From: a phage
NCBI GenBank assembly: GCA_027262695.1
Contig: GCA_027262695.1_4722.1
Length of the DNA: 64,000 bases
Reading direction: 5' to 3' (one strand)
Shown here: positions 1 to 64,000 of the stretch, one piece after another
How the letters are laid out: the number at the start of each line of letters is the position of its first letter
Numbering within the stretch: the first letter of the stretch is position 1
Translations under genes and position numbers: made by a program
The notes under the pieces: model-generated
Database searches by the model: none
Told to the model about the DNA's origin: nothing
The model's input: the letters and a program-made list of their open reading frames with translations, nothing else

Positions 1-2358
1 GTAGTTCGCTTTAAGATGTTCTAATAACGGAGTAAGTCCGCCTAGGTAACTTAGCACAACGCCAACCGGGATACGTACGCCCATGAACTCAAGGTCAGCG
101 GCTTCGATAGGCATCTTCGCGGCATTGATACCGAAGAAATCAGGGAACGTTCCAACCGGCGTTGGGGTTTGATTCGGTTCGTAAACGTACAACTGATTCT
201 GATTATCCACCGCCAGGAATTCACCGTTGGTGTTTTTGGCGAACGTTAAGAATCCACCCGCCAGCTGTTCGGTGAACAAATCTGCGCCGATATGTTCTGG
301 CAACGTTTTGATATCGAGGCGTATGTCCCAATCCGCAAATTGAATTTGGGTGTAGTTACGCGCAAGCACAGCGAAGTAATACGGAACTTTGACAGCCGGA
401 TCAAAGACGTTACCACGTTTTAAGGTGGTTAGCGGGGAGGTTTTATCGTAATACATCGCTGTGAGTTGACGTGTTAACCAACGACCAGCATTATTCACGA
501 CACGCTCTGAACGTTTAACAAACACCTTACCGTAGGCGGTACTCAACGCAACTTCGGATGATGATACCTTTCTGATAGGTTTATCAACACGTTGTTTACG
601 CATCCGGTATTTAATACCGTTAACGACATAAATACCGTCCTTACGAACCTTCGGTAACATCACCGGGAACGTCGTTGGAACACCACCCACCGGAGCCAGC
701 TTGATCGTGATGACCTGGTAATCACCCATCACGTCAACAACATCTTCAACTTTATATCCGGTAACAGGATAGCCTGCTTGTTGCACTGCCACAACGGCCG
801 CTGCGATGTCCTTTTGCATCACGTGTTCAACGTAATGTTTATCCCACACCGCAAGCGTCGATTTACATAGGCTCTTATCGACGATAACATCCGCTTCCGG
901 CATAACCTTTGCTGGCGCTAATTTCGCGGCTTTTGGTTTAACCTCAACGTATTCAGCAAGCGTTAGTCCAGAACCGTCAGGTGCTTCAATTTCATGAATC
1001 GCGTCAGCGTTACGCATCGCGGCTTTATATTGAACGCCGCTTAATTGACCCGCATCCGCGAGGTCGCTCGCACGTACCAACACCGCATCGGATAACGACT
1101 GAATATATTCACCGTGCGTTTTCGGCAACGTTGCCGCATCGAAGACATCATCTTTTTCTTCCGGCACGTCGTCGTTGACGACCTCAAAGAGATCATCGGT
1201 GATGTCTTGATCTTCGTCCGGTTGAAAATCGGGCTGAACTTCAACGCCCGGGACTTCACGAACATCTTCGAACGCACGCTCAACAACCGCGTTCCATGCT
1301 TCAGCGTCGTCATCCTCATCCGATCCTCCGATCAACTCGCTTTCCAGTTCATCGGGGTCAAGAACGGTATCGAGATCCTCACCGTTAGGAAGCACGACAT
1401 CACGTTCATCGTACTCCGCATCGGGACTGTCTGCGAGAATATCACGCTCCTGACGAAGAACCTGCTCCTCTTCTTGTTTCTGTTCTTCTTCGTTGGCGCT
1501 CTGCGACCACAGACGGGTTACCGCCATCATCCAACGACGCTGGAATGTTTCAAGCGTTGTCTTATCAAGTTCCTCGCCTTCCTTCGCCAAACCCGAACGC
1601 CATTCTTCCATTAAACCAAGATTCAGGGTAAAGAAATAGACGCCGTCCGTAAATACAACGTTAAGCTTATCCAGCGAAGCACGATCCAATGACGCCATCG
1701 TACTGTTCTCACGATCGACACCTAACCAGCGGAAGAAGTCAAAGAACGACAGCTCCTCTGAGGTGGCAAAATTCATGAGGTTATTACGGGTTGGGGCTTG
1801 TTGTGTCGTACGCATCAACGATATCTTCGGTAACGTCGACGGGATACGGAATAACAAGAACTGCTGACGGTCGCTTTGCTTGGCGATCTCGTTTGCTTGC
1901 GTCCAAATCGTTTTACGCACGTTGAACCACTCATCATACCAACGTGTTAGCGTCGGACGATAGATGTACATGTGGTTAAGATGCGCATAGTTAGCCACGA
2001 TCTGGGCGTTGATGTTCTTCTCAACCTTGCTAAGATCGGTGACCAAACGAAAACGACGATGCGATGCACGGTAATCCAGTTTCGCACGCGGTAGCTGAAA
2101 TCGCTGATCGCGTCGAGGCGCGCCTTGCTTGGTTGCGAGGTCATCCGCGAACGATATCCAAAGCTGTGCACTTTCTTTGCTCAGCATGTATTCGTTTTCA
2201 GGAGGACCTATTAACGAAGGATCGGTTGCTGTGTAATGATAAACAGCATAACGCGGCAGCTGCAAAAGCTGCACCAAACGCAATCTAGGTGATAATAACT
2301 CTTGATAACGTCGTACACCGAATTGTCTGTAGTAATCAAGGTATTTAAGTTTTGCCAT
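1..2358 (-). CDS. large hypothetical protein, 5' part only (>785 aa, runs off window start); contains long acidic low-complexity stretch
   Basis: Uninterrupted minus-strand reading frame from ATG at 2358-2356 to position 1 (manually translated, MAKLKYLDYYRQFGVRRYQELL...); GGAG 8 nt upstream of ATG; not in ORF track because no stop in window. May alternatively be the 3' exon of the intron-containing gene upstream. Confidence 0.6.
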   Translation of the reverse strand, partial: MAKLKYLDYYRQFGVRRYQELLSPRLRLVQLLQLPRYAVYHYTATDPSLIGPPENEYMLSKESAQLWISFADDLATKQGAPRRDQRFQLPRAKLDYRASHRRFRLVTDLSKVEKNINAQIVANYAHLNHMYIYRPTLTRWYDEWFNVRKTIWTQANEIAKQSDRQQFLLFRIPSTLPKISLMRTTQQAPTRNNLMNFATSEELSFFDFFRWLGVDRENSTMASLDRASLDKLNVVFTDGVYFFTLNLGLMEEWRSGLAKEGEELDKTTLETFQRRWMMAVTRLWSQSANEEEQKQEEEQVLRQERDILADSPDAEYDERDVVLPNGEDLDTVLDPDELESELIGGSDEDDDAEAWNAVVERAFEDVREVPGVEVQPDFQPDEDQDITDDLFEVVNDDVPEEKDDVFDAATLPKTHGEYIQSLSDAVLVRASDLADAGQLSGVQYKAAMRNADAIHEIEAPDGSGLTLAEYVEVKPKAAKLAPAKVMPEADVIVDKSLCKSTLAVWDKHYVEHVMQKDIAAAVVAVQQAGYPVTGYKVEDVVDVMGDYQVITIKLAPVGGVPTTFPVMLPKVRKDGIYVVNGIKYRMRKQRVDKPIRKVSSSEVALSTAYGKVFVKRSERVVNNAGRWLTRQLTAMYYDKTSPLTTLKRGNVFDPAVKVPYYFAVLARNYTQIQFADWDIRLDIKTLPEHIGADLFTEQLAGGFLTFAKNTNGEFLAVDNQNQLYVYEPNQTPTPVGTFPDFFGINAAKMPIEAADLEFMGVRIPVGVVLSYLGGLTPLLEHLKANY

Positions 2359-2562
2359 GGGTTAGGCTCCACGAGGTCCCGTTAAGTTGCGTAATAGGAA
2401 CGCAACCGTATCGTAACCAATATCAATGTTGAATTTATTTTTACCGCTTACCCAGAAAGCACGCTTCTTGTGCGAGTTGGTAATTTCGTCGATGGCTTCC
2501 ATGGAATAAAGAACGTTAACCGAGACCGTATCACCGTCGAACCTTGTCTTCGCCTCAGTTCG

Positions 2563-3060
2563 CTACGCTGAGACCGCCTGCATGGATACGTACATGACAG
2601 GCTGCTTGCACTTTCATGCAAGAGGAGACTATATCAAACCGGCAGCTTCACCTTCTCGATCGTATCGAGAATGCGGTGCTGAAGTATTCTTCAGCAGCAC
2701 CTGCTACGGTAACCTACACTTCGAAGACGCTTGTCCTCTACAGGGTGGTAAATCCCTTAGTCGTTGAACCTGCGTTGTTTCCCATTCTTGGTTGCAAGAA
2801 TGCCGTATTACTACGCAACAACCAGGCTGCTGATTGCCCATTGTCTCGCACCTTAGCACCGCTTACGCGGCTTTTCTTTCAGCCTAAGCCTCTTACGGAG
2901 GTAGTGCATCTCAACTGTTGTTTCTGCCTTTCGGCACCCCATGGGTCGTTGAGCTTTAGGGGTTCCCAGCAATTCGTAGGTTTTTCAAGCACTCCCTTTC
3001 GGGAATACCGGACAACTTCCCTTGAAAAAAGTCTTTATTTTTCAAGGACTTATCCCCGCC
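2563..3060 (-). ncRNA. candidate group I self-splicing intron (boundaries approximate)
   Basis: Minus-strand core elements in canonical order: P AATTGCTGGGAA (2974-2963), Q AATCAGCAGCC (2835-2825), R GTTCAACGACTAAGGG (2769-2754), S GATATAGTCTCC (2635-2624); R GACTA pairs with S TAGTC (P7). No ORF >60 aa on this strand across ~600 bp between two long same-frame ORFs. Confidence 0.6.
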
Positions 3061-4518
3061 GAGTCCCTGGAGGTACGGGCTCGGAATGCAAACCGTTTCT
3101 ACGAACGATGCTTTTTGTTTCCAATCAGGGTATTCCCATGCGATATATCGTTCGTCAGTAATCGGTTCCCAATTACTATCAAGTTCTGTCTTGGGAGAAG
3201 CGTTAACGGTTGTACGCGCATAACAGGTTAACGGAATGACTGACTGCATGCCCGATACCGGATAACGTGTTACCATCGCAGCCAGGTTGTTCCAGTATTT
3301 ATATCCTGCGATATAGATAAGCTCAGTATAAGTAATGGGGTGAACATCCGCACCAGGTTTGTTAAGCATCTCTGGCGGTATTTCACTCATACCGCGGAAA
3401 AGTCGGAATGAATCGTTGTTTACATAAACCAAACAGAGATAACGACCATTCACCATGATAGGTTCGTTACGTACGCCTGGATCGCTTAGCGTGTTCAATA
3501 AACGTTCGATACCATCCCAAGTAGTAAAGTCATCGATGGTGTCAGGATCAAGTACGACTCGTTCACGTTCCATCGTTTCGGTATCGATAAGCTCAACCTC
3601 GGTAACATCACGGACGAAGATCTCTTGCAAAATACCAGTACGTAATGCGTGTTGCGTTATCGGAAGGGCTGCTTTGCTCATCTGGTATAGACCAAGCTGT
3701 ACAGATGTACATGACGTTTGGTTTGGAGAACCGAGAACCTCCGTTGTGGGGTTAATTGCCGAAATAACGTTACGGGTTGAGTTCCAAACACGACGTGAAC
3801 CGAACTTACCTTGGAAGATCCCTTTCTTACCCTGGAACATATCCAACAGCAATGCGTAGATATCATTGAAGGTTCTTTGCAGGCTCCAGCGCTGTCCGTC
3901 GTAGACAGGATCGTTGTAGTCCTTTAATCCATCGGGAACGGTATTGGAGATAGCAAGGAAACGACGGTAGAGCTCCGTGATTTCTTGTTCGCTTTCATAC
4001 CCGCCTTCCTTTACTTCTATTTCACGAAGACCAGCAGGTAACACCAATAAATGACGGGTCATCGCTTTGAACATGTTTTCTTCGACAACTTTAATACGCA
4101 GTTCTCGTTGCGCTGAACCTGTTGAAACGAACTTGATCTCCGCAACGTGTTGTGCGAAGAAACCGTAGCCGGTTTGTCCCGTTAATGCGTCAGCAGCAAC
4201 GAAATCACGCTGTTCTGGATCCCATCGTGCATAAGCTTTACCGGACATGATATCGCCATAAAGGTGTTTCAATCGAATAAGGCGATCGTAAATGACCGGA
4301 TGCAAGATTTCCACTTTACACTCGATGACCGCAAAGCGGCGATCACGATCTTCACTACCCGCACTCCCAAAGATGGTGTATGAATAAAAACCATCATCAT
4401 GGAAATTACCCGTACTCGGGTCACGGATACTCATGCTGGTAATCTTAGGAAGGAAACGCAACTGCTGCTTATCAAGATGCAGTATACTGATATTGAACGG
4501 CTCTCTGACTTTAGCCAT
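2956..4518 (-). CDS. hypothetical protein, putative 5' exon of intron-interrupted gene (last ~30-45 codons before the stop at 2956 are probably intron read-through)
   Basis: ORF track 2956..4551; start moved to ATG 4518 (MAKVREPF) preceded by AAGGAG with 7-nt spacer. ORF continues through the intron P element into a stop. Confidence 0.55.
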   Translation of the reverse strand: MAKVREPFNISILHLDKQQLRFLPKITSMSIRDPSTGNFHDDGFYSYTIFGSAGSEDRDRRFAVIECKVEILHPVIYDRLIRLKHLYGDIMSGKAYARWDPEQRDFVAADALTGQTGYGFFAQHVAEIKFVSTGSAQRELRIKVVEENMFKAMTRHLLVLPAGLREIEVKEGGYESEQEITELYRRFLAISNTVPDGLKDYNDPVYDGQRWSLQRTFNDIYALLLDMFQGKKGIFQGKFGSRRVWNSTRNVISAINPTTEVLGSPNQTSCTSVQLGLYQMSKAALPITQHALRTGILQEIFVRDVTEVELIDTETMERERVVLDPDTIDDFTTWDGIERLLNTLSDPGVRNEPIMVNGRYLCLVYVNNDSFRLFRGMSEIPPEMLNKPGADVHPITYTELIYIAGYKYWNNLAAMVTRYPVSGMQSVIPLTCYARTTVNASPKTELDSNWEPITDERYIAWEYPDWKQKASFVETVCIPSPYLQGLGGDKSLKNKDFFQGKLSGIPERECLKNLRIAGNP

Positions 4519-4691
4519 GGATGCACTCCTTAAATAAGGCGGCGGTATCATCTGAACACATGAGAGACGTAATGGGTGAAGCCATCACCCATCGCTTCCC
4601 TGCTTGATGCGAGGAAGGTATTAAATTACGTACCTGTCCGATGGCCTCGAACAGGCGATGTATGAAGCTATGCTTCAATTTGGAGGTATAC

Positions 4692-7600
4692 ATGGTAGAT
4701 AAAACCCGTGTTGAGGGTGATGATAATTGGGATAACTGGGATGAGGACTTCTCCCTGGATCTCGATTTTGATGAACCCAAAGACGACCGTAAGCCCATAA
4801 CCCGTTATGCAATAGGTGTCGCCAAAGGGGCTGCTGAAGATCTTACTTCCTACGAAAGAATGAAGGAGATCGCCAGAAACGCATTACCTAAGGGTTATAG
4901 CGACGGTATGGATCTTATCGATTCCGCCGTCGGATCCACGAAGGAACTATACAATGAAGCCGTTCGTGACATTCTTCCGAAGGTACAAAGCTCAAAACGG
5001 TTAGCCGCACAACTGACGAAAAAATACCGTGCGAGCATGCCCGATTTCTCGAAGAAAATTATCGAGCGTTGGGAGCAAGAAGCCAAGGAAGAAGACGAAC
5101 GTAAACAGGCGGAAGCCGATCTTAAACAACGCATGGCGAATGCAGGTGATGAAGAAATCGCTCGCAAGGTCGCTGAGGCGTTAGGAGAAGCGGCTAACCA
5201 GAACGCGGATCAGTTTGCAGAACAACAAGCAAAAGAAAGTATCCGTGACGATATTGCTGATAAACGTTATAATGTCACCAACAAACAGATGAGCGCGATG
5301 CAGGAAGGCATCGCCAAGATGGTTGGTTTCAATAACGAATTCGCCGCACGCTATATGCGTAAAAGCCTGGAACTAAAATACCGTTCTTTGGCGATACAAC
5401 GCGCGAGTTTCGATCAGCATAAAAAGTTAGCCGAAGTCTATATCGGTTTATTACAGAACATCCAAAAGAACACGGCTTTACCGGATGCGGCTAAAGCAAA
5501 AATGTCGGAAGAATTTCGTCGCACAGCGTACCAACGTTTCTTTGGTAACGCATTGAATGCGATGAGTTCTTTCGAGAACCGTTTCTTTGCTGATGTTAAG
5601 AAAAACCTTGCAACCAATGCGTTGGGTGCGTTGAAAGGTGTTGTGTCTGGCGCACACGACGCCCTCTCCGGTTTAAACGAAGCACGCGACTCGATGTCCA
5701 TGATGGACGGTATGGGGTCAGAAGGCGATATTAAGGAAATGCAAGGGAAGATGCTGGGTCAGTTGATCGGCTCAACCGTTGCACCATGGATGGCGAATAA
5801 AGGCATGACGGCATTGCGGGATTTAGCAAAACGTCATCCTAACGCTAAATTCGCCAACGCGTTAAAAGCGGTCGATCAAGGCGGTGAAGCTGCTGCTTAT
5901 ACAACGCGTAACGTTGGGAAACTGCTGCAAGAAGATCTTCGTAAAAACGAATTCAACCTCAGCGATCCCTTCTACAAACAGTTCCTGCGTGGGGCTGGAC
6001 GTTGGGCCTTCAATCTGGACGGTGGTCGTAACTTCCGTGTGATGAACGACACCGCGGAGACGTTAGCTGAACAAACATCTTTCGATGGTTTAACCTATCG
6101 TAGCATCAACGAGGTCATTCCCGGATTTCTTGCTCGTATACTGAAAAGCACTGAAGGTATCCGTACCGGTGAAAATGATCCTGATTACGAGGTCTATGAT
6201 GGCATCAGCGGGCAATTCGTTGCTCAACGTACCCGCGAACAAGGTGTAACCGACACCCTCTTTAACAAACGTTCGTTCGGTTATTACGCCGGTCGTTTTA
6301 ATGAAGTTATCTCGGTTATCGATCCCGATAAACAGCTGTCAGAAAAGGCAAGGAAAGCCTTGGCTAAACAGTTAGCACGCGACAGCGATGCGAACATGGC
6401 TTTCGATCCTGCTCGATATACCGACGAAAGTAACTTTGATCGCAGCATCGATAGAGACGCCATTAAAGAACTTTCTGCGTATTTCAAAGATCGTTACGGC
6501 ATTCGTGACGATGTTGATGATGAAGGTAACCGTCAACAGGTTATTGAAAACCGTGGGCAGTACTACACGGAACGTAACCGCGCTGATCTGCGGTACGGTA
6601 ATCTGAAATCCTTGCAGCCGGATATCCAACGCAACCTTAACCTTCTGAAACGTACCGGTGATGTTCAATACCTGGAACGCATCGGGATCGTAACAAGAAA
6701 CAGCGATGGCAGTTATTCGGTTAATCACGATCGTTACTTCTCTGAAATCGATCAATACATCGACCGACCGGAATACGCTGACCGTGGTGATGTTAACACG
6801 CGACTCAGTGCCCAACAGACCAGGGCGTTGGCGTTAGGCTATCGTGACGACGTTGCGTCAAACGCTGACGTACAAAATCGTGCGTTACCAAACCTCGATC
6901 GAACAACGGTCGGAACGGTAAACATCGATGAGAACATCGGATACGAGAAATGGTGGAACGATGCGGGTGTTATCACCACATCGCTTGAAGACCAAAATCG
7001 AGCATGGCAAGAACTCTATCTTGAAGCGCTTCAGGAAGCTTCGCATCAACGTGAAACGATGCTGGAACTTCTGAAAGCGATCTCAGAAAAAGAATGGGGT
7101 GGTAGCGGCGTTGGCCGCCAGGGCGAACCTGGCGGTGAAGAAAGTGATGATCGCTCTATGTTAGGTCGGATCTCCGACCTAACACTAGGTAAAGCCGGTA
7201 GCTATGCCTGGAAAGGTGCAAAAGGAGCTGCCAAGTTCGGATGGAAATGGGGTCGAAAAGCGGCGACATGGGGCGCAAAACGTACGTGGGGAAGCTTCGT
7301 AAACTCAGCGCGTCGAATTATCAACTTCAACCGTTTTGTGTTCGGTGCGTTATCCAAGGTCGATCAAGTTCCGTTTGACATTTACGTTAAAGGTGAAGAT
7401 CGTCCACGTATCTTAGCTGCAAAACTTCGTCAAGGTCTGTATTTCGATGAAGCCACCGGCAAAGCCGTCAAACGGATGAAGGATATTAAAGGTCCGTTAG
7501 TTGATGCTGACGGCAACATCGTCATCAGCGCTGAAGATATCGAGAAGGGATTGATTACGCGCGCTGGACGTGCCTTCGAAAACTCCGGTTTGAAAGCATG

Positions 7601-10600
7601 GGCACGTGAAGGTATCAACGGCATCACCACGGTATTAAGTTTACCAAGACTTTTAAAACGCGGTGCTACGGAGCTTTACAAGCATTTCGATAAAACACCT
7701 GACGTATACGTGACTGGTGAATCCACTCCACGTCTGCTTTCTCTGGTGATGGCGGCAGGCGGTTATTTCCGTAAGTCCGATGGGAAAGTCATCAAGCATC
7801 TGGAAGACATCGACGGTGATGTGGTTGACGCACAAGGAAACGTCATCCTGACCCACGCTGATATGCAGAAAGGGTTGGTCGATAAATACGGTAAGAAGAT
7901 ACGTCGCCTGAAAGAAAAGCTGATCAACTTCGGTGTGAAAGCTTTCACCTTACCGTTAACCTTATTGCGTAAGACAAAAGACATCCTGAAGAATCTCCCC
8001 ACGAAAGCCATGAACGGGTTGCGTCGTATGGGCCTGAACTTCCGTTTACCGGAAGAGGTGCTTATCGGTACAACCGCAGGCATGGTGGATCGTCTCGACG
8101 CTATTTATCAGCTTCTTGATAAACGCATGCCAGGTGGGGATAAGGATTATCGTGATTGGAACGGTGATGGTGTTCGTGAAGGATCGCTTGAAGATCTGAA
8201 ACGTAAACGCGCTGAGAAAGAAGGAGAAAAAGGAGAAGGTACAGGTAAAGGATCCGGGAAAGGAGAAGAGAAGGAGAAGAAAAAAGGAATTCTTGGGAGC
8301 CTTTTCGACATGCTTGGTGACACCGCACTTGGTAAACGTTTAATGGCGAGTCCGCTTGGAAAGATTCTGGGTGGCCTTGGATCCATTCTCAGCGGTGGTG
8401 CATCATTAACGGGGTTACTTGGGAAAGGTTTGCTTAAAGGCTCAGGCGCACTCCTCAGAGGGGGTTTAAGTGCTGCGGGTTGGTTAGGACGTGGTGCCCT
8501 GATGGCAGGCGGTGCTGCGCTTAATGCGGTAGGAGGATTATCCGGGCTTGGTGCTGCGCTTATCTCCCCGGTTGGGTTAGCGATTGCGGGCGGCGCATTA
8601 GCTGCCTATGCGGGTTGGAAAATCTATCAACATTTCGCTGATAAGCCTGACCCGATGCAGAAACTTCGTCTTATTGCATACGGTGCAAAAGGGGATGATA
8701 AGGACTTCAACAAGAAGTTATTGCAAACCGAAACCTACCTTACCGACCATGTGGTCATGACGGGAGATACCATCGGATTCAATCCAAAAGCAGATTCTGA
8801 AAAGATTCTTGAAATCTGGGAACTGTCATTGGAAGATACTGACCGGATGAATGAATGGAAGCGCTGGTATCTACATCGCTTTATCCCCGTTTTCGCTCGT
8901 GCGTTTAAACTCTGGAAAGAGCACATGCCGGACGAGAAGAAGTTCATGGAGATGGACGACTACCCCAACGGTGAGAACAAAGTCAAATGGTCAGAAGCCT
9001 TCATCTGGCCATCGGATAGTCCAGACAGCCCGTACTATGTTGAAGCTAACCCGTTAGGTTCGGCTGGCGCAACGTTATACATCGCGGGACAGGATGTTAA
9101 AAAGCTCATGGAAAGCCAGCTGGAAGTCATCAGGAAGGAATATCAAAACCAGATCAAGAAATACACGCACGATGAAGCGATTAAAGACTGGTCGAAGCTG
9201 TCTGACGCCCAACGTAAGTCCGTTGCGCCTAACGCGTTACGTGGACAGAAAGCCTCTTTACGTTTCAGCGATAACAAGTATAACAGTGCGGGTGTTAAAG
9301 GTCGTCAGAAACTGGACGCTACTGCGGTTGTTGAAAGCGTGGATCGTCGCGGTAAGAAATGGATGGCCGGTGGGTACATCGATGAACTTACCAGTTTACG
9401 TATCCGCGCCTACGGGTTAGAGGTTCCGCTGTTAAGCCAAATCAAGGTATTGATGGAACTGGAAGACGCGGTTGAACCTGGCGTTGTTGCTGAAGGTAAA
9501 GGCGTCAAATACGGCGGTAATCTCGCGGAGCTGTATAAGAAGTTCGCATCGAAATTCGGTCGGGATGTCAACGGCAAACAAGACCAGAACATCTGGTTTG
9601 CCTGGATGAACAACCGTTTCTTGCCGGTCTTCTTAACGTACTATCAGCAAGTTGGCGAGATGGGCGGACAAGGGCTGTTATCAGATGTTGTACAGAATCT
9701 GAAAGACAGCCAGCGTTGGGAAATCGGTGAGGCGTTGGTTGCTGCGCAATACAAGGATGAGAAGGGTGCGCTACAGCCGGTATGGTCGTGGAACAGTTGT
9801 GGTTTCTCTGGCACCAAAGCAAACATGTCCAGCAGTTCAACCAAGAGCCAACTCGATCTGTTAAAAGAATACGCAGATAAAGAGAAGGTTCGTGAGAAGA
9901 ACGCTGAAGCATCGCAGGAGGATGAAGATAAATTATCGAAAATCCAAGAGCAGTTGATGAAGCAAGCGGGATATGAGAAGAAGGACGGTGTTTGGCAGAA
10001 GAAATCACGTATCACGGGTGGGATGAGCAACGCGGAGGCGAACTACAATCCGAACCGTAACGAGGTTGGCAGAAGTAGCTTTACTGCTTCAGCAACCTCC
10101 AGCGCAGGTTTGGGTAGTGGTGGACCGGATATCACCGGGTTACCGAACATGGGACTGAAGAAACCCGCATCAGGTCCTGGTCCAGAAGCGGGTCGTCGTG
10201 CGGCAATTAAATCAGCGGTGAAGCACGGTATTACCGATCCGATGGAAATGGCGATGTTCTTATCGAACCTCGAACATGAATCCGGTAACTACAGGTATGT
10301 CCGCGAACTTAACTACACAAAACCCGACAGTCTGAAGAAAGCGTTCAGTCGTAAATTCAGGGATGAGCAGGACGCTGCCCAGACCATCAGCATGGGTCCA
10401 GAGGCGGTATTCGAACGTGTGTATGGAATGCGTAAGGATCTGGGAAATACCCAGAAAGGTGACGGAGCGAAATATCTGGGGCGTGGTTATATCCAGGTTA
10501 CAGGTAAAGCCAACTACGCACGATTGTCGAAGATCCTGAATAAAGATCTGGTTAGCGATCCATCGTATTTGGAAACCCCAGAAGGTGCAGCCGAAGGGAG

Positions 10601-11363
10601 TGTTGCGTGGTGGCTTAACAGGGGTAACGTATTACGCGATCCCGCAAAGCGTGGCGATGTTCGCCAGGTTCGTTACCTGGTTAACGGGGGGTATAACGGG
10701 CTACGCGATGTTGAGCAACGTTCAGCGTATTGGATTCAAGCTGCTAAAAGCGGTACATTGAAGAAAATGATGGATGAGGTTGCAGGTTCAACCTCAGACG
10801 ATCAAGCTGAAGGTCCGTCTACCGCCAGCCAAGTGAAGAACGAGGAGGCGCAAGAAACCAACAGCACACCAACATCAAGCAACGATCCGCAAGCACCGTC
10901 GGCAACCGCGACGCCTGAAGTCAAACCGTCAGCGGCCTCCGGTACCGCACCGGCACCCGGAACGGCAACACCGACACCAGGAAGTTTCGATACCGCAAAA
11001 GCTGCTGCTGGACAACCAGCGTCAACACCAGCGCCTAGCGAATTACCGTCAAACCCTGGTGCAAATCGAGGAATTTCAGTTCCAAATACACCTGCACAGG
11101 TTGCGCAGTCCGCAACACAAACATCGGCAGCAAGTGAAAACTTCTACGGTAGTGCAGGTGAGATTCTTCGTCAGCAGTTGACCGTGCAACAAAACATCGA
11201 GAAGAACACCGGTAAGACCAACGAACTGATCTCAGAATTGATCCAGGCTGTTAAAGGATCAACGATCGGTAAAGGTTCGACAGGATCTTCTCAACAACAG
11301 ACGATGTCGCTACCTAATCGTCCGCAAGGAATCTCTCCAACACGGACAAGGTACGCGCAGTAG
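4692..11363 (+). CDS. giant virion-associated protein (tape-measure-like) with GH19-family lysozyme/chitinase-like domain
   Basis: 2240-aa ORF; start set at ATG 4692 (GGAGG 5 nt upstream), giving 2223 aa. GH19-like motifs LEHESGN and KYLGRGYIQVTGKANY...SVAWWLNRG (about 10200-10750); Gly/Ala/Leu-rich hydrophobic segment about 8287-8630; Pro/Thr/Ser/Ala-rich tail about 10840-11140. Confidence 0.6.
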   Translation: MVDKTRVEGDDNWDNWDEDFSLDLDFDEPKDDRKPITRYAIGVAKGAAEDLTSYERMKEIARNALPKGYSDGMDLIDSAVGSTKELYNEAVRDILPKVQSSKRLAAQLTKKYRASMPDFSKKIIERWEQEAKEEDERKQAEADLKQRMANAGDEEIARKVAEALGEAANQNADQFAEQQAKESIRDDIADKRYNVTNKQMSAMQEGIAKMVGFNNEFAARYMRKSLELKYRSLAIQRASFDQHKKLAEVYIGLLQNIQKNTALPDAAKAKMSEEFRRTAYQRFFGNALNAMSSFENRFFADVKKNLATNALGALKGVVSGAHDALSGLNEARDSMSMMDGMGSEGDIKEMQGKMLGQLIGSTVAPWMANKGMTALRDLAKRHPNAKFANALKAVDQGGEAAAYTTRNVGKLLQEDLRKNEFNLSDPFYKQFLRGAGRWAFNLDGGRNFRVMNDTAETLAEQTSFDGLTYRSINEVIPGFLARILKSTEGIRTGENDPDYEVYDGISGQFVAQRTREQGVTDTLFNKRSFGYYAGRFNEVISVIDPDKQLSEKARKALAKQLARDSDANMAFDPARYTDESNFDRSIDRDAIKELSAYFKDRYGIRDDVDDEGNRQQVIENRGQYYTERNRADLRYGNLKSLQPDIQRNLNLLKRTGDVQYLERIGIVTRNSDGSYSVNHDRYFSEIDQYIDRPEYADRGDVNTRLSAQQTRALALGYRDDVASNADVQNRALPNLDRTTVGTVNIDENIGYEKWWNDAGVITTSLEDQNRAWQELYLEALQEASHQRETMLELLKAISEKEWGGSGVGRQGEPGGEESDDRSMLGRISDLTLGKAGSYAWKGAKGAAKFGWKWGRKAATWGAKRTWGSFVNSARRIINFNRFVFGALSKVDQVPFDIYVKGEDRPRILAAKLRQGLYFDEATGKAVKRMKDIKGPLVDADGNIVISAEDIEKGLITRAGRAFENSGLKAWAREGINGITTVLSLPRLLKRGATELYKHFDKTPDVYVTGESTPRLLSLVMAAGGYFRKSDGKVIKHLEDIDGDVVDAQGNVILTHADMQKGLVDKYGKKIRRLKEKLINFGVKAFTLPLTLLRKTKDILKNLPTKAMNGLRRMGLNFRLPEEVLIGTTAGMVDRLDAIYQLLDKRMPGGDKDYRDWNGDGVREGSLEDLKRKRAEKEGEKGEGTGKGSGKGEEKEKKKGILGSLFDMLGDTALGKRLMASPLGKILGGLGSILSGGASLTGLLGKGLLKGSGALLRGGLSAAGWLGRGALMAGGAALNAVGGLSGLGAALISPVGLAIAGGALAAYAGWKIYQHFADKPDPMQKLRLIAYGAKGDDKDFNKKLLQTETYLTDHVVMTGDTIGFNPKADSEKILEIWELSLEDTDRMNEWKRWYLHRFIPVFARAFKLWKEHMPDEKKFMEMDDYPNGENKVKWSEAFIWPSDSPDSPYYVEANPLGSAGATLYIAGQDVKKLMESQLEVIRKEYQNQIKKYTHDEAIKDWSKLSDAQRKSVAPNALRGQKASLRFSDNKYNSAGVKGRQKLDATAVVESVDRRGKKWMAGGYIDELTSLRIRAYGLEVPLLSQIKVLMELEDAVEPGVVAEGKGVKYGGNLAELYKKFASKFGRDVNGKQDQNIWFAWMNNRFLPVFLTYYQQVGEMGGQGLLSDVVQNLKDSQRWEIGEALVAAQYKDEKGALQPVWSWNSCGFSGTKANMSSSSTKSQLDLLKEYADKEKVREKNAEASQEDEDKLSKIQEQLMKQAGYEKKDGVWQKKSRITGGMSNAEANYNPNRNEVGRSSFTASATSSAGLGSGGPDITGLPNMGLKKPASGPGPEAGRRAAIKSAVKHGITDPMEMAMFLSNLEHESGNYRYVRELNYTKPDSLKKAFSRKFRDEQDAAQTISMGPEAVFERVYGMRKDLGNTQKGDGAKYLGRGYIQVTGKANYARLSKILNKDLVSDPSYLETPEGAAEGSVAWWLNRGNVLRDPAKRGDVRQVRYLVNGGYNGLRDVEQRSAYWIQAAKSGTLKKMMDEVAGSTSDDQAEGPSTASQVKNEEAQETNSTPTSSNDPQAPSATATPEVKPSAASGTAPAPGTATPTPGSFDTAKAAAGQPASTPAPSELPSNPGANRGISVPNTPAQVAQSATQTSAASENFYGSAGEILRQQLTVQQNIEKNTGKTNELISELIQAVKGSTIGKGSTGSSQQQTMSLPNRPQGISPTRTRYAQ

Positions 11364-11373
11364 TCATTAGTTC

Positions 11374-11395
11374 GGGGTGGGGAATCCCCACCCCC
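11374..11395 (+). terminator. GC-rich hairpin between the two large plus-strand genes
   Basis: GGGGTGGGGA-atc-CCCACCCC stem-loop immediately after stop of 4692..11363. Confidence 0.4.
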
Positions 11396-11412
11396 TTCTT
11401 GAGGAATGGTAC

Positions 11413-13554
11413 ATGGGTATTCTTGTTCAAAACGCCCTCATCACAAAACAAGCCTTTTTATTACCCGGTGACAGCAGCACGCTTAGTGCTGACATGATTA
11501 AAGCGAGACATACACCCTATTCCTACGATAACGTCGATGATACAACACTGGGTGGTAACTGGGTACTTAACCCGCCACCGCAATATACGAAATTTGCTGA
11601 TATCAAAGAACGACGACGTGCGGTTATGCCTGGATCAACGGGCATGGGTCGAGGCTATAGTGAAAGCATCAACAGCTTTAAAGAAGTTGTTACCTTACGA
11701 TTCGGTAAACCGCGCTTTACCGGCGCAGCTATCTTCTTTACTGACTTCTACGACGCGGATGTTGCGGTTACCGTGAAAACCGGTCGCGATCCCGGTATTC
11801 TTTATTACGCCGCCAAAGCGTATACCACCGTGCTTTCTTACCTCACACCGTTACCCTATATCTACATGCTGGGTCGTATCGGTCGATACTTCATGGGCAA
11901 ACCGACCAGCCAGTATTATTATCAAGTACCGACCATGCACGTTTATTGGTCTTCGTTCCAGACGTTGGTCAACCAAGCAGCAATAAACATGGGTATTGTT
12001 GCAGGGATGGGTAAGGACAAAGGGTACGTTGAGGAAGGCGGTACTGTACTCCACCAATTCTCGATTGGTGGTCAGGATGTTGAAGAATTCATCAACTACG
12101 CTTCTAAAACGCTCCCAGGCATTTACAAGAAAGGCGGTGGGATCGATATCTATCAAATTGCAACACGTCGTCAGCGTATACAGAACGCATGGGTTCGACG
12201 TATTCAATCCATGATGGAAAACGATTACGCGTCTTACGAGGAATTCTGGAACGATCTTGATAAACGACTTGATAGCGGCGCGTTTCCATCGGACGTTACC
12301 GGTCGTACGCTAACACAATACCTTGCTGATACACAGAAGTCTGCTGTTTACAGTGCAGCAGCAGGTGATAACAAACAGACGATGGACGACCTGTTATTCG
12401 GAAGGGCTTCCTACAGCAACAAAGATGCTGATGCTAACTTCAATGTCTCTGCTGCCACCTCCGACGGCGGTACGTCAACACATAGTCAAGGTACGACAGC
12501 CAACGTCGGTAATTCAACATCAGGGACCACACAGGCTTCAACTACAGCATCAACGGCTGGAGGTGCGAACGTACAGAGCAAAGGCATCGGGCAAACGAAT
12601 GCGGCTGAAGAAGCGACGTTCCTTGATCTGATGGATGCTGAACTGGCCGATGGTGCTCAGTTTATCAGTTTTCGAGTCGATTCCGTAACCAGTGTAACCG
12701 AAACATTCTCAAACAGTGCATCGGAAAGTTCAATCGCTCAGACGATGAACAGCAAAGCGCAAGCGAACATCGAACGGCGCTTTACGTTGTCAGGTGGTCA
12801 AACCGGTTGGGGTACGCTGGACGCGGCGATAAAGGGTGTGTCGGATACCATCAACGGTGCTATTTCAGGAATGGGTTTGGATGGTATCTTTGGTGCCTTC
12901 ATGGGTTCTGGCTTCGCAGACATTCCAAAGTTCTATTCTGGGTCATCGGTAAGCCTTCCACGTGCAGATCTGACAATGGAATTACGTTCCTGGAGTGGAG
13001 ATCGTTGGTCGATCTTTACGAACCTCATGGTACCGCTTTTAGCGATCCTTGCAGGCGGTTTACCGCAGTCTACCGGTAAATCGTCTTACGGGATGCCATT
13101 CATGTGCGAGTGTTATATTCCTGGTAAGGTCCAGATTAAAATGGGTCTTATTGATAATATCACAGTTACACGCCATGTCGGGAACGTGCCGTCAACACGT
13201 GAACGCTTACCGTTAGGTATTGATGTCAGTTTCAGTGTGTATGACCTGTCGTCGATCGTTGCAATGCCGATCACCACCACAGCAGCATCATTAGCAAAAT
13301 TGGATCCTCGTGGCTTCTTAAGTGATCTTCTTGCTGATGATACGCCGCTGAACAACTATCTTGCTGTGTTATCGGCGTTGACGCTTACCGAACAGGTTTA
13401 CATGGTCCCGGATTTAAGTCGTCGTATGCATAAGACCATGGCTGATATCGATAGTTTCTGGAGCAAAGGTAATTTTGCTAACTGGTTATCGGACACCATG
13501 CCTGGCAGGATAGCATCAGGGCTGTTATGGAAACGTACCGAACGACCGTTCTGA
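11413..13554 (+). CDS. hypothetical virion protein (follows giant protein; Thr/Ser-rich central linker)
   Basis: ORF track 11377..13554; start moved to ATG 11413 (GAGGAA upstream). 713 aa. No recognised catalytic motif. Confidence 0.55.
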   Translation: MGILVQNALITKQAFLLPGDSSTLSADMIKARHTPYSYDNVDDTTLGGNWVLNPPPQYTKFADIKERRRAVMPGSTGMGRGYSESINSFKEVVTLRFGKPRFTGAAIFFTDFYDADVAVTVKTGRDPGILYYAAKAYTTVLSYLTPLPYIYMLGRIGRYFMGKPTSQYYYQVPTMHVYWSSFQTLVNQAAINMGIVAGMGKDKGYVEEGGTVLHQFSIGGQDVEEFINYASKTLPGIYKKGGGIDIYQIATRRQRIQNAWVRRIQSMMENDYASYEEFWNDLDKRLDSGAFPSDVTGRTLTQYLADTQKSAVYSAAAGDNKQTMDDLLFGRASYSNKDADANFNVSAATSDGGTSTHSQGTTANVGNSTSGTTQASTTASTAGGANVQSKGIGQTNAAEEATFLDLMDAELADGAQFISFRVDSVTSVTETFSNSASESSIAQTMNSKAQANIERRFTLSGGQTGWGTLDAAIKGVSDTINGAISGMGLDGIFGAFMGSGFADIPKFYSGSSVSLPRADLTMELRSWSGDRWSIFTNLMVPLLAILAGGLPQSTGKSSYGMPFMCECYIPGKVQIKMGLIDNITVTRHVGNVPSTRERLPLGIDVSFSVYDLSSIVAMPITTTAASLAKLDPRGFLSDLLADDTPLNNYLAVLSALTLTEQVYMVPDLSRRMHKTMADIDSFWSKGNFANWLSDTMPGRIASGLLWKRTERPF

Positions 13555-13570
13555 TATTCGCCGCATAGAA

Positions 13571-13602
13571 CCCTCCTCCAACCCGTAAGGGAAGGAGGAG
13601 GG
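13571..13602. terminator. bidirectional hairpin CCCTCCTCC-AACCCGTAAGGGAA-GGAGGAGGG
   Basis: Perfect 9-bp outer stem with inner CCC/GGG and GTAA loop between convergent genes. Confidence 0.6.
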
Positions 13603-13608
13603 TTTATG

Positions 13609-14676
13609 TTAACCTAACGTCACTGTCGGTAAATCAGAATAAAGTTTCTTCAATCCTGCCATCGTGGTCGTCGTTGTGTAATTCTTACCCACCACAGCAA
13701 GCGATGCGTATTTCTTACTGCGTGAGAAAAGAGAATAAAACCCACTGGAGGTTTCCATCCACATCGTGAGGCGTTCTGCATCCTTACCGTGGTAATTCGT
13801 TTTACCCCATCCTGGTTTAAACGCATCAGCAAAATCAATTAAACGTGACGCTTCAGCGTCGTATTCTTTAAGGGTGATGTACGACGGTATACGGTAATTA
13901 CGAAACAGCAAAGTAATCAGTTCAGGAACCACGCTACGTGCGCGTTCAGCCGTAATAAGTTCGGTGATAACAGCAGCTGTACGGAAATCGCCGTTCTGTC
14001 CAACGCTACTTAATGACTCTGCTAAAGTGGTTGCCATCGCCACTTTATCTTCCGCTGATCCTGAATCATACAAACTACGCACGTCGATATAGTTGCCCGC
14101 TAATGCAGCTTGACGAATCAACGACGTAACAACAGTTTGGTTCGTCTTGTAGTCGTTATAGCTGAACGACGTACGTTCCTTTCCTTGATCAGAAAGATAC
14201 TGATCAACGATCGTAGACAGTTTGTAATACTCATCGCCAGACATCAGACTGTCGAGAAGTTTTACATTACCCTCTTTATCGATAAGCTTCCCTAGCGCAC
14301 CATTAGACTGTTGGTTGATGGTGCTGTAAATCTGATCTTTGACTTGCGATAAGATGTTATCCGTTGATGTGATATTCAAGCCGGTAACATCTTTGATCTT
14401 ATTCATTAACGCGTTTTCATTCAGCGAGATTTTACCGCCGCTGATGTCGATGAAAGAGTTAAGATCACTGATGGAAATCAGGTTTCCTGTTAACGCTGAT
14501 AATGTACTGTTGATGCTGTTCGTAATACTGCTACGAAAACTGGTTAACGCGTCTGCTGCTGAAACAGCGGTACCGCTAACCGCTTTAAGGAGCGTGTCAC
14601 GCCCGGTTGAAAAATCGCTGGTGATAGTTTTGATCTTGGACGTATCTATACTCGGCAGTTTGTCGTAAAGACTCAT
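13609..14676 (-). CDS. hypothetical protein
   Basis: ORF track 13609..14727; start moved to ATG 14676 (MSLYDKLPSI) with AGGAGGA 4 nt upstream. Confidence 0.6.
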   Translation of the reverse strand: MSLYDKLPSIDTSKIKTITSDFSTGRDTLLKAVSGTAVSAADALTSFRSSITNSINSTLSALTGNLISISDLNSFIDISGGKISLNENALMNKIKDVTGLNITSTDNILSQVKDQIYSTINQQSNGALGKLIDKEGNVKLLDSLMSGDEYYKLSTIVDQYLSDQGKERTSFSYNDYKTNQTVVTSLIRQAALAGNYIDVRSLYDSGSAEDKVAMATTLAESLSSVGQNGDFRTAAVITELITAERARSVVPELITLLFRNYRIPSYITLKEYDAEASRLIDFADAFKPGWGKTNYHGKDAERLTMWMETSSGFYSLFSRSKKYASLAVVGKNYTTTTTMAGLKKLYSDLPTVTLG

Positions 14677-14715
14677 CACGTCCTCCTGAAAAAGAAAAAA
14701 GAAATACGGCATAAA

Positions 14716-14741
14716 GCCTACCCACACAATGGTGGGTAGGC
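14716..14741 (-). terminator. hairpin GCCTACCCAC-acaat-GTGGGTAGGC followed on the minus strand by TTTATGCCGT
   Basis: Stem-loop after stop of 14759..15271; motif at 14706-14715. Confidence 0.55.
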
Positions 14742-14758
14742 TAAGATCAACATCGATG

Positions 14759-15271
14759 TTAAACTTCTTCGTTTTCTGAACCTAATGATTCAGCATCTGG
14801 ATCGTCAACAGGAACGGTTGCATCAAAATACCGCTTCGTATGCGTGGTTGTGTACCCTACGCTATCCGTAATGGAAATCGTAAACGTCACTTCCCTTGCA
14901 CGTATTAAACGCAACTTGTTCATGAAGTTCCGAAAAGGCATGGATCCACGATTCAACTCCTTGATGACGTTTCCTCGAATGCTGGAAATGTCTTTATTCG
15001 TTTTATCGGGATGCCGTTTCTTCACGTCACGCATATGTCGGGTGATATACGAATTGAGCTGATTTGCGCCGATCCCTCTCTCCGTATAAATCTGCAACAA
15101 GAACTCCGTCAGGAAATCCTGTCTACCCGTAGGCGTCCAGAAGTTGTTACCGTGGTTATAGTTAGTCGCTCGTCCTCGATTACTTTGAGGATTTTCATCA
15201 TCGCTTTCGTCACGACGCTTAAGCGGATTAATGCGTGCGCGAAAAGAGACTTCGTTATATTTATCTATCAT
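14759..15271 (-). CDS. hypothetical basic protein
   Basis: ORF track 14759..15316; ATG 15271 overlaps stop of upstream gene in ATGA arrangement. Confidence 0.5.
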   Translation of the reverse strand: MIDKYNEVSFRARINPLKRRDESDDENPQSNRGRATNYNHGNNFWTPTGRQDFLTEFLLQIYTERGIGANQLNSYITRHMRDVKKRHPDKTNKDISSIRGNVIKELNRGSMPFRNFMNKLRLIRAREVTFTISITDSVGYTTTHTKRYFDATVPVDDPDAESLGSENEEV

Positions 15272-15783
15272 AGTACACCAGTGTATTGACTGAGTGCGAA
15301 GGTTAGGAGTTCGCAACAGTCTCTCGCTAGTTTCCTTGTTTTGCGTAATCCATAAGCCGCATCCAAATCGTCACGTTCCGCCAGCGCGTCTAACCACGTC
15401 GCAAGTATGCGTCCATACTCGATAACGTCACGCATGAGAACGTCGAACTGGATAACACGACCATCGGCATCAGCAAGCCAACGATTGAATGTAATTTGTG
15501 GTGCTAATATTGCATAGGTTCTCTCCTCTAATGTTATTATGTTTATGTTGCCTTCGTTATCGAACGCTTGATGCCAACGGCGTAGGTCAAGCATCAACGA
15601 CTCAGCATCCATATACCACAACGGTAAATACGTTTTACGTGCAACACGTATATCGTAGATGTTGTGAACCCAGGACGTTGTTTTATAGAGCAACAAGAGT
15701 TCGTTTAACCGTTGCCTATCATCTTGAAACGTCTTCCTTTTATAACGTTGGAAAGCACGCCTCAAGAAAAAGCGATGTAACAT
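15268..15783 (-). CDS. hypothetical protein
   Basis: 171-aa ORF, first gene of a minus-strand operon. Confidence 0.55.
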   Translation of the reverse strand: MLHRFFLRRAFQRYKRKTFQDDRQRLNELLLLYKTTSWVHNIYDIRVARKTYLPLWYMDAESLMLDLRRWHQAFDNEGNINIITLEERTYAILAPQITFNRWLADADGRVIQFDVLMRDVIEYGRILATWLDALAERDDLDAAYGLRKTRKLARDCCELLTFALSQYTGVL

Positions 15784-15851
15784 GGCATCACCTATGTATC
15801 ATTCTTGCAGGTATCAATGATACCGTCACAAGAAGGTAACGTTTTACGTCG

Positions 15852-15875
15852 CCTCCATGACTGTTATCATGGAGG
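15852..15875. promoter_or_regulatory. inverted repeat CCTCCATGA-n6-TCATGGAGG in divergent promoter region
   Basis: Perfect 9-bp arms between minus gene start (15783) and plus gene start (15918); followed by GGTAATATAG. Confidence 0.35.
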
Positions 15876-15917
15876 TAATATAGTCCTGATATTTTTTTCA
15901 ATACGGAGAATAGAATA

Positions 15918-16532
15918 ATGAGCGAATACGGTGTTGTCCCCGTAGATGATGAACCGCAAGAGGCACCCGATAAATTCGAGGTCCGTCTCGATGAAACTCG
16001 TAACATCCGTCAACGATTTATTCAGCGTCTTGAAATGCTGTTAGATAGCGAATTCAAGGAATTTGAGCATAATCCCGGTGCGGATAATAAAGCCATCGTT
16101 GACGTAGAAAACGTCGACCGAATCGGGAAACTATTGCTGAAATCGTTGGGTGATAATGATAAAGTCGACTTAACGCTGAAACGTATTAGTGCTGACCAGG
16201 CCATGAACGACAGCGCATTGAAAACAGCGCAGGCCCTAACCGAAACCATGCTGCGCCGCTTAGGTCAGATGGATCAACATCCTCTCGCAGCAGGGGCTGT
16301 TTATGATGGCGAAGTCGTGCAACCGGTTACACCGGAAGAGCGCGATCGTCGACTTGGTTTTGCGTCGTTGGAAGAATTCGACAGCAAAGAGTTTTCACCG
16401 GGTATTCTCATCCAGGGACGTGTTGAAGAAACCAGCGATGCTTTTTACGCTAGAATGGCTCAACTGACGGCGTCGGTTCGTGAAGAGGTGTCTCAGCAGA
16501 TGACTGCTGAGGACGCACGCGAGGGGGAATAA
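15918..16532 (+). CDS. hypothetical acidic protein
   Basis: 204-aa ORF; AT-rich upstream region with GGAG. Confidence 0.55.
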   Translation: MSEYGVVPVDDEPQEAPDKFEVRLDETRNIRQRFIQRLEMLLDSEFKEFEHNPGADNKAIVDVENVDRIGKLLLKSLGDNDKVDLTLKRISADQAMNDSALKTAQALTETMLRRLGQMDQHPLAAGAVYDGEVVQPVTPEERDRRLGFASLEEFDSKEFSPGILIQGRVEETSDAFYARMAQLTASVREEVSQQMTAEDAREGE

Positions 16533-17229
16533 AATAACTGAACCATTTTATTCCAAAGAACCGCATGAACATCACGGGTGCGTTAGAAAGTTCAATCGCT
16601 TCGTAAAGTTGATCGTAAGCCAGATCGGAGTCAGGAATGGTTTCGCTGATCCGTCTGGCTACCACCAATACGTTACAAATCGGATTATCTTCCAACAGCA
16701 TTTGATTCGGGAGATGCCAACGTTTGAAATCGTAAAAGAACATCGCGTTATACGTTTTACGGATTTCTGCGGGATGCATCGTCGCCGGATGACGGTAGAT
16801 AATCTCGACGATATCTTGCGCACCGAGATACTGTTGAATACCCTCTTTTAACGCAACAGCTGCATCACCGACAAACTCAAACGGGTATGTGTTGACATGA
16901 ACCGAAAAATCCGGCGATGCGATACCGGTTAATCGATCCTTCATGTAATCCGCAACCACATAACACAACCGCCACATTAACTCCGTAGGAATGCATTTAT
17001 CGAGAATGGTTTCGTCAATATTTGCTAACGCGTTCTTAAACTCCTCGTAGGTGTAGTTTACTCCCGCCTGTTTCTCAGGTTCCAGGTTATAGGGCCTGTA
17101 ATGCCATTTCTTTCCCCACTTCCTGATCGCTTCTGGATCCAACGTTGTCGCTACTGCCATCTCAATGTCGAGCAGCGCTTCGAGTTCGACATAAACCGTA
17201 ACATACGCTGCGCTTTCAATCATCATCAC
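16450..17229 (-). CDS. hypothetical protein
   Basis: 259-aa ORF; 3' end overlaps convergent gene 15918..16532 by 83 nt; 5' end overlaps upstream gene by 4 nt. Confidence 0.5.
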   Translation of the reverse strand: MMMIESAAYVTVYVELEALLDIEMAVATTLDPEAIRKWGKKWHYRPYNLEPEKQAGVNYTYEEFKNALANIDETILDKCIPTELMWRLCYVVADYMKDRLTGIASPDFSVHVNTYPFEFVGDAAVALKEGIQQYLGAQDIVEIIYRHPATMHPAEIRKTYNAMFFYDFKRWHLPNQMLLEDNPICNVLVVARRISETIPDSDLAYDQLYEAIELSNAPVMFMRFFGIKWFSYFIPPRVRPQQSSAETPLHEPTPSVEPF

Positions 17230-17927
17230 TCTCCAGTATTACCCGTTAGCATCTGCGCGTCAGGCGACGTTGCCATTTTCTTCTCGTACTCTTTGGTTTG
17301 TTTGAAGACCAACTCACCGATTTCTTCCAGTTCTTCAACGGTGACGGTATGCAAATAGAGTAGCGGAATAATCCAGGTGTTCGCATTAAGCATGTCGCGG
17401 ATATCATCAACGGATGGGAGTTCGGTAAAGAACTGTTCATCAACTGCGAATAAATCCCGTGCGATGCCGTCAACGAGTTTGTGATTGCTTTCATGGATCC
17501 ATGCGAAACTTTCAGCAAGATGTTCCACGAGCATTTTAATATCATCGTCCGTTGAGAACACCGTACGACGAACATGCGTTGTAAGATCCATCGTGAATCC
17601 CATCAGCGAAGGGGTATCCTCAGAACGGAGTTCGCGCCACAAACGAAGCATGTTTTCAGGGATAAACAAATCATGGATAAAGGTGACACTGAACTTCGTC
17701 ACCCAATCTCGAATCGTCGCGCCTTTCGAATACTGTTGCGGCGGGGAATACAAATACACCCAGCGTTTTGTATACGCGATGACTTCCTTTCGCATCATCG
17801 CATCTAAAACAAGCACATAACGATCGGAAGCAAGTTCTTCCAATAAAAGCTCGAACGCCGTATCGCTTTCTGGAGAGAACGATCGTTTGATCTCTGCAAT
17901 ACGTCGTGATAACGAACTACGTAGCAT
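17226..17927 (-). CDS. hypothetical protein
   Basis: 233-aa ORF in operon. Confidence 0.55.
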   Translation of the reverse strand: MLRSSLSRRIAEIKRSFSPESDTAFELLLEELASDRYVLVLDAMMRKEVIAYTKRWVYLYSPPQQYSKGATIRDWVTKFSVTFIHDLFIPENMLRLWRELRSEDTPSLMGFTMDLTTHVRRTVFSTDDDIKMLVEHLAESFAWIHESNHKLVDGIARDLFAVDEQFFTELPSVDDIRDMLNANTWIIPLLYLHTVTVEELEEIGELVFKQTKEYEKKMATSPDAQMLTGNTGE

Positions 17928-17929
17928 GA

Positions 17930-18604
17930 TTAACCCTCGTCGAGATTATTCTGGAGATGCATTGCGGTGAGAATAACGCCAACTGCTGAAACCGATTTTG
18001 CTTTACTGTCTTCCGGAAGCTGTTCCAGACTTACCGTACCGGTTTCTAACAACATGCGGTTCATCGCGTTGAACTTCTTATCGTCACCACCACGCGCCTG
18101 CATCAACTCTCGGTTTACGTTCGGCATCGACCGTCCTAACGTCGCCTGCATTTCTGGCTGGCTCCACGTTGAGCCTTTACTGCCACCCGTCGGCTGGTTG
18201 GTCAACTGGTCTTTGGTGTTGTTGTTTTTCGGGATCGATATTTTAGCACTCAACGTTTCGGCTTGTCGGCGGTTTGGAATCAGGTACAATCTGGTTGGGC
18301 GGTCACGAAGCACCAATTGCCCTGTTTTCTGGTCGGTGAGATAAATGCGCTGGAAGAAGGGGAAACCGTATTTCTTACCAACTTCCAACGCACGTTTTAT
18401 CGTCACCTCGTTTTTGTTCATGTTGGGTACCCAGATGGGTAGAATCTCTTTCTTATCCCGACATAAACGCATATAGGCATCAAACGTCTCATCATCGATT
18501 TCAGCAAAACGTTTTTTGTAAATAGCGTAAGTCGGGCTAGATTCACCCACCAGGTCTTTGATATACCCAAGAATGAATTTTTCTGCTGCAGCGCGGTTGG
18601 ACAT
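17930..18604 (-). CDS. hypothetical protein
   Basis: 224-aa ORF in operon. Confidence 0.55.
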   Translation of the reverse strand: MSNRAAAEKFILGYIKDLVGESSPTYAIYKKRFAEIDDETFDAYMRLCRDKKEILPIWVPNMNKNEVTIKRALEVGKKYGFPFFQRIYLTDQKTGQLVLRDRPTRLYLIPNRRQAETLSAKISIPKNNNTKDQLTNQPTGGSKGSTWSQPEMQATLGRSMPNVNRELMQARGGDDKKFNAMNRMLLETGTVSLEQLPEDSKAKSVSAVGVILTAMHLQNNLDEG

Positions 18605-18613
18605 AAACGTCTC

Positions 18614-18955
18614 CTATTGTCGTGTCTGTTGCGGAAATACCCGAAACACCTGGACAATGATGTTCTTGTCCTCGCGGTTGGCGATGTCGATCATGTGTTT
18701 TGTTCCAGGACTTTTGAAATCCCAGAACGCAATTAGATGCGTAATGACATCACCCATCCACTCATTGCGTCTGAATCCAGCACCTTTACGATAAGGACCA
18801 TCCCAATCGGCAGGAAACGTGGTGTATTTAAACCCGTAATCCTTCGCGTAGCGGCGCACATGCAAATCAGCACCTGAATGCGCACCGCCAGCAATGAGAT
18901 GAACTTTGTCGTGAGGAAGGTTGTGTAACATCTGGTTCATACGCTTTTCGAACAA
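18614..18955 (-). CDS. DUF2493-like (SLOG/DprA-like Rossmann-fold) protein
   Basis: Motifs HLIAGGAHSGAD, FPADWD, KGAGFRRNEWM, AFWDFKSPGTKHMIDIA match the pattern I recall for DUF2493 proteins. Confidence 0.5.
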   Translation of the reverse strand: MFEKRMNQMLHNLPHDKVHLIAGGAHSGADLHVRRYAKDYGFKYTTFPADWDGPYRKGAGFRRNEWMGDVITHLIAFWDFKSPGTKHMIDIANREDKNIIVQVFRVFPQQTRQ

Positions 18956-19008
18956 GGGATAATCATCCCAGTAGCGTGATCCCGATACCCCTACACGATA
19001 GGGTTCGC

Positions 19009-19329
19009 TTATCTTCCACCGCGCAATGACTTTACGTTGCGTGCAATAAACGGTGCAACGTAGTCGCGGAAATTATGGATCCATCCTTTAATGGGTTGGT
19101 TGTCGAGCAAACATTCTCGTACTGAGAATGTGCTGACTTCTAATACGCCAAACTGCAATCGCCAATAACGGTTAATTTCAGCTTGGGTATGTTCTAATGT
19201 CATGTACTCAGGAACACGAGCCAGCAGGTCGTGTTTAAATTGCTCAGCAATCGCTGGTTGATGTGACGCAATTGTCTGCGTGATAACATCAATCAGTTCA
19301 TGCGCGTGCTTGATAGCAGGTGCTGTCAT
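19009..19329 (-). CDS. hypothetical protein
   Basis: 106-aa ORF in operon. Confidence 0.5.
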   Translation of the reverse strand: MTAPAIKHAHELIDVITQTIASHQPAIAEQFKHDLLARVPEYMTLEHTQAEINRYWRLQFGVLEVSTFSVRECLLDNQPIKGWIHNFRDYVAPFIARNVKSLRGGR

Positions 19330-19341
19330 TTATTTAGCCTT

Positions 19342-20832
19342 TTATTTTTTACTCGGACGATTCAGCGCAGGCACCGGATTTTTCGGTTGCTTTGTTTTTT
19401 CATCCATCCAGTACGGGAAGTATTCACCTGTACGCATGCGCAGTAAGTCCATGGTGGAAAGGAACGGAAGCGGATTTGGGTCGTCCAGATACGTCCAATA
19501 ACCACGTGTGTTTAACAGTACATCCCAGTCGAAACCTTTTGCTTTAAGATCGTCGTACAGTTCCTGTGGGGTGCAATAGAGCTGTGGGTTCTCGTAAACT
19601 TCTTGACGCCAGAGATTATGCATCTGGCACAACTCCGAGGTAATCTCCAGAGCGCGTTGCAGATACTCATCTTCTTCACAGAGAGAACGAATGGTTGTAC
19701 GCTGTAGTGCAACATCCGGATAAATATCCAAATACACCGTAGAAGCACCCTCAGCAGGTTTACCACCGGATGCATGCATACCCCAACCACGCATCCATTC
19801 TTTATCGCGTAGGTAATGGTATTCTGTTAACGACGGTTTAACGCCTTCGCTCTGACTGACGACAATCGGAAACGGTAAACCTGTCGGTCCGTTTTTAGCA
19901 CGCATGTTGAAAACCTGAATCAACTGCAGATCGGTATCACCAATAAGGTTATCACCAGGTCCACGAGGATACAACACACGTTTATCGGCGTTCTGAAGAA
20001 TCGTCAGTTTATCGATTTTCCAGAGGTTGTTAGTATAAAACGTAAAACGTTCAGGGACGTTCTTAAACTTCTCGTCACCTTTAAACCCTTTCAGTTTTCG
20101 TACCGGTTGCTGGCCTGGCATACCGCCAACGTTGACACCATCACCAAGGTGGGCCGTCATGGTGATATAAATGCCTGCTGACGCGGTGAGTACCGGCATC
20201 TGGGATAAAATCTGGCTTTTTGCTGCTGCTGAACGCATGGCTTCAGCATTTAGCTTTGCACCACCTGCGGTTTCTTTATCGAACAATGCATCAACAGCAT
20301 CGATTGGTAATCCAGAGAAACTGTCAATGAGGACAACGGTTGGTAACCACCAGGTGTAGTTCTCGCCGTGTTTGTTAATAAATGGAACGGCTTTGCGTTG
20401 TGACTTGTCTTTAACTTTGTCGTCACGGAATTTCTTGATTGCGTCGAACCAGATGTTACCACTCATCTGAACAGCGTCGGTGATAAACACACGTTCTTCT
20501 TCGAACAGGTCAACACCCGCGATATTAGACATGTTCATCGCAAGCGTTAAGATACGTGTTGTCGTTAACGACATTTCTGTGTCGTAAACGCTACTATTGC
20601 TGTTCGCGTAACGATCGATAACACGTAACAAGCGAAACATTATGAACGTGGTTTTGTTCATGTTGCCGCGAGCGCCTGCGCCCTCAACAAGCATCATACC
20701 GCCGTTACAAATGCTTTCACCGTGTTTACCGACGTAGTACCGACCACCAGATGTGGGAATATCCATTAAGCAACCAATGTTGAGATTAAAACGCATCTCT
20801 TCACCGGGAGAAAGGTACTTATTAAGATTCAT
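19342..20832 (-). CDS. RecA-superfamily ATPase (UvsX/RecA-like recombinase or DnaB-like helicase core)
   Basis: P-loop-like GAGARGNMNKTTF near N-terminus; TVVLIDSFSGL and AEAMRSAAAKSQILSQMPVLTASAG resemble RecA/UvsX Walker B and downstream region. Confidence 0.5.
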   Translation of the reverse strand: MNLNKYLSPGEEMRFNLNIGCLMDIPTSGGRYYVGKHGESICNGGMMLVEGAGARGNMNKTTFIMFRLLRVIDRYANSNSSVYDTEMSLTTTRILTLAMNMSNIAGVDLFEEERVFITDAVQMSGNIWFDAIKKFRDDKVKDKSQRKAVPFINKHGENYTWWLPTVVLIDSFSGLPIDAVDALFDKETAGGAKLNAEAMRSAAAKSQILSQMPVLTASAGIYITMTAHLGDGVNVGGMPGQQPVRKLKGFKGDEKFKNVPERFTFYTNNLWKIDKLTILQNADKRVLYPRGPGDNLIGDTDLQLIQVFNMRAKNGPTGLPFPIVVSQSEGVKPSLTEYHYLRDKEWMRGWGMHASGGKPAEGASTVYLDIYPDVALQRTTIRSLCEEDEYLQRALEITSELCQMHNLWRQEVYENPQLYCTPQELYDDLKAKGFDWDVLLNTRGYWTYLDDPNPLPFLSTMDLLRMRTGEYFPYWMDEKTKQPKNPVPALNRPSKK

Positions 20833-20930
20833 TGGGTAAAAACTCCTTCGATTCTTCGACTAATTCTTAGTGTTCAGAGAATAACTATTTTTAGTTAAGA
20901 CTGACAACCGCTATTTCCACGAGGACAATC

Positions 20931-21773
20931 ATGCATAAATTTACCATTCCTGAAGACCCGATTACACTGCAGACCCTTTGGGATTCACATCGTGCTCTAT
21001 CAATGGAAGGCTTTGCACAAGACTTCGCTTCACTTACTGCAGTAACGAATCTTCGTAGTATGTTTACTAACGGTAAGAAGTTCGTTACCGATTGGCTTAA
21101 AAAACGTGATGTGACGGTTTATCCTAAAGTCTCCGATGACCTCGATACCATCTTTAGCAACAACGCTTACAGCGATCTCATTGGGTATCGTGCTTTTATT
21201 CCGAATGGTTTAAATGCGCCGATGTCAGATTATGTTGTTGCTTTAACCCAGAGCCTGGATAGCGTAATTGGTACCATCTTGCCCGATTTGGATAAGTTGA
21301 CCGTAACGTGCGCTAAAGCCGTCAACGACGTTAACTTCCGTCGTAGTAGTGGTATGGCTCAAACACTACCTAAAAACGACCCAGAGAACGTTTTAGAGAC
21401 GTTACGTGCGATGTTCAAACGTGGGACGGTAACACAGACCACTGTAGGTCGTGCATATAAGAACGAAGACGATATCCGTCAGATCGGAAAAGATCTGGAT
21501 GTTTCCCGTACCCGTGCGCTCGACGTTAATCCTAAAGACGTGAAGAAAGCAATCGAACGTTTCATGGAGGTGGCTGACCGCTTAACCGAAATCCTGGTTC
21601 AAGATTACAATGAGGGTGCGGTGAGCAACGCAATGATTCGTGATATTAGCGACGCTATCTACCAAACAGCCAAGCAGGCTGAACTGTATGCGTTTCTCGT
21701 GAACGCTTTGGCTGAAGCGATCATCGCATATAACGACACATGGGACGCCGTTAAAAAGAACGCGAAAAAATAA
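20931..21773 (+). CDS. hypothetical protein
   Basis: 280-aa ORF bounded by divergent promoter region and terminator hairpin. Confidence 0.55.
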   Translation: MHKFTIPEDPITLQTLWDSHRALSMEGFAQDFASLTAVTNLRSMFTNGKKFVTDWLKKRDVTVYPKVSDDLDTIFSNNAYSDLIGYRAFIPNGLNAPMSDYVVALTQSLDSVIGTILPDLDKLTVTCAKAVNDVNFRRSSGMAQTLPKNDPENVLETLRAMFKRGTVTQTTVGRAYKNEDDIRQIGKDLDVSRTRALDVNPKDVKKAIERFMEVADRLTEILVQDYNEGAVSNAMIRDISDAIYQTAKQAELYAFLVNALAEAIIAYNDTWDAVKKNAKK

Positions 21774-21781
21774 CATAATAA

Positions 21782-21817
21782 CCCACCCTACTACCCCGTT
21801 AAGGGCGGTAGGGTGGG
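21782..21817. terminator. bidirectional hairpin CCCACCCTAC...GTAGGGTGGG
   Basis: 10-bp stem between convergent genes. Confidence 0.55.
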
Positions 21818-21824
21818 ATAAGGT

Positions 21825-22256
21825 TTATTTGCTGTATAGCTGTACCACTCGTTGTGTCGTAGGAACGCAGACTCTTACCAGAAGCTTTTTAATCTCCTGA
21901 CGAATCGTTGCTTTATCATCATAATAAAGCCATGGTGGAACGCGTTGCATTATGCGCTGCACGGCTTCATCGTAGTTCGTCGTCTCATTGAGTAACGTCT
22001 CACTATCCAGATCTTTCCATGCAGTAATACCAAGCCGCGCAGCAAACATCAGCGCTGAAACTGACTCCGCTATCTCCAGTCGCTCATTCATATCCGCAAG
22101 ACCTTTTAGCATGATGTAATTATCATCGTGCCGATGTAAGGTACCAAACAAACTTCCAAAGAGGAGGATGCGTTTGGCTTTTGCGGTTAAGAGGAACGAC
22201 AGGAGAGCGTGTTTCAACGGTTGTTTCTCACGTTCTACCTGTTCGACCATCTCCAT
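21825..22256 (-). CDS. hypothetical protein
   Basis: 143-aa ORF downstream of RNase H fusion gene. Confidence 0.5.
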   Translation of the reverse strand: MEMVEQVEREKQPLKHALLSFLLTAKAKRILLFGSLFGTLHRHDDNYIMLKGLADMNERLEIAESVSALMFAARLGITAWKDLDSETLLNETTNYDEAVQRIMQRVPPWLYYDDKATIRQEIKKLLVRVCVPTTQRVVQLYSK

Positions 22257-22259
22257 TGA

Positions 22260-23786
22260 TTACTCCAACACATAACGTGGGTTACTGTATATGTTAGCCC
22301 ATATCCCCACATCGTTACCTGATTCAATAATCACAGCAAAACGAAACGCAATATCAGACTCACGATAGGTTACTGCATACGCTTTCGTTTCGGGCGATGC
22401 TAAATAGCTCAAGTTCAGACGTTGAGGCAGGTCTAACCCCAAGGACATGGTACATGACGTAACACCTTGTTTATCAGGGTTCAGTCTGTAGTTCATGTCC
22501 ACTTTTAGGCTTTTCGTCACCTGCGTAATCGCACTATGCACTTTGGTAACCGTTTTGCCTTTCTTATCCTTTTCTGTTTCGAAAAGAACGTCGGTAATTT
22601 CGGTTACGACCAGACGCGGTGTGGATTCACGGTTATTGTCCAGCCATTCATCCAGTAACGTCTTCAAGAAGTTCAAGGAATCAATCGCACGCCAAGCAAG
22701 GTTCGGCGGATTACATGCTTCCATGAGAATCGCGGTGTTCGATCCACCCAACGGAAGATGCACGCTCTTACCGAGGCCCGTTGGACGCATGGTAAGATCG
22801 CACTCGCCCTCAAGAATATCGCGATGGTATTGACGATGATGAAGGTTATCGATGTATGCAATATACACTGATTCCGTTGTCCCATGCTCTAATACCCGAG
22901 ATGCATGCATACGCATAATCTCGACAGCATCATCTGGTTTGCTTAGATAGACAACGCTATACGCACTATCGCTGATTCTTTTCCCTAATTCAAGACGTCC
23001 TTTATTATCTTTATCGGTGTTACCACCGAAGTAGATATAGCGACCATCTTTCGCACGTTCTTGCTGCTGGTTGGTGGTGAAGTAACAGCGCGAGAACGTA
23101 AAGAACGGGCTTATTTCCGGCTCGGGGTTCCAATAACCTTTCGCTGGAAGCTCTCGGCGTATTTGGGTTCGTACAGCCCAGTCCTGGTTTTGTGACAGAT
23201 ACGTTCCACGCGTCGCCAGCATATCGGCACGCTCGTTACCGATATTGCCCTCGTGTCCAGGAACGTATCGCAGCGAAATATCGATAGCGTCGCGCTTTGC
23301 ATCCCTGATTGCACTATCGAGTTTTCGCCACCGTTCAGCATTCAACAACGGTTTATTATCGGATTTCACCCAGTTGTTTTCTCGCCAGTTAGCAAGATGG
23401 TTGGTGGTACCTACAACAACATATTGGCTATCCGACAATAGCTGAATCCGTTTTGCCCCCTTCGCTTTTCCAAGTTCAATCGCACGAATCGCTGCGTCCA
23501 ACTCCGCCTGATTGTTCGTCACGTTGAAACCTAACGCTTCTAACTCATCCACGTACTCTTTGGGTTCGACCAGCACAGCGTCTTTAGGAAAGTCGAGTTT
23601 AGGATCGACGTAACCGTATTGCGTCGGTTTGGGCTTTCCACTTTTTGAAGGTTCCAAGGTGCCTTTCACTTCTTTCATCAAATCGTAGGTGTAGCCATGT
23701 ACACCATAGCCACCGTACCCACTTGACGTTGGACGGGATCCCCCGTCACAATAGAAAACGGCACCAAGCTCGTTATTTCCTGCCAT
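22260..23786 (-). CDS. RNase H1-like domain fused to ~320-aa C-terminal domain of unknown function
   Basis: ORF track 22260..23798; start moved to ATG 23786 (MAGNNE, GAGG upstream). RNase H motifs: YCDGG, TNNQAELDAAIRA, SDSQYVV, GNERADMLA. Confidence 0.7.
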   Translation of the reverse strand: MAGNNELGAVFYCDGGSRPTSSGYGGYGVHGYTYDLMKEVKGTLEPSKSGKPKPTQYGYVDPKLDFPKDAVLVEPKEYVDELEALGFNVTNNQAELDAAIRAIELGKAKGAKRIQLLSDSQYVVVGTTNHLANWRENNWVKSDNKPLLNAERWRKLDSAIRDAKRDAIDISLRYVPGHEGNIGNERADMLATRGTYLSQNQDWAVRTQIRRELPAKGYWNPEPEISPFFTFSRCYFTTNQQQERAKDGRYIYFGGNTDKDNKGRLELGKRISDSAYSVVYLSKPDDAVEIMRMHASRVLEHGTTESVYIAYIDNLHHRQYHRDILEGECDLTMRPTGLGKSVHLPLGGSNTAILMEACNPPNLAWRAIDSLNFLKTLLDEWLDNNRESTPRLVVTEITDVLFETEKDKKGKTVTKVHSAITQVTKSLKVDMNYRLNPDKQGVTSCTMSLGLDLPQRLNLSYLASPETKAYAVTYRESDIAFRFAVIIESGNDVGIWANIYSNPRYVLE

Positions 23787-23836
23787 TGTAAACCTCATTA
23801 ATCATTGTCCGTATGATAGCCCAAAGTTGTACGGTA

Positions 23837-24388
23837 TTACCGATTCTGTTCTGTTGATGTCGATTGATTGCGATTGACCTTCATTGACCTTAATTTTCCT
23901 CCGTTAATCACGCATTGATCGCGTTGTTCGACAGTAGTGAGGCTATTGCAGACGTAGTAAGTATCAATGAAACGATCCACGCGTTCTTGAAACTTCCTTT
24001 CATCAGCTTGTTCTCGTTCGTAAGTTCGTAACGCACGATCAACTTCACCCTGCAGGATCCGGTTCTGTTCAACCATACTGTCGATTAAACGGCCTCTTAC
24101 TTCGTTCGATGTGTAGAGTTGACGAATCAGTTCTCGGTTGGTATCACGCGCATAACGCAATGTTGCATTCTCCTGACGTAAGCTATTAACATCAGCCATC
24201 AGGGTAATGATTTTTTCGCCAGCAAATAACGTCACGATACCCAATACGATGAAAAAACCCGTAATCAAGAATATCGAGGACTGCCGAGCTCCATCTCGAC
24301 GAGAACGTGCAGGCGGTCGCTTACTTCGCCGAAACAGCTCGCGAAGAAAAGGGAAAAGCCAGGGCAACGCCTTGAGTGTAGTAAACAT
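23837..24388 (-). CDS. membrane-anchored coiled-coil protein (single TM, Rz/i-spanin-like topology)
   Basis: ORF track 23837..24532; start moved to ATG 24388 (AAGGA upstream). Basic N-terminus, TM SSIFLITGFFIVLGIVTLFAG, then heptad-rich region. Confidence 0.4.
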   Translation of the reverse strand: MFTTLKALPWLFPFLRELFRRSKRPPARSRRDGARQSSIFLITGFFIVLGIVTLFAGEKIITLMADVNSLRQENATLRYARDTNRELIRQLYTSNEVRGRLIDSMVEQNRILQGEVDRALRTYEREQADERKFQERVDRFIDTYYVCNSLTTVEQRDQCVINGGKLRSMKVNRNQSTSTEQNR

Positions 24389-24442
24389 GCGTGTGTCCTT
24401 GATAGTATGAAATTTCCAATACAACTTAACCGAGGACGTCGA

Positions 24443-25783
24443 ATGATTAATATTTTTGGTTTTTATACGTACAAAGGGTACGCTAATAACCACCCAAAAA
24501 CCACGGCGAAATTCGGTGAGTTCAGTCAGCACAGTGCTACGTTCAGTCGCGAGATCGGCATCTATACCAACACGGCGTACGCACGTACGACCTTATTAGT
24601 GTTGAATGCAGAAAACGAAGCTGGTGAGGCACAAACGCTGGATGACGACACCGCAGGCCGCATTCTTCAGGTTGGTCAATGGTTGCTGGAAAAAGCCTCA
24701 TCGGGCGAAATCCAGGAAGACAGAGACCAAGTTATCAGCTACCTAAAAGACGACTTCACAACGTATCTTGATTCTATCGACATCCCAACACCCACCACCG
24801 ATGGGAAAGTCTATCTACCGGCGTGGATCAGTTTCAAGATAACAGCCACCGGCGATGTTGTCAAGATTTGGTTGTCTGATAGCGTATTCCAAAGTCAATA
24901 TCCAAAATACGAATATGAAGTCGTTCCTCCTGTTCCTAAGGATCAGTTAGATACCTTCTTCGAAGATCTGGCAACATTGAAGAAACTGGTTGACAGTCGA
25001 AGCAGCGAGAAACTGACCGAAGAAATCAACGAGGTGCGCGACCAATTCCCAGACACACAATTGTGGACGAAAACCTATAAAGCGTACGATTACACCGACG
25101 ATTCGAAATACATTAATACCGATTGGACGGTGATCATCTACGGTGCGGCAGGTAACAACATTGATAATATCAAGGAGTTCCTGCAAAACTGGGTTCTTAG
25201 CAACAGCACGCACGGACGTCCAGACTGGGAAATCGTTCTGCCGGATCTTTTTATTCCGACGGAACACATCTTCATCCCAATCTGGAACCGCCACAGCGCC
25301 CCGGAAATGACCAATCAGGCACGTATCTATAGTCCTATCTTCGATGATTCGTTGATGGATACCTACCTGAAAAACTTTGCTGATGGTTACGGTGAAACCA
25401 CCGAAGTCCGTAAATCGCTTCAAGCTGTGCCGACGTTGTGGCGCTCGATCGGTTTCTTAAGCGTTGGTAACTCACGTAACCGTGACGGTAAGCTTAAGTT
25501 CTACGATCGCTGGCCGCAATACGCACTTATCAGCACAACCAGTATCGACATTAACCGTATCGACGATGCGACACGTGAATTCATCACCTTCACTTACGAA
25601 ATGCTGAAACTGGCAGAATCGCTCACCGAAGACGATCCAGTACCGTTGGGCTATAGTCGTGTTACGCGTGGCAGCAATAGCTTCTTAGCGAAAAGCCACA
25701 ACGATGTTCAGTATCTCTTCTTAACAAAAGAAGCGTTCCTGAAGAAAATGCCGGATGAAGCCGACACACCTGTTGGAGGTTGA
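24443..25783 (+). CDS. hypothetical protein
   Basis: ORF track 24407..25783; start moved to ATG 24443 (GAGGA 6 nt upstream). Confidence 0.55.
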   Translation: MINIFGFYTYKGYANNHPKTTAKFGEFSQHSATFSREIGIYTNTAYARTTLLVLNAENEAGEAQTLDDDTAGRILQVGQWLLEKASSGEIQEDRDQVISYLKDDFTTYLDSIDIPTPTTDGKVYLPAWISFKITATGDVVKIWLSDSVFQSQYPKYEYEVVPPVPKDQLDTFFEDLATLKKLVDSRSSEKLTEEINEVRDQFPDTQLWTKTYKAYDYTDDSKYINTDWTVIIYGAAGNNIDNIKEFLQNWVLSNSTHGRPDWEIVLPDLFIPTEHIFIPIWNRHSAPEMTNQARIYSPIFDDSLMDTYLKNFADGYGETTEVRKSLQAVPTLWRSIGFLSVGNSRNRDGKLKFYDRWPQYALISTTSIDINRIDDATREFITFTYEMLKLAESLTEDDPVPLGYSRVTRGSNSFLAKSHNDVQYLFLTKEAFLKKMPDEADTPVGG

Positions 25784-25785
25784 TT

Positions 25786-26412
25786 ATGGCTGTAACACGC
25801 ATGACGCCAAGTCCCGGTGCGGTCGGGGTATTCACAGTATCAGCGCCGTTCTCCGTTGGTGCATCGACGTTATATACCGTTACAGCGTTGCGAAGATTCA
25901 GCGAAGTCATCGGTAGTGGAATCGATCTATTTACGGAACTATACGAACCGTTATCGATAGACAAATCCACTTTCGAAGCGCATCTTGAAGCAAATGCTTA
26001 TCTCGTCACGTTACAGCCGGATTATGGTGCGCCAGTACTGGTACCAGATACGTATATCACGTCGTACCCAAAGAACGATTCCTTACGGTATCGCCGCATT
26101 ATTCTGGGTATTGATTTCGGGCCTCTTCCTCCCGGTCTTGACCTTTCGTATTTAACAACGATATTGAAAGGTAAAGCCAGTGATATTCTTGGTGTCGAAC
26201 CTGAAGTTAAAACGATGGAAATCACTCTCGATGATACCGTTACTCAGGAACAACATCAGATAAACGAAGCCCGTCGTCAGGCTGCGATAAAAGAGCGAGA
26301 TACCATTTACGCACGCTGTGAAACACAAGAGAAGCAGATAACGGCTTTACTTGCAACCCAAAAGCAACTTATCAAATTGCTTCAAGACGCCGGAATCAAT
26401 CCGACACCTTAA
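25786..26412 (+). CDS. hypothetical protein with C-terminal coiled coil
   Basis: ATG 25786 with GGAGG 6 nt upstream, 3 nt after stop of previous gene. Confidence 0.55.
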   Translation: MAVTRMTPSPGAVGVFTVSAPFSVGASTLYTVTALRRFSEVIGSGIDLFTELYEPLSIDKSTFEAHLEANAYLVTLQPDYGAPVLVPDTYITSYPKNDSLRYRRIILGIDFGPLPPGLDLSYLTTILKGKASDILGVEPEVKTMEITLDDTVTQEQHQINEARRQAAIKERDTIYARCETQEKQITALLATQKQLIKLLQDAGINPTP

Positions 26413-26418
26413 CATATT

Positions 26419-26450
26419 CCCTCCTCCAACCCGTAAGGGAAGGAGGAGGG
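26419..26450. terminator. hairpin CCCTCCTCC-AACCCGTAAGGGAA-GGAGGAGGG followed by TATGCCGT and A12
   Basis: Same hairpin family as 13571; motif at 26452-26459. Confidence 0.6.
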
Positions 26451-26521
26451 CTATGCCGTAAAGCAAAAAAAAAAAATGATAGTCACGAGCCCTCCAATGA
26501 AGGAGAGCCGTGACCGTCAGT

Positions 26522-27223
26522 TTAGGATGCGGATAATCTAGCGTACTTTTGTCGAATATGGTTCTTACGGCGAACTTCGTCATCCTCGTCGCGCCATTCG
26601 AGGTAAGCTACGAATCGCCGTAACTGCGCTGCAGTCATTGTTGCTGACAGATCTTCTATTTCTAAAACAACATAGTGAACTTCGCCGACACCATCGCAGT
26701 CAGTATAACGGAATACCAAAAGATCCTTATCATATTCCGTGATAATAACCTTGAATCGTTTCTCGAACAAATAAAACAGTTCCGATTCGATAATCATCGG
26801 GATAACACAATTATCGTCACGTTCAATGATTTTCATCATCACACGTAACGCACGAAGCGCGTGATGGGCGAACGAACCATTAAATCGTTGATTCATTGCT
26901 TGTCCCACATCAACGATCTTTGTTCCTGGCCAGGGACGGATTACTGATTTCGGTGGTGTAAGACGGCAGCGGTACGCTTGTATAAACAACAGAATATCGG
27001 CGACATTAGGAAATTCTTCCTGGTCTTTGTACAGCTTACGGATAATATCCGGGATCGTAGTCAACAAATATTTCCTATCGCCTCCTACTTTCTCGAGATT
27101 AGCGATATGCCCTTCTACCACTGGCTGGTAAACGAAATTATACCAGTGGTGGTATTTTGCAACGTGTTGGTATTTCGGGATGAAATTAAGAACAGCGTTC
27201 ACTGCGCGTTTTAATGGGTTCAT
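26522..27223 (-). CDS. hypothetical protein
   Basis: 233-aa ORF. Confidence 0.55.
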   Translation of the reverse strand: MNPLKRAVNAVLNFIPKYQHVAKYHHWYNFVYQPVVEGHIANLEKVGGDRKYLLTTIPDIIRKLYKDQEEFPNVADILLFIQAYRCRLTPPKSVIRPWPGTKIVDVGQAMNQRFNGSFAHHALRALRVMMKIIERDDNCVIPMIIESELFYLFEKRFKVIITEYDKDLLVFRYTDCDGVGEVHYVVLEIEDLSATMTAAQLRRFVAYLEWRDEDDEVRRKNHIRQKYARLSAS

Positions 27224-27237
27224 CAGAAGAATCCTTC

Positions 27238-27672
27238 TTATGTTTTAATATGCACATCGTCAATCCCCTCGGTAATCCAGCCGATGGGAAGGACAATCGT
27301 TGTTATCGTGTTATGGGTGTAAGGATTAAGAAAATGGAAATAGTAATTTGTGTTAGATTGTTCGATGCGTAGGTCGAGCTGTGCGTCTTCAGGTAACCGT
27401 AACCAGGCACCGTACAGTTCATTAAACTTACGCTGAATTTTACCTGGGTTCATTGGAACCCCACGACCACGTTGATGTAGCTGACGTAATGATTCAATCA
27501 AACACTCAGAGATACCCGTTGTCGTTCCGTTATCGCTTGTATCGACAACGATGAACTCTCGTGACCCACGACCAAGATAAAAACCAGCAACAAAAGCTGC
27601 AGCAACAAAAAATATCGTACCGATACCAATATACCAATAGTAAGTATCCATAACGGCCTCACTTATACCCAA
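27238..27672 (-). CDS. small membrane protein (N-terminal TM)
   Basis: TM YYWYIGIGTIFFVAAAFVAGFYLG near N-terminus. Confidence 0.5.
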   Translation of the reverse strand: MGISEAVMDTYYWYIGIGTIFFVAAAFVAGFYLGRGSREFIVVDTSDNGTTTGISECLIESLRQLHQRGRGVPMNPGKIQRKFNELYGAWLRLPEDAQLDLRIEQSNTNYYFHFLNPYTHNTITTIVLPIGWITEGIDDVHIKT

Positions 27673-28238
27673 TAGTCGGCAAGCGGTTTCACCTTATTAA
27701 CGGGTAATTGTACTTTACCGATATTCTCTACATCTGCATCCGCGTAGAGAACAATTTTATCATTGTCTCTTTCCCAACGAATAATAAATCGACCAGGAAG
27801 AAGATTACCCTGTTCAAGAGACGCAGTAACCTGCTGCGTTAACACCGACAACCAAGCAGGCATCAGTGTTGCAATATCTAAGTCATTTGACCATTCAGCA
27901 CGTTGCTCCACAGGGCGTAACATCCGTTGGATGGTGCGTTGAACCGTCGCAGTGATATAGCCTTTATCTTCATCACTGATCGGATCCGGACGAGACACAA
28001 AACGTTCAGTAGGCTTGTGGGTAATATGTTCATGCAATTCGATGAGTGGTGTTGTCATAGTACTCGCTCCGTCAGAATGTAATTGGGTAACCCGCAGGGT
28101 TGTCTGCATGGTATTCAGAAGCGCAAAAGCGCCATAAACAACAACGACACTAAGTACAACCAAAACAGAAATCATTAACGTATATTGCATTGATATCTCC
28201 TCTTCATACGCATCTTGAAGATTAGTTAAAATCAACAA
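27663..28238 (-). CDS. small membrane protein (N-terminal TM)
   Basis: TM LMISVLVVLSVVVVYGAFALL near N-terminus; GAGGAGAT upstream. Confidence 0.5.
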   Translation of the reverse strand: MLILTNLQDAYEEEISMQYTLMISVLVVLSVVVVYGAFALLNTMQTTLRVTQLHSDGASTMTTPLIELHEHITHKPTERFVSRPDPISDEDKGYITATVQRTIQRMLRPVEQRAEWSNDLDIATLMPAWLSVLTQQVTASLEQGNLLPGRFIIRWERDNDKIVLYADADVENIGKVQLPVNKVKPLADYWV

Positions 28239-28258
28239 AAGAAAAAACGATATAAAGC

Positions 28259-28284
28259 AAGGTCCTCTGATATCAGAGGACCTT
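28259..28284 (-). terminator. intrinsic terminator: 26-bp perfect palindrome followed by T-rich run on minus strand
   Basis: AAGGTCCTCTGA-TA-TCAGAGGACCTT, then TTTATATCGTTTTTTCTTTTG on the transcribed strand. Confidence 0.65.
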
Positions 28285-28291
28285 GGATCAA

Positions 28292-28948
28292 TTAGCTTGC
28301 AGCTTCTTCATTTGTTTCAGGTTTGCTTCCCCCTAACAAACCGTCGAACAGACCCGTATGTTTCAGGTAGAAGAGAGCGATAGCGCCCATTGCTGCTGCG
28401 CTCGTCGCCGTTAATGCAACCCCTGCACGATACTGCCATTTACGGTCAGGCTTTTGATCAAGCGCCATACGACGCATGTATTCAGCCTCTGCTTCATTCC
28501 GATGAATTTCGGATTCGGCCAAGCGGGCTAAGGTATCGCGGTCAAGGTTATCATAACGTGCGTTCATGGTGGTTTCCTCTTGTTTGGAAGTTGATTGCTT
28601 GGTAGATTCTTGGTCAACAGTCGTTTCGGTTGGTTCAAACGGCTGGTTGTTCATTTTCTGATCTTTATTGGACATGATAGGCTCCTTCGATTTTTGAGAC
28701 GAAATTGATTTAAACCATCGTGGATGGCGGTATTCGGTTTTACATGTGCAGTTAAGTTTCTCGTGCAGGAAAGCGTAAAAACGTTTTGCGCCTACACGTA
28801 AGGCTTTCAGCATTACCCATCCACGAGCACTCAAACGGTGTAGCTGTTGCGGTATGTCGAGTTTCCTAGCCAAGCGAAAGTATCTTTCAATCACTTCGAT
28901 AGGAAACCATTGTTGTTCCACATCGGTGAGACTGAAAGTCTTATCCAT
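28292..28948 (-). CDS. hypothetical protein with C-terminal TM segment
   Basis: 218-aa ORF; hydrophobic GVALTATSAAAMGAIALFYL near C-terminus. Confidence 0.5.
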   Translation of the reverse strand: MDKTFSLTDVEQQWFPIEVIERYFRLARKLDIPQQLHRLSARGWVMLKALRVGAKRFYAFLHEKLNCTCKTEYRHPRWFKSISSQKSKEPIMSNKDQKMNNQPFEPTETTVDQESTKQSTSKQEETTMNARYDNLDRDTLARLAESEIHRNEAEAEYMRRMALDQKPDRKWQYRAGVALTATSAAAMGAIALFYLKHTGLFDGLLGGSKPETNEEAAS

Positions 28949-28979
28949 GATTGAAATCTCGCTGGCTTACTTCACTTAA

Positions 28980-28996
28980 GTAATATAGCCGTGAAA
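28980..28996 (+). promoter_or_regulatory. conserved 17-mer GTAATATAGCCGTGAAA (candidate promoter element)
   Basis: Identical 17-mer recurs at 43715-43731; the 9-nt core GTAATATAG recurs at 15875-15883. Confidence 0.35.
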
Positions 28997-29098
28997 AATG
29001 TTGGATTAAGTTAAATACCGCAACCGCAGCTAATTTTATAGGCTTTTAGCCTAAACCAATCATCTTCGGAATCATCATCTTTGAAACAGGAATCTATC

Positions 29099-29920
29099 AT
29101 GGAAAAAGTATTTGTTTGTAAGTTGTTTACCAACGGCAATAGCCAACCAATGTATCTGACCGATCCTGTTCTAGGTAATCGGAACAGTACCGTATTCAAA
29201 GAGGCTTTCGAATACGCTAAAAATAAAGCCGTGAGAACACTGACGTCTGATGACTGTATCGACGGTATCACGTGGGCAGAGTTAATCGGTGATGCCGTTC
29301 GACACTTCGTTCGGGATGCGAGAAAACGGGAAATCTGTCTCACGACTATTGTTGTGCGTGAAAACGCAGAAATTTTATCAAACGTTTTGGTTGATTTTAA
29401 TGACGTTTGCGTGTTTAATCCAGAGAACACGTTTGAACAATACCTTACTGCCCTGAACAACCAGCTCGGTAAAGATATTCATCCCGAATTCGCCAAGTTA
29501 ACGTATCAAGTGCTTTTTAACGACGTCGATCCAAACACAAAGATCAACACCAGCTTATCGCCCCTGGTAAAGAAATACGGATCGGTTCTTGCTACGGCAA
29601 CACCCACCACCGATGGCGGTTATGATATCGAATTGGATGGTCCATTAAAAGAACAAGAACCTACTGGGATTCGGGCGGTACATCACAACCTCGTCGTTAA
29701 ATCTGATGGATGCGATGAACATTACGCTATGATAAACGATGAAAACAATTACCGTTTAAGTCAAGCGATTGGTGTTCTACGCTATACCGAACCCACTGTT
29801 GTAGACGATTATACATCGACAACAACACACACCACGTGTTTCATTTTCATCTATCCCAATGAAAGTGTATACATTACCGACTGCTATGGCAATACCGTAG
29901 ATAGCTTACGTCGTTATTAA
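29099..29920 (+). CDS. hypothetical protein
   Basis: ORF track 29081..29920 (TTG); ATG 29099 preferred. Confidence 0.5.
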   Translation: MEKVFVCKLFTNGNSQPMYLTDPVLGNRNSTVFKEAFEYAKNKAVRTLTSDDCIDGITWAELIGDAVRHFVRDARKREICLTTIVVRENAEILSNVLVDFNDVCVFNPENTFEQYLTALNNQLGKDIHPEFAKLTYQVLFNDVDPNTKINTSLSPLVKKYGSVLATATPTTDGGYDIELDGPLKEQEPTGIRAVHHNLVVKSDGCDEHYAMINDENNYRLSQAIGVLRYTEPTVVDDYTSTTTHTTCFIFIYPNESVYITDCYGNTVDSLRRY

Positions 29921-29926
29921 TCATCA

Positions 29927-29948
29927 AGCCTGTCCTTCGGGGCAGGCT
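29927..29948 (+). terminator. hairpin AGCCTGTCC-ttcg-GGGCAGGCT followed by TTTTATGCCGTTAAA
   Basis: Stem-loop 6 nt after stop of 29099..29920; T-run then TATGCCGT motif. Confidence 0.6.
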
Positions 29949-30022
29949 TTTATGCCGTTAAATAACTGGAATAAGAATTAACAAAATAGGAAAATGGTGT
30001 GAATATAACACAAAGGAGGGAG

Positions 30023-30145
30023 ATGATTATGTTACTCATTCTAATGGAGAGAGCATTGCTGGCGGGTATCTGCGCATTCTCTGTTAAACACGCTGTTACT
30101 ATCATGACTGAAGAAAGGCGTAATACGCATAATGTATTACGCTGA
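30023..30145 (+). CDS. small hydrophobic peptide (40 aa), not in ORF track
   Basis: AAGGAGGGAG immediately upstream of ATG 30023; MIMLLILMERALLAGICAFSVKHAVTIMTEERRNTHNVLR; stop TGA 5 nt before ATG of next gene. Confidence 0.45.
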   Translation: MIMLLILMERALLAGICAFSVKHAVTIMTEERRNTHNVLR

Positions 30146-30150
30146 AAACA

Positions 30151-30564
30151 ATGTCTGCATTAGTGTATGACGAGAAATCGTCGAGGCCCCCGTCTTCACG
30201 AGGGCCAACACCTATGCATGATTATTCATCGTCTGTTAAACAAAAGGTTATAAACATGAGCAATTTGAACGTTGAATTTACTTCAACAACGCCTGTCATG
30301 AATGGTGTTGGCACTGAAACCAAAATCGTATTAGAACCCATTCCAGGGTTACGCGATCTCGGTGATTTTTATCAACTGATGCCGCGTATACGGAAGGCCT
30401 TAAACAGTATCGATCTTGATTCTAATAAAGATTTCCAACACGATACAGAAAATACCGATCATGTATTGCTGCCATCAGGGATCGCAAAATTCACCTACAC
30501 GCAAACATTGAAAGCCTCCGATGGTGAAATCCGTCGTTTTATCGTTGAAGTAGAAAGCGCATAA
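30151..30564 (+). CDS. hypothetical protein
   Basis: 137-aa ORF; no SD at 30151 but possible coupling to upstream small ORF; alternative start ATG 30256. Confidence 0.45.
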   Translation: MSALVYDEKSSRPPSSRGPTPMHDYSSSVKQKVINMSNLNVEFTSTTPVMNGVGTETKIVLEPIPGLRDLGDFYQLMPRIRKALNSIDLDSNKDFQHDTENTDHVLLPSGIAKFTYTQTLKASDGEIRRFIVEVESA

Positions 30565-30568
30565 AAAC

Positions 30569-30600
30569 CATCCTCCCGACCCGTAAGGGAAGGGAGGATG
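30569..30600. terminator. hairpin CATCCTCCC-GACCCGTAAGGGAA-GGGAGGATG followed by TATGCCGTTAAA
   Basis: Same family as 13571/26419; motif at 30604-30611. Confidence 0.6.
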
Positions 30601-30617
30601 AAATATGCCGTTAAACG

Positions 30618-31259
30618 TTATTCAACAAACCCTGCATTCAACAGATTGTCGTAAACACGATTAGCGACATCAACAGGAGAATGTGTGTTACTGGTATCTA
30701 TACGCAGCGTTTTCGCGTCGCCGAGATAGTCCATAAAATCCATGTAACGATAACGTCGTTTATTGAATGTCGCTTCATCGATGTTATCAAACATCTGATG
30801 TTTAGCGTGACGAACACGGAACCGCCTTAAATACGTAGGATAGTCGATATCCAGATAAACATAGTAAGACGGCATGATAATCGACGGTAGGTTCGGCAAC
30901 AATGCGTCAAACAACTTAACGTTGGCATCATTAACCTGATAAACATACGTCGAAGCAATCGAACGATCGCTAAGCACAGTCTTCCCTTCGTTAAGGGCTG
31001 GATGAATCACCTTGTTGAAGAGATGATTACGTTGCGACATCATCGCCAATAGTTCAGTTTCTGGATCGAATCTGTTCGTTGGTGTCTGATCTTCCAGGAT
31101 AAGTTTACGAATGGCTTCTCCGTAGAGCGTACCACCGGGTTCACGTACGACACAGACGTTGTTTAAACGACTGTGTAAAGACGAGATAACCGAACTCTTT
31201 CCTGAATAATCCAGACCTTCAATAACGATATATTTATTACGAGACATTCCCCGCTCCAA
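30618..31259 (-). CDS. tmk: thymidylate kinase (dTMP kinase)
   Basis: KYIVIEGLDYSGKSS P-loop and REPGGT motif match the Tmk pattern; 213 aa. Confidence 0.85.
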   Translation of the reverse strand: MERGMSRNKYIVIEGLDYSGKSSVISSLHSRLNNVCVVREPGGTLYGEAIRKLILEDQTPTNRFDPETELLAMMSQRNHLFNKVIHPALNEGKTVLSDRSIASTYVYQVNDANVKLFDALLPNLPSIIMPSYYVYLDIDYPTYLRRFRVRHAKHQMFDNIDEATFNKRRYRYMDFMDYLGDAKTLRIDTSNTHSPVDVANRVYDNLLNAGFVE

Positions 31260-31263
31260 TTAA

Positions 31264-32490
31264 CTACTTCGTTTTCGCCGTTATCGGCTGCGATACTGTA
31301 ATCTCGACCCGATCGACATCGGTACGTTTAACGATGATAAGGCTGCGTTCATCACCGAATGGTTCTGAGATCTTACAAGCCTCTTTAAGATTTTCGAGAA
31401 TCGTGCCATGGGGTTCAAACACCGCAAAACCGGAACTAGCGTCGATTCTTATTAAATATACACGCACATTGTTTACGGTAATGGTGTCATCCGTCTTGAA
31501 CCCACAGCAGGAGGGTAGACAGAACTGACCATTAACGCAATTAGCTAAGTATGCCTCACCACCGAACATTTCTATTAACGTCACCGGTTTAAATGTTTTC
31601 TCTGGGAAAGCATTATTAAGAATATCGTTTCCATTCACAAACCAGATCGTTACTTTATCTTCGGAATACGCTAGTCTGTATGGTTGGGTTGCGGACGCCT
31701 GCGCTTTATGCTGGTTAAATAACTTTGATTTTGTCGCAATCACAGCACGACCTTGGGCGTCAAAGTACAGAACTTCATACCCAACACATCCGATAAACAC
31801 GCGACGGTTATTAAGTTCCGGAATTCTGACTACTAACGCATTACCATCTTCCGTCGGTGTAATACCACGTAGGATGATAGATTCGTTGTTCAATGTTGAG
31901 TTGCTCACGATGACGCTTCGCATTACCGCTGGCGACACTATTTCATCTGCTGCAGGTTCAAGTTGCTCAGCTGTTACAGTCACGGATCTGTCTTCCTTTT
32001 CAACTGGCCAGTTGAAAAGGATTGTTTTATTAAGACAAACAATTGGGGTAATTTCGCCGATACTCCGTATCTTGACTGAGGGGCAATTGCACACATACGG
32101 AACAAAAACATCAATATCGTTGGTCGCTTCTTCAAGCATGCTAGCATACGCCATTGCTTCGGGACGATCGGTGAGATGAATAACAGCATAGACGATATCG
32201 TCTTTTAACCACGCACGTTTCACTCGTCCTATAACACGATTGATGTCTACAATAACTCTCTGAGCTTTCATCTCCCATTTTACTGCATCAGTACCACCCG
32301 CAACCACGTTCGGTTTATCCGTGTTTACACGATGAAGGAAACTATTGATTATTTCCTCATCGATCTGGATATCCTTTCTCGCAAAATTCAACAACGGAAT
32401 AACGAACTCATTGTTACCGCACTTCTCTGCTCCGCGAATGATAGGAGTACACTTCTTGTTCTCATCTGATCCCCAGATAACTTTAGTCAT
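31264..32490 (-). CDS. hypothetical protein
   Basis: ORF track 31264..32517 (GTG); ATG 32490 with AAGGA upstream preferred. Confidence 0.5.
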   Translation of the reverse strand: MTKVIWGSDENKKCTPIIRGAEKCGNNEFVIPLLNFARKDIQIDEEIINSFLHRVNTDKPNVVAGGTDAVKWEMKAQRVIVDINRVIGRVKRAWLKDDIVYAVIHLTDRPEAMAYASMLEEATNDIDVFVPYVCNCPSVKIRSIGEITPIVCLNKTILFNWPVEKEDRSVTVTAEQLEPAADEIVSPAVMRSVIVSNSTLNNESIILRGITPTEDGNALVVRIPELNNRRVFIGCVGYEVLYFDAQGRAVIATKSKLFNQHKAQASATQPYRLAYSEDKVTIWFVNGNDILNNAFPEKTFKPVTLIEMFGGEAYLANCVNGQFCLPSCCGFKTDDTITVNNVRVYLIRIDASSGFAVFEPHGTILENLKEACKISEPFGDERSLIIVKRTDVDRVEITVSQPITAKTK

Positions 32491-32523
32491 TTTCTGTTTC
32501 CTTCTTGGGTTTTGCACAAGTTT

Positions 32524-33138
32524 CTAACGGCGTTTTGTACCGACCTTCCCATTTCGATGGTCATCAAGAATACGCCATTCTTCGAACAGGAGTTCGGCTG
32601 CGAAATAACCTACAGCGATGCTGTCTATCGCATGCTCATCAAGATTCGCTAACACAACACCGTTTCTGGGTGTGATGTTCATGAGGTTCAACACTTTCTG
32701 GCGAACATCGTCCTTACCAACACGGGACGTCATAATCCCAACAGCGCGTTTTGCGCTTCGGTTATCAACCCCTAAGAAAGACACCGTAGGGTCAAAATCG
32801 ATAACCGTTGTCTGAATCGCTGAAAACAGCTCGCTGAGCGCCATACCGCTTTGCTTGAAACGACCGATGAATGGCGTCTCACAAGCGACCGCTTGCGGCT
32901 GGTACTCTTGCAATAACGTTGTCAGCGAACGACGGTGTTCTTGGATACGTGCGGCACGATTACCGTATCCAAGCGCAATATCGCCATCGGGATCATATCG
33001 ACGTGAAGCGTGCCATGTCCCTGCATACAGCAGTTCAATATCTTCGACACGCACGTCCAAACGTAGTAACGACGCACCGAGTGTATCGGTGCCAGGGTCG
33101 ATTGCCAGAATATCGTAAGCGTATTCTGGTGGGATCAT
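32524..33138 (-). CDS. RuvC-like Holliday junction resolvase
   Basis: ILAIDPGTDTLG (RuvC motif ILGIDPG), ACETPF, C-terminal DEHAIDSIAVG; ATG 33138 overlaps upstream stop (ATGA). Confidence 0.7.
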   Translation of the reverse strand: MIPPEYAYDILAIDPGTDTLGASLLRLDVRVEDIELLYAGTWHASRRYDPDGDIALGYGNRAARIQEHRRSLTTLLQEYQPQAVACETPFIGRFKQSGMALSELFSAIQTTVIDFDPTVSFLGVDNRSAKRAVGIMTSRVGKDDVRQKVLNLMNITPRNGVVLANLDEHAIDSIAVGYFAAELLFEEWRILDDHRNGKVGTKRR

Positions 33139-33950
33139 GGTGTTACAACAGCCTCTACTGACCATGGGAAGGTTTTCGCAACAACACCTTCCAGGAAGCG
33201 TTCAACTTCCGATTGCTCATACACCGAAAGCTTTTCGAACGGCGTTTGGTCTTCGGTTAAACCTACCGCATGAATAGGACCCAGGTCTTTAACCAGAGTG
33301 ACTTCGCCTTTAACGCCTTCGCGTTTAACGATGATCGCATGATCATTAACCTTGGGATCATACAGCACGCGCATCATGGTTACCGCGTCATCCGGTTCAT
33401 GACCGAAATCGATGGCAACACGAGCATTCGTCCCTTCATCATCCAGAAGCTTGCTCAGCGCTTTACAACGGTCTTCAATCCAATCCAACGCAACCACGGT
33501 TTCTTGGCGTAGCTGAACCTCAACTTCTTTTCCTTGTTCGTCGATACGTTTCACAGTAACAAAATCGTGTAATAGGCGGTCAGGAAGGAGGGAAGCAATA
33601 AGCTCAATGTTGGGTTCAGGTTTTTCGTTTTCCAGAATGATGGTCGCTTGTGCGTCCAGATGTTCTTTAAAACGGATGTAGCGCGTTAATCGCAGAACCT
33701 CGTCTTGGGATTTTGCGTCTTCGGGAATAATCTCCGTCATGACGTTATAAATCTTTTCAGCGAACGTCGGAATTACGGTGATTGTAATTCGTGCTGGTGT
33801 ACCGCGCTCCTGATACTCATCGGCTAACTTCTTGGCCATCCCGTTAAAATAGGTCTGGAGAAACGGTTGTTGTGTTAAAAACATTTTCTCCAGATCGGAA
33901 TAGCGATGCTTGCGTGCATGGCCTAGCTTCTTCATAGGCTTTTTCATCAA
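33135..33950 (-). CDS. hypothetical protein
   Basis: 271-aa ORF between Rad50-like and RuvC-like genes; no Mre11 phosphoesterase motifs seen. Confidence 0.5.
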   Translation of the reverse strand: MMKKPMKKLGHARKHRYSDLEKMFLTQQPFLQTYFNGMAKKLADEYQERGTPARITITVIPTFAEKIYNVMTEIIPEDAKSQDEVLRLTRYIRFKEHLDAQATIILENEKPEPNIELIASLLPDRLLHDFVTVKRIDEQGKEVEVQLRQETVVALDWIEDRCKALSKLLDDEGTNARVAIDFGHEPDDAVTMMRVLYDPKVNDHAIIVKREGVKGEVTLVKDLGPIHAVGLTEDQTPFEKLSVYEQSEVERFLEGVVAKTFPWSVEAVVTP

Positions 33951-33968
33951 CAGAAATCCTTATTTGTC

Positions 33969-36425
33969 TTAAATTATCGTGACATGTTCGTTATACGTTT
34001 CGGGGAGAATGATGTTCGTTTTATCAAGAACCATACACTCGGCTTTACGGAATGATGCATGGTTAATAACATAGTGGCTGATGAACCACACTTGGCTTAC
34101 GCGGTGACCATCAACCAAACGACGAACAAAATCCATGGCATTAGATTGGTGCTGCGGATCAAATGTTGATGCGAATTCATCTAACATCAACGGATAATCC
34201 GTGAACCCTTTGTAATGCATCATCGCGATGATGAACGCGATATTGATAATTTCCTTTTGTCCCTTACTCCCATAAACAATATCTTTTCGCGGTGTCGGAT
34301 ACTTCTCGGTTAAAAGTGGAAAACGATAGTTCAATCCTTGCGCATCGATAGCACATGGGAGTATCTGAAGTTGGTATTCCCAAATACTCGCAATGATACC
34401 GTTCATGTACTCAACGAACGCGTTGATTGGACCAGCGATTGTTTCGGCAATCAGTCCGTTAGATGGACTTAACTCATCCAGAACAAGTTGTGCGTAACTG
34501 AGCTGTTCTTCCACCTCTTTTTGTGTCGTTTCCAACTGAACCAGAAGCTGCTGGTCGGTTTTAGCTTCCTGTAGTTGCTGTTCGACATGACTTATTCGGC
34601 GAACTGTATCAGACATCGCAGCACGTAACGATTTCGTGTAGAGGTGTTGCAGATACTCTAACCACAGTTGCGTTAACGCTTTATCGCTGTTATCAGAACG
34701 TACCTGATCTTCCATAATCGACGTAATGGTTTCCAATCTACCTTCCGTAGCTGTGATGGCTTGTGTTAACCGCTCAACGGTTGTTAACAACTCTGTCCTG
34801 TTCTTATAAAGCAATTCTCGACGTTGCTGTAACGGTTCAACATCAACCGCTTGTACCCGTTCGAGCATACCTTGAAGATGCTTCCGTTCCTGTTCGGCTT
34901 GTGTGTAACGCGCAAGTTTCTCAAACGCAAGCAACCAATCGTTAATGATTCCAATGCTGCGGAATCCTAAACCGTTTTTACGTCCTTCTTCCAACAGATT
35001 ATCCCACATGGGTTTAATGGCGTAATAATCCTTCGTCCAACGCGTTAACTGACGATGTTGTTCCATCCAAAGCGTATAGCGCTGCACCTTCTCATTAAGT
35101 TCGGCTAACGATTTCTCCTGTTCTTCAACCCAAGCACGACCCTTCTGAATACGTTGTTCAATACCCGCTTTGCTGGTCTTTTCTGTCTCACCAACATGAA
35201 AGCGATAATTGCATTTTGGACAGCTGGTCTGGGGTTGATGGTTAAGGTGGTCGAGGTGCGCTTCTAAATCGGCTAACGCATGTTTCGCGTTACGCAAACG
35301 CATTCTTGCTGCCTCTTCCTCCTTGATGTAAGCTTCAGCGTCGTAAACATGATAGGTGTTGTCGGTATCAATCCATTCTTGGAGTAATTCCGTTAACGGA
35401 GCCTGAACTTGTGTGAGCTGTTGTAAACAAACCGCGGCGTCCAGATTCATTGTTAAAAGCTCACCTGGATGATCTTGCTGAAGTTGTTCATCCAAACAGG
35501 CAAGGCGGGCTTTAATCTGATCGATATCGCCTTCTCCAGACTGTTTCAACTGGTCAAGGATATTATCGATACCCAACAGCTCGTCAACCTGACTTTCGAG
35601 TTTCGCATTCGCATTCGCGAGTTGCTCTCTTAGTTCAGCCAGATTCTGCTGTTCTTGTTGCGATGTTCCTCCTTGGTAACGAACAACCGCGCGAAGAAGT
35701 TCGCGATTAAAATGATGGGCACGTTGTGCGGATTCCAGAAGCTGTCGTTGATCAACGTCGCTATCGAATAACGGCAATCCCATCATCGCTTCGAGCGCTG
35801 AGCGTTGCTGCTTTAACTCTGCTTCCAATCCCTGGTGGTCGGTTCCGGTGTATTTCGCTTCAATACGCTGTGATGTTTCAACCAACTTATTCAGTGTATG
35901 CTCATTCACCGCTTTCAGTGAACGTACTTGTTGCTTAACAACCTGAAACAACTCGAGCGCATAATCGACGTTAACCGGACATATCTGTGTTAATCGTTCG
36001 CGGCGTTTCATCGGTCCCATTTCGGTGAACTGATAAGCCGTTTCGTAACCTAGCAACAAACGAATGGTGTCATCATTAAGTTCGAAATGTTCTTCAATCA
36101 GTTTCCATTGGGCCGGTTGTGTACCACCACCGTTCAGGTTCTCGCTGTCGTTAACGTAGAACTCATGCTTAAACCCTTTTTCTAAACGACTGATAAGACG
36201 GTATTGCTTATTACGGTGTTCGCAGCGGTACTCGTAATACCCGTCTTTATCAAAATCAGCACGCTCAGGAACGGTCGGATACAGCAAAGGCAATAGACTA
36301 CTCTTACCGGAACCATTACTGCCTAAAATGAGTTGTACGGGATTATCTGGCCGGATGACCAGCTCCCGAATCATCCCGGTATCAAAACGATTGAATCCAC
36401 GTAAGTGGAGATAGGTGCATCGCAT
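33969..36425 (-). CDS. Rad50/SbcC-like SMC-family ATPase with coiled coil and CxxC zinc-hook
   Basis: Walker A LILGSNGSGKSSLL; central CPKC (about 35215-35226) inside long coiled coil; C-terminal signature-like GSKGQKE and Walker B PLMLDEF. Start set at ATG 36425. Confidence 0.7.
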   Translation of the reverse strand: MRCTYLHLRGFNRFDTGMIRELVIRPDNPVQLILGSNGSGKSSLLPLLYPTVPERADFDKDGYYEYRCEHRNKQYRLISRLEKGFKHEFYVNDSENLNGGGTQPAQWKLIEEHFELNDDTIRLLLGYETAYQFTEMGPMKRRERLTQICPVNVDYALELFQVVKQQVRSLKAVNEHTLNKLVETSQRIEAKYTGTDHQGLEAELKQQRSALEAMMGLPLFDSDVDQRQLLESAQRAHHFNRELLRAVVRYQGGTSQQEQQNLAELREQLANANAKLESQVDELLGIDNILDQLKQSGEGDIDQIKARLACLDEQLQQDHPGELLTMNLDAAVCLQQLTQVQAPLTELLQEWIDTDNTYHVYDAEAYIKEEEAARMRLRNAKHALADLEAHLDHLNHQPQTSCPKCNYRFHVGETEKTSKAGIEQRIQKGRAWVEEQEKSLAELNEKVQRYTLWMEQHRQLTRWTKDYYAIKPMWDNLLEEGRKNGLGFRSIGIINDWLLAFEKLARYTQAEQERKHLQGMLERVQAVDVEPLQQRRELLYKNRTELLTTVERLTQAITATEGRLETITSIMEDQVRSDNSDKALTQLWLEYLQHLYTKSLRAAMSDTVRRISHVEQQLQEAKTDQQLLVQLETTQKEVEEQLSYAQLVLDELSPSNGLIAETIAGPINAFVEYMNGIIASIWEYQLQILPCAIDAQGLNYRFPLLTEKYPTPRKDIVYGSKGQKEIINIAFIIAMMHYKGFTDYPLMLDEFASTFDPQHQSNAMDFVRRLVDGHRVSQVWFISHYVINHASFRKAECMVLDKTNIILPETYNEHVTII

Positions 36426-36450
36426 GCTATGATAATCCTTCTTCGATACC

Positions 36451-36496
36451 TTCTGAACCACGGGTTCAGAATGCGAAGCTGAAGCCATACTTCAGC
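36451..36496. promoter_or_regulatory. two adjacent inverted repeats in divergent promoter region
   Basis: TTCTGAACC-acg-GGTTCAGAA (36451-36471) and GCTGAAG-ccata-CTTCAGC (36478-36496). Confidence 0.35.
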
Positions 36497-36539
36497 GTTA
36501 TTTTCTATATCGTTATTTAAATCAGTAGGAGATTACAGC

Positions 36540-37628
36540 ATGAGCGACCTGGCAACAGACAATCGCACAAAAGGGAGTCAGCTAGCTCCAGACAACAACG
36601 TAAGCGTTTTCCGTATCTATGCCTTGGGTACTGTTGCTGCCGACTTTTCCAATAAAAGTCTGGAGGAAGATCCTAACCAAACGCTGGAGGTCTTTCTTGA
36701 TGAGATGATGTCAGGCGCTGATGGGAAAGTTGAAGCGGCGGGAAGCGTTAAAGAAGTCAGTGCAACAGACGCTCAAGGGAACAGTTATACGGCGAAAGCG
36801 GCAACAACAACCAGCGTACAGTGTTACTGGTTACCTTTCGGTAGTAACCGGATGACAGCACCTAACTTGAGGAAAGGTCAGCGTGTGGTGGTCTGGCGTA
36901 CTGCTGATGAAGAACAACTCTATTGGCAGCCCAAAGGAGGGGATAGTGAGCTGATGACCATGGAATCGGTTATCCTCACCGTCAGCGCACGTCCTAGCGC
37001 TAAGAAGGACCGTAAATCGATTTCAACGGAAGACTGCTATTACCTAATGGTTGATACCTTTCTTAAGAAAGCGGTTATCGGTACAAGCGCACAGCTTGGT
37101 GAAGTTACCCAAGTCTACATGGAACTTAATCTGGACGAGGGTTACCTACAGGTTGCGGACAGCGTCCATCAAAATCTGCTGTTACTCCATTTCGTTGAAC
37201 ATATGCTGCGTTATCAAAACCAGGACGACAGCATCATCGACGTGACAAAAAAGAACATCACATTCCAGTGCGAGGATACGCTCAAAGCCATCGCTAAGAA
37301 CGATATCCGAATGAAAGCAAAAAACATTTATACCGAATGTGAGAACTTCGAGCGTACCAGCAAAACAGAAAGCGTTACGAGTCAGAATGTTTCTTTGAAG
37401 TGTGACCGCTACACCGCGCAAGTATCAGGACAAACCACGTTCAAATGTCCTAATACGGTATTCACCGGAGCTGTAAGCTTCACAGGTGAGGACGGAAACA
37501 CGATGACGTTGAATGGGAACTTCGTACATGTTGCGGGCTCTTGGCGTTCACCAACCGGAACAAACGTATACACCCACGATCATGGTGGTGTAGATCGTGG
37601 TAGCGGTCGTACAGACCCGTTCCAATAA
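36540..37628 (+). CDS. hypothetical protein
   Basis: 362-aa ORF, AGGAGA upstream; isolated plus-strand gene with hairpin 37651-37684 downstream. Confidence 0.55.
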   Translation: MSDLATDNRTKGSQLAPDNNVSVFRIYALGTVAADFSNKSLEEDPNQTLEVFLDEMMSGADGKVEAAGSVKEVSATDAQGNSYTAKAATTTSVQCYWLPFGSNRMTAPNLRKGQRVVVWRTADEEQLYWQPKGGDSELMTMESVILTVSARPSAKKDRKSISTEDCYYLMVDTFLKKAVIGTSAQLGEVTQVYMELNLDEGYLQVADSVHQNLLLLHFVEHMLRYQNQDDSIIDVTKKNITFQCEDTLKAIAKNDIRMKAKNIYTECENFERTSKTESVTSQNVSLKCDRYTAQVSGQTTFKCPNTVFTGAVSFTGEDGNTMTLNGNFVHVAGSWRSPTGTNVYTHDHGGVDRGSGRTDPFQ

Positions 37629-37650
37629 ACAAAAAAGAAATGCAACACAA

Positions 37651-37684
37651 CCTCCTTCCCCGGCCTGATGGCTAGGGAAGGAGG
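37651..37684. terminator. bidirectional hairpin CCTCCTTCCC...GGGAAGGAGG
   Basis: 10-bp stem between convergent genes. Confidence 0.55.
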
Positions 37685-37699
37685 ATTATGGTTTATTTA

Positions 37700-38089
37700 T
37701 TAACGGATTGCGTTTTGGATGATTTCTTTTCCGATCGTAATCAAAGCAGGTATCTGTACTGCGGTTGCGCCTTGATGACGAAACGCGGTCGTTAATGCGG
37801 TATCGATGCTCACAGCACGTCCGTGAAGACGATCGAAATAGACTTGAGTGATAGCAGCGGCATACTCTTTTCGCTGTTTCTTGGTTTGGTTTACCATCGT
37901 CGCACTACTACCGACGATGAAATAAGCGATTAAGAAGAATGCGGCTGACCGTGAGCCGGGTAGAAAGCCTTGGCGTTTAGGAAGCATTTCACAATCACGA
38001 ACAGTAATACTGTTCGTGAGCTTTTCCATGTCGACATGGCATAATTTTGCATAGGTGTGAAGATGATGGGTAAAAGTTGAATTTAACAT
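37700..38089 (-). CDS. small membrane protein
   Basis: Central TM AAFFLIAYFIVGSSATMV; GAGGAAAG upstream. Confidence 0.5.
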   Translation of the reverse strand: MLNSTFTHHLHTYAKLCHVDMEKLTNSITVRDCEMLPKRQGFLPGSRSAAFFLIAYFIVGSSATMVNQTKKQRKEYAAAITQVYFDRLHGRAVSIDTALTTAFRHQGATAVQIPALITIGKEIIQNAIR

Positions 38090-38193
38090 TTCTTTCCTCG
38101 GTTACAATGAGTTCAATGTATGGCGTAAACGTCACAGAACGACGTATAACAGTTTGTTTTGATTTCTAAGGTGTTTCCCTATCTAAGAGTGAA

Positions 38194-38556
38194 TTAAAGC
38201 GTTCTGAAGAGTTCTGTGGCGTTCTCAGCACGTAAACATGCTTCGTTCAACAACTCCGCTAACAACTTCGATCTAACTTCAACGAATGTCCTGGTACGAT
38301 GCTCCCAGTCTAAACGGATGGTGTAAGTATCATCCATGTTTCTGTGGTCAACAACAGATGTTGAACAACGTGTTTCTTGTTTATTCACAGCACTCCAGAC
38401 ATCACGGATAATCGTCATGCCTTTCTTGGTGCACGTAAACGTCAAGATACAACGATTATTCGCTGCTTCTTCACAAACGTGAATAAATTCGCTTCGTAGC
38501 GATGAGGTCTTGGTCAATCGATCGATAGCAAGCGATAACCCAATACGTTGTTGCAT
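38194..38556 (-). CDS. small hypothetical protein (tandem family, possible third member)
   Basis: 120 aa; ILTFTCTKKGMTIIRDVW resembles the core of the two upstream genes. Confidence 0.45.
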   Translation of the reverse strand: MQQRIGLSLAIDRLTKTSSLRSEFIHVCEEAANNRCILTFTCTKKGMTIIRDVWSAVNKQETRCSTSVVDHRNMDDTYTIRLDWEHRTRTFVEVRSKLLAELLNEACLRAENATELFRTL

Positions 38557-38557
38557 A

Positions 38558-38971
38558 TCAAATTCCTTCTTTCAAAATCTCATTAAGGCCGTCTGCAACC
38601 GCGTCCAAATGGGCATCCATATCCGTTACGGTGTCAGCGGTAACTGTCCAGACGTGCTGTATTAATGTCTCACCATTCGTACATTTTACCATTTCCATCG
38701 CCAACTTTGTTTGTCCTGACGATGGTGAGATCTCATTGCTCCGCCAAAACGCAGCCTCGAGTAATGTTTTACCTAACGCTGTACACACAAAAGTAAATTC
38801 TACTTGACCAATACCTACCACCGAAGCGGATAACGGTTGGATATGTTCGCGCAGCTTATCATCTTCACGTAGGAGCAGCAGTGTACGATGTAAGTGTGTA
38901 CGGTGGGTAACAATAGCGTCGTAATGACCGATGCGTACATCGGCTACTGATTCAGGCCAGTTAATTTTCAT
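38558..38971 (-). CDS. small hypothetical protein (tandem paralog)
   Basis: 137 aa; VEFTFVCTALGKTLLEAAFW aligns with LGFVFSQTGKDVLENIFW of 38987..39430. Confidence 0.5.
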   Translation of the reverse strand: MKINWPESVADVRIGHYDAIVTHRTHLHRTLLLLREDDKLREHIQPLSASVVGIGQVEFTFVCTALGKTLLEAAFWRSNEISPSSGQTKLAMEMVKCTNGETLIQHVWTVTADTVTDMDAHLDAVADGLNEILKEGI

Positions 38972-38986
38972 GTTCGATTCCTCGTA

Positions 38987-39430
38987 TTAACACTGTGTTC
39001 CATTCGATAAGCGGGTGGTATCAAAACGATCCAGTTGGTGTACAATGCTATTAGCAACACGATGCAAATAGTGTATTTTGTCCATTCGTGAAATCGCAGA
39101 AATCGTCCAGCAAGCCTCTGACGTCCAATAGGTGCCGTCTTCACTAAGGCTAACGTTATAAACTAACTTCGTCATCACATTTCTCGCCTTATGCTCAGCA
39201 GACCAGAATATGTTTTCTAACACATCCTTCCCCGTTTGTGAAAACACGAACCCAAGCTTCACGTCGAGGTCGGATGCTTCAAGATTAACGAAGTGAAGAT
39301 GATTCTCCAAAGGCGCAAAAGAGGCTAAACGTTCCAGCGCGTTTTGCAGCGTGGGATGATCGAGCTTTTCGAGATCATCCACAGGTTGTTCAGGTACAAT
39401 CGCGATCGATTTACAGAATTTAATTTCCAT
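38987..39430 (-). CDS. small hypothetical protein (tandem paralog)
   Basis: 147 aa; shared core motif with 38558..38971. Confidence 0.5.
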   Translation of the reverse strand: MEIKFCKSIAIVPEQPVDDLEKLDHPTLQNALERLASFAPLENHLHFVNLEASDLDVKLGFVFSQTGKDVLENIFWSAEHKARNVMTKLVYNVSLSEDGTYWTSEACWTISAISRMDKIHYLHRVANSIVHQLDRFDTTRLSNGTQC

Positions 39431-39459
39431 GGTAGGTTCCTCTTGATAGATGGTAGTAA

Positions 39460-39479
39460 CGGGGATACCGCGGTATCCC
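39460..39479 (-). terminator. intra-operon hairpin GGGGATACCGCGGTATCCCC
   Basis: Perfect 20-bp palindrome between two minus genes. Confidence 0.4.
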
Positions 39480-39487
39480 CTAAGTCT

Positions 39488-39958
39488 TTATAACACGCCC
39501 CAAGCCATATTGGGTACAGGCTCGTTACGTTCGATGTAATACATCAAGCGTTCTTTAAGTTTGGTTAACGCCTCAGCAACGATGTTCTCCATGGCAATCA
39601 CCTTTCCAATGTAATCCATGGTATCCTGCCACGTAAACCATTCGACGGTATTGACGATGTAAAGGGTTTCATCGTCGTCGGTCATGACCTTGGCATTTTC
39701 ACGATGATCGCGGGTCGCGTATAACGGTGTTTTTAGATTCGCTCTGATACGTACCCAGAGCTTCTCCAGGAAATCGCTCGGTTGACTATCTGTCGTGATG
39801 ATAAGTTCACTCCGTACTGAACGCTCTCCACGCTTTTCAATAACAAGTAAACCATCGTAAGTGATGTTCATCAAGTTACGAAGGTCATCATTGCTATTCC
39901 AGTCTTTTACAACAGCAGGAAGTTGGCTATTGTACTCTTCAGGTAATCTCTTAAGCAT
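39488..39958 (-). CDS. hypothetical protein
   Basis: 156-aa ORF. Confidence 0.5.
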   Translation of the reverse strand: MLKRLPEEYNSQLPAVVKDWNSNDDLRNLMNITYDGLLVIEKRGERSVRSELIITTDSQPSDFLEKLWVRIRANLKTPLYATRDHRENAKVMTDDDETLYIVNTVEWFTWQDTMDYIGKVIAMENIVAEALTKLKERLMYYIERNEPVPNMAWGVL

Positions 39959-40403
39959 CGGTTTCTGCTCCTATATCACGTTTGAGTTCGGCGACCAGTT
40001 TGTCGTAATGGTCTTTTATCACATTCGCCATAACGAATTGCGCTTTTCTCACTAGCTGCTCATTGGCATCACTGAATGTAAAATACTCTCGCACTTCAAC
40101 CGGATGTGATACGCCACCGATATCGTAGGCTTTATTCGATGTGCGTTGAGCGATCACTGGGAGCGGTTTCGCGGCGTTCAGCGCAGTACAGATTTCCGTA
40201 ACGAGTTCTTGAATTTGGCTTTTCCCTTCGATGATAACGCTGCAACGATAAACATCCACCTCGTTAAGTTGTTCAACAACATCCGCCTTGATTTTGAATT
40301 GACCTACAAGCGCGCTTACTAAAGTGCGGTGCCAATTGTTCACCACTCCAACCAGCAATGGATGATTCTCAAGATCTCTTCTGTTCATTTCTGAGCTCCT
40401 CAA
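39951..40403 (-). CDS. hypothetical protein
   Basis: 150-aa ORF overlapping downstream gene by 8 nt. Confidence 0.5.
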   Translation of the reverse strand: MRSSEMNRRDLENHPLLVGVVNNWHRTLVSALVGQFKIKADVVEQLNEVDVYRCSVIIEGKSQIQELVTEICTALNAAKPLPVIAQRTSNKAYDIGGVSHPVEVREYFTFSDANEQLVRKAQFVMANVIKDHYDKLVAELKRDIGAETDA

Positions 40404-40425
40404 TCGCTCTATAACAAACTTTTAG

Positions 40426-40450
40426 AGGAAGGGAAACATATTCCCTTCCT
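40426..40450 (-). terminator. hairpin GGAAGGGAA-acata-TTCCCTTCC
   Basis: 9-bp stem between 40468..40743 and 39951..40403. Confidence 0.4.
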
Positions 40451-40467
40451 TGAGTTAGTTTATTGCG

Positions 40468-40743
40468 TTATACGTCTTTTCTGTGCGCGTAGAACGCCTT
40501 CGTTCCGTTGTTGATCGCCTCAACCACATCCGGGGTTAACACAACGGCGATATCGCTTCGAGATGACGGTGCGTAATACCCTTCACCGTTCTCGGTAATC
40601 AGGCGATAACGGACTAAGCCTATGTTCGGTTCAACGCGTACCACTCTTTCGAGTTTGTACTTGATGATCTTCGTCAGGCCGATAGTCTCTGATGCGTAGA
40701 TGGCTTTATAAACTTTGTTCTTTGCTGTCGTTTTCATCAACAT
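40468..40743 (-). CDS. small hypothetical protein interleaved in paralog cluster
   Basis: ORF track 40468..40812; internal ATG 40743 chosen to limit overlap with paralog 1 (still 38 nt). Confidence 0.4.
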   Translation of the reverse strand: MLMKTTAKNKVYKAIYASETIGLTKIIKYKLERVVRVEPNIGLVRYRLITENGEGYYAPSSRSDIAVVLTPDVVEAINNGTKAFYAHRKDV

Positions 40744-41599
40744 GGTTTCTGTTTTCCTTGGTTTGTTGTGGTCCCAGGTCGGAGATATCCCAACGGATAT
40801 AACCAACATCACGGATTCGCTCGGCTGTTTCTTCGGATTGTGGATTACGACTGATAACCGGTAGCCATTCCCCTTCTCGGGTTATCTTAACTTCGGTGAT
40901 CTGTAAGCTCATGTTCCAACGAACGTCATAAACCAGCGCGTAACCAAGAGGATGAACAAGCCCATCTTGGTTATACATCTTCAAAAGACCTCTTACATCT
41001 TCGCTACGAAGTGATTTCATGGCTGGACGTACGCGTTGAAGTCTCTTTGTGATATCGTATCCCAACTTAATATCCTTCCAACCCGTCATGACGTAAGGAA
41101 CAACGTTGCGGCGACGGAGTTGATGGTTGTGAGTGGTTTCTTCGGCGGTAAGATGTACCCAACCGAGATCGCTGTACGCCACGAACCGCGCTCCTTCTCC
41201 ATCGAGCACTGTGTGCTCATCTAACGCTGCTGCAACACCATGGCCTGCGTAATACGACGGAAGAACGTTCAGCATTTTAATACGGCTTTCTTGACCGGTA
41301 TGGTCAGGGTCGATATGCGCGTAGTAATAATTACGGCTTACCGGACGACCTTCCGCCATACATCCACGGAAGACAGGGTCCTGCATTCCAAGCGGATGGT
41401 AATACGCGAGCTGTTGCTCGTCACCTTCCCCGATGACCAACAAACGATCTTCACGACTTGGTGTGCTAGGATCTTTCACCGTGATGTAGGTAACAATCAC
41501 TTTCAGATTGTCTAAAATGTCCTGTGGAAGTTTCTCTAAATCCCGTGCGTCGTAAATACGATTAACAACAACGTTTGCAATGTGTTTTGGTAAGCTCAT
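40706..41599 (-). CDS. member 1 of triplicated ~270-aa paralog family (unknown function)
   Basis: Shared motifs LAYYHPLGMQ, SDLGWVHL, HPLGYALVYDVRWN, GYIRWDISDL; unique C-terminal extension. Confidence 0.6.
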   Translation of the reverse strand: MSLPKHIANVVVNRIYDARDLEKLPQDILDNLKVIVTYITVKDPSTPSREDRLLVIGEGDEQQLAYYHPLGMQDPVFRGCMAEGRPVSRNYYYAHIDPDHTGQESRIKMLNVLPSYYAGHGVAAALDEHTVLDGEGARFVAYSDLGWVHLTAEETTHNHQLRRRNVVPYVMTGWKDIKLGYDITKRLQRVRPAMKSLRSEDVRGLLKMYNQDGLVHPLGYALVYDVRWNMSLQITEVKITREGEWLPVISRNPQSEETAERIRDVGYIRWDISDLGPQQTKENRNHVDENDSKEQSL

Positions 41600-41644
41600 T
41601 TTAGATCTCTCTTTGTTATCGGTAAAATAAATAACGGCATAAAT

Positions 41645-41660
41645 GGGACATAACTGTCCC
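41645..41660 (-). terminator. hairpin GGGACA-taac-TGTCCC followed on minus strand by TTTATGCCGTTATTTATTTT
   Basis: Between paralog 2 stop and paralog 1 start; motif at 41633-41642. Confidence 0.45.
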
Positions 41661-41679
41661 CGTGTTAAATATCAACTGT

Positions 41680-42522
41680 TCACGCTTTCAAGTCTGAAAT
41701 ATCCCAACGTACGTAACCTGTACGCTCAATGTCGTCAACCAGTCGCTCGGTTTGATTTTCAACGCCAACGACGGGCACCCAATTTAAACGCCAGCGTCCA
41801 CCGACATTAACCTCAACACGCTGCAGATCTTCATTCCAACAAACCCCATTCGGTCTCAAAAAGCCCATCGGATGGATGTAGTCCTCATCGTAATCTTTCA
41901 ATAGCGCGAGAATATCGCTTCGGCTATAAGTCTTCACGCTTGCTAGATGTACGCTTTGTAGCTTATCACGCAGACCCCAACCGTACTCACTATCACGCCA
42001 TTCAGGCATGACAACCGGCAGTACATTCCGATGACGGATGTATTTTGCCGCTTCAGCAATATCAGCTGGGAGATGTATCCAACCTAAATCGCTGTTAGCG
42101 ACAAAATCAGGACTATCCATTTCATGGATGTAACGATCGTAAAGCGTAGCAGCGAGTCCTTCAGCAAGCACGTTTGTTGGAAGGAGGCAGTTGGCGCTTA
42201 TCTTGAAATCGAATACATCGGCATCAGGATCCACGTATGCGTAAAACCCGCGCGCAAAAGCACCGCCATGCTCTTTGAAGTAGTATTGGAACACAGCGTT
42301 TTGCATTCCGATGGGGTGGTAGTAAGCCAACACACGTTGTTCGCCGTCCGTGATTTCAATGAGCCGATCTTTCGGCTTCGGCCAGGTGATCTTCTCAACA
42401 TCGCAAACGCTGACGATCTTTCGTAGATTCACCTTGATATGTTCCGGGAGATGCCCGATTTCATTTTCATGATAAACACGGGTGATGACGTGATGAATAA
42501 CAGATTGTGGTTTAGCTGTCAT
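41680..42522 (-). CDS. member 2 of triplicated paralog family
   Basis: LAYYHPIGMQ, SDLGWIHL, HPMGFLRPNGVCWN, GYVRWDISDL. Confidence 0.6.
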   Translation of the reverse strand: MTAKPQSVIHHVITRVYHENEIGHLPEHIKVNLRKIVSVCDVEKITWPKPKDRLIEITDGEQRVLAYYHPIGMQNAVFQYYFKEHGGAFARGFYAYVDPDADVFDFKISANCLLPTNVLAEGLAATLYDRYIHEMDSPDFVANSDLGWIHLPADIAEAAKYIRHRNVLPVVMPEWRDSEYGWGLRDKLQSVHLASVKTYSRSDILALLKDYDEDYIHPMGFLRPNGVCWNEDLQRVEVNVGGRWRLNWVPVVGVENQTERLVDDIERTGYVRWDISDLKA

Positions 42523-42554
42523 TTGACGTCTCCTTTTCGTTTGTTGGTGATGGT

Positions 42555-42854
42555 TTAGGGTTTAGGTTCCGTTTTGTATTGTGCGAGTAATGCGTTGATC
42601 TGCTCCCGTTGTTCTTTTAAGCATGTGGGAAGCTGGTCTTCCCGTACCGTTCCGATTTCCAACGTGATGTACCAACGTTGTTCGGAAGCCTGCCATTGAA
42701 AACTGCTCTGTAACCGAAGGATGTTGGGATCGCGTACCTTGCTTGCGCTGTAGCGATCGAACCAATCCAGATAAGCGGCTTTTCCTTCCTCGTCGGCAAC
42801 GTAACGCTGCACGCTGTTCTTGCCTTTGTTCTCGTATCCCGTGATGCGGATCAT
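42555..42854 (-). CDS. small hypothetical protein interleaved in paralog cluster
   Basis: ORF track 42555..42908; ATG 42854 overlaps stop of paralog 3 in ATGA arrangement. Confidence 0.45.
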   Translation of the reverse strand: MIRITGYENKGKNSVQRYVADEEGKAAYLDWFDRYSASKVRDPNILRLQSSFQWQASEQRWYITLEIGTVREDQLPTCLKEQREQINALLAQYKTEPKP

Positions 42855-43627
42855 GCGAACGTTTCTCCTGTAACGTGTTGCGGATAGCGTAGCATGGTAA
42901 CATCCCATTGTACGAATCCCTGCTGTTGGAGTTGTTGCATAACCGCTTCAACGTCTTGTCCTGGATGCGCAACCGGCAACCAACGTGTATCCAGCACCTT
43001 CGCTTCAAGGCGGGCTTTGCGCTTGTTCCAACGTACCTCGCTGATCCATGCGAAGCCAAGCGGATGCACCACCTGCGGGTAATGCACGCGCAGCAGGTTC
43101 TTCATCCGGCGAAGGATTGCAAGCCTGGCGTCAAGCGCGTATGGTTTCACCTGGTTAAGCTTGCGGGTGTAATACGTTCCCACGGTTTGGTTCGCCCAAC
43201 CAGGAAGCGCATGATGGGACCCAGCCTGCAATGTATTGTCCCCGTTCGTCTTCAACCAACCGTATTGCCCTGCCGCACGTCCTTTCTCATGTTCAACTTG
43301 TACCAGCTGATCGATGAACGAAGCATCAACGATACCGTGATCCACCTCATCCAACGCATAGCGCACCACCAACCCGCTCGCGCTCATCCGTGCGGGATGC
43401 TGGCTCCGATGCGCGTACCAAACCCTATTAACATGCAGCCGAGAAGGATACGTGTGTGCGCCACGCCAAAACACTTTTCCGAGAACACGTTCTCCACAGT
43501 ACACCATCACCCCTTTGTGATCGATTAGGTAATCCAACACCTTCATGCATTCCGCTTTGATGCTATCCGGTAATGCTAAGTATTCCTCTTCGGTGAACAC
43601 GGTATCAAAAATGATTTCATCGCTCAT
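42851..43627 (-). CDS. member 3 of triplicated paralog family (most divergent)
   Basis: HPLGFAWISEVRWN and GFVQWDVTML align with members 1 and 2. Confidence 0.55.
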   Translation of the reverse strand: MSDEIIFDTVFTEEEYLALPDSIKAECMKVLDYLIDHKGVMVYCGERVLGKVFWRGAHTYPSRLHVNRVWYAHRSQHPARMSASGLVVRYALDEVDHGIVDASFIDQLVQVEHEKGRAAGQYGWLKTNGDNTLQAGSHHALPGWANQTVGTYYTRKLNQVKPYALDARLAILRRMKNLLRVHYPQVVHPLGFAWISEVRWNKRKARLEAKVLDTRWLPVAHPGQDVEAVMQQLQQQGFVQWDVTMLRYPQHVTGETFA

Positions 43628-43639
43628 GGATAAAGTTCC

Positions 43640-44075
43640 TTGTTTTCACGTTGTTTGATTAACGTATTGATTTCTGATGATGATAACATCGATATGTTTG
43701 CTGTTATCAAGAAGGTAATATAGCCGTGAAAGGATTTGTATTACAGAAAGGATATTTGTTTTTAAGAAGGGACGATGGTTATCAGGAAGGAGGTTATCGG
43801 TAGGTGTAGGAGAGGGGATTTCAAGGAAGGTTTAAGAGGATAGTTATGTTGTTTAGTTGAGAGTTTGCTAAAATAGCTTTATCGTTATCTTAGTTTATCT
43901 GTGTATTCGTTAGGTATCTTGATTTATCTTCTTAATGATCTTTTCAAAAGTGTTATCATGGTTATCTTAGGTTATGTCTTAATTGTTTTATCTTGGTATG
44001 TTTAAGTTGTTTTAAGTTATCTGTTTATCTATCTTGTTATCTTGTTTAAGTTGTTAATGGCTTATCTTCAAAACA
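43640..44075. repeat. AT-rich non-coding region with purine-rich (A/G)GAAGG repeats (about 43700-43850) and at least 8 TATCTT iterons (about 43880-44070)
   Basis: No credible ORF; copies such as GTTATCTTAG, GGTATCTTGA, TTTATCTTCT, GGTTATCTTAGG, TTTATCTTGG, GCTTATCTTC; TGTTTAAGTTGTT twice. Confidence 0.6.
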
Positions 44076-44085
44076 ATGGATAACA

Positions 44086-44131
44086 TGTGTTTACTACGCT
44101 CGTTGAGTTATAACTCAACGGTAACACATGT
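44086..44131. promoter_or_regulatory. composite palindrome: perfect 20-bp CGTTGAGTTATAACTCAACG flanked by inverted ACATGTGTT / AACACATGT
   Basis: 44101-44120 is its own reverse complement; flanking arms extend the dyad imperfectly. Confidence 0.45.
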
Positions 44132-44535
44132 CATCTGTGCATTACACTACGTTACATGCTTATCAACGTTTTGTGAAGACAAAACGTTCAACTCTAAAAA
44201 ACCATTTGTGATACTCTTCTTCACGTTGTTCATCAGAGTATCTCGTCTATCCTCACTGCGTTCGCATACGACATCACCGTTATACGCTAACGCTACGCTT
44301 ATAGCTTATAACTCTAAGGATAAAAACATAAACTCGCTTCGCTCGTTTAGTTTTTCTTTTTCTTAGAGTTATCATGTTGCTCGTCTCTAAAGGACTTCGC
44401 TCCTCCCCCGTCCCCCGAAGGGGCCGAGGTCGTGGAAATTTTACTTTCCAAATACATTTACAACGTCTGTAAACTTTTACCGACACATACCTAATCTTAT
44501 ATTTAAAATTAGAAAAAGAGAAAATACGAACATAA

Positions 44536-44566
44536 CCCTCCTCCAACCCGGAAGGGAAGGAGGAGG
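44536..44566 (-). terminator. hairpin CCCTCCTCC-AACCCGGAAGGGAA-GGAGGAGG
   Basis: Same family as 13571; after stop of 44585..45478; followed on minus strand by TTATGTTCGTATTTT. Confidence 0.6.
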
Positions 44567-44584
44567 TGATAACAGTCTATTTAA

Positions 44585-45478
44585 TTAATCGGAAGTGTTA
44601 TAACCGAATACTGCTTTACCGTAGGTGTGAGTACCATCACTGAGTGACAATACTAATACGTGGTTATACGCATCGTTAACACCCTTGTCGGTAGAATCGG
44701 TGGTAACACCGTTGTAGACAAAGGTAGCTGATTGCAGATTGGTTTTCAGTTCATTGATGATATCATCACTTACACCAGTCTGCTCTTTAATCAGAGTAGT
44801 CAGGTTACCTGCTAAGCTTGCGTCGAGATTTACTTCGTTGCCAGTAATAGCTTGTAAACCTGAAGCGTAAGTACTGAAGTCTAACGGATAGGTTAACAGA
44901 CGTGCTGACGTTTTGGTACCATTGCCTTCATCAACGTAGGTTAAGTTACCCAGGTTGGTAACCTTGATAATGTTAGACAGATCCAGCGTTGTGTTATAAA
45001 CTTTAACTTGAACAGAACCATACCAAGCCAACGAATCTTCTTTGGCTTCCAGGGTAACGGTTTGGATACCTGACTGATCAAAGGTAACGGGATTAGATAA
45101 CGTTTCAGCTTTGATGTCTTTTGTTTTATCCAGGAACTTCTCGCCGGAAGGCGTAACCATACCGTAGCGTTGAGCTACGAGGTCGACCACGTCACCGATG
45201 GTGGTGTTTGCTTCAACACTAACGCGCACCGCGATCTTCTGGAACCATTTAGCCAGATCCAGACGATGATAGGTGACATCGCGGGTATTGAAGTACGGTG
45301 TACCATCACCCGGACTGAGTGTTAATGTTGCTGCACTATCAGAATCGCTTTTGGATTTAAGAACGTATTTGAGATCAGTGTATTTGAAACTGGCTCCCGT
45401 ATCGGCGTTAAGCTGGTTGATCTCATCAACGATAAGTTGCCACGGTGTTTTCAAAGTAAGTGATACTCGACTTGACAT
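44585..45478 (-). CDS. structural-region paralog family member A (YYDR-YG-LAWTGSV family)
   Basis: VTYHRLDL, LVAQRYGMV, LAWYGSVQV. Confidence 0.55.
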   Translation of the reverse strand: MSSRVSLTLKTPWQLIVDEINQLNADTGASFKYTDLKYVLKSKSDSDSAATLTLSPGDGTPYFNTRDVTYHRLDLAKWFQKIAVRVSVEANTTIGDVVDLVAQRYGMVTPSGEKFLDKTKDIKAETLSNPVTFDQSGIQTVTLEAKEDSLAWYGSVQVKVYNTTLDLSNIIKVTNLGNLTYVDEGNGTKTSARLLTYPLDFSTYASGLQAITGNEVNLDASLAGNLTTLIKEQTGVSDDIINELKTNLQSATFVYNGVTTDSTDKGVNDAYNHVLVLSLSDGTHTYGKAVFGYNTSD

Positions 45479-45514
45479 TTTTTTACCTCGATGGTTGTTA
45501 CATCACTCTCAAAA

Positions 45515-45562
45515 GATGTAAATGTTTACAGAAAATAATATATTTTATATTTAATGTAAATG
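45515..45562. promoter_or_regulatory. direct repeats ATGTAAATG (x2) with TGTAAA-tg-TTTACA inverted repeat in AT-rich divergent promoter
   Basis: 45515-45523 and 45554-45562; inverted repeat 45517-45530. Confidence 0.35.
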
Positions 45563-45620
45563 ATATGGAGAACGACTCCGAATCTCCTTTTCGACCATCA
45601 AAATCAGAGGACACACAGTC

Positions 45621-46163
45621 ATGGCCTTAGACTTTAACAAAGCAGCGAAATCCCTTCTGCTCGATCTTATCAACACCAAAGCAACTCGCACACTGACCGA
45701 AGAAGAACTGCAGTTCGGTACTCCGGGGGCATCTTCCGAACATTCTAAGAACACCGTTATTCAGCTGGATGCTGCGGATGAAGCAGAAAACCTGCAGGGT
45801 ACTCAGCAGTTCTACTACGATCGTCTGGCTCTATCTGACGTTTTCGCTGATGTAACCGGCGATGTTACTTTCGAACTGCCGCACGGTACTGAAAGCATCC
45901 AGGCTTCCGAGCTGGTAAGCAAGCTGGTCACCAAATTCGGCCTGGCTTCCCTGACCGGTGAAATCAAAGAAGAAACCTTCCAGCTGTCTGCAGGTACTGT
46001 TGGTCAGGTAACTCTGAGCGCGATCGAGAACGGTCTGGTATATACCGGCACTCTGCAGGTTGCTCTGACCTATGCAGCAGCACCGAAAGACGAACTGGCA
46101 ACCGTTCTGGCGAATAACGTAGCTGAAGGTTTCGTGAAACCTGAAGTAGCTGTCGTTGGCTAA
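45621..46163 (+). CDS. paralog family member B; strongly codon-optimised, probably very abundant virion protein
   Basis: FYYDRLAL, LVTKFGLA, LVYTGTLQV; near-exclusive CTG/GGT/CGT/ACC/TTC codon use unlike neighbours. Confidence 0.65.
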   Translation: MALDFNKAAKSLLLDLINTKATRTLTEEELQFGTPGASSEHSKNTVIQLDAADEAENLQGTQQFYYDRLALSDVFADVTGDVTFELPHGTESIQASELVSKLVTKFGLASLTGEIKEETFQLSAGTVGQVTLSAIENGLVYTGTLQVALTYAAAPKDELATVLANNVAEGFVKPEVAVVG

Positions 46164-46172
46164 TAAGCACGT

Positions 46173-46213
46173 AGAGCAATAGTATGGGTTTTGTACAGCT
46201 CGGCTATTGCTCT
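46173..46213 (+). terminator. stem-loop AGAGCAATAG-n21-CTATTGCTCT directly after stop of 45621..46163
   Basis: 10-bp perfect stem; further hairpins downstream in a ~290-nt 3' region. Confidence 0.4.
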
Positions 46214-46362
46214 TCTACAATTTGGTTGTAACAATCTGCGTGGTTGCACGCTTATCTTTCTCATTGAACGCTTCGTATGATGCGTGGTGTTGAAAGGGTT
46301 GTGGATCTCCTCAAGCGGCCAGGGACCCAGACCAACCTGAATAAACACAAACACATGTTAAG

Positions 46363-46394
46363 CCCCTCCTCATCCGTTATTGGGTGGGGAGGGG
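46363..46394. terminator. bidirectional hairpin CCCCTCCTCATCC...GGGTGGGGAGGGG
   Basis: Between convergent genes 45621..46163 and 46458..47093. Confidence 0.5.
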
Positions 46395-46457
46395 TCTTAT
46401 ACGTCTTTATGCGTTCCGTTCGTTCTGGAGCGTTTTAGAACGGTTTACGACAGGGTT

Positions 46458-47093
46458 TTATTCAGCACTGAAACCGTTCAAACGGATAGCTTCGTAACGT
46501 TTACGTTCACGACGTTTACGCGCCTGCCAACCGTAAATGAACTTCTCGTCTTTCTCACGACGTTCAGCTAATTCGATGTAATACATGCTCTGCATATCCA
46601 GCATCGCGTCGATAAGGTAATCTTTACCTTGCTCGCCACGTTTTGCGATATAAGCGTCCAACGCACCTAAGGTTTTAGGTCCCATCCCACCATCAGCGTC
46701 AATATCTTTCCAGTAAGTTTGACGGTTGTTCATGACGTTGAGGTAACGCTGGAGGTTCTTAACGGCAACGGATTTGCCTGCATTGATACCCAGATCAAAG
46801 AGACGGTCAGCTAAGAACACGGAACGCTTCATGACGTCATCAAGCTTCATCTTATCCCAGAAGTGGGTTTTGTAGATGAAGAACGCCATGTCGTAGGTCA
46901 GATTGCGCATATTACCATTCCAACCGAATTTCGTTTTCAGCGTGGTTTTGTATTGATCGGCGAGCGCTTTCGTAATTCCCATCATGGTTTCATTACCGCT
47001 GTCATCTGGGTCGTTGACGTATCCCGCCTCGATGTTGGTTTTATCACGAATGATGAATTCGCAGGTAAAATCTTTTTCAGTAATCTTGGTCAT
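46458..47093 (-). CDS. endolysin, GH108-like muramidase with PG_binding_3-like C-terminal domain
   Basis: EAGYVNDPDDSGNETMMGIT matches the GH108 motif (EGGYVNDP.D.GG.T.GIT); DADGGMGPKTLGAL matches the peptidoglycan-binding motif. Confidence 0.8.
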   Translation of the reverse strand: MTKITEKDFTCEFIIRDKTNIEAGYVNDPDDSGNETMMGITKALADQYKTTLKTKFGWNGNMRNLTYDMAFFIYKTHFWDKMKLDDVMKRSVFLADRLFDLGINAGKSVAVKNLQRYLNVMNNRQTYWKDIDADGGMGPKTLGALDAYIAKRGEQGKDYLIDAMLDMQSMYYIELAERREKDEKFIYGWQARKRRERKRYEAIRLNGFSAE

Positions 47094-47185
47094 TAGAACT
47101 CCTCGTTTAGATAACGATTTAGAGGAACAGGAAGGCCCTAGAACGCGATAAACGATTTAAACCAGGCAAACCCTAGATTAAACTT

Positions 47186-47199
47186 TTCGAAGCGTTAGA
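47186..47199. promoter_or_regulatory. perfect palindrome TAGAACGCGTTCTA upstream of endolysin gene
   Basis: Related TAGAACG / CGTTCT words also at about 47138, 46411-46432. Confidence 0.35.
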
Positions 47200-47219
47200 A
47201 CGCGTTCTAGAGCGTGAAA

Positions 47220-49268
47220 TTAAATACCCTTGGTTCCTTTCACGCGGTGCGCAATTTCTTCAACCATTGCACGCAAGGCACGAAGCTGTTGGTCGTGTTC
47301 GTACCAACCGCCTAACAGAACCCCGCTATACACCATGGTGTCCAGACTTAACAGTCCTTTATCTGATACGTTGATCATTTCAGGGAACTGTTCTTGTACA
47401 CGTTGTGCGATAACACCGATCTTCTCAACATCAGGATCGTAGTCGTGACGGAAACGGGCAAGCCCGGTGTATGCCATTTCACGTAAACGATCACTGAAAG
47501 ATTCTGGATGGTCTTTCAGATAACGGATGTCGTGTTTACTACGCTCATCTGAACGGATGTATGCGTTAGGAACATCGATGTTGCTGTTGAAGTACAACGC
47601 GCTACCACCACCTGCAGAGTTACCCCAATAGAAGCTAGTAAGAATGCTACCGCCATTACCTGTAACATGCACGGTGCTTCCCACCCTCGTTCCACCGCTA
47701 CCATCAACGAAGACCAGTTTGTTTCCGCTGTAAGAACCCCAGAACAGACGACTATCGATGATGTTGGTTGCGGCGAGGCGGGCGTTACGTGGTGTAGAAT
47801 AGACGGTGTTGATATCTTGCTGCGCCTGTGCGTCAGAAGCGATACCGTAGTTCTGCACATTACCTAAACCTACTTGGGCTTTTGTAACAGCGTGAGGGTT
47901 GTCTCGACGGTTAGCGTGATTGTTAACCAGATCGCCCGCCAATTTCTGAATTGCCCAGTTGGTAGACTGTGGCGTCATGTAACGGTTAGTTGCAGAACCA
48001 CCTTGCGCCTCAGCTTGGTTAGCGGTTGGGTAGTTCTCAACGCTTCCTAACCCTACTTGTGCCTTAGACACTTGGTGCGGGTTATTCTTGTCGGCAATAT
48101 GTGCATTAAGCGGAACTAACGCGAAGGTCTCGATGGACGCTTTGGTTGTGTTCGGTGCCATTAATCGGTTAGCTGCAACCCCAGCACGTGCTTCATCCTC
48201 CGAAGCCATCGGATAGTCTTGCACATTACCTAATCCTACCTGCGCTTTGGTCACCTTGTGCGGGTTGTTGTAATCGGTTTTATGTGCGTTAAGCGGAATC
48301 AATGCGAATTGTTCAATCGCTGCAACGGTACGTAGCGGCGTCATGAATCGGTTATTCGCTGTTCCGTCCTTCGCCTCGCTATCCGAAGCGGTCGGGAAGT
48401 TATCAACGTTCCCAAGGTTAACCTGTGCTTTGGTAACGCTATGTGGGTTATCTTTACGATTAGCGTGAGCGTCGACTAGATCCCCACCCAGTTTAGCAAT
48501 CGCCCATCCAACCGTTTGTGCGGTCATGTATCGGTCAGGTGCTGTACCGGCTTCTGCCTCCGCCTTGTTTGCGGTAGGATAGTTCTGTACATTACCTAAA
48601 CCTACTTGGGCTTTTGTGGTTTCGTGCGGGTTATCGGTACGGTTAGCATGCGCGTAATGCAGATCGGTAAGGTCTTTATCCGCCGCTTGCATGTCTTTAC
48701 GTAGCTGATCGATTGCCGCCCAGAGACGGTTATCGGACGCAGCATCACCGATAAGTATTGCGGCTTTCAGCGAATAGATCGCTAAGCAAAGATGTTCGGT
48801 ACCGTAGATAGCACTAACATGGTGGATGTGTGGTTCAGGCGGATAAAGTTCCGGTTTGTTCTTGATGTCGTCCCAGTTGATCGGACGATCGTCAAGTTTG
48901 AGTTCTTCGATAGCCTGATATAACGCGTCAATAAGACTTACGTAAACACCACCGATGATACGATAGTCGTTAATTAACGTCCCCTCGATATCATCGTTGA
49001 TGATGGCGATCGCCGCACAGATTTCTTTACCTGCGTAAAGCGTCGCATCCTGATACAAGAAGATGGGTTTATAATCCACGCCTCGTACCAGTGTCTTACC
49101 GGTAAGCTTTTCAGTGATGACCAGACTTTCGGTAAAGAACGGTCCGCCATCAAGGGCGTAACATTTATTCTCGGTTCGTGGAACGGTATGCTCTTCACCA
49201 ACGATGTGGTTGCTGGCGAGTGTACCGGTCCAGTCCTCGGGGTACTTCAGGGTAATTGGTGTCGACAT
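47220..49268 (-). CDS. tail fibre protein with five NPH..TKAQVGLGNV repeats and C-terminal S74-type intramolecular chaperone domain
   Basis: Repeats about 47846-48656; C-terminal SDERSKHDIRYL...GVIAQRVQE (about 47220-47590) matches the autoproteolytic chaperone motif of endosialidase/T5 pb1-type fibres. Confidence 0.75.
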   Translation of the reverse strand: MSTPITLKYPEDWTGTLASNHIVGEEHTVPRTENKCYALDGGPFFTESLVITEKLTGKTLVRGVDYKPIFLYQDATLYAGKEICAAIAIINDDIEGTLINDYRIIGGVYVSLIDALYQAIEELKLDDRPINWDDIKNKPELYPPEPHIHHVSAIYGTEHLCLAIYSLKAAILIGDAASDNRLWAAIDQLRKDMQAADKDLTDLHYAHANRTDNPHETTKAQVGLGNVQNYPTANKAEAEAGTAPDRYMTAQTVGWAIAKLGGDLVDAHANRKDNPHSVTKAQVNLGNVDNFPTASDSEAKDGTANNRFMTPLRTVAAIEQFALIPLNAHKTDYNNPHKVTKAQVGLGNVQDYPMASEDEARAGVAANRLMAPNTTKASIETFALVPLNAHIADKNNPHQVSKAQVGLGSVENYPTANQAEAQGGSATNRYMTPQSTNWAIQKLAGDLVNNHANRRDNPHAVTKAQVGLGNVQNYGIASDAQAQQDINTVYSTPRNARLAATNIIDSRLFWGSYSGNKLVFVDGSGGTRVGSTVHVTGNGGSILTSFYWGNSAGGGSALYFNSNIDVPNAYIRSDERSKHDIRYLKDHPESFSDRLREMAYTGLARFRHDYDPDVEKIGVIAQRVQEQFPEMINVSDKGLLSLDTMVYSGVLLGGWYEHDQQLRALRAMVEEIAHRVKGTKGI

Positions 49269-49281
49269 AACCTGGAGGTCC

Positions 49282-51879
49282 TTATAACGTGACTGTACCT
49301 AATTTGGTTGTCTTATTGAGATTAATGACAGAGATCTGGGTATCGCTGGTCGTAATCGTTCCGATATTAACGCGCTGTCCTTTATCATCTTCTTGCTTGT
49401 AGATGGTTAACTCCAGTTCTAACTGGTCGCCATTAGGAACAACGGAAACGTACCATGTTTTATTACCTGGTGAACTATTATAGTCTTTTAGGTTATAATG
49501 GCCTTTAGGTAAGGTCATGGCCTTACCGGCAAACAAACATGAAATGTCCTCGTTGATATAAACGTCGAAACCGGAAGAAGCGATGACTGTTGAGGCCATT
49601 ATTCGAGACGCGACGATACCACGATTATAGTCGTCGATTGTGGTACCTATGACATTGAATACTTGCCCCCCGTTACCCATAATGGTCGATTCGCTAGTGT
49701 TTACGTAGCCGATACCCCAAGTCGGATGAATGTTCCAGCGGTACCCACTGTTTTGTAAATATGTATACATGTCCTCATAGGCCGCATTCACCCAACTACC
49801 ATCACTTTTTCGTCCAGCCCTAAATTGGAATGTGTTGCTATTTCCAGATGTCCCTCGGCCAAGCGGGACATGTCCCGCTACTAACCAACCATCCGTACTT
49901 TGCATATATGCGAACGAACCGTACGCTCTGTTATCAGCCCAAATATTCACGGTATCAACACGCTCAACGTAGGCGATTACCTTTTGTACGCCAGTTATAG
50001 CGATTGAACCCTTGCGTGCCGACAAATTAACTTCTGCGATTACAACACCCATTTTACGCTGGCTGCCACTAAACCCCAATACAACCATTAAACACGGTGC
50101 GTTTGTTGCTTCAGGAGGGATTGTTATCGATTGTTTCCAGTCGGTGATTCCGTTGAGTTTTGTTCCAGTGTATGCGTTCCAGACGGTTTGTCCAGCCGAT
50201 TTCAGATTCTGTTCAGAAATAGAAATGCTATCGCCCTCAGGGATTAACGTGTCGTAATTAAGACCGATGTTACTGGATAGACGATTGTCATTTAAGTAAG
50301 ATCCACTGAGTGTGACGTTATTGTTACGATATATTGTCAAGAATGGCGCAGCCAGAGCGTCTAATACCGTAAAGTTACTTGATGGCATGAAACCATAGAC
50401 ATCGATACCATTACCGTGGTAATGGTAGTTTGTCCAACTACCTTGATAACTTACGGTACGCCCATCGTAGTGACCTTGTTCACCGCCACTGCTAGACAAC
50501 GTGTATATCTTGGTTGCTGATAGAAATGCGAGATACCCATGAGCCGCCAAAGCTCCAACAACCCTGTCTTTTATCTTTAACCAATCTGAAGTATATAACG
50601 TACTGTCGGGATTCATTTTGGCTATTTCATCGTAAGCTGTGCCTGCGAAGTTTCCGATAGTGTACGTACGTATATCCGGCTGTCCGTTATTGTCGTTCTG
50701 TACAGCAATTACTTGCCCAGAATCATTGATATCGATATTACCGATACAGTTGTGAGGCCCCCACACCCAATATCCATCTTTATAATTGGATTCTCCTTGT
50801 GTGAATGTTGATGGTCCTCGCCACGCGATGCCGTTCGATTCGGCGTAGTAGGTCGCTTGCCCCGATCCGGGATTCATGGCGTATTTGTTATTGGTTGGGT
50901 CAAAATCGATGTAAAAATGATGCATTCCTTGACGTTGATGATTGTTCTGATCATTTGTCCACCACGATGAACCGACCAGAATTCGCGCTTTACCATTTTT
51001 TACAGTGGACCATAAACGTATTGCAGCGCGCCAGATGATTTGACCGATCCCGTTAGACGGGAAACTATTCGCACTTATACGGTTACAGACTATGAGTTCG
51101 CTGCTATTGTTTACTTGAGTCCCTTCAATTGTGACACCGTTTATGTTAGTGATCAGTGTTGCCGATACACTACCCCCTGTAGGGGCGATAGAGGAACGTT
51201 GAACGGTGTAAATTTTTAGTGATAATTTATAGCCGTCCCTAACAGCAATCCCAATGTAAATAGTCCCGTTAATTTCCCAACAACAAACATCGGGCATCGT
51301 TTCTTTGAAATCGGATAAAGCACCATCGATATACATTGCAACGTGTTTACTGGCATCGAATGTACCATCCGTTAACGCGATGAACATTTTGGCGTTATTA
51401 CCGTTGATATCAGCCGCTAATCCGAGTAGTATGTTGTTCTGATGACAGTAGATGGCTTTAGGTGCTAGATCCAACATAGCCGGTTGGTACTGTCGGCTTG
51501 TCGGTATTACGCTAGTAACTGCACCATTTTGATCCGTTTTACAAATAACGTAATATACGCCATGTATGATGCTGTTTGTCGCCGACCTTAGTAGGACAAT
51601 CGTCCCGTCAGATTCACGACATATACCGTAATGACGATAGTCGGTGATTAAGCCGATAGCACCATCAGCAGAGCCTTCAATTGCCAGAGGAAAATAACTT
51701 TGGTCCCCAACCTGTTCGATATCGGTTGCGCCAATATCGATGTATTTTTCCATCTCAGTGTTGAACTCAGCGGTACTGTAGGCACCGAGATCGCTCGCCT
51801 TTAGTCCCGTTGGGTTGTCGCGACTGGCGATACGCGTAGTAACGCTACTCACCAGTTCGCTGAACTTTTTCATTGCCAT
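49282..51879 (-). CDS. large tail fibre / receptor-binding protein candidate
   Basis: 865-aa ORF immediately upstream of and co-oriented with the fibre genes; no repeats or catalytic motif recognised. Confidence 0.45.
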   Translation of the reverse strand: MAMKKFSELVSSVTTRIASRDNPTGLKASDLGAYSTAEFNTEMEKYIDIGATDIEQVGDQSYFPLAIEGSADGAIGLITDYRHYGICRESDGTIVLLRSATNSIIHGVYYVICKTDQNGAVTSVIPTSRQYQPAMLDLAPKAIYCHQNNILLGLAADINGNNAKMFIALTDGTFDASKHVAMYIDGALSDFKETMPDVCCWEINGTIYIGIAVRDGYKLSLKIYTVQRSSIAPTGGSVSATLITNINGVTIEGTQVNNSSELIVCNRISANSFPSNGIGQIIWRAAIRLWSTVKNGKARILVGSSWWTNDQNNHQRQGMHHFYIDFDPTNNKYAMNPGSGQATYYAESNGIAWRGPSTFTQGESNYKDGYWVWGPHNCIGNIDINDSGQVIAVQNDNNGQPDIRTYTIGNFAGTAYDEIAKMNPDSTLYTSDWLKIKDRVVGALAAHGYLAFLSATKIYTLSSSGGEQGHYDGRTVSYQGSWTNYHYHGNGIDVYGFMPSSNFTVLDALAAPFLTIYRNNNVTLSGSYLNDNRLSSNIGLNYDTLIPEGDSISISEQNLKSAGQTVWNAYTGTKLNGITDWKQSITIPPEATNAPCLMVVLGFSGSQRKMGVVIAEVNLSARKGSIAITGVQKVIAYVERVDTVNIWADNRAYGSFAYMQSTDGWLVAGHVPLGRGTSGNSNTFQFRAGRKSDGSWVNAAYEDMYTYLQNSGYRWNIHPTWGIGYVNTSESTIMGNGGQVFNVIGTTIDDYNRGIVASRIMASTVIASSGFDVYINEDISCLFAGKAMTLPKGHYNLKDYNSSPGNKTWYVSVVPNGDQLELELTIYKQEDDKGQRVNIGTITTSDTQISVINLNKTTKLGTVTL

Positions 51880-51891
51880 TATTCACCTCGA

Positions 51892-52377
51892 TTAAATAGG
51901 CGAGTCGGGTAGCTGACCATCATCGATCTCGATGGTGGCCACCTTACGTGTTGCAGCAAGATGTGATGTACCCTGGATTTTGTTCCAGGTGCCGATACGC
52001 ATGGCGTTTTTGTAGCTGCTATCGCTATCGTTCAGCGTGTAAACAAAACCGCTATCGGTTACGGCAAGATAGATCCAGCCTACAGACTCACTGATGCCTG
52101 ACACGTCCAAAGTTGCTGCTGGCACCGTCCCTACCACCGTGTTGTATTCCGCTGTACCTTGACCAATGCTGATCCGTCCGTTGCTGTAACTGGCTGCTGG
52201 AAGCGTTTTATTTCGACTGAAGAAAAGAAACGGAAGGTAACGCTGGGTAACAAGCGGTGCAAGTTTAGGAGCCACTTCGGTCTTAACGTAGACATCTGTT
52301 TGTGCTGGCGTTACCTCGTGAGGGTTCTTTTGGGTAAGATACGTCCCCCATTCAGAAAGCAGTGTTGATAGCTTCAT
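51892..52377 (-). CDS. small fibre-associated protein with N-terminal NPH-type motif
   Basis: KNPHEVTPAQTDVY near N-terminus; paralog of 52382..52897. Confidence 0.5.
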   Translation of the reverse strand: MKLSTLLSEWGTYLTQKNPHEVTPAQTDVYVKTEVAPKLAPLVTQRYLPFLFFSRNKTLPAASYSNGRISIGQGTAEYNTVVGTVPAATLDVSGISESVGWIYLAVTDSGFVYTLNDSDSSYKNAMRIGTWNKIQGTSHLAATRKVATIEIDDGQLPDSPI

Positions 52378-52381
52378 GCGG

Positions 52382-52897
52382 TTACCCCATGTAACGTTTT
52401 TGGCCGAGGATGAAGACTTTGTTAAATACCACCGAAGTGATTCCTGTTGCGTTACAGCTCACCTGCCCGACGCGAATTGCTGTTGACGTATCGACCCCAG
52501 CACTACTCTGCCAGATCCAATCGATCGATCCGTCTTTCTGACGAATGAAAAGATAACCGGTTTTGTTCGCCCAGTCGGAAGTAAGTTTTTTGATGTCTAG
52601 CGTTCCCTTCGCCAGAATATAGTCGGTACCGGCGATCATGACGGGTATTTCAGGATACGAGATTACCGTACCGCTGGCAGTAACGTTGCTGATGCGTTCG
52701 CTACGAATATCGGTACAGTCACCGAAATACGCTACGGGGAGTATCCCCTTAGGGAGCTTTTTGCCGATTCTCGTATCGATCGTGTTTTTATCGGGTGCGT
52801 CGATTTGCGCTGCGGTGACTTGGTTAGGGTTATCCTTCCTTGCGTACCATGTCGTCATGCGAGCACCCAATTCACTCATTTTTGTGCCCATTTTCAC
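52382..52897 (-). CDS. small fibre-associated protein with N-terminal NPN-type motif
   Basis: KDNPNQVTAAQIDAP near N-terminus; paralog of 51892..52377. Confidence 0.5.
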   Translation of the reverse strand: MKMGTKMSELGARMTTWYARKDNPNQVTAAQIDAPDKNTIDTRIGKKLPKGILPVAYFGDCTDIRSERISNVTASGTVISYPEIPVMIAGTDYILAKGTLDIKKLTSDWANKTGYLFIRQKDGSIDWIWQSSAGVDTSTAIRVGQVSCNATGITSVVFNKVFILGQKRYMG

Positions 52898-52936
52898 ATC
52901 CTATCGAAAAATAAAAAGAAGGAAAGGTGGGTAGAA

Positions 52937-52954
52937 CCCACCCATCCGTTATAA
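52937..52954 (-). terminator. hairpin GGTGGGT-aga-ACCCACC followed by T-rich run on minus strand
   Basis: Overlaps stop of fibre gene 52949..55102; TTCCTTTCCTTCTTTTTATTTTT follows on transcribed strand. Confidence 0.55.
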
Positions 52955-55102
52955 CGTTTCGAAGTCGGTTGCTTTGATAACCGCGTTGAAGTTGGCAAGG
53001 AATTCCTTAAGCAACGCTTGGAAGACATCACGGAACGCCGTGTTCGTCTTCAAACTGGTTAAATAATCGTTCTTAAGGTAATCGCTCAGCTTACCGATCT
53101 TCTGCATCTTCTCGCCGTCTTCGTTCTCTCCAGGTTCTTGGCTGTTGATGTTAACCCATTTGATCCCTTCGAGATCGCCATCGGCAAGGAAGTTAGCGGG
53201 CGTCTCATCGTCGTTCAGGATTTTAATTGTGTCGCTGGATTCAATGCCACCGTAAGCTTCCAGAAGCTGGTTGACTGTTAGCGTGTTGGTGTTGATTGAA
53301 CCATTGACACCATCAATACCGATGCCTGCACCTGTGATGGATGTCGCCGAAAGATCGATCGGCCCGGTTAACTTACCACCGTTGATCGGTAACGCACCAA
53401 CTTGCTCTGCGGTGTGTGTGTGGTTGGCTAACGCCGCAAACGCCGCGATAGACTTATATGTCGAATACGGCGTCATGTACGCTGATTGGTTGGTGTTGTC
53501 AGCGGCTTCAGTATCGGTAGCGACATTAAAGTTCTGCACGTTGCTGAGACCGACCTGCGCCTTCGTTACTTCATGCGGGTTGCTCTTATCGACAACGTGT
53601 GCTGCAAAACCGTCACCGGCTAAAGCGGTGATTGCTGCTTTTGTCGCAGCCGGTGTCATATAGCGGTTGGTTGCTTCACCTGCCTGTGCTTCCGCATCAG
53701 AAGCAACAGGATAGTTCTCAACGCTCCCCAAACCGACCTGAGATTTTGTTACTTGGTGTGGGTTTTCGGTATTCGCGATATGGCTACTGAATCCTTGACC
53801 AGCCAGTTGCTCGATTGCGTAACGAACAAGTATTGGCGTCATGTACTTGTTGTTAACCTGACCATCGATGGCTTCTTGGGTGGTGGCAACCCCGAAGTTT
53901 TGCACGCTCCCCAACCCAACTTGCGCTTTCGTAACAGCGTGGGGGTTATTGGTGTTACCGATGTGATCGGTAACCGTTGGGGTGATTAATCCTGCGATAG
54001 CGGCTGCCGTGGTCGCAGGGGTCATGTATTTATCGTTAGCAACACCCGCAGCAGCTTCTACGTTAGATGCTACACCGTAGTTCAATACATTTCCTAACCC
54101 AACCTGCGCCTTGGTTACCCCGTGGGGGTTGTTCTTGTCTCCGGTATGGGTTGTCAACGTAGCGTTAACGTTATCGATACGCGTGCTTAAGCTATCAGTG
54201 ATTGCTTTGATTGCGGCTCGTACACCCGCTGGTGTTGTGTACAGATCTGTGGCCGTACCGGTAATGGTTGTATTACTATCGGCTACACCGTAGTTCTCAA
54301 CGTTTCCGAGTCCCACCTGGGCTTTCGTTACCTTGTGTGGGTTGTTGTAGTTGCTGATGTGCGCAGCAGCACTATCACCACTCAGGTTAGCGATCATCTT
54401 ACGCGTCATCGCCAACGTCATGTACAGATTTTCACCGATGGTTTCCAGATCGCTCTCGGTCGCCGTTGTGAAGTTCTGCACATTCCCCAATCCAACTTGA
54501 GCCTTGGTTACCCCATGGGGATTATCGCGACGATTCTCGTGCTGCAGCAATGCGGTCATTGCTTTATTGAACCCTTCTTCAAGCGGTTCTTTCAATGATT
54601 CGATTGCAGCCACCACATCGTCCCACGTCATTGTGTCGGTTTCGACATTATGCTGGTGGTTGATTGGCGGGAATACGGAAGGAACGTCGGCAACCTTTTC
54701 CCAGAACGTAACGCGGGGATCGTAAAGGTTGTTGGCTAAAACGTTAAGAATTTGTTGTTGATCAAGTGTAAACTCACCCCCCAGTGAATAGTAGTTCAGT
54801 TGCAACTGTCCACTGAATGCGGTGTCCAACAGCATGATGGAACCGTATAATTCCAGGCCGGTCAGCGCAGCCATGGCACGGAAGGGGTGAGTGCATAAAA
54901 AGTCAACGCCTTCTTCCAGATACGCGTTTGTTTCCGGGTTGTAGATCTTTAATCCATTACGAAAATATGGCGCGTATTTAGGAACGAGAAAGTTAAATCC
55001 GGTCCCCGTGGAAGGACGGACAGTGACGAGTTCTTCTGGAACCCATGCGCCATCCAAATTCCCCTGCGGGTTATACGGAAGGCGTTTAATTTCATCTGTC
55101 AT
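52949..55102 (-). CDS. tail fibre protein with six NPH..TKAQVGLGNV repeats
   Basis: Repeats about 53530-54541, e.g. NRRDNPHGVTKAQVGLGNVQNF, NNPHKVTKAQVGLGNVENY. Confidence 0.7.
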   Translation of the reverse strand: MTDEIKRLPYNPQGNLDGAWVPEELVTVRPSTGTGFNFLVPKYAPYFRNGLKIYNPETNAYLEEGVDFLCTHPFRAMAALTGLELYGSIMLLDTAFSGQLQLNYYSLGGEFTLDQQQILNVLANNLYDPRVTFWEKVADVPSVFPPINHQHNVETDTMTWDDVVAAIESLKEPLEEGFNKAMTALLQHENRRDNPHGVTKAQVGLGNVQNFTTATESDLETIGENLYMTLAMTRKMIANLSGDSAAAHISNYNNPHKVTKAQVGLGNVENYGVADSNTTITGTATDLYTTPAGVRAAIKAITDSLSTRIDNVNATLTTHTGDKNNPHGVTKAQVGLGNVLNYGVASNVEAAAGVANDKYMTPATTAAAIAGLITPTVTDHIGNTNNPHAVTKAQVGLGSVQNFGVATTQEAIDGQVNNKYMTPILVRYAIEQLAGQGFSSHIANTENPHQVTKSQVGLGSVENYPVASDAEAQAGEATNRYMTPAATKAAITALAGDGFAAHVVDKSNPHEVTKAQVGLSNVQNFNVATDTEAADNTNQSAYMTPYSTYKSIAAFAALANHTHTAEQVGALPINGGKLTGPIDLSATSITGAGIGIDGVNGSINTNTLTVNQLLEAYGGIESSDTIKILNDDETPANFLADGDLEGIKWVNINSQEPGENEDGEKMQKIGKLSDYLKNDYLTSLKTNTAFRDVFQALLKEFLANFNAVIKATDFETL

Positions 55103-55133
55103 GATGCGCCCTTTACAAGTTGTTAGTAAGTGT

Positions 55134-55152
55134 GGGATACCCTGGGGTATCC
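55134..55152. promoter_or_regulatory. hairpin GGGATACC-ctg-GGTATCC in divergent promoter region
   Basis: Between minus start 55102 and plus start 55207. Confidence 0.3.
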
Positions 55153-55206
55153 TGTGTTAACAGCGGTAAAATATTACTGTAACTATAAAATAAGGGGGCC
55201 TCTCCC

Positions 55207-56484
55207 ATGTATACATTGGTAAAAACTTACGGATTACCCGTAGGTTCCGGCACGGCCTGGACAGCACTTGAAGCGGGTGAAAGCGTCCTGAGCACGTTGT
55301 TCGCAACGTATCAAAAACTCAATATCCAGGTCCATGAAAGTTATACTGACCAGCAGCAGGTTATCGATCTTTATACGTTTCAATCCGAGCTTCAAAACAG
55401 CAGCGATACGCTTAATGCTTGGCTGAAGGCGAAGTCGGATGCCCACACCAACCTTCGTGGTCAACCGGGTGAACTCTCGATTAAAGCCCACAAGCTCTAT
55501 TGTCACGACGTTATCACGGTAGGCTTTCTTCCTAAAGTCGGTAATAGTGGATATCATCCAAGCAACGCGATTCCTGAATCGGAACGTACCGATATTCTCC
55601 TAACAAAAGCGAACACGAATTACGAGAACATCGGCAAGCACTGCTTGTTCACGGTAGGGGGTTACGTACACCCTCACGTTTACGGTAAGGATGTTGGTGT
55701 TTATATCCAGGGTGGATTCAAGACAGCCCAACGCAGCCAGGAAAACGATATCGGGATGATCGATTTCAGCTGTATCGGAAGTTTGGAGATTCATGCGATC
55801 ACAGAAGACATGATTGCGGATTCCACGAAGCTTTTACCGTACAAAGATGAGATGTATCTGCGCTTACCCCGTAAAGTCGCGGAAGATGAAACGGTCGCAT
55901 TAGTGTTCGGAGGTTACTTACATCTCCTCGATGACTGTTACACGATCGTTAGTGATACGACAGCAAAAATAAACTGCATTAACATGTTCTTGTACGAAAG
56001 GTATTTTCGTTCTCGTGAATATCTTGACTTAACCTCCCTCGGTATTCTCTTGGACGAAGAAAACCCACAATCGGATATTGTTGCGAACCGTTTGCTGTCC
56101 GATAAAGCCTTGAAAGCTTGGGTGACCCATCCATGCAGCTTTTGGGTTTATATCAAAGCAACCTCGATTCAAGTTACGCAAGAACCGCTACCGCGCAGTG
56201 GTGTGCCAGGACAGTATTTCTTAGGCAAGAAACCGGAAGGATTAATTCGCGCGGATCTTGGAGAACTACCTGCGTACGTACAGACTTACGAGAAACCACT
56301 GTGGGTACTTCATTCACGATGGGGACTTCGTAAGAACATGCTGTTTGAAAACACGTTATACAAACACACACGTGTTAAACGCCTCAATGATACACCGTAT
56401 CTCCATCAGGTATGGTTGGAAACGCATGCGACGTTACAAACCGTACACAAGCTGGAACTGATCGATTCCAGTCAGAAAAAATAA
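55207..56484 (+). CDS. hypothetical protein (structural region)
   Basis: 425-aa ORF. Confidence 0.55.
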   Translation: MYTLVKTYGLPVGSGTAWTALEAGESVLSTLFATYQKLNIQVHESYTDQQQVIDLYTFQSELQNSSDTLNAWLKAKSDAHTNLRGQPGELSIKAHKLYCHDVITVGFLPKVGNSGYHPSNAIPESERTDILLTKANTNYENIGKHCLFTVGGYVHPHVYGKDVGVYIQGGFKTAQRSQENDIGMIDFSCIGSLEIHAITEDMIADSTKLLPYKDEMYLRLPRKVAEDETVALVFGGYLHLLDDCYTIVSDTTAKINCINMFLYERYFRSREYLDLTSLGILLDEENPQSDIVANRLLSDKALKAWVTHPCSFWVYIKATSIQVTQEPLPRSGVPGQYFLGKKPEGLIRADLGELPAYVQTYEKPLWVLHSRWGLRKNMLFENTLYKHTRVKRLNDTPYLHQVWLETHATLQTVHKLELIDSSQKK

Positions 56485-56499
56485 ACACGGCAAACATAA

Positions 56500-56531
56500 C
56501 CCTCCTCCAACCCATCAGGGAAGGAGGAGGG
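56500..56531. terminator. hairpin CCCTCCTCC-AACCCATCAGGGAA-GGAGGAGGG followed by TATGCCGT
   Basis: Same family; motif at 56534-56541. Confidence 0.6.
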
Positions 56532-56540
56532 CATATGCCG

Positions 56541-57446
56541 TCAGGCTACGTATAACGTTAGATAACCTTCAATGAGGGTGTTCATTACACTGAGTTGGAG
56601 AACGACAGCTTTACTAACATCCGTACGCACCCCGAACGGTAGCGTTTTGAAGTGCTCTGGATCCGTAATAACTTTCGCGTTTTGTAGGTTAAGCGATCCT
56701 GGTATCGCTGACAATACCCAACGATCGTTAACCGTCAGACCAACGATCTCTTCAGAAAGTCCTAACTTCAGAGTGTTCATTTCTGCAATCAGGGCTTCTG
56801 AATGCGCATCGCCCGATGTTAACGTGTAACCATCGGTTAACGCCGTCAACACCGCATCCGATACGAACCAGTTGTACGATACGATCGCACCTGGTAGCTT
56901 ATCGCTATCCCGATCGATGATGTAGTTAAGACCAGCTAACATGTTGTTACGGATGAGGTTGTTCAGGTCGTTATGACCTGATGTCAACTCAACAAGCAGT
57001 TGACCGACCCAGACTTGGTTACCGGGTTTCGGTGTTATTACAACCTGTATCGGCTGTCGGGATTTGTCCAGATCAGCATCAACGATTTCGGTTTTATTCA
57101 GCAGGATACCGTACGTTGAGGCTAAGACAGGCAATACCTCAGAAACCTTGGTCAGTGTATCTAAGGTTTCGATTTCTATCGGCCAACGATGTTGCCCACC
57201 AGACCAAATACCGAGTTTGCTAAGATCGATACGGTTGTAATAGATGTCGACGGAGTTCACGAGCCCGGAACCCGGTTGTGGGTGCACGGTCAACATACTG
57301 TTGCGTTTGTATCCCGTGCTTTCAGAAGCCTCACCGATAACCAGCTTATCCAGCGTCACACCCCGAGCATCGAAATCGCTATGTTTTCGAATCAGTCGGA
57401 AGAGAATTTCCTTTGATTCTAGCCCCAGGATTTCACTGTACTCCAT
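56541..57446 (-). CDS. structural-region paralog family member C
   Basis: DIYYNRIDL, LASTYGILL, QVWVGQLLV. Confidence 0.55.
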   Translation of the reverse strand: MEYSEILGLESKEILFRLIRKHSDFDARGVTLDKLVIGEASESTGYKRNSMLTVHPQPGSGLVNSVDIYYNRIDLSKLGIWSGGQHRWPIEIETLDTLTKVSEVLPVLASTYGILLNKTEIVDADLDKSRQPIQVVITPKPGNQVWVGQLLVELTSGHNDLNNLIRNNMLAGLNYIIDRDSDKLPGAIVSYNWFVSDAVLTALTDGYTLTSGDAHSEALIAEMNTLKLGLSEEIVGLTVNDRWVLSAIPGSLNLQNAKVITDPEHFKTLPFGVRTDVSKAVVLQLSVMNTLIEGYLTLYVA

Positions 57447-57461
57447 TTAACACCCCTTAGG

Positions 57462-58346
57462 TTACGGTAGGATTTCTGCACCGGTTGGACCTGCCTTACG
57501 GGCTTCCAACGCACCAAGGTCGTATTTCAACGTTAACGTATCGTTGGTGGTGTAGAGGTTGTGGTACGTTGAAATCAGGTCGGTAACTTGAGCTCCTACG
57601 ATTTCGTTCATATCGAAGTTGGAACCTTGACCGTCATCAGCACGAACGATTTTATCGCCCGCAGAGACTATTCCAATTTCAGAAATAACCGCGTACTCTT
57701 CACCACCCTCGGTGAGCTTAGCCACATTGCGGTATTCGTTAATATCCCACGGTGTCCAAACCAGAGACACCTTGCAGCTGTAATCGTAATACTCACCTGT
57801 CGCCACTAAAATTCCGGTGGTCGGAATATCCGGTCGTGGCGGGTTGAGGTTCACATCGGTGGGATGCCATTCGATGGTCTGAGCAACACCATCAATGTAT
57901 TTGGTATAACGCATGGAGCGGACAACGTTATCGAAATCGATGCGGCGACCGTAATAACAGATGTACTTTTTACCGCTTTCCAGCGTCTCGATACGCCGTA
58001 ACCCAAATTTAGCACGTTCGTCCGTGGTTAAATCGTTACCCACTTCACGCATTACAAATGGCTTGATCTTCCACGGTGAAAGATTGCTTGCTTCATGGGC
58101 GATCGGCATCGAGGAAGGGATACCGTTCGCATTACGGATGAATTCATGACCCAGGTTACCGATACAGAAGTAACGTACGGCAGGATTACCTTCAGGGTAG
58201 ATCTTCGCTTGGATCTGAAGTTTTTCGTTCAGGGTGCTATGTTCTTCCCACGCGTGAGGAAGTCCCAACGTCAGGTTGGTTTGTACTTGACCACCGATAA
58301 TCGTACGAACGATACGATCGGTAGCACGGATTTGTGTAGAAGCCAT
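57462..58346 (-). CDS. hypothetical structural protein, possible divergent member of the same family
   Basis: YICYYGRRIDF and VSLVWTPW loosely match family motifs. Confidence 0.45.
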   Translation of the reverse strand: MASTQIRATDRIVRTIIGGQVQTNLTLGLPHAWEEHSTLNEKLQIQAKIYPEGNPAVRYFCIGNLGHEFIRNANGIPSSMPIAHEASNLSPWKIKPFVMREVGNDLTTDERAKFGLRRIETLESGKKYICYYGRRIDFDNVVRSMRYTKYIDGVAQTIEWHPTDVNLNPPRPDIPTTGILVATGEYYDYSCKVSLVWTPWDINEYRNVAKLTEGGEEYAVISEIGIVSAGDKIVRADDGQGSNFDMNEIVGAQVTDLISTYHNLYTTNDTLTLKYDLGALEARKAGPTGAEILP

Positions 58347-58362
58347 GTCTTTTCCTATTTAA

Positions 58363-59214
58363 TCAGTTATATTGCATCAACAGGATACCGCCGTAGTTCG
58401 TGCAGTAATCTTGACTTAGTGTAACGATAACCGCATTAGCGAATGCTGGGTTAACCGGATAGCCCTGGGCGATAAGGTCGGTTGTTTTACCTGTTGCGAG
58501 CACGGTTGCCCCATACAGGTTGTTTTCGTCCTCACGACCGTTATAAACCCAAGGGGTTGGTGCAACGTTGTTGAATAAACTCACCAGTGCGCTTAAGTTA
58601 CTACCAACCTTTAATCCAGCAAGATCGGAACGGATGGCTGTACAATCAATAGCGTAACTGTAAACCAATGCCTGGATACGATTTGCGGTGTAGTACGGGA
58701 AATTGAGGCCGGTCATCACCGTGGTCTTCATCATCCCTGCAATATCGCGTGCGCTATCGAGAAGATAAAATTTAACACTCCCTGTCCAGGCTAATCCGGT
58801 TGTTTTCAATTCTACGACATGAGGGAACGGATATTCATCACCTCGAACAATCGGAGAATCAACGCAGCTTTCCTGATCGATAACGATTCCGTACGTTGAT
58901 TGGATCAGCGGGATAAGATCGTGCGTGGTTTTAACACCGGCATCGATTGCAAGCTTCGGCTCCATTCCCAAGAAGAAATCCTGGATTGGAATACGATCGT
59001 ACCATACGTAGCTGCTTTCACGGTACTGCGCTGGTGTTACGGTTGCCGAAGGCGATACTTTAGCGCGGGTATTTCGATTATACGCGTGGTTTCCGTTTTC
59101 AGCAACATCCGTGATATCAAGTGCATCGAAGTTAAAGTCGAAGTCAGGATTGGCTACCTGAATAAGTTCGGCGACCAGTACTTTAGGACTTTTGTTTAAC
59201 AATTTCTGACTCAT
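58363..59214 (-). CDS. structural-region paralog family member E
   Basis: YVWYDRIPI, LIQSTYGIVI, LAWTGSVKF. Confidence 0.55.
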   Translation of the reverse strand: MSQKLLNKSPKVLVAELIQVANPDFDFNFDALDITDVAENGNHAYNRNTRAKVSPSATVTPAQYRESSYVWYDRIPIQDFFLGMEPKLAIDAGVKTTHDLIPLIQSTYGIVIDQESCVDSPIVRGDEYPFPHVVELKTTGLAWTGSVKFYLLDSARDIAGMMKTTVMTGLNFPYYTANRIQALVYSYAIDCTAIRSDLAGLKVGSNLSALVSLFNNVAPTPWVYNGREDENNLYGATVLATGKTTDLIAQGYPVNPAFANAVIVTLSQDYCTNYGGILLMQYN

Positions 59215-59224
59215 TGTTTATTCC

Positions 59225-60160
59225 TTAGCCTTGTTCTTTCGGGGAACGGCCCTGAAGGCTTGCGGTATGCCCGTCGACATTATAATAGAAAATCAACGGA
59301 CCGCCAACAGCAGTACAGTAGTTTTCATCCAGACTGATTTCGATGCCGTATTGGTAACCTGCGCGAGCCGGGATACGTTCGCCTAACTCACCGTTGAAAT
59401 CCACCTTCGCGTTATACAGGTTGTATGGCGCTGTGTTATCGGTTAATACCCAACGATCGGTGGTCATTTCAGCCAGAAGGTCAGCAACCATCACATCGCT
59501 AACAACGGTACCTGTTACCAGCGAAGCCAAAAGCTCACCGTACTCAGACGTATCGCGACTGTAACTGTAGATTTCACCGCTTGCACGTACACCCTGTCCA
59601 AAGAACTTAAGACCGTCCAGCTCTTTGATCGCGATGATATCATCAAGATTCGGTACACGCGATTTCATCAGGATACGAACGCTCCCCGTCCAAGCCAGGC
59701 AACTAGATACGACGCGAAGCAACTGTCCGTTAACGGTATCCCAGTTAAGTTCATCGTTGACGATTTCTTCAGCTGTAAGGCCAAGACCGAAACGTTCCTT
59801 GATGATAGGCCAGATATCACGCATCTTGGTGGCGTCTGGCGCATCAATAAGAATAGGCGCTACGTTACGCAGATACGCGCCGATATTAATACGATCGTAA
59901 TACAGCGTCGTCGAACCTTCATAATCGTCTAACTCAGTAAGCTTAGCGGTTGCCGTTGCCGTAATCTGGGTGTCGCGCTCGTAGGCGCTTTGGTTAGTGG
60001 TTGGTGTTCCTAAAACCAATAATTCAGGTGTCAGGACGTGTTCTCCGTTCTGAGGTGGGTTATCGTGGTTGATAAGACCGTACACGAGATCGGATGAAGG
60101 TAAAGAGACGTCAACCGGGTAAAGTTCGGTGCCGTCAGTAGTTGTTACCGTATCACTCAC
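59225..60160 (-). CDS. structural-region paralog family member F
   Basis: TLYYDRINI, IIKERFGLGL, LAWTGSVRI. Confidence 0.55.
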   Translation of the reverse strand: MSDTVTTTDGTELYPVDVSLPSSDLVYGLINHDNPPQNGEHVLTPELLVLGTPTTNQSAYERDTQITATATAKLTELDDYEGSTTLYYDRINIGAYLRNVAPILIDAPDATKMRDIWPIIKERFGLGLTAEEIVNDELNWDTVNGQLLRVVSSCLAWTGSVRILMKSRVPNLDDIIAIKELDGLKFFGQGVRASGEIYSYSRDTSEYGELLASLVTGTVVSDVMVADLLAEMTTDRWVLTDNTAPYNLYNAKVDFNGELGERIPARAGYQYGIEISLDENYCTAVGGPLIFYYNVDGHTASLQGRSPKEQG

Positions 60161-60219
60161 GGTGGCCTCCTCGCCAGAAATTAGTTAAAAAAGAGTTTGC
60201 GATATGCTGCGCTATCACG

Positions 60220-62631
60220 TTAAGCATCCTCGGTAGGTAATGGTTTCACAATCAAACGATTGAGCGGATTCGATAGGCGCATACTGATAGGCTTATACGC
60301 AGCATGATTCGTTTCGCTCAATACAGCGGATCGGAAGCGACCTTCAACACGTTTATAGATTGGGTTTATCCAAAGACCCTGAAGACCCGGTTGACGGAAA
60401 CGTTGTTCGATAGGTTTAATCGGTTTCACGGTCAAACCACGTACCGCTTCTGACGGTATACGTTCGCTGATGTCGCGAGGCGCTCGACCTGGGAATGGAG
60501 CCAACCAGAGACCATCCAGCGGGTTCTTACGGAAACGCAACGAGATAGGATCGCTGATAACCTGCGCCCAGTATTGCGTGCTGAACCGTACCGTCTGGGT
60601 ATTCTCGTAACCGCTGCAATCGCACCAGGTGGGTTTCGGCGGGGCTTCTAAGCTCTCAACCGCGGATTCACGCCAGTTCGTCATTGGATTGTTATCATGG
60701 ACGAATTTGATAACTTCCGTAGCCTGGTTATCCGTATCGTGAACGTTTGCTTGTGCCCAGTCCTCCCACAGTTCTTCACTGCCGCTTACCAAACTTGAAC
60801 CGAGTCGAACGGCAATTTTGTTCAGTGGTTTGATCGGATCACTGTTGATTGTCTGGATAAAATGGATGGTGTAACTGCTCAGTGTCTTAAGCAGCTGTAG
60901 CATCCCGTATTGAATATCCTTAAGACTGGTAACGTCTTCCAAGTCTTGACCGGTGGCCTTCGTGAAGATATCGAGAGCCAGAATCCCTGCTTCTTCTTGA
61001 CTGATTGCGTCAAGTTCCCAATCCATCGCTAAGAACCATTCCTTGTAAAGCTGTCCAATACCGAAATCAACCCCAACGTCCATGTAGAAGTTTTCAACGA
61101 TCGCTTCAGCCATACCTCGAGCCTGGTAATGCTCCTGGAGCTGATACATGAACTGATGACGACGCCAACCCTGGTAAATTTCGGTAACGATGTTAAGAAA
61201 TTCCTCAGTACTGACGATAGGACGTAATGTCACCTGTTTATCTAAACACCACCAGATCAGTTTGTCAGGAATGATAACCGGATCGGTAATGCTACGAAGA
61301 TGCTCGAATGTCGGTAACGTTAAAACGCGGACGTGGTTAGCATGGATCTTAGGCACTTCAATCAGCGTCATACCCATCGAATAGTTCAGCAAATACAAGA
61401 ATAGCTTGTAGGCATCTTTCATCGACATGGTCATGGTATCACCCGTCACCGGGTTGGTGGTGGTTAACCGTGACTGATACATGCCGATGGAACTCAGATG
61501 GATCCATTCGTTGAGCAAGAAATCGTATTTCGGGTATAACTCACTGTCGGTAAGATCTTCCGCTTCACTTTCCAATACCTTGGTTGTTAAGGTATTATTG
61601 TCATGCATCGACATCTTCTCTATTGTGCGGTTAAGCTCGGTATAATACTCCGCTTCGTTATCCCGCGCTAGAGGGAACTGTTGTTGCATTACGGTGGTGA
61701 CCTTACGACGTACCGTCCCGTTACCAACGATCTCTTGAAGGTTAAGCGGTTTACGTTCCATGTAAACAGTGGGTTTTAACGTCTGAGGTATTTCGGAAGC
61801 GTCTTGTTTGATCGAAAACGCACCGATTGGAATGCCACGATCGGTTAATACCTTTTGAATGAGCTTATCGTAGTTTTCCGTTCTACCCATGTTCCTTTCG
61901 ACGTAAGCGATGTTACGATAGAACCAGAGCATTTGGGATTCTGTCATGTATCGCTTGAATCGATCAAGACCTTGATGGCTTGCCAGATAACTCCAGATAT
62001 GGAAGCTATGGGCATAATGGGTATGACAGTTTTCCCAACGAATACCTTTTATCATCTCAGGTATTTGTGTGAATAGAATAGCATATAACGCAGGCCAATG
62101 AAGCATATCGACGCTTTCATATGCCGGATGTTCCCAGCGTCTGAAGTAGTCGTCGATTTCTTGCTGTAATCGTGGAATAAGGTTGGCTTCGCGTGATTCA
62201 ACCTCACGGGTATCGTACCAGAGAATCTCGTGATTGCGTGCAGCAATGGCTTTCTCGATATCGATGGGGTTAAGGATACCCAAGATCAACATACGTTGTT
62301 CCGGGTACCGTGCAATTAGACGATTGAAATAATCTCCGCCGTACGCGTATTCCCTTGCGGTCATGCGGTGCCGTAGCATGTTTTCCTTGGTGAACTCGAT
62401 CTCTTCGAGCGTATCCAGGGAATTGACGGTCATCATTGTCTGACAAGGATGATACTCGCCAGCGAGATTCATGTAGTATAACCACGTGCGTGGGTCGTCC
62501 CCGACGGCCATCTGGTAGACTTCGGAAACCTTGAGGTTTAACCGTTCTGCCGTGATGTCGCTTTTAATAATCAGGGTGTCCGTTAGACGCTGCACGCTTT
62601 CCGAATAAAGCTGATAGTCAGTGTTGGACAC
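60220..62631 (-). CDS. large hypothetical protein (about 803 aa)
   Basis: ORF track 60220..62700 begins at TTG; GTG 62631 with GGAGGA 6 nt upstream preferred. Confidence 0.5.
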   Translation of the reverse strand: MSNTDYQLYSESVQRLTDTLIIKSDITAERLNLKVSEVYQMAVGDDPRTWLYYMNLAGEYHPCQTMMTVNSLDTLEEIEFTKENMLRHRMTAREYAYGGDYFNRLIARYPEQRMLILGILNPIDIEKAIAARNHEILWYDTREVESREANLIPRLQQEIDDYFRRWEHPAYESVDMLHWPALYAILFTQIPEMIKGIRWENCHTHYAHSFHIWSYLASHQGLDRFKRYMTESQMLWFYRNIAYVERNMGRTENYDKLIQKVLTDRGIPIGAFSIKQDASEIPQTLKPTVYMERKPLNLQEIVGNGTVRRKVTTVMQQQFPLARDNEAEYYTELNRTIEKMSMHDNNTLTTKVLESEAEDLTDSELYPKYDFLLNEWIHLSSIGMYQSRLTTTNPVTGDTMTMSMKDAYKLFLYLLNYSMGMTLIEVPKIHANHVRVLTLPTFEHLRSITDPVIIPDKLIWWCLDKQVTLRPIVSTEEFLNIVTEIYQGWRRHQFMYQLQEHYQARGMAEAIVENFYMDVGVDFGIGQLYKEWFLAMDWELDAISQEEAGILALDIFTKATGQDLEDVTSLKDIQYGMLQLLKTLSSYTIHFIQTINSDPIKPLNKIAVRLGSSLVSGSEELWEDWAQANVHDTDNQATEVIKFVHDNNPMTNWRESAVESLEAPPKPTWCDCSGYENTQTVRFSTQYWAQVISDPISLRFRKNPLDGLWLAPFPGRAPRDISERIPSEAVRGLTVKPIKPIEQRFRQPGLQGLWINPIYKRVEGRFRSAVLSETNHAAYKPISMRLSNPLNRLIVKPLPTEDA

Positions 62632-62700
62632 GATCGGTCCTCCAAGGAGCCAGTGTAAATGAACGATATAAATAAAGGGCGCGTCGCCCTCGAACGTCAA

Positions 62701-64000
62701 ATGAGCAATAATGACGTTGCGAAGGCACTCATGAACAAATTTGTCGCTCCTGCTCCGCAGTCACGTCTTTATAACACACGTGAAGCGGAAGGAGCGAGCG
62801 GTCGTTTCGGGTTAGTTGTTCCCGACCAGATGACGATGAACACGGTGACGCGTGCGACCGCAACAAACGTCGAGGATAATAAAAACATCCTCGAGTTGTT
62901 CCCTGAACTTAAACGCGTGATGCAGATCTATGTTGCCGCGTTGACGAACCCTAACGATCTTAAGACGGTCGAGATGTTCATCGACAGCGAAGATTTCCCC
63001 GGCAGAGTCGCAGAAATCGTTCAGCCGATGATCGATACCATCGACACGCATTTTAAGAATATCTATAAAATAAAGACGCTTATCCCTCGTATCATCGAAG
63101 ATGTCTTCTTTATCAAGGGCAGCTATAACTTCGTTGTTCTGCCTGAAAGCACGCTCGATCGTGCTATTAACGGCAACGGCCAACTGAAACTCGAAGAATA
63201 CGGATTTAAAAACAATCATTTCGCCAGCTGGGGGCTGCTGGGGAATGACAGCCGTATACGCAGTCAACATCAGTTACCGACAACGGTTTCGATGGAAGAT
63301 TATTTTTCAGGCGTTAACGAAACCATCCCGTACGATCCGGTTGTCCGTATCGATAGCATCAAGTTTACCAACACGATGCTCCGTGATAAAGACGGTAAAT
63401 TCATTGAAGCGAAGGTCGATATTCCGGATATGGTTACGGTTGTTGATAACCCAGACATCCTTCGCATGCCGATTTTACACCAACGTCGTGCGTCAACAGC
63501 CGTGCAACGTGCATTACGTGCAAACACCTTAGGCGGTAACGGCCTGGTGACGTTATCAGGCGATCCGACGCAAACCGCGAATCGACGTGAGCTGACACAA
63601 GAGCAAGTTAATGAGATCTGGAATAAACTAAACATCCAACGTCATACCAAGGTATCGCCTGTGTACGCACTAGCAACCCCGGATACCCTTGACCGTCAAA
63701 GTGTCGGTCATCCTGGTGTGATGCACGTACCACCTGAGTCATTAGAACCGGTTCATGCGCCTGGCGATCCAGAGAACCATATCGGTTATCTCGTCCAGCT
63801 GGATGAATTCGGTTACCCAGTACGTTTGGTTGAAGATGCTGCGTATTACAAACAGCTGGAAGGTCGACTGTCGAAGATCACGGCGGATATTGCCGGTACA
63901 TCAAGCAACGGAATGGCGAGTGAGATGATCGGGGCAGCGAAGAACATGGTTCAAGGTACGTCGTGTAACCAAGTCGATATGTCAGCGTTTGTCTCGTCGT
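62701..64000 (+). CDS. hypothetical protein, 5' part only (>430 aa, runs off window end)
   Basis: Frame from ATG 62701 (or ATG 62731 with GAAGG upstream) is open to position 64000 (checked codon by codon); not in ORF track because no stop in window. Confidence 0.6.
   Translation, partial: MSNNDVAKALMNKFVAPAPQSRLYNTREAEGASGRFGLVVPDQMTMNTVTRATATNVEDNKNILELFPELKRVMQIYVAALTNPNDLKTVEMFIDSEDFPGRVAEIVQPMIDTIDTHFKNIYKIKTLIPRIIEDVFFIKGSYNFVVLPESTLDRAINGNGQLKLEEYGFKNNHFASWGLLGNDSRIRSQHQLPTTVSMEDYFSGVNETIPYDPVVRIDSIKFTNTMLRDKDGKFIEAKVDIPDMVTVVDNPDILRMPILHQRRASTAVQRALRANTLGGNGLVTLSGDPTQTANRRELTQEQVNEIWNKLNIQRHTKVSPVYALATPDTLDRQSVGHPGVMHVPPESLEPVHAPGDPENHIGYLVQLDEFGYPVRLVEDAAYYKQLEGRLSKITADIAGTSSNGMASEMIGAAKNMVQGTSCNQVDMSAFVSS

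Follow-up and report, generated by a model that had tools for sequence, protein, structure and literature searches.

An ORF-less group I intron splits the gene for a virion RNA polymerase subunit of a Goslar-like jumbo phage

A group I intron of 510 nt that lacks an ORF occupies positions 2542..3051 on the minus strand of a 64,000-nt stretch of phage DNA (contig GCA_027262695.1_4722.1, hereafter the window). It begins with AAGUCC and ends with GACAAGG, its terminal omega-G being position 2542. The gene that it splits encodes the virion RNA polymerase beta-prime N-terminal subunit, a homolog of phiKZ gp180, and the intron falls within NADFDGD, the universal magnesium-binding motif of beta-prime, after its first D and ahead of its F. 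The reading that we favor, with a probability of roughly 0.93, is that window 3051..2542 is an ORF-less intron of the subgroup IA type that would splice by the standard pathway and would belong to a mobile lineage; splicing in vivo, catalysis, and mobility are deduced here from sequence comparison. The source of the window is a jumbo phage whose DNA is ~84-92% identical to that of Escherichia phage vB_EcoM_Goslar (Goslar), a nucleus-forming jumbo phage of E. coli. The window intron is an ordinary, endonuclease-less copy, and its lineage had earlier been annotated in Goslar and proposed for phiKZ.

A first-pass annotation, made from the letters of the window, had proposed a group I intron splitting a large minus-strand gene on the strength of four core elements: P (AATTGCTGGGAA, 2974-2963), Q (AATCAGCAGCC, 2835-2825), R (GTTCAACGACTAAGGG, 2769-2754), and S (GATATAGTCTCC, 2635-2624). 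All four lie on the minus strand exactly where they had been placed, and both the intron and the split gene are borne out by the covariance-model match and by a spliced product that is colinear with its homologs. The Rfam search that the annotation had recommended was positive: model RF00028 matched the window at 3037..2605 (-) over its full length (1-253 of 253) with 58.4 bits against a gathering score of 50 (E 3.1e-12). Elsewhere, the same model scored 67.7 bits in Goslar, 88.4 in phage OMKO1, and 92.2 in phiKZ. The match at 3037..2605 was the sole Rfam hit in the window, also with the cutoff relaxed to E<=1, and no tRNAs were found there.

The boundaries were set by two intron-less Goslar-like genomes (L006 and L010) together with the phiKZ-type phage KTN4. 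The intron is exactly the stretch missing from L006 and L010, and L007 carries these 510 nt as well. In a blastn comparison with L006, window 4678..3053 and 2541..2 align to adjoining sequence, with the break at 3053|2541. The empty site reads GGT GGG GAC TTT GAT GGT GAT in L006 and L010 and GCG GAT TTC GAC GGG GAC in KTN4. The base preceding the intron is U in every copy with that end readable, and the terminal base is G in all nine 3' ends read (seven Goslar-type, OMKO1, and phiKZ). The range originally proposed, 2563-3060, was thus close; the actual intron occupies 2542-3051.

Ribozyme architecture and predicted splicing pathway

The 510-nt intron folds at -180.5 kcal/mol, compared with -150.3 +/- 6.8 kcal/mol for shuffled sequences (z -4.4; none of 100 shuffles was as good). 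The unconstrained MFE fold contains, in canonical order, P2, P3, P4, P5, P6, P7.1, P7.2, P3', P8, P9, P9.1, and P9.2. P7 is a pseudoknot, hence beyond the reach of an MFE fold, and was judged by complementarity: GACUA (2762-2758) in R is complementary to UAGUC (2631-2627) in S, the pairing that the first-pass annotation had suggested, and both strands are invariant in the five aligned copies. R and S would form P7 as the putative guanosine-binding helix.

P1 (3010..3055, minus strand) is assigned to the exon end GGAU (3055-3052) plus AA (3051-3050), which pair with the guide UUGUCC (3015-3010); its wobble pair, read from the sequence, is U3052.G3013. In the window this helix is short, with four exon-guide pairs and two intron pairs, and in Goslar and L012 exon position -4 is U, leaving P1 one pair fewer. 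It is extended by an 11-bp hairpin (3048-3038 with 3029-3019). The guide GUCC (3013-3010) lies directly 5' of P2, an arrangement found in all seven copies with this region readable, which belong to two divergent types and include phiKZ and OMKO1. Because GUCC beside P2 is common to Goslar, phiKZ, and OMKO1, the first hairpin of the Rfam alignment (3033-3013) was dropped as P1 in favor of GGAUAA/UUGUCC with the extension hairpin. No convincing P10 was found; a pairing of exon 2 UUC with GAA at 3019-3017 was rejected, since this GAA is not next to the guide. The MFE fold also pairs UUGUC of the guide region (3011-3015) with GACAA (2544-2548), shortly ahead of the terminal G. The corresponding segment of L011, L013, and L014 is GAUAA, which is identical to the sequence at the 5' splice site, GAU|AA, and makes a P1-like mimic at the 3' end of the intron.

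The remaining helices follow along the minus strand. The P2 hairpin (GGUAUUCCC-GAAA-GGGAGUGCU, 2988..3009) comes from the MFE fold and shows one C-G to U.G change in relatives. The Rfam alignment places the P3 5' strand (2982-2975, partner 2718-2711) and J3/4-P4, which is element P (AAUUGCUGGGAA, 2974-2963), at 2963..2982. P5 and its large extension (2837..2962, MFE fold) comprise several hairpins with GNRA-type loops; in relatives, the extension loop shows a tetraloop swap from GUAA to CAUG and the insertion of a 36-nt hairpin (in L013 and probably L011 too). According to the Rfam alignment and the fold, region 2768..2835 holds element Q, which is the 3' strand of P4 (AAUCAGCAGCC, 2835-2825), together with a three-way junction at P6 (2827-2768); among relatives it varies in its loop only (CAAC, AAAA, GUUG, or UUUG). 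Element R with the P7 5' strand (GACUA) is followed by P7.1 (2757-2742) and P7.2 (2738-2723), the whole spanning 2723..2769 (Rfam alignment and fold). P7.1 (AGGG...CCCU) and P7.2 (GAGGAC-AAGC-GUCUUC) were both drawn by the unconstrained fold and form a 37-nt insertion in the Rfam alignment; P7.2 shows a compensatory A-U to G-C change between OMKO1 and phiKZ. In the classification of Michel and Westhof, P7.1 and P7.2 between P7 and the P3 3' strand are reportedly the hallmark of subgroup IA, and by these two predicted helices the window intron classes as subgroup-IA-type. In the fold, 2638..2718 is made up of the P3 3' strand (2718-2711), followed by P8 and its pair of peripheral hairpins (2710-2638). 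Element S (2635-2624, Rfam alignment) with the P7 3' strand UAGUC (2631-2627) is followed, at 2552..2622, by P9 (2622-2605, GAAA loop), P9.1 (2602-2576), and P9.2 (2574-2552), placed by the Rfam alignment and the fold.

The ribozyme core is invariant across all copies with the core readable. Variation among the seven Goslar-type copies consists mostly of loop changes, G.U changes, and indels of whole hairpins: both peripheral P8 hairpins (P8a and P8b) are cleanly deleted in L012, and P8b is deleted in L014. Among five Goslar-type introns, ~96% identical, 98.3% of alignment cells are paired; both-sided covariation within this clade (0 of 155 pairs) has no power at ~96% identity. A MAFFT/RNAalifold alignment of Goslar-type and phiKZ-type introns is usable for P2-P4, P7.1, and P7.2 only, its 3' half being misaligned and unreliable; in P3 it gave three both-side compensatory pairs between the two types.

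No coding-strand ORF of >=40 aa lies wholly inside the intron except for a 51-aa GTG frame, which traverses core helices and was rejected as an endonuclease candidate; the window intron has no homing endonuclease ORF of its own. In the wider interval 2359-3060 there is no minus-strand ORF of >60 aa, as the first-pass annotation had said.

In the predicted pathway, the guide GUCC (3013-3010) would pair with the exon end GGAU, U3052 making the U.G wobble. Exogenous guanosine, bound in P7 (GACUA/UAGUC), would attack after U3052, and the freed 3'-OH of U3052 would attack after the terminal G2542. Ligation of the exons (GGC GGG GAU + UUC GAC GGU GAU) would then yield an mRNA for a 548-aa protein with GLGGD|FDGDTV at the junction.

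Could the fold be genuine, and the intron nevertheless be unable to self-splice autonomously? Efficient splicing in the cell would then depend on a protein cofactor, candidates for which would be a chaperone of phage or host origin or the endonuclease of a relative, acting like a maturase. Many group I introns require protein helpers, P1 is short, and P10 was not found. However, the core elements are a perfect consensus match, and large peripheral extensions of P5, P6, P8, and P9 usually stabilize the core without proteins. ORF-less copies are present in an essential gene in at least four independent genomes (the window, L007, L012, and L013), and their intact persistence in these four argues for their splicing. 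The phiKZ gp179 intron was predicted in 2002, and a long-read transcriptome study found no splicing evidence at this homologous site, with no spliced reads under its conditions (PMC10914365); this is a caveat for the predicted splicing, although the catalytic motif could be produced by splicing only. We regard dependence on a cofactor as unlikely, and splicing by the standard pathway as the better account of the window intron.

The split gene and its product

Exon 1 (3052..4518, minus strand) contains 489 codons, MAKVREPF...PYLQGLGGD; its last base is the 5' splice-site U3052, and it matches PHROG 2986 at positions 3-484. We take its start to be ATG 4518 and not 4551: an AAGGAG Shine-Dalgarno sequence lies 7 nt upstream, and the choice agrees with Goslar gp205 (MAKVREPF) and with the IMG/VR relatives. 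Exon 2 (2362..2541, minus strand) contains 59 codons followed by TAA (FDGDTVSVNVLYSMEAIDEITNSHKKRAFWVSGKNKFNIDIGYDTVAFLLRNLTGPRGA) and matches PHROG 2986 at positions 484-538. It adjoins exon 1 directly in L006, L010, KTN4, and 246 of 285 phage records, to which a 152-aa query across the junction aligns in one piece. The spliced 548-aa product matches PHROG 2986 (a family of 539 positions labeled 'RNA polymerase beta subunit') at positions 3-538 in one stretch with 602.7 bits, compared with 542.4 bits for exon 1 alone. In the alignment to homologs that the first-pass annotation had recommended, these proteins are colinear with the spliced translation and not with the unspliced one.

The junction of the spliced protein reads ...PYLQGLGGD|FDGDTVSVNV...; the segment of the predicted product that spans it is ...GLGGDFDGDTVSV..., and FDGDTVSVNVLYSMEAIDEITNSHK is a stretch belonging to the same predicted 548-aa protein. 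At the DNA level, the predicted ligated-exon junction is ...GGCGGGGAU|UUCGACGGUGAU..., in a sequence 510 nt shorter than the genomic one. The gene was identified as beta-prime from PHROGs and from weak, junction-spanning matches to two solved beta-prime chains, 8qma_T (plastid RpoC1) and 7s01_d (the beta-prime N-terminal subunit of phage AR9), in which the junction aligns to NADFDGDQMAVHV. Pfam searches with exon 1, exon 2, and the spliced protein returned nothing useful, the only match being a sub-threshold 'Microcin'.

The long reading frames flanking the intron do share one genomic frame (positions 4551, 2541, and 2358), as had been observed at the outset. The 531-aa ORF (4551..2956) runs into the intron and terminates there, at the predicted stop at 2956; its last 31 codons are intron read-through, within the 30-45 estimated earlier. 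The unspliced RNA would encode a 520-aa product (489 exon-1 residues and 31 of read-through) without the metal-binding motif, and splicing would therefore be obligatory for an active polymerase. Two arrangements had been offered for the 3' side. The one with a short 3' exon ending at 2362 and a separate gene from ATG 2358 holds, except that the exon begins at 2541 and not just after the TAG at 2563. The other, which takes the long frame 1..2358 to be the 3' exon, is ruled out by synteny and family membership: PHROG 2986 takes exon 1 (3-484) and the short ORF (484-538), whereas the 2358 frame belongs to PHROG 3148 (E 1e-185). This next gene (1..2358, minus strand), which leaves the window, lies outside the split gene and encodes the virion RNA polymerase beta subunit, a homolog of phiKZ gp178 and Goslar gp207, as identified from PHROG 3148, the Goslar annotation, and the same gene order in phiKZ and KTN4.

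The main value of these results is a correction of annotation. The deposited proteins of the window phage, Goslar (gp205), and phiKZ (gp180) stop in the intron and lack the 59 C-terminal residues with the catalytic FDGD. The Goslar record has an ncRNA feature 'Intron_gpI' (HOV27_gs002 / Goslar_00229) between gp205 and gp207, with gp206 inside; it differs from the assignment made here in marking the Rfam match only and leaving the exons unjoined. Consequently, deposited gp205 (YP_009820914.1, 502 aa; Goslar 2532-4040) ends with 13 residues translated from the intron (QGKANKMPVFWQI) and is without the 59-residue exon 2 and the catalytic motif; the correct product has 548 aa. Deposited phiKZ gp180 is exon 1 only, and exon 2 (~60 codons including FDGD) is unannotated. 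In the Goslar papers, gp205 and gp207 appear as subunits of the virion polymerase and an intron goes unmentioned, and our literature search found no description of the Goslar or OMKO1 introns, turning up only the phiKZ gp179 prediction and the work on PhiPA3. The spliced 548-aa sequence is the proper input for structural, proteomic, and phylogenetic work on these polymerases.

The same deposited entries could be read in another way, namely that the intron is a dead relic and the gene is permanently split into two polypeptides or is a pseudogene. On the one hand, the RNA polymerase subunits of jumbo phages are already split into several polypeptides (PMC7598289), and GenBank has Goslar gp205 as a stand-alone 502-aa protein. 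On the other hand, this split would fall inside the DFDGD metal-binding motif, and no start codon or ribosome-binding site precedes FDGD, the first ATG in the exon-2 frame (2502) being downstream of the motif. Furthermore, the frame is kept across the intron, the core shows no change in any readable copy, and Goslar virions contain gp205, as a subunit of their RNA polymerase. We therefore consider a relic very improbable. The 181-aa plus-strand ORF at 2616..3161, antisense to the intron, is judged spurious because indels of 49 and 28 nt in relatives would shift its frame and the entire region is missing from L006 and L010; with no PHROG match for this ORF and a covariance-model E of 3e-12 for the intron, we give practically no weight to its being coding and the intron likeness incidental.

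Allele states in Goslar-type and phiKZ-type phages

Window positions 1-7000 are 84-88% identical to Goslar DNA and map to 208-217 kb of its record, and window 30-45 kb maps to 3.6-16 kb with 92% identity over 76% of the stretch; the window therefore spans the ends of the Goslar record. With 76% of the 30-45 kb region alignable, at 92% identity, the window phage is a distinct Goslar-like phage. The phage collection contained no record closer to it than Goslar; the nearest relative found is the metagenome contig JACXXQ010000003.1 (L012), with 93-97% identity.

Eight further Goslar-like genomes were drawn from IMG/VR and metagenomes, one of which (L008) is Goslar itself. The ten Goslar-like loci comprise two empty sites (L006, an IMG/VR contig, and L010, a metagenome contig), four ORF-less introns (the window; L007, 510 nt; L012, 8391-8852, 462 nt; and L013, 1324-1869, 546 nt), one intron with an endonuclease (Goslar), two introns whose 5' part is not covered (L011 and L014), and L008. 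Presence and absence of the intron are thus both found at one site among close relatives. The Goslar intron shares with that of the window the gene, the insertion site (GAU|UUC), and a 472-nt core (guide sequence through terminal G) that is 96.4% identical; however, it is 2044 nt long, compared with 510 nt, because a 490-aa HNH homing endonuclease, gp206, occupies its P1 loop. Gp206 matches HNH_3 (E 3e-8), NUMOD1, and PHROG 59 (HNH endonuclease family). Where Goslar has the 1.57-kb gp206 cassette, the window has 38 nt (3051-3014), mostly the P1 extension hairpin.

The phiKZ-type phages show the same three allele states (endonuclease, ORF-less, and empty) at the same place of the orthologous gene, after the first D of DFDGD and before its F. 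In phiKZ (L009, NC_004629), gp180 ends with ...GGG GCG GAT and is followed by a 1443-nt group I intron (4347-5789) that contains the HNH gene gp179, and then by TTC GAC GGG GAC. In OMKO1 (L003, 2783-3263), a 481-nt ORF-less intron is inserted at the same nucleotide; the first codons of gp179 are still there, which indicates that the ORF was lost by a 962-nt deletion. KTN4 has no intron at this site. The phiKZ-type introns share with the window the GUCC guide beside P2 and the IA-type layout with P7.1 and P7.2; however, they are too divergent from it to be detected by blastn, and their core is ~332 nt compared with 472, most peripheral extensions being absent.

Sequence identity is unevenly distributed around the insertion site. 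The window and the Goslar clade share 96.4-96.6% identity in the intron core but only 83-84% in exon 1, a gap that suggests recent horizontal spread or strong constraint. Downstream, window 2308-2541 (exon 2 and the first ~50 nt of the next gene) is 96.7-99.4% identical among the window, Goslar, L007, and the intron-less L006, and synonymous change there is ~6-fold lower than in exon 1; this could be a homing co-conversion tract or could reflect constraint at the nucleotide level. Upstream, the last ~100 nt of exon 1 (window 3052-3150), which adjoin the insertion site, are the most divergent part of the gene, with 70-76% identity. The window and L007, both with the 510-nt ORF-less intron, share a CAG (Gln) codon in place of the GCC (Ala) of Goslar and L006, although exon 1 of L007 is otherwise Goslar-like; the common CAG may be a trace of short 5' co-conversion or of selection at the endonuclease target. 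The empty sites (L006 5459-5476; L010 about 300-320) read GAC TTT GAT, compared with GAT TTC GAC at the spliced junction, which amounts to three synonymous changes <=6 nt from the insertion point; one of them puts C in place of the U required for the P1 wobble. These empty-site alleles may be endonuclease-resistant sites.

Mobility and relation to other phage introns

The intron probably belongs to a mobile lineage, since the Goslar copy has a 490-aa HNH/NUMOD endonuclease, the window copy has none, and close relatives have the site empty. The window copy itself would be mobile by recombination only, possibly with help in trans from the endonuclease of a co-infecting relative.

The T4 introns in td, nrdB, and sunY (subgroup IA2) are phage group I introns at conserved sites of essential genes, have P7.1 and P7.2, and occur with or without homing endonuclease ORFs, but their host genes are different. 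T4 splicing acts on RNA under translation. In nucleus-forming phages, transcription is kept apart from ribosomes, so splicing in the window phage would be uncoupled from translation.

Another case, related but separate, is the gp210 intron of PhiPA3, which splits the gene for the beta subunit of the virion RNA polymerase (gp211/209) (Birkholz et al. 2024, PMC11620839). Common to both systems are a group I intron lineage with an HNH endonuclease (a nicking enzyme in PhiPA3), an essential virion RNA polymerase gene, a nucleus-forming phage, and insertion at conserved catalytic aspartates (PMC11620839). PhiPA3 gp210 nicks phiKZ gp178 and gives a competitive advantage in co-infection (PMC11620839). 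The two differ in that the PhiPA3 intron lies in the beta subunit gene (the gp178 homolog) at another site, about residue 1072, a part of the beta gene that falls outside the window, and in that the window copy is without an endonuclease.

Rather than being just a passive remnant, the ORF-less intron might be a player in an intron/endonuclease contest among co-infecting nucleus-forming phages of E. coli. The occupied DFDGD site would shield the polymerase gene from a Goslar-like gp206-type HNH endonuclease, and the near-identical intron and 3' flank in 84%-identical genomes would reflect recent endonuclease-driven transfer with one-sided co-conversion. In E. coli phages, the contest would thus parallel in nature the interference between PhiPA3 and phiKZ, and in the ribosome-free phage nucleus splicing would precede export, as in eukaryotes. 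That all these parts hold jointly seems doubtful to us, and we offer the proposal as a tentative one. Whatever its fate, empty, ORF-less, and HNH-endonuclease alleles at the same nucleotide in two phage genera offer a compact natural series in which intron homing, the loss of endonucleases, and competition between nucleus-forming phages can be studied. The kind of element is not new; what the series adds to the work on PhiPA3 gp210 is a second polymerase gene and phages of E. coli.

The neighborhood of the split gene is also conserved. Divergent from the polymerase gene lies a 2240-aa ORF (window 4641-11363, plus strand), a homolog of Goslar gp204 ('tail fiber protein' / putative chitinase, COG3179) and also of phiKZ gp181, the tail-associated endolysin. 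The gene order gp181 - gp180 - (intron) - gp178 is kept from phiKZ to the window phage.

Follow-up and report, generated by a model that had tools for sequence, protein, structure and literature searches.

The closest described counterparts of the gene analyzed here are found in the E. coli jumbo phage Goslar and in the Pseudomonas phages phiKZ and EL. In Goslar, gp204 (YP_009820915.1; HOV27_gp204 / Goslar_00232) was detected in purified virions by published mass spectrometry (34 peptides, 24% coverage) at about 5 copies per virion (range 3.4-8.0) and is labeled 'Tail protein' in the corresponding table. The peptides came from aa ~393, ~564 and ~969 and from the C-terminal tail, the tail peptide being AAAGQPTSTPAPSDLPSNPGANR. 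In phiKZ, gp181 is described as a virion-associated lysin with measured activity (PMC5380687) and, according to Briers et al. (2008) cited there, as a structural peptidoglycan hydrolase, while orf181 received zero transposon insertions over 6.7 kb in a Tn-seq study, i.e., it is essential, and was termed 'likely tape measure' by the authors of that study. T5 Pb2 also figures among the muralytic tail proteins (PMC5380687, table). In the 2026 cryo-EM atlases of Goslar and phiKZ the spike was assigned to other proteins, and no other tape-measure candidate was named in either; the giant protein itself is neither modeled nor mentioned in them. The tail tube measures 46 x 39.2 Å = 1803 Å in Goslar and 43 x 37.7 Å = 1622 Å in phiKZ, the former being ~11% longer.

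Identity, Start Site and Genomic Context of the Gene

The window, i.e., the whole 64,000-nucleotide stretch of DNA that was analyzed, belongs to a Goslar-like jumbo phage. As judged from its sequence, the giant gene at 4692..11363 (plus strand) is the counterpart, in this relative of Goslar, of the gene for the known giant tail protein phiKZ gp181, and an orthologue of Goslar gp204 and EL gp183. Its product (2223 aa, 245 kDa) is 87% identical to Goslar gp204 from end to end (81% at the nucleotide level), matches PHROG 3201 with an E value of 5e-301, and was aligned colinearly by blastp with phiKZ gp181 (aa 23-683, 1e-45; aa 887-1731, 1e-34) and EL gp183 (2e-48, 4e-21 and 2e-15 within aa 11-2088). 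Scaffold-wide homologues numbered 109, with lengths of 1700-3170 aa. The protein displays the scaffold homology, the gene neighborhood and the peptidoglycan-degrading module near the C-terminus which characterize this family, and is an ordinary member of it. It differs from Goslar gp204 in aa 801-850, where the identity is just 30%, and in a few indels of 1-4 aa; both phages share the GH19 domain, the repeats, the hydrophobic segment, the C-terminal tail and the neighboring genes.

The program-made open reading frame extends over 4641..11363. We set the start at ATG 4692, because a ribosome-binding site read from the sequence, GGAGG (4682..4686, plus strand), precedes it with a 5-nt spacer and because the N-terminus translated from this codon (MVDKTRVEGDD...) agrees with that of Goslar; on these grounds the 2223-aa protein proposed in the first-pass annotation corresponds to a real reading frame. 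The annotated start of Goslar gp204, by contrast, is a GTG located 31 codons upstream of the ATG supported by the ribosome-binding site.

The gene of a virion RNA polymerase beta subunit similar to phiKZ gp180 (2956..4551, minus strand; blastp 8e-103, PHROG 2986) lies upstream in divergent orientation. Downstream, the gene at 11413..13554 (plus strand) encodes, according to blastp, an orthologue of Goslar gp203 (96%) and phiKZ gp182 (7e-58), proteins identified in the cryo-EM papers as a ring of the tail-tube initiator complex. This gene starts 14-50 nt past the stop of the giant gene and, considering such a tiny gap, is probably co-transcribed with it as a single transcript. The order of polymerase beta subunit gene (minus strand), giant gene and ring gene was found in all four phages compared (the window, Goslar, phiKZ and EL), being represented in phiKZ by gp180, gp181 and gp182, whereas the HNH endonuclease gene located two genes upstream in Goslar (gp206) is absent from the window. 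No tail-assembly chaperone pair with a programmed frameshift was found upstream of the giant gene, its neighbor there being the divergent polymerase gene. A chaperone pair in front of the tape measure gene is not universal in myoviruses, and T4 is without one.

Domain Organization Outside the GH19 Domain

The N-terminal half of the protein had been described as charged and coiled coil. It is indeed charged (25-41% DEKR per 100 aa) and mostly helical in the AF2 model of aa 1-1200 (63% helix, with the longest helices of 75-90 residues), whereas coiled coil as such was not corroborated by this model, which is of low confidence (mean pLDDT 56.5) and also holds a globular alpha/beta domain and two small alpha/beta repeats. 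A candidate 'tape' part is the charged region of aa 35-440 (4794..6011, plus strand; low to moderate pLDDT), with long alpha-helices predicted at aa 67-110, 118-207, 211-259, 265-339 and 347-381; two of its blocks, aa 41-120 and 200-280, are conserved, and it is colinear with aa 33-679 of phiKZ gp181. The compact alpha/beta domain of aa ~500-700 (6189..6791, plus strand) was modeled as a block with pLDDT 65-92, and a search for its solved structural relatives returned none. Immediately N-terminal of it, at aa 476-493, lies the invariant family motif ...IPGxLxRI...RTG, with P477, G478, L480, I483, T492 and G493 as the invariant residues.

A poorly conserved linker (aa 704-892; 6801..7367, plus strand), with helices predicted at aa 765-801 and 837-892, leads to two internal repeat units detected by Smith-Waterman comparison and AF2: a small alpha/beta module at aa 891-995 (7362..7676, plus strand) and its second copy at aa 999-1100 (7686..7991, plus strand). 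The units align with each other with a score of 170 (z = 28.7, 500 shuffles), and both are visible in the family consensus; in the first one, pLDDT reaches 74-79 in the core (aa ~901-960) and falls below 50 at aa 963-992. The repeat module matches at least 1083 cluster representatives, which are almost exclusively giant proteins.

A charged stretch rich in Lys, Glu and Gly (aa 1165-1198; 8184..8285, plus strand) directly precedes a Gly/Leu/Ala-rich hydrophobic segment, aa 1199-1313 (8286..8630, plus strand). Composition (26% G, 22% L, 17% A, 9% charged) and hydropathy, with cores at aa 1225-1244 and 1272-1309, bear out the ~115-residue segment which the first-pass annotation had placed at about 8287-8630, and most of the 109 homologues have a similar low-charge G/A/L-rich stretch in the middle of the protein. 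Judged by these features, the segment is a candidate membrane-inserting region. The following conserved central region (aa 1314-1835; 8631..10196, plus strand), which aligns colinearly with phiKZ gp181 as far as aa 1731, has no match in Pfam or NCBIfam. Behind the GH19 domain, aa 2044-2223 (10821..11360, plus strand) comprise a low-complexity linker, the LxQQL region and a basic C-terminus; as had been noted earlier, this end of the protein is rich in Pro, Thr, Ser and Ala, which make up 50% of the last 180 aa. The LxQQL motif (aa ~2160-2195; consensus LxQQLxxQ near the C-terminus) is conserved in the family, and the short region containing it is presumed to be helical.

The GH19-Type Domain

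The predicted muralytic domain of the COG3179 type occupies aa 1836-2043 (10197..10820, plus strand) and contains the motifs HESGN (aa 1862), KYLGRGYIQVTGKANY (aa 1927) and SVAWWLNRG (aa 1970). Three positions in it are invariant in an alignment of 77 sequences: Glu1863 of HESGN (10278..10280; domain E39), Glu1872 of VRELNY (10305..10307; domain E48) and Thr1937 of IQVTGK (10500..10502; domain T113), all on the plus strand. The glutamates, spaced as E-x8-E, line up with the corresponding Glu residues in 7r6s and 9eoi. From general knowledge of GH19 enzymes, we take Glu1863 to be the predicted general acid, Glu1872 the general base and Thr1937 the Ser/Thr position which orients the water molecule. 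Homologues of the domain numbered 401; among the 120 that were listed, almost every one contains PF00182. In the protein itself, PF00182 aligned to the central motif only and scored 16.6 bits with the whole protein and 20.2 bits (E 5.6e-4) with the isolated domain, below the gathering cutoff of 25.5, which most of the listed close homologues and EL gp183 pass; PDB sequence matches led to GH19-type endolysins. The lysozyme-like alpha-rich GH19 fold was recognized in aa 1836-2043, and the assignment of a GH19-type domain, made previously from the motifs, holds on the basis of sequence, fold and catalytic residues.

The wall-degrading module is not the same throughout the phiKZ gp181 / EL gp183 family, which has SLT, GH19, M23, VanY, CHAP and other modules in this role, i.e., the family swaps it. 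One family member (P0058) has the architecture PF02557 + PF00182.

Location in the Virion and Alternative Readings

The presence of the protein in virions is answered through its 87%-identical Goslar orthologue, with the 34 peptides and ~5 copies cited above; two tryptic peptides of the GH19 domain were not found among the gp204 peptides in the part of the published list available, at 24% coverage. The first-pass annotation had proposed that the domain acts at entry rather than lysis, on account of a separate GH108 endolysin. An open reading frame with GH108 and PG_binding_3 is indeed present at 46458..47093 (minus strand), but the argument is weak, because gp24, the Goslar orthologue of this GH108 protein, is a plentiful virion component too (~76 copies); action at entry agrees, however, with the published properties of phiKZ gp181, an essential structural peptidoglycan hydrolase.

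Taken together, these data make it probable that the giant protein is an essential component of the virion tail, present in few copies, most likely stored in the tail tube and serving as tape measure and ejection protein. The two cryo-EM atlases, in which it does not figure, give no direct view of its position. The low copy number of Goslar gp204 and the adjacency of the gene to that of a tube-initiator ring are traits of a tape measure; to these may be added the conserved hydrophobic segment at mid-protein and, at the low confidence of the AF2 model, the long helices. Three copies would, by a volume estimate, occupy 14-41% of a lumen 40-68 Å wide and ~1730 Å long. With regard to length measurement, the proteins have 2221 aa (Goslar gp204) and 2237 aa (phiKZ gp181), and the stretch preceding the hydrophobic segment comprises 1198 aa in the Goslar clade and about 1255 aa in phiKZ. 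The longer Goslar tube thus goes with the shorter protein, so that a simple ruler relation, with protein length scaling with tube length, is not seen in this comparison of two phages.

This lack of scaling would suit a lysin that sits at the baseplate or tail tip of the virion, also serves to penetrate the membrane and is carried as cargo in or under the hub, with tail length set otherwise. In older literature, gp181 is indeed a 'cell-puncturing device' of the baseplate (PMC5380687), and large peripheral parts of the baseplate are unmodeled in both atlases. We nevertheless consider such a location rather unlikely: other proteins make up the spike with its tip, the hub and the initiator rings, and no density is left over in the hub or inner baseplate, a mostly helical stretch of more than 1000 residues would hardly find room outside the lumen, no other tape measure candidate has been reported, and the Tn-seq authors chose that very term for orf181. 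A muralytic domain combined with a hydrophobic segment also recalls ejectosome proteins, and the giant protein might, by analogy with T7 gp16, be stored in the capsid, extruded through the tail and build a trans-envelope channel; many proteins are injected by chimalliviruses, and the gene adjoins those of the virion RNA polymerase, whose products are packaged in the head and injected (gp178 and gp180, 'structural head protein'). However, the phiKZ record distinguishes gp181 ('tail-associated endolysin') from its head-protein neighbors, the Goslar table places gp204 in the tail, the gene is co-oriented and nearly contiguous with that of the tube-initiator ring and divergent from the polymerase genes, and ~5 copies suit a 3- or 6-fold tail axis; packaging in the head thus appears very improbable.

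The database labels, taken literally, would make the protein a tail fiber protein (RefSeq and PHROG 3201), a chitinase (GenBank, 'putative chitinase') or a lysis endolysin ('endolysin' in several orthologues), and we give hardly any credence to them. It has neither fiber-type repeats nor a beta-helix but mostly helices and a hydrophobic core segment, and its ~5 copies compare with 75-87 for the fiber proteins in the Goslar table. Against a chitinase speak the nearest solved relatives, which are peptidoglycan-active phage GH19 enzymes, and the absence of chitin from E. coli; for a soluble endolysin the protein is far too large, besides being borne by the virion.

Proposed Role in Tail Assembly and Infection

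For a tape measure and ejection protein stored in the tail tube, we infer the location in the lumen, the length measurement, the insertion into the membrane and the order of events as follows. During assembly, 3 or 6 copies would attach to the hub and the tube-initiator rings, one of which is encoded by the next gene, and the tube would polymerize around the long helical N-terminal part. Upon sheath contraction and departure of the spike, the protein would be expelled ahead of the DNA; its GH19 domain (Glu1863, Glu1872, Thr1937) would cut the glycan strands of peptidoglycan locally, allowing the tube or conduit to reach the inner membrane, into which the Gly/Leu/Ala-rich segment may insert and help to form a conduit for DNA. 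The protein might further, through its hydrophobic segment and muralytic module, couple tail ejection to the early infection (EPI) vesicle specific to Chimalliviridae, although we regard this coupling as distinctly unlikely. If it were true, a few copies would, once the wall is cut, insert into the inner membrane where the tube ends, and would either stay there as the gate of the membrane vesicle which first surrounds the injected genome or help to bud it; a literature search returned no published data placing the giant protein on this vesicle.

Comparison with Known Systems

Among the characterized relatives, phiKZ gp181 is similar in size and shares with the giant protein a ~24% identical colinear scaffold and an enzymatic module in an equivalent place (SLT at aa 1885-1978 versus GH19 at aa 1836-2043), but this module is in phiKZ a lytic transglycosylase of the SLT type (PF01464) rather than a GH19 fold, i.e., it has been swapped, and the hydrophobic segment is milder (48% G/A/L and 19% charged versus 71% and 6% here). 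EL gp183 is alike in synteny and includes the GH19 domain in its colinear part, where PF00182 scores 32.2 bits; with 2543 aa, it is 320 aa longer, and its segment behind GH19 resembles, by eye, a LAS/VanY-type metallopeptidase motif.

T5 Pb2 and mycobacteriophage TM4 Tmp are long helical proteins of the tail interior, which carry a peptidoglycan-degrading module and hydrophobic segments and are ejected at infection; both come from siphoviruses, have been shown to act as rulers and are encoded downstream of tail-chaperone genes. The giant protein has no detectable sequence homology to either of them and differs in that its tail is contractile, its length is 2-3 times what the tube needs and its ruler role is putative. 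The solved GH19 relatives, namely SPN1S endolysin (4ok7), the P. aeruginosa GH19 endolysin (9eoi), KTN6 gp46 (8p8e) and the T6SS effector TseP (8xcl), are free-standing proteins of 180-240 aa, whereas the GH19 domain described here forms part of a structural protein of 2223 aa, close to its C-terminus.

Gene boundaries, identity and genomic context

The mechanical open reading frame of the giant protein gene covers 4641..11363. Within it, a GGAGG sequence at 4682-4686 is followed, after a 5-nt spacer, by ATG 4692, and the alignment with the orthologue from Escherichia phage Goslar, gp204, proceeds from this codon onward; on these two grounds the start at 4692 was accepted, and the first-pass annotation of the gene (4692..11363, 2223 aa) stands. 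The product has a calculated mass of 245 kDa and a pI of 8.9 (amino acid numbers refer to this protein). Goslar gp204 itself is annotated from a GTG located 31 codons 5' of the RBS-supported ATG (window 4641..4691; 11908..12000 of the Goslar locus used for comparison).

Identity to gp204 amounts to 81% at the DNA level and 87% at the protein level, and public assemblies contain a protein 99% identical to the giant protein. Goslar, a nucleus-forming jumbo phage, has its gp204 labelled as 'tail fiber protein' in RefSeq and as 'putative chitinase' in GenBank; both 'tail fiber protein' and 'chitinase' are probably wrong for this family of giant jumbo-phage tail proteins, typified by phiKZ gp181 and EL gp183. 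The gene analyzed here is a new sequence in the GH19-bearing branch of the family, where Goslar gp204 and EL gp183 were already found.

The gene order is common to the window, Goslar, phiKZ and EL and comprises a divergent upstream gene of the virion RNA polymerase beta-subunit (2956..4551, minus strand; 8e-103 to phiKZ gp180), the giant gene and, directly downstream, a gene for a protein of approximately 700 aa (11413..13554; 96% to Goslar gp203, 7e-58 to phiKZ gp182). Cryo-EM work on Goslar and phiKZ placed gp203/gp182 in the two-layer tail-tube initiator complex atop the hub, as one of the rings. The longest window ORF of this downstream gene begins at GTG 11377, the start of Goslar gp203 being the equivalent of ATG 11413. 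On the other side, a group I intron (Rfam RF00028, 58.4 bits, E 8e-13) at 2605..3037 of the minus strand abuts the 3' end of the polymerase ORF (2956..4551) with an overlap of about 80 nt. The window is devoid of the ~1.6-kb Goslar segment bearing gp206, the junction being near 3013-3095; by Pfam, gp206 is an HNH_3 homing endonuclease with an additional sub-threshold NUMOD1 match, and phiKZ gp179 is likewise. This looks like the presence or absence of a mobile endonuclease gene beside a retained intron in Goslar versus the window.

Architecture of the scaffold

The giant protein is colinear with EL gp183 at aa 11-2088, enzymatic module included, and with phiKZ gp181 at aa 23-683 and 887-1731, not over the enzymatic module. 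A set of 59 full-length homologues was aligned with a fast MAFFT run, and aa 1-1200 were modelled with AF2 from 26 family members at low overall confidence (mean pLDDT 56.5). In this low-confidence model 63% of the region is predicted as helix, the helices between aa 67 and 381 being 44-90 residues long. A well-defined alpha/beta domain is predicted for aa ~500-700 (block pLDDT 65-92); a linker of poor conservation follows (aa 704-892), and after it two small predicted alpha/beta modules, which correspond to a clear internal duplication. The repeats, aa 891-995 versus 999-1100, were recognized by Smith-Waterman comparison with shuffles (score 170, z = 28.7) and both are seen in the family consensus; self-BLAST of the giant protein did not report them. 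Taken alone, the repeat region matched 1083 proteins at E <= 1e-3 among 1.84 billion cluster representatives, and among the best 150 of these matches almost every one is a protein of 1600-3900 aa with 1-5 matched stretches; consequently, the family is large and the repeat module family-specific.

A Foldseek search of the PDB with the model of aa 1-1200 returned nothing below E 0.6, and searches of Pfam and NCBIfam with the whole protein and four sub-regions gave a sub-threshold GH19 match and noise only; a Talin_R4 match to the C-terminal region was rejected at 14.9-19.1 bits. The coiled coil proposed earlier for the N-terminal half stays putative, since the heptad score devised for this purpose did not discriminate. 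The Gly-rich stretch aa 801-850 (window 7092..7241) is 30% identical to Goslar gp204, versus 70-100% elsewhere, and is sparsely occupied in the alignment of the family; it therefore represents a hypervariable linker.

The Gly/Ala/Leu-rich hydrophobic segment noticed in the initial reading was borne out at aa 1199-1313 (8286-8630) both by composition (26% Gly, 22% Leu, 17% Ala, 9% charged residues) and by hydropathy cores at aa 1225-1244 and 1272-1309. Most of the 109 homologues examined possess a mid-protein low-charge window rich in Gly, Ala and Leu, which in phiKZ gp181 is weaker than in the giant protein. A glycine zipper was considered for this segment and rejected: GxxxG motifs are not enriched (3 observed versus 7.3 expected from composition), and the label was therefore not applied. 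The C-terminus is rich in Pro, Thr, Ser and Ala, as described earlier, these residues accounting for 50% of the last 180 aa; comparison of the tail with its counterparts gave z values of 2.6 (phiKZ) and 0.7 (EL), neither of which is significant.

The GH19 domain

The three GH19 hallmark motifs quoted in the first-pass annotation were all found, at aa 1862, 1927 and 1970. The Pfam profile PF00182 covers the central motif only and stays below its gathering score of 25.5 (16.6 bits with the whole protein; 20.2 bits, E 5.6e-4, with the domain alone). The giant protein matches the PHROG 181 'endolysin' at 1e-50, and aa 1836-2043 match the sequences of PDB entries 7r6s (8e-22), 9eoi (2e-20) and 4ok7 (9e-17), the last two being a GH19 endolysin and the SPN1S endolysin, respectively. 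There are 401 homologues of the domain, with PF00182 in nearly all of the 120 listed; its AF2 model has a pLDDT of 92.5, and Glu1863, Glu1872 (E-x8-E) and Thr1937 are invariant in an alignment of 77 sequences. All the sequence and model evidence other than the Pfam score agrees with the assignment of aa 1836-2043 as a predicted GH19 domain. A 484-nt contig encodes a 161-aa fragment with 94% identity to this domain, recorded as 'glycoside hydrolase family 19 protein, partial [Escherichia coli]'; the contig is probably DNA of a Goslar-like phage in a bacterial assembly.

Virion association and the separate GH108 endolysin

Presence in virions, on which the earlier interpretation depended, is supported by the 87%-identical Goslar gp204 (YP_009820915.1), detected there as 'Tail protein' with 34 peptides at 24% coverage and estimated at 5.1 copies per virion, range 3.4-8.0 (Table S4 of 10.64898/2026.04.21.720040). 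The peptides, among those listed, include ones at aa ~393, ~564 and ~969 and in the Pro/Thr/Ser/Ala tail (10.64898/2026.04.21.720040); since they come from the N-terminal half as well as the tail, both halves of gp204 are in the virion. Its phiKZ orthologue gp181 is listed as a virion-associated lysin with measured activity, once viewed as a needle-like puncturing device (PMC5380687). In the phiKZ atlas of 2026, other proteins account for spike, tip, hub, spacer and initiator, and gp181 is nowhere mentioned (PMC13250141); gp204 is absent from the text of the 2026 Goslar structure preprint (10.64898/2026.04.21.720040). Searches for either protein or for a tape measure in both atlases, in the jumbo-phage review, in the core-genome paper and in the preprint on the early infection (EPI) vesicle came back empty. 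The family protein is the biggest virion protein of nucleus-forming jumbo phages and an essential one, yet the two whole-virion cryo-EM atlases of 2026 leave it unplaced. The giant protein adds one sequence to a large, long-recognized family and alone changes little.

An entry rather than lysis role had been deduced from the existence of a separate endolysin gene. That gene is real: an ORF with GH108 and PG_binding_3 domains lies at 46458..47093 (minus strand) beside tail-fibre and virion genes. Its product is 91% identical to the orthologous Goslar gp24, which is abundant in purified virions (~76 copies, 41% coverage; 10.64898/2026.04.21.720040), and the phiKZ endolysin gp144 is likewise a structural component of the neck (PMC13250141). 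Consequently, a second muralytic gene alone cannot divide entry from lysis, the entry role does not follow from it, and the case for such a role of the GH19 domain is made by the orthologue data. The GH108 protein may be a virion component, either in addition to acting in lysis or in place of it. The adjacent 682-aa protein (47220..49268, minus strand), orthologous to the Goslar tail fibre gp25, has a C-terminal Peptidase_S74 (intramolecular chaperone) domain and, by eye, about six copies of a ~45-aa repeat (...NPH.VTKAQVGLGNVQNYP.A...).

Proposed role in the tail

The initial observation is confirmed overall and its interpretation supported; on the best reading, the giant protein resides inside the tail and serves as tape measure and ejection protein, the tape-measure role being our inference. 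A few copies would be anchored at the hub and initiator, with the helical part extending up the tail tube; upon contraction the protein would be expelled, the GH19 domain would open the peptidoglycan, and the hydrophobic segment would then enter the inner membrane. Conceivably, but with low probability, this segment of the family protein also contributes to the formation of the early infection vesicle of these phages. By a volume estimate, three copies would occupy 14-41% of a lumen 40-68 Å wide. The Goslar tube (46 x 39.2 Å = 1803 Å) is 11% longer than that of phiKZ (43 x 37.7 Å = 1622 Å); the proteins have 2221 and 2237 aa, respectively, and the part preceding the hydrophobic segment is shorter in the Goslar clade. 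In this comparison of two phages only, with the ruler segment not defined, simple length scaling does not support a ruler function. The product of 1198 aa and 1.5 Å, 1797 Å, approaches the 1803 Å of the Goslar tube; it was rejected, as the same sum fails for phiKZ, and the match is probably a coincidence.

Exchange of the wall-degrading module

Sequence comparison shows a fixed family scaffold with an exchangeable wall-degrading module, which is SLT, GH19, M23, VanY, CHAP or others across the family; the engineering of lysins and work on host adaptation could be guided by this exchange. In EL gp183, the C-terminal ~300 aa following the GH19 domain contain AHPKGLALDF ... GGHIHAAF, by eye resembling a metallopeptidase of the LAS/VanY type. 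If this motif likeness is real, EL gp183 would carry two wall-degrading modules, and family members with both PF02557 and PF00182 provide a precedent. At the position equivalent to that of the GH19 domain in the giant protein, EL gp183 possesses a GH19 domain scoring above the cutoff, whereas phiKZ gp181 has an SLT domain (aa 1885-1978), also above the cutoff.

Follow-up and report, generated by a model that had tools for sequence, protein, structure and literature searches.

The hairpin modules recurring between the genes of contig GCA_027262695.1_4722.1 (a 64,000-nt stretch of phage DNA analysed over its whole length, hereafter the window) are probably transcription terminators of the intrinsic type, dependent on a hairpin, in a nucleus-forming jumbo phage akin to Goslar, with a conserved tail of the form (T)TATG-YY-G(T) standing in for the U-tract. 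The window is ~92% identical to Goslar, an E. coli jumbo phage (Chimalliviridae), and represents a new relative of it; RNA polymerase beta-subunit genes are encoded within the window, as in Chimalliviridae phages that possess their own multisubunit polymerases. Judged from its sequence, the hairpin followed by TATGCCGT appears to be the Goslar-lineage form of the conserved terminator mapped earlier in phiKZ and 201phi2-1. This type of signal is already known, and the module is real and of use for annotation; six of the hairpins already have a putative-terminator label in the Goslar record. Among jumbo phages that form a nucleus, Goslar is the model infecting E. coli, and the literature search turned up no transcript map for it. 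The modules would mark the ends of transcription units at about a dozen junctions of the window, with RNA 3′-ends predicted to the nucleotide (Table 1), and they may also be exploited in engineering as compact bidirectional terminators.

Table 1. Predicted terminator modules of the window and their tails
Feature	Position	Strand	Tail	Predicted RNA 3′-end	Stability and context
Bidirectional hairpin	13571–13602	.	+ TTTATGTTA (13603–13611); − TTCTATGCGGCG (13570 down to 13559)		−31.6 kcal/mol, z −5.9; convergent genes, + ends at 13554, − ends at 13609
Unidirectional, hairpin 14715–14742	14706–14742	−	TTATGCCGT (14714 down to 14706)	near 14708	z −4.9; next gene begins 38 nt downstream
Convergent-gene hairpin 21782–21817	21770–21817	.	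− TTATTATGTTAT; + without TATG		Putative terminator in Goslar record
Bidirectional hairpin 26419–26450	26409–26459	.	+ CTATGCCGT; − AATATGTTAA	near 26457 (+)	z −5.1
Canonical intrinsic terminator, hairpin 26482–26514	26466–26514	−	T12 tract		Serves − gene ending at 26522
Terminator hairpin 28258–28285	28247–28285	−	Variant CTTTATATCGTTTTTT, TATA replacing TATG		Terminator in Goslar annotation
Unidirectional, hairpin 29926–29949	29926–29958	+	TTATGCCGT	near 29956	Terminator in Goslar annotation
Bidirectional hairpin 30568–30600	30556–30611	.	+ AAATATGCCGT; − TTTTTATGCGCT	near 30609 (+)	z −7.4
Convergent-gene hairpin 37651–37684	37651–37693	.	+ ATTATGGTT; − side TTGTGTTGC, no TATG		Terminator in Goslar annotation
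Short hairpin 41645–41660	41634–41660	−	ATTTATGCCGT	near 41636	z −2.0 (weak)
Hairpin 44536–44566	44526–44566	.	− TTATGTTCGT; + side without motif		Downstream of − gene ending at 44585
CCCCTCCTC-type hairpin 46363–46394	46363–46405	.	+ side variant TCTTATACGTC		Convergent genes; terminator in Goslar annotation
Bidirectional hairpin 56500–56531	56487–56541	.	+ CATATGCCGT; − TTATGTTTGCCGT	near 56539 (+)	z −5.8; terminator in Goslar annotation

Hairpins and their tail motif

All hairpin and octamer coordinates of the original prediction were correct on re-examination, and the recurrence of the hairpin arms that it reported is not random: CCCTCCTCC was matched seven times on the two strands against 0.11 expected, a number reached by none of 100 shuffled sequences. 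The 32-mer CCCTCCTCCAACCCGTAAGGGAAGGAGGAGGG is identical at 13571–13602 and 26419–26450, while at 44536 the loop is GGAA and the 3′ arm one base shorter, the 56500 copy has ATCA in the loop instead of GTAA, and the variants at 30568–30600 and 37651–37684 proved to be real. The hairpins at 21782–21817, 28258–28285 and 46363–46394, as well as the variation of the loop among copies, had been overlooked. The module hairpins are GC-rich stem-loops whose 5′ arm is rich in C and T and whose 3′ arm is rich in G and A. They fold with energies of −17 to −32 kcal/mol (z-scores −3.8 to −7.4); a weaker value was obtained for the short hairpin at 41645 (−10.3 kcal/mol, z −2.0). Compensatory stem changes were seen over the four genomes of the genus, such as those of the 13571 hairpin relative to Goslar or, at the 44536 hairpin, the CCCTCC/GGAGGG to CCTTCC/GGAAGG replacement in relatives. 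Both sides had changed in 5 of 12 pairs, 99.3% of the cells were paired, and the covariation score was matched by none of 500 shuffles. Comparison of the orthologs also revealed inversion of the hairpin interior between closely related genomes, as at 26419, where the tail is kept as TTATGCCGT/C, and at 30568 in the genome G988. Consequently, the GNRA-type GTAA loop, emphasized originally, is not a fixed feature of the module.

Exactly six copies of TATGCCGT occur in the window. The enrichment of this octamer over shuffled sequence was marginal as regards its count (6 versus 1.98 expected, with 3 of 100 shuffles reaching 6), but its placement next to the hairpins held up, as each of the six copies begins 1–3 nt beyond a stable hairpin on its 3′ side, which by a simple estimate would happen to six random positions with a chance of ~1e-17. 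Thus, the placement rather than the count is the decisive evidence. TTAT or TATG was found within 8 nt of the hairpin on 13 of 36 sides compared with a 2.6% background, and 14 sides have a less strict TATG tail after the hairpin. The full TTATKYYGT, that is, TTAT directly 3′ of the stem continuing with K-Y-Y-G-T, was present in three of the six TATGCCGT copies, eight more sides carry TATG with a partial YY(G)T, and two further sides have TATA variants. The hairpins between convergent genes are flanked by the degenerate TATG tail on both sides (CATA...hairpin...TATG), another feature missed previously. The tail is not obligatory, since it is absent at several gene-end hairpins (21782 on the + side, 37651 and 46363 on the − side, 39461, 40426 and 11374).

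The claim that most copies lack a canonical U-tract was confirmed. When at least five Ts in 8 nt beginning 0–2 nt past the stem were required, the consensus terminator scan flagged only 28258–28285, part of 44536–44555, and 52925–52943 among these hairpins, so that most module hairpins do not have the tract of canonical intrinsic terminators. By inspection, a T12 tract follows the hairpin 26482–26514, and this canonical terminator stands in tandem with the 26419 module.

Gene context and conservation

For all 14 TATG-tailed hairpin sides, a gene on the same strand ends at most 71 nt upstream, while a co-oriented gene lies downstream of only three. The tail was detected on 14 of 26 hairpin sides in terminator context versus none of the 18 other sides, and it was found neither on the six promoter-only sides nor on any hairpin side in divergent (promoter) regions. 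At least one TATG tail is present at seven of the eight convergent junctions, the eighth having a TATA variant. At tandem genes only one strand has the tail, downstream of the gene on the transcribed strand; tails on both sides are confined to hairpins between convergent genes.

Modules stand at orthologous junctions in the four genomes of the genus, in Erwinia phage Ea35-70 and in phiKZ. The 14706–14742 module is unchanged in all four genomes. In the relatives, the tail of the 29926–29958 terminator reads TTATGCTGT, the + tail of the 37651 hairpin is TTATA, and the 56500 module has AATATGCTGT. The module at 41634–41660 sits in a segment that is missing from Goslar and found in G988. Over larger distances, the positional ortholog of the 13571 hairpin in Ea35-70 is followed by tctatgccgtc, and the 21782 hairpin corresponds in position to a phiKZ bidirectional module between PHIKZ153 and PHIKZ154, the former being a transcription unit with mapped start and end (PMC10914365).

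Correspondence with mapped terminators

The terminator motif derived from 3′-end mapping in phiKZ is 5′-BCCYCCCCHWWDGGGRRGGBYTTATKYYGT-3′ (Putzeys et al. 2024, PMC10914365), and a hairpin followed by TTATKYYGT is common to 61 phiKZ terminators identified in this way (PMC10914365); we also saw this arrangement directly in 50 kb of phiKZ DNA. Both phages belong to the family with its own multisubunit polymerases, and the modules share the pyrimidine-rich 5′ arm, the purine-rich 3′ arm, TTAT(G/T)YYGT directly past the stem, and a position at the ends of genes, including bidirectional copies shared by convergent pairs; some of the junctions are orthologous. Unlike in phiKZ, the stems of the window are longer (9 bp, a 2×2 internal loop and 3 bp), the K position is strongly G over T with CCGT as the dominant ending, and 0 to 4 nt separate TATG from the stem.

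Eight terminators of 201phi2-1 were mapped and validated in vivo (PMC11512511). All eight consist of a hairpin and T(T)TATGYY|G, with the reported 3′-end (|) immediately behind TATGYY at a distance of 7–9 nt from the stem; G is the following base in seven of them. These ends come from ONT-cappable-seq, which is accurate to ~2 nt and does not separate termination from 3′ trimming. The cloned modules lowered the expression of a downstream reporter in a terminator-trap assay (PMC11512511) and were also active with the host polymerase on plasmids (PMC11512511), which suggests that the signal may not be specific for the phage polymerase. Although the host is Pseudomonas chlororaphis, the stems have other sequences, and activity was measured with the host polymerase on plasmids, the hairpin–TTTATGYY|G arrangement (motifs A/B) is the same, and the mapped register was transferred to the window, where the same 3′-ends are predicted to form (Table 1). 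The match to the phiKZ motif and to the mapped 201phi2-1 ends, together with the gene context, supports the original reading of the motif as associated with termination or processing rather than with promoters and as non-canonical in its lack of a U-tract.

Of 62 TTATKYYGT copies in chimallivirus loci from metagenomes, 27 are preceded by a hairpin, compared with 1–3 of 35–38 for control patterns, while none of 16 were in non-chimallivirus loci. The module was also found in Ea35-70, RSF1 and Moabite, and our survey shows that the phiKZ terminator signal spans several genera and hosts (Pseudomonas, Escherichia, Erwinia, Ralstonia and Serratia), whereas a second group of chimalliviruses has a U-rich tail instead. 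As the split in tail type tracks the phage lineage and not the host, termination by these unusual polymerases becomes a tractable comparative question. Like canonical Rho-independent terminators, the module has a GC-rich hairpin at the gene end with weak A/U pairs by the stem, a release point 7–9 nt past the stem and one hairpin for two converging genes. It differs from them in having no U-tract, so that a consensus scan misses nearly all copies, and in that the tail is a specific conserved sequence with a GC-rich distal half (GCCG).

Proposed mechanism and alternative explanations

According to the model we favour, the arms, one rich in pyrimidines and the other in purines, would fold into a very stable hairpin once the phage's own multisubunit RNA polymerases have transcribed to the gene end, and the 7–9 nt past the stem (UUAUGYY) would form the final RNA:DNA hybrid stretch with weak A/U pairs adjoining the hairpin. 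The transcript would stop at the second Y, directly before the conserved G. Where genes converge, one hairpin would serve both strands, which would explain the tails on its two sides. The Y|G junction may play the role of Y−1 G+1 in the elemental pause signal and keep the polymerase in place as the hairpin frees the RNA. The mapped 201phi2-1 ends, a pyrimidine followed by G in seven of eight cases, conform to the consensus pause G−10 Y−1 G+1 (PMC6062546, PMC6336406), but only in Y−1 and G+1, while G−10 and T−3 G−2 were not matched consistently.

TATG, with its G at +1, defines the late promoters of phiKZ (Yakunina et al. 2015, PMC4666361), and the beta-like subunit gp123 binds TATG in the non-template strand (PMC12809450). 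The tails carry the same four bases, bound by the phiKZ non-virion RNA polymerase at late promoters, and those at 14706, 29950 and 41634 stand 38–80 nt upstream of a co-oriented gene, so they might be late promoters or combined terminator–promoters, where the non-virion polymerase starts at G and the hairpin either does no more than insulate the preceding unit or assists DNA opening. We consider this improbable, as 11 of the 14 tails either run into the 3′-end of a gene coming from the other direction or are not followed by a co-oriented gene within 900 nt, no tail occurs on the hairpin sides of divergent regions, the places where promoters have to be, and the feature mapped at the 201phi2-1 sites is a 3′-end. 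Moreover, a late promoter needs neither a hairpin nor YYGT: the model late promoter P119L has TATG without both, and the published late-promoter logos are conserved at TATG only. TATG upstream of a co-oriented gene, as in phiKZ-type late promoters, was found for only three of the 14 tails and in no divergent region. Somewhat less probable still is that the 3′-ends arise post-transcriptionally, an option raised in the original prediction as well, with the hairpins blocking 3′ exonucleases and stabilizing the mRNA and the AU-rich tail serving as an endonuclease entry site. The hairpins are indeed far more stable than termination alone needs, and 3′-end sequencing cannot tell termination from trimming; however, trimming to a hairpin neither needs nine conserved 3′ bases nor leaves ends 7–9 nt beyond the stem, and 201phi2-1 modules reduced reporter expression in the terminator trap (PMC11512511). 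The G and T after the mapped end are conserved although they are outside the RNA, which indicates a DNA-level signal read by the polymerase. Two phage lineages infecting Erwinia amylovora differ in the tail (TATGYY in Ea35-70 versus U-rich in Huxley), which argues against a host nuclease site.

The occurrence of the same 32-mer at two loci of the window and a third locus in Goslar, as well as the flipping of hairpin interiors between genomes, could point to a palindromic repeat (REP- or MITE-like) dispersed by mobility or recombination, or to a DNA palindrome bound by a protein, with only incidental location at gene ends. This is very unlikely, since the copies occupy orthologous gene junctions across the genus and out to Ea35-70 and phiKZ, the same tail is attached to stems of quite unlike sequence, its strand-specificity follows gene orientation, and terminal repeats and target duplications are absent. 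Non-orthologous insertion and variable presence, typical of REP/MITE-like elements, were not seen at these junctions. Finally, GGAGG of the 3′ arm precedes ATG of the tail by 4–7 nt in several copies and might be taken for a ribosome-binding site and start codon of tiny ORFs. This can be practically dismissed: the frames comprise 2, 3, 6, 9 and 19 codons without conservation, the G is replaced by T or A in the tails of phiKZ and in some of those of the Goslar group (TTATT, TTATA), and GGAGG would be shut inside a −25 kcal/mol hairpin.

Within the terminator model, TATG may be more than a weak-hybrid substitute for the U-tract: the elongating enzyme could capture the tail, pause 2 nt further at Y|G and be released by the hairpin, and the same contact might also permit re-initiation. 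We regard this extension as rather doubtful; if true, one four-base signal would act at both ends of the transcription cycle. The lineage-dependent tail type of Ea35-70 and Huxley on one host is consistent with a polymerase-specific signal.

Hairpins and tails at gene ends

The recurrent intergenic module, a stable hairpin followed by a TATG tail, proved to be real in the window, and the coordinates of the original prediction were correct. The hairpin arm CCCTCCTCC occurs seven times on the two strands together, compared with 0.11 occurrences expected, and the folding energies of the hairpins range from −17 to −32 kcal/mol (z-scores −3.8 to −7.4), the short hairpin at 41645 being less stable than the others. 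The octamer TATGCCGT, proposed to be a non-random companion of the hairpins, is marginal by count (6 versus 1.98 expected, equalled in 3 of 100 shuffles), but its placement bears the proposal out, as every copy has a stable hairpin whose 3′ end lies 1–3 nt before its first base. TTATKYYGT, the degenerate tail of the terminators of the Pseudomonas jumbo phage phiKZ, is not enriched by count in the window either (9 versus 6 expected), and the significance of both motifs lies only in their link to hairpins. The interpretation offered for the module was upheld except for its emphasis on a GNRA-type loop, since loop sequence and orientation vary and the interiors flip between genomes. Two copies described as near-identical actually have other loops, GGAA at 44536, where the 3′ arm is also shortened, and ATCA at 56500.

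The hairpin list comprised all strong hairpins within or adjoining intergenic DNA. It was built from perfect-stem seeds and intergenic context in place of energy-threshold scans (44–46-nt windows), which were dropped because of excess matches in coding regions at 47% GC. With the perfect-stem finder, TTAT or TATG was found at most 8 nt away on 13 of 36 hairpin sides against a background of 2.6%. Fourteen hairpin sides have a looser tail in which TATG comes within a few bases of the stem, and at 28258 and 46363 the tail is a variant with TATA. When 44 hairpin sides were sorted by context, TATG tails were found on 14 of the 26 sides in terminator context (a gene ending within 120 nt upstream on the same strand) and on none of the 18 lacking an upstream gene end, six of which are promoter-only sides with a co-oriented downstream gene. 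Such a downstream gene is present at only 3 of the 14 tails, and the module was on no hairpin side in divergent intergenic regions. This pattern is as expected for a terminator rather than a promoter and supports the original assignment; the promoter reading was ruled out on gene context. Between convergent genes the tail can lie on both strands, the DNA then reading CATA...hairpin...TATG. Interpretation of the tail as a mini-ORF was also ruled out, as frame lengths are unconserved and the G is variable. The module does lack a U-tract, as predicted, and a consensus scan for canonical terminators therefore overlooks nearly all copies. An Rfam search assigned no family to the terminator hairpins, its single match being a group I intron, and the ChmC eCLIP paper contains nothing about 3′ hairpins.

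Features of the window (hairpins are named by position)
Feature	Position	Strand	Remarks
Hairpins with two-sided TATG tail	13571, 26419, 30568, 56500		Convergent genes
Hairpins with one-sided TATG tail	21782, 37651, 44536		Among convergent-type hairpins
Hairpins with tail on transcribed strand only	14715, 29926, 41645		Tandem genes
Inverted interiors of hairpins 13571, 26419, 30568, 37651, 26482 and 40426	13580-13593, 26428-26441, 30578-30591, 37661-37674, 26495-26500, 40436-40442		Compared with loci L001-L014
GGTAATATAG-type motif	15875-15883, 28980-28988, 43715-43723	+	Divergent intergenic regions
Group I intron, Rfam RF00028	2605-3037	−	58.4 bits, full-length match

Conservation of the module among Goslar relatives

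The sole match of a 20-kb stretch of the window was Escherichia phage vB_EcoM_Goslar (92% identity), a nucleus-forming jumbo phage of 237 kb. The window is collinear with Goslar 209–237 kb followed by 1–35 kb, at 78–95% identity, and two further genomes of the same genus, both metagenomic, were taken from IMG/VR (3300011560 and 3300045988_173921). As it is identical to none of the compared genomes, the window represents a new Goslar relative at approximately species distance. The segment 40753–42531 is present in neither Goslar nor 3300011560 and was found in 3300045988_173921; it contains two minus-strand genes and its own terminator (41634–41660) with a perfect TTATGCCGT tail.

In the orthologous hairpins of the four genomes, pairing is preserved via double changes, as at 13571 (CCCTCCTCC/GGAGGAGGG versus CCCTCTCCC/GGGAGAGGG), at 44536 (CCCTCC versus CCTTCC), and in the hairpins at 11374 and 15852. 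An alignment of 12 distinct sequences of the 32-nt hairpin family revealed that five of 12 pairs vary on both sides and none on one side alone, with 99.3% of the cells paired, while no control (shuffles, slid registers) came near these values. These data demonstrate directly that the hairpin is under structural selection. The conserved tail is likewise seen directly where genes end, in the transcribed strand. In the genus comparison the tails are largely kept, with TATGCCGT or TATGCTGT at 26452, 29951, 30604 and 56534, and the 1–2 bases separating the stem from TATG differ among relatives. Coding constraint does not explain the tails, because they lie outside the converging reading frames, sharing with them no more than a single stop-codon base.

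The interiors of several terminator hairpins are inverted between genomes of about 90% identity (e.g., AACCCGTAAGGGAA versus TTCCCTTACGGGTT), and these flips are recurrent, since the genome groupings conflict from site to site. A 2×2 internal loop stays unpaired despite the flips, as AA/AA or TT/TT. The inversions look as if the two arms of the stem had recombined or the template had been switched from one to the other, and they show that neither the sequence nor the orientation of the loop is under selection. The 32-mers at 13571–13602 and 26419–26450 are identical, yet their Goslar orthologs match neither each other nor the window, and the same 32-mer occurs at a third locus in Goslar (ortholog of 56500–56531) and in G988, a genome of the same genus. 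Such sequences suggest that gene conversion takes place between terminator copies. The length of the A/T homopolymer at 26466–26481, which separates two tandem terminators, ranges from 12 to 17 bases across the four genomes, and the GenBank record of Goslar begins and ends at this junction.

Terminators of other chimalliviruses

ONT-cappable-seq of phiKZ identified 61 terminators with the common motif 5′-BCCYCCCCHWWDGGGRRGGBYTTATKYYGT-3′, in which a TTAT region comes after a hairpin, and also revealed regions of bidirectional termination where genes converge (PMC10914365). Our check of phiKZ DNA (50 kb) confirmed the motif (e.g., gccctcccgtaatgggagggcTTATGCTGT), with one copy lying at the PHIKZ153/PHIKZ154 junction, orthologous to that of the 21782 hairpin; PHIKZ153 is reported to be a single-gene unit of which both start and end were mapped (PMC10914365). 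The same terminator motif is carried by another Pseudomonas jumbo phage, 201phi2-1, for which the main text gives eight terminator 3′-end positions, also validated by terminator trap (PMC11512511). The sequence at each of the eight sites is hairpin-T(T)TATGYY. By the published positions the RNA ends at the second Y, 7–9 nt beyond the stem, and in seven cases a G comes next. Mapped 3′ ends of a relative thus fall directly within the tail and set its register: TATGYY is the RNA end and the conserved G(T) the next template position. In the window, this register predicts plus-strand 3′ ends near 26457, 29956, 30609 and 56539 and minus-strand 3′ ends near 14708 and 41636. The module of the window is a phiKZ-type terminator, that is, of an already known kind, and the present copies are new.

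Alignment of an RNase H-like protein led to 37 IMG/VR loci, 27 of which (L019–L045) form a metagenomic chimallivirus set. Of the 62 copies of TTATKYYGT in this set, 27 come after a hairpin, compared with 1–3 of 35–38 for control patterns and 0 of 16 in non-chimallivirus loci. The positions after hairpin-linked TATG are Y (74%), Y (76%) and G (46%), then T and T, and fully palindromic copies are numerous, such as TACGGCATAAAAGCTCCAGCGG...CCCTGGAGCTTTTATGCCGTA. Among named phages, phiKZ, 201phi2-1, Erwinia Ea35-70, Ralstonia RSF1 and Serratia Moabite have the module, with one Ea35-70 copy located at the ortholog of the junction that holds the 13571 hairpin. An alternative tail, YTTTTATTTTT, follows the hairpins of Salmonella SPN3US, Vibrio pVa-21 and Erwinia Huxley and largely replaces TATGYYG in Serratia PCH45. 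Phages with this tail make up a second chimallivirus group, and both tail types are present among Erwinia amylovora phages. As Ea35-70 and Huxley have a common host, tail type tracks phage lineage rather than host.

Possible action of the tail and other features

The tail would give four or five weak pairs adjoining the hairpin. The consensus elemental pause site of multisubunit polymerases has a Y−1 G+1 core (PMC6062546; PMC6336406), which the Y–G junction of the tail resembles. Owing to this resemblance the enzyme would dwell there with the hairpin 7–9 nt behind the 3′ end, which is the geometry of intrinsic termination. The G−10 of the pause consensus, however, is matched in only a subset of copies. 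The activity of 201phi2-1 terminators with the host polymerase on plasmids (PMC11512511) counts against a strictly phage-specific signal. At late promoters, non-template TATG is bound in a pocket of the beta-like subunit of the non-virion polymerase of phiKZ (PMC12809450). The TATG of the tails might be read as a late promoter; against this reading, the model late promoter P119L has neither hairpin nor YYGT, and late-promoter logos show no conservation besides TATG. That the same contact also acts at terminators seems improbable. The value of the terminator module is in annotation and engineering, and its mechanistic interest is in the TATG common to terminator tails and late promoters.

The motif GGTAATATAG(C/T)C(G/C)TG occurs in three copies, of which that at 15875 is kept in 4/4 genomes; the 9-mer with one mismatch allowed has no overall enrichment. 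It may serve the Goslar lineage as an AT-rich early (virion polymerase) promoter. The group I intron separates segments of the virion RNA polymerase beta-subunit gene and is annotated in Goslar too. The approximately 900 nt at 43628–44535 contain no convincing gene and may have a regulatory role, act as an origin or encode non-coding RNA; within them, 43880–44060 has many direct repeats (GTTATCTTAG or TTATCT-type units) and aligns poorly to Goslar.

Follow-up and report, generated by a model that had tools for sequence, protein, structure and literature searches.

The window analyzed here is a 64,000-nt stretch of phage DNA. Two parts of it were compared with Escherichia phage Goslar and showed identities of 94.7% and 83.4%. 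Goslar is a nucleus-forming jumbo phage (Chimalliviridae), and its annotation includes RNAP beta-subunit genes and a nuclear-shell gene. Three gene-free gaps of the window, at 15784-15917, 28949-29098 and 43628-44584, hold copies C, A and B, respectively, of a repeated sequence. The minus-strand genes behind them, and a polymerase gene discussed below, were assigned from the ORF list and the Goslar annotation:

28292-28948, minus strand: first gene behind copy A, 218 aa, Goslar gp004 ortholog
27663-28238, 27238-27672 and 26522-27223, minus strand: gp003, gp002 and gp001 orthologs, after the gp004 ortholog
42851-43627, minus strand: first gene behind copy B, 258 aa, Goslar gp021 ortholog
15268-15783, minus strand: first gene behind copy C, 171 aa, Goslar gp200 ortholog
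14759-15316 and 13609-14727, minus strand: gp201 and gp202 orthologs, after the gp200 ortholog
17930-18604, minus strand: virion RNA polymerase (vRNAP) subunit gene, Goslar gp196 ortholog (223 of 224 residues identical, 99%)

The gp021 ortholog leads a series of small, uncharacterized minus-strand genes (gp020-gp014 orthologs) that reaches about 37700. No Pfam family was found for the gp004, gp021 and gp200 orthologs, and Pfam searches of 14 window proteins (10 flanking the three motif copies and 4 elsewhere) gave nothing useful.

Three copies of a 40-nt element

An earlier note on this DNA reported an identical 17-mer at two distant sites. We confirmed exact copies of GTAATATAGCCGTGAAA on the plus strand at 28980-28996 and 43715-43731, the latter correctly placed where an AT-rich non-coding island begins. 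The note also described a related third site on the basis of the short sequence GGTAATATAG. By itself this short sequence is not significant (4 found versus 2.9 expected); what stands is a third copy of the 17-mer, GTAATATAGTCCTGATA, at 15875-15891 on the plus strand, with 3 mismatches relative to GTAATATAGCCGTGAAA. The chance expectation for GTAATATAGCCGTGAAA with up to 3 mismatches is 0.10, and three matches occurred in none of 100 dinucleotide-preserving shuffles. In the minus-strand reading the 17-mer is TTTCACGGC-TATATTAC, and TATATTAC is present on that strand in all three copies.

Alignment limited the likeness among the three copies to approximately 40 nt, and a 40-nt profile was used to search for the family in Goslar and in the window. 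The three copies, which score between 42.1 and 48.1, are the only strong profile sites in the window, where the next best score is 24.9; shuffled Goslar sequence tops out at about 16. Given its score of 42.1, the third site is a full member of the family. All three copies are intergenic, and the share of the window not covered by ORFs is about 8.6%. Their layout is as follows, with start positions that are predictions:

28971-29010, minus strand: candidate promoter copy A, CTTAATCCAACATT-TTTCACGGC-TATATTAC-TTAAGTGAA; exact 17-mer, profile score 48.1
28980-28987, minus strand: core TATATTAC of copy A; predicted start G at 28973, 25-nt leader to the ATG at 28948
43706-43745, minus strand: candidate promoter copy B, TGTAATACAAATCC-TTTCACGGC-TATATTAC-CTTCTTGAT; exact 17-mer, profile score 43.3
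43715-43722, minus strand: core TATATTAC of copy B; predicted start G at 43708, 81-nt leader to the ATG at 43627
15866-15905, minus strand: candidate promoter copy C (A-run subtype), CGTATTGAAAAAAATA-TCAGGAC-TATATTAC-CTCCATGAT; 3-mismatch 17-mer, profile score 42.1
15875-15882, minus strand: core TATATTAC of copy C; predicted start G at 15868, 85-nt leader to the ATG at 15783

Each copy has a counterpart in Goslar. Copy A is identical at Goslar 2551-2590 and in two Goslar-like IMG/VR genomes, and the ortholog of copy C lies at Goslar 226679-226718. Between copy B and Goslar 15051-15090, a block of about 45 nt around the motif is kept, and both flanks are full of substitutions and indels. In IMG/VR, the exact 17-mer was detected in Goslar-like genomes only, plus one intragenic chance match; a scan with the 16-mer CAGGACTATATTACCT returned mostly chance matches in unrelated contigs, and only the Goslar-like genomes were used. 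A duplication or mobile-element repeat was rejected as an origin of the copies, whose flanks are unrelated.

Strand and position of the family in Goslar

The profile search yielded 12 strong sites in Goslar, in addition to the three in the window, all in one orientation. The Goslar scores are 40-49, against a shuffle maximum of about 16. Every Goslar site is on the minus strand, 31-211 nt upstream of a minus-strand start codon, and contains a TAYATTAC core. All 15 sites (12 in Goslar and 3 in the window) share an invariant T-G pair that occupies positions 6-7 past the core. According to the RefSeq annotation, which was used for this count as a greedy ORF caller had over-extended ORFs, 11 of the 12 Goslar sites are intergenic and the remaining one is within an annotated ORF of 62 aa. 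Intergenic placement was found for 11/12 sites in Goslar and 3/3 in the window, in gaps that account for about 8% of the sequence. One of the Goslar sites (172962-173001) is 72 nt upstream of chmA, with the nvRNAP beta' gene directly downstream of chmA; chmA itself is outside the window. Expression of Goslar chmA is seen at 5 min and in the early vesicle that contains vRNAP (bioRxiv 10.1101/2023.09.20.558163).

These rules bear on the direction of the putative promoters. The earlier note assigned the motif to the plus-strand genes at 29099 and 15918 and likened TAATAT to a -10 hexamer, which would make it a host sigma-70 promoter. TAATAT matches TATAAT at 4/6 positions, and at copy C a plus-strand ATGACT-16-TATAGT (9/12) overlaps the motif. 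However, this lone match fits the shuffle expectation (0.6 +/- 0.7), copies A and B have no -35 partner, and no sigma-70-type match uses the motif there. A sigma-70 consensus scan of both strands (-35/-10 boxes 16-18 nt apart, at least 9/12) detected no promoter common to the three sites: it returned nothing at copy A, matches that do not use the motif at copy B, and the chance-level plus-strand overlap at copy C. Moreover, conservation spans about 40 nt, including the would-be spacer. Copy B has no plus-strand gene closer than about 350 nt, and the annotation of Goslar lists none for the orthologous gap. All 12 Goslar copies are oriented alike with respect to a downstream minus-strand gene, whereas a divergent plus-strand neighbor is present only at some. 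We therefore give a host promoter for the plus-strand genes almost no credence. Since the 12 Goslar sites are all on the minus strand and the PhiKZ consensus described below aligns to the motif in the minus-strand reading only, genes 29099 and 15918 are not considered targets; the targets should instead be the minus-strand genes 28292-28948, 42851-43627 and 15268-15783.

Similarity to early promoters of PhiKZ and AR9

The published PhiKZ early-promoter consensus, a vRNAP target, is tatattaaaaaaaatttaagatgTATATTACaaatgtG (PMC12676376, Table S1), the core of which is identical to TATATTAC; a full-text literature search for TATATTAC returned only unrelated papers. In the 1-50 kb region of PhiKZ, TATATTAC occurs seven times on the gene strand and not once on the other, and all seven copies are 42-80 nt upstream of a gene, chmA among them. 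The chmA sites of the two phages are gaaaaaaatttgagattTATATTACtaaattGA in PhiKZ and gaaaaaaatttcagggtTATATTACctaggtGA in Goslar, with a predicted leader of 66 nt in both, and the primary start site of PhiKZ gp054 (chmA) has the early motif in dRNA-seq (PMC8244752). RAY and Eowyn have the same core followed by N5-TG upstream of chmA, so that the element precedes chmA in Goslar and in three other genera. With the 38-nt PhiKZ consensus as query, the best Goslar match was the chmA site (29/38) and the best window match on either strand was copy C (25/38). Copies A and B match at only 22/38 positions, which is level with chance matches, and were assigned to this class because of their core, T-G offset and Goslar family profile.

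Besides the identical 8-nt core, the Goslar-clade sites share with PhiKZ early promoters the T-G located 6-7 nt past the core, a TTTnA(G) block that precedes the core by about 10 nt, an A-rich run farther upstream, and an intergenic location tens of nt upstream of co-oriented genes. Several differences were also observed. Most Goslar-clade copies contain a clade-specific, G+C-containing TTTCACGRC block at -20, whereas PhiKZ has ATTTAAACAG-like A/T sequence there and its counterpart is limited to TTTnA. The Goslar clade also accepts C at core position 3 (TACATTAC), and its starts are predictions from sequence, unlike the mapped PhiKZ starts. In addition, sites are fewer in Goslar (12-14) than in PhiKZ (about 30; range about 28-32), although detection at 5 min extends to 175 of 249 Goslar genes; long operons would account for this, as would further early promoters that escaped the search.

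AR9 is a Bacillus jumbo phage with uracil in its DNA, and the upstream part of its early element is purely A/T; AR9 is only distantly related and is not known to form a phage nucleus. Its core nevertheless agrees with TATATTAC at 7/8 positions (TATATTAT), with equal spacing to a conserved G. The AR9 early consensus, AAATATATATTAT-(6N)-G+1, belongs to the vRNAP-dependent class, and starts in PhiKZ and phiR1-37 are conserved, 6 nt after the element (PMC5312081). A motif of such kind is present upstream of early operons in every RNAP-encoding jumbo phage, according to a review (PMC7598289). The element is of a known kind and involves no new principle.

These similarities support the suggestion of the earlier note that the copies represent a shared promoter element. 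The three copies are very probably minus-strand early-gene promoters of a Goslar-like nucleus-forming jumbo phage, with promoter function suggested by homology. On the minus strand (5' to 3'), the predicted element would have four blocks. The first, at about -30, would be either A/T-rich or TTAAY; TTTCACGRC would come next (about -20), and then the core TAYATTAC (about -14 to -7). The last would be YTNNRT followed by G-A, in which the G is the predicted first transcribed base. A multisubunit vRNAP, carried in the capsid and delivered together with the DNA, would bind the element in the first minutes after infection and then transcribe leftwards into the small-gene operons that start at 28948, 43627 and 15783. 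The motif is almost certainly read by an RNA polymerase that the virus injects. Goslar gp196 has been tagged as a vRNAP subunit and co-localized with injected Goslar DNA (Armbruster et al., bioRxiv 10.1101/2023.09.20.558163), and we propose the gp196-containing vRNAP as the enzyme in question.

A different polymerase could in principle act on the same strand. If TATATT were a sigma-70 -10 box, E. coli RNA polymerase would be borrowed for the first genes. This hexamer, part of an A/T-rich core near -10, matches TATAAT at 5/6 positions with the key A2 and T6 present, and one subtype has a TTAAT-like block 16-17 nt upstream of it. Both PhiKZ and AR9 have been demonstrated to be independent of host RNA polymerase, which is not documented for Goslar itself in the literature examined. 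However, the best minus-strand -35 candidates reach only 2-3/6, the consensus scan reports none, and the A-run subtype lacks any candidate. Conservation is equally strong in the hexamer, in TTTCACGRC, which would be the spacer, and in TGA at the +1 region, a pattern that is not sigma-70-like, and the homologous PhiKZ promoters work in the presence of rifampicin. In Goslar, vRNAP co-localizes with the injected DNA in the vesicle that releases early transcripts (bioRxiv 10.1101/2023.09.20.558163). Use of the host enzyme on the minus strand is therefore very unlikely, and the proposed reader, unlike that of a sigma-70 promoter, would be a sigma-less phage polymerase with split beta/beta' subunits.

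Predicted starts and inverted repeats

Start positions of the proposed early promoters were deduced from the AR9 and PhiKZ spacing, core-(6N)-G, which places each of them on the minus strand 7 nt left of the left edge of the motif. The predicted starts of copies A, B and C (28973, 43708 and 15868) correspond to Goslar 2553, 15053 and 226681, respectively. From the homology described above, we infer transcription at these sites and from these exact starts, early timing of the three operons and the identity of the polymerase.

Inverted repeats were observed near two of these predicted starts:

43681-43709, minus strand: inverted repeat at copy B, TGATAACA-(13 nt)-TGTTATCA; fold energy z = -2.1 versus shuffles; begins at -1 of the predicted start
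15852-15875, minus strand: inverted repeat at copy C, CCTCCATGA-(6 nt)-TCATGGAGG; z = -2.9; adjoins the core and spans the predicted start

Such repeats are present at 6 of the 12 Goslar sites. About half of the copies have one that begins between -7 and +1, often as G+1-ATAAC.../...GTTATC. One stem pair of the copy C repeat differs among genomes: the window has C-G, Goslar and one relative have T-A, and a second relative has T-G. In addition, 13 TTATC, which read GATAA on the promoter strand, form an oriented array just upstream of copy B.

The polymerase of coliphage N4 is single-subunit and uses as its promoter a DNA hairpin that precedes the start. The Goslar-clade element would resemble N4 vRNAP promoters as an early class served by a polymerase injected with the genome (PMC4496689). 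Unlike the N4 hairpins, the inverted repeats here vary, run from about the start site onwards and occur at only about half of the sites.

The repeats have implications for two other interpretations of the motif. One of them, also mentioned in the earlier note, is a binding site for a phage regulator, such as an activator or a repressor that turns early genes off, with the polymerase element located elsewhere. The long clade-specific TTTCACGRC exceeds PhiKZ conservation at that place, and at several sites an inverted repeat covers part of the predicted start region. However, the repeats vary in sequence from site to site and therefore do not represent one operator. Regulator binding lacks specific support because the conserved 40 nt are asymmetric, and a core and T-G offset common to phages whose other proteins are about 24% identical fit a conserved polymerase better. 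We regard a primarily regulatory site as very improbable, though an additional role of this type may exist.

In the other interpretation, transcription would start farther upstream, and the motif would be an RNA element within the 5' leaders of the minus-strand mRNAs. The chmA "TSS sequence" displayed by Armbruster et al. extends from 91 nt upstream of the ATG, a point 2 nt ahead of the 17-mer (bioRxiv 10.1101/2023.09.20.558163), and the stem at copy C, with a 5' arm that precedes the predicted start, varies in a manner compatible with RNA pairing (C-G, U-A and U-G). However, the legend gives the figure of 91 nt for chmA and the nvRNAP gene alike, and for the latter it equals the whole intergenic gap, so that it is most likely a display window rather than a start. 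The motif has no conserved pairing, as TCAC/GTGA is not kept at 43259, 226688 and other sites; conserved RNA structure inside the motif was rejected as a candidate on this ground, and Rfam showed none there. In AR9, mapping places the start 6 nt beyond the homologous core, as has also been reported for PhiKZ and phiR1-37 (PMC5312081). A leader element of this type is extremely unlikely, and we retain the early-promoter interpretation.

A further possibility, which we consider doubtful, is that Goslar-clade early promoters have a second layer, consisting of the TTTCACGRC block at -20 and the start-site inverted repeat, that has not been described for PhiKZ. The TTATC array might be part of the same system. 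If the repeat is real in RNA, early mRNAs would begin with a flush 5' stem-loop. With it, they might resist 5'-end-dependent decay or be tagged for export out of the early infection vesicle; another possible effect is promoter-proximal termination of the kind that yields 5'-UTR small RNAs in 201phi2-1.

The predicted sites outline where early transcription units are likely to lie in Goslar-like E. coli jumbo phages, with three units in the window and 12-14 in Goslar, and with start sites predicted at single-nucleotide resolution. The comparison shows that the putative promoter core, TATATTAC-(6N)-G, is kept across Pseudomonas, Erwinia, Klebsiella and Escherichia chimalliviruses, although their shell proteins are only about 24% identical. 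The uncharacterized genes located behind these predicted promoters are candidates for host take-over functions.

Motif copies in the window and their family in Goslar

The earlier note had described a repeated 17-mer with a related third site, and this was borne out by a scan of the window: GTAATATAGCCGTGAAA (reverse complement TTTCACGGCTATATTAC) occurred exactly at two sites, and one further site, the third one of that note, was gained at up to three mismatches. At this tolerance, 0.10 matches were expected by chance, and none of 100 dinucleotide-preserving shuffles reached three, while the 10-mer GGTAATATAG was not significant by itself judging by its match count in the window. All three copies were located in inter-ORF gaps:

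28980-28996, copy A, exact
43715-43731, copy B, exact
15875-15891, copy C, with mismatches

Duplication or a mobile element could be excluded as the origin of the copies because their flanks are unrelated.

Two stretches around the copies shared 94.7% and 83.4% identity with Escherichia phage vB_EcoM_Goslar (hereafter Goslar), their only match in the phage collection searched. Goslar is a nucleus-forming jumbo phage of 237 kb. Among its annotated products are a shell protein of the phage nucleus, the tubulin PhuZ and several split RNA polymerase subunits of the beta type. Two other window features also have Goslar counterparts:

2605-3037, minus strand, group I intron (Rfam RF00028, 58.4 bits) in the RNA polymerase subunit region, corresponding to the annotated Goslar intron 211817-212245
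4641-11363, plus strand, 2240-aa ORF orthologous to Goslar gp204 (annotated as tail fiber or lysozyme-domain protein), with only a sub-threshold Pfam match, Glyco_hydro_19, at residues 1941-1979

Copy A is uninformative on conservation, since it is nearly identical in Goslar together with its surroundings. At copy B, approximately 45 nt around the motif were kept, with many substitutions and indels in both flanks. In IMG/VR, the exact 17-mer was confined to Goslar and a pair of Goslar-like genomes, besides one match inside a gene of an unrelated contig, which is a chance occurrence.

The whole Goslar genome was scanned with TTTCACGGCTATATTAC, and a 40-nt profile was built from the related sites, of which the good ones were all on the minus strand. 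Twelve Goslar sites scored 40-49 (shuffled genomes, at most about 16), and two or three weaker ones were near 30. When applied to the window, the profile recovered exactly the same three sites (48.1, 43.3 and 42.1; next best, 24.9). The family is composed of four blocks:

Blocks of the motif family, minus-strand reading
about -30: TTAAY or A-run
about -20: TTTCACGRC
after TTTCACGRC: TAYATTAC
after TAYATTAC: YTNNRT-G-A

According to the RefSeq annotation, start codons lie 31-211 nt downstream of the Goslar sites, and the genes behind them are gp004, gp021, gp040, gp046, gp075, gp105, gp159, gp175, gp182, gp246, gp214 and gp200. Among these, gp246 encodes the nuclear shell protein ChmA, with a subunit gene of the non-virion RNA polymerase next in line. 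The gp046 site is the only one to overlap an annotated ORF (62 aa). Two weaker matches (score about 30) may be degenerate early promoters:

Goslar 151618-151657, minus strand, upstream of the RNA polymerase beta-subunit gene gp165
Goslar 187623-187662, minus strand, upstream of gp225

The copies in the window and Goslar fall into two subtypes, which may differ in strength or timing: TTAAY...TTTCACGRC, containing the 17-mer (gp004, gp021, gp182, gp105, gp159, gp075 and gp046 sites), and an A-run with TnnCAGG, nearer the PhiKZ consensus (chmA, gp200, gp214 and gp040 sites).

Comparison with early promoters of jumbo phages

According to a review, all RNAP-encoding jumbo phages have a bioinformatically detectable, highly conserved A/T-rich motif near -10 upstream of early operons, which, where tested, is the early promoter of the virion RNA polymerase (vRNAP) (PMC7598289). 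The AR9 early consensus is AAATATATATTAT-(6N)-G+1, and PhiKZ and phiR1-37 have a conserved start 6 nt past the element (PMC5312081); the PhiKZ consensus has been listed as a genetic part, tatattaaaaaaaatttaagatgTATATTACaaatgtG (PMC12676376, Table S1). The core TATATTAC, shared with our motif on the minus strand, occurred seven times on the gene strand of the first 50 kb of PhiKZ and never on the opposite strand, each copy 42-80 nt ahead of a gene. One of these genes is gp054 (chmA), for which differential RNA-seq placed a start site with the early motif (PMC8244752). The chmA sites of PhiKZ (gaaaaaaatttgagattTATATTACtaaattGA) and Goslar (gaaaaaaatttcagggtTATATTACctaggtGA) are strikingly similar, and a 66-nt leader is predicted in both. 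TATATTAC-N5-TG likewise precedes chmA in RAY and Eowyn; for PhiPA3, the sequence is TATATCAC. When the PhiKZ 38-mer was used as an independent query, its best match in the whole Goslar genome was the chmA site (29/38), and within the window it was copy C (25/38). At 22/38, copies A and B were level with chance matches, and for these two the assignment is based on their core, on the T-G offset and on the profile from Goslar.

The proposal of a shared promoter is upheld by recovery of the same sites with the Goslar profile and by likeness to PhiKZ and AR9 early promoters. However, its strand and plus-strand target genes were not supported, as the strong Goslar sites are all on the minus strand ahead of minus-strand genes. 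Nor was the reading of TAATAT as a sigma-70 -10 hexamer supported: scanning both strands revealed no sigma-70 promoter common to the three sites, and the would-be spacer and start region are conserved, contrary to such a promoter. A binding site for a phage regulator is less likely than a polymerase site, because the motif is asymmetric and is kept across phages whose proteins are only about 24% identical; an extra regulator role of the clade-specific TTTCACGRC block is still conceivable.

Predicted starts and inverted repeats

The best-supported reading is that the three copies are early promoters, which vRNAP injected with the DNA would read leftwards. Under the core-(6N)-G rule, minus-strand starts are predicted at 28973, 43708 and 15868, and thus leaders of 25, 81 and 85 nt, respectively. 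The window encodes a vRNAP subunit ortholog:

17930-18604, minus strand, 223/224 identical to Goslar gp196

Tagged gp196 was located with injected DNA (Armbruster et al., bioRxiv 10.1101/2023.09.20.558163).

Hairpins with z <= -2 were observed directly past the core at half of the 12 Goslar sites, compared with a rate of 7% in random windows (binomial p = 7.5e-5), and at two of the three window copies:

Goslar 15060, 49725, 86698, 113790, 160784 and 226688
window 43681-43709 and 15852-15875

Relative to the predicted early start, the 5' arm of these inverted repeats begins at a position from -7 to +1, and several open with G+1-ATAAC. In a relative, the ortholog of Goslar 113790 kept the stem with a different loop; at the gp200-type site, one stem pair varies among relatives (C-G, T-A or T-G). 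In 201phi2-1, termination shortly past start sites was reported to yield 5'-UTR small RNAs. The stem at copy C is the single hint that the motif itself might be a leader-RNA element, a possibility against which the start-site positions in AR9 and PhiKZ speak.

Next to copy B, we observed what looks like a putative iteron or protein-binding array:

43746-44100, inside the gene-free gap 43628-44584, 13 oriented TTATC within 355 nt, seven of which read GTTATC

It is the densest TTATC cluster of the window (36.6 versus 2.4 per kb), just as the orthologous stretch is the densest of the Goslar genome, and is flanked by copy B and a terminator-like hairpin of a gp022-like gene (44537-44566).

Early transcription in Goslar-like phages

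For the window copies, we infer transcription, its timing and the enzyme involved. In Goslar, expression of chmA and approximately 175 genes is seen as early as 5 min and from the vRNAP-containing early vesicle (bioRxiv 10.1101/2023.09.20.558163). A Pfam search assigned no family to the genes behind the three copies, and absence of known families is typical of jumbo-phage early genes (PMC5312081). Motifs of this kind are already known and the finding is not surprising; the motif helps annotation of early transcription units in Goslar-like phages.
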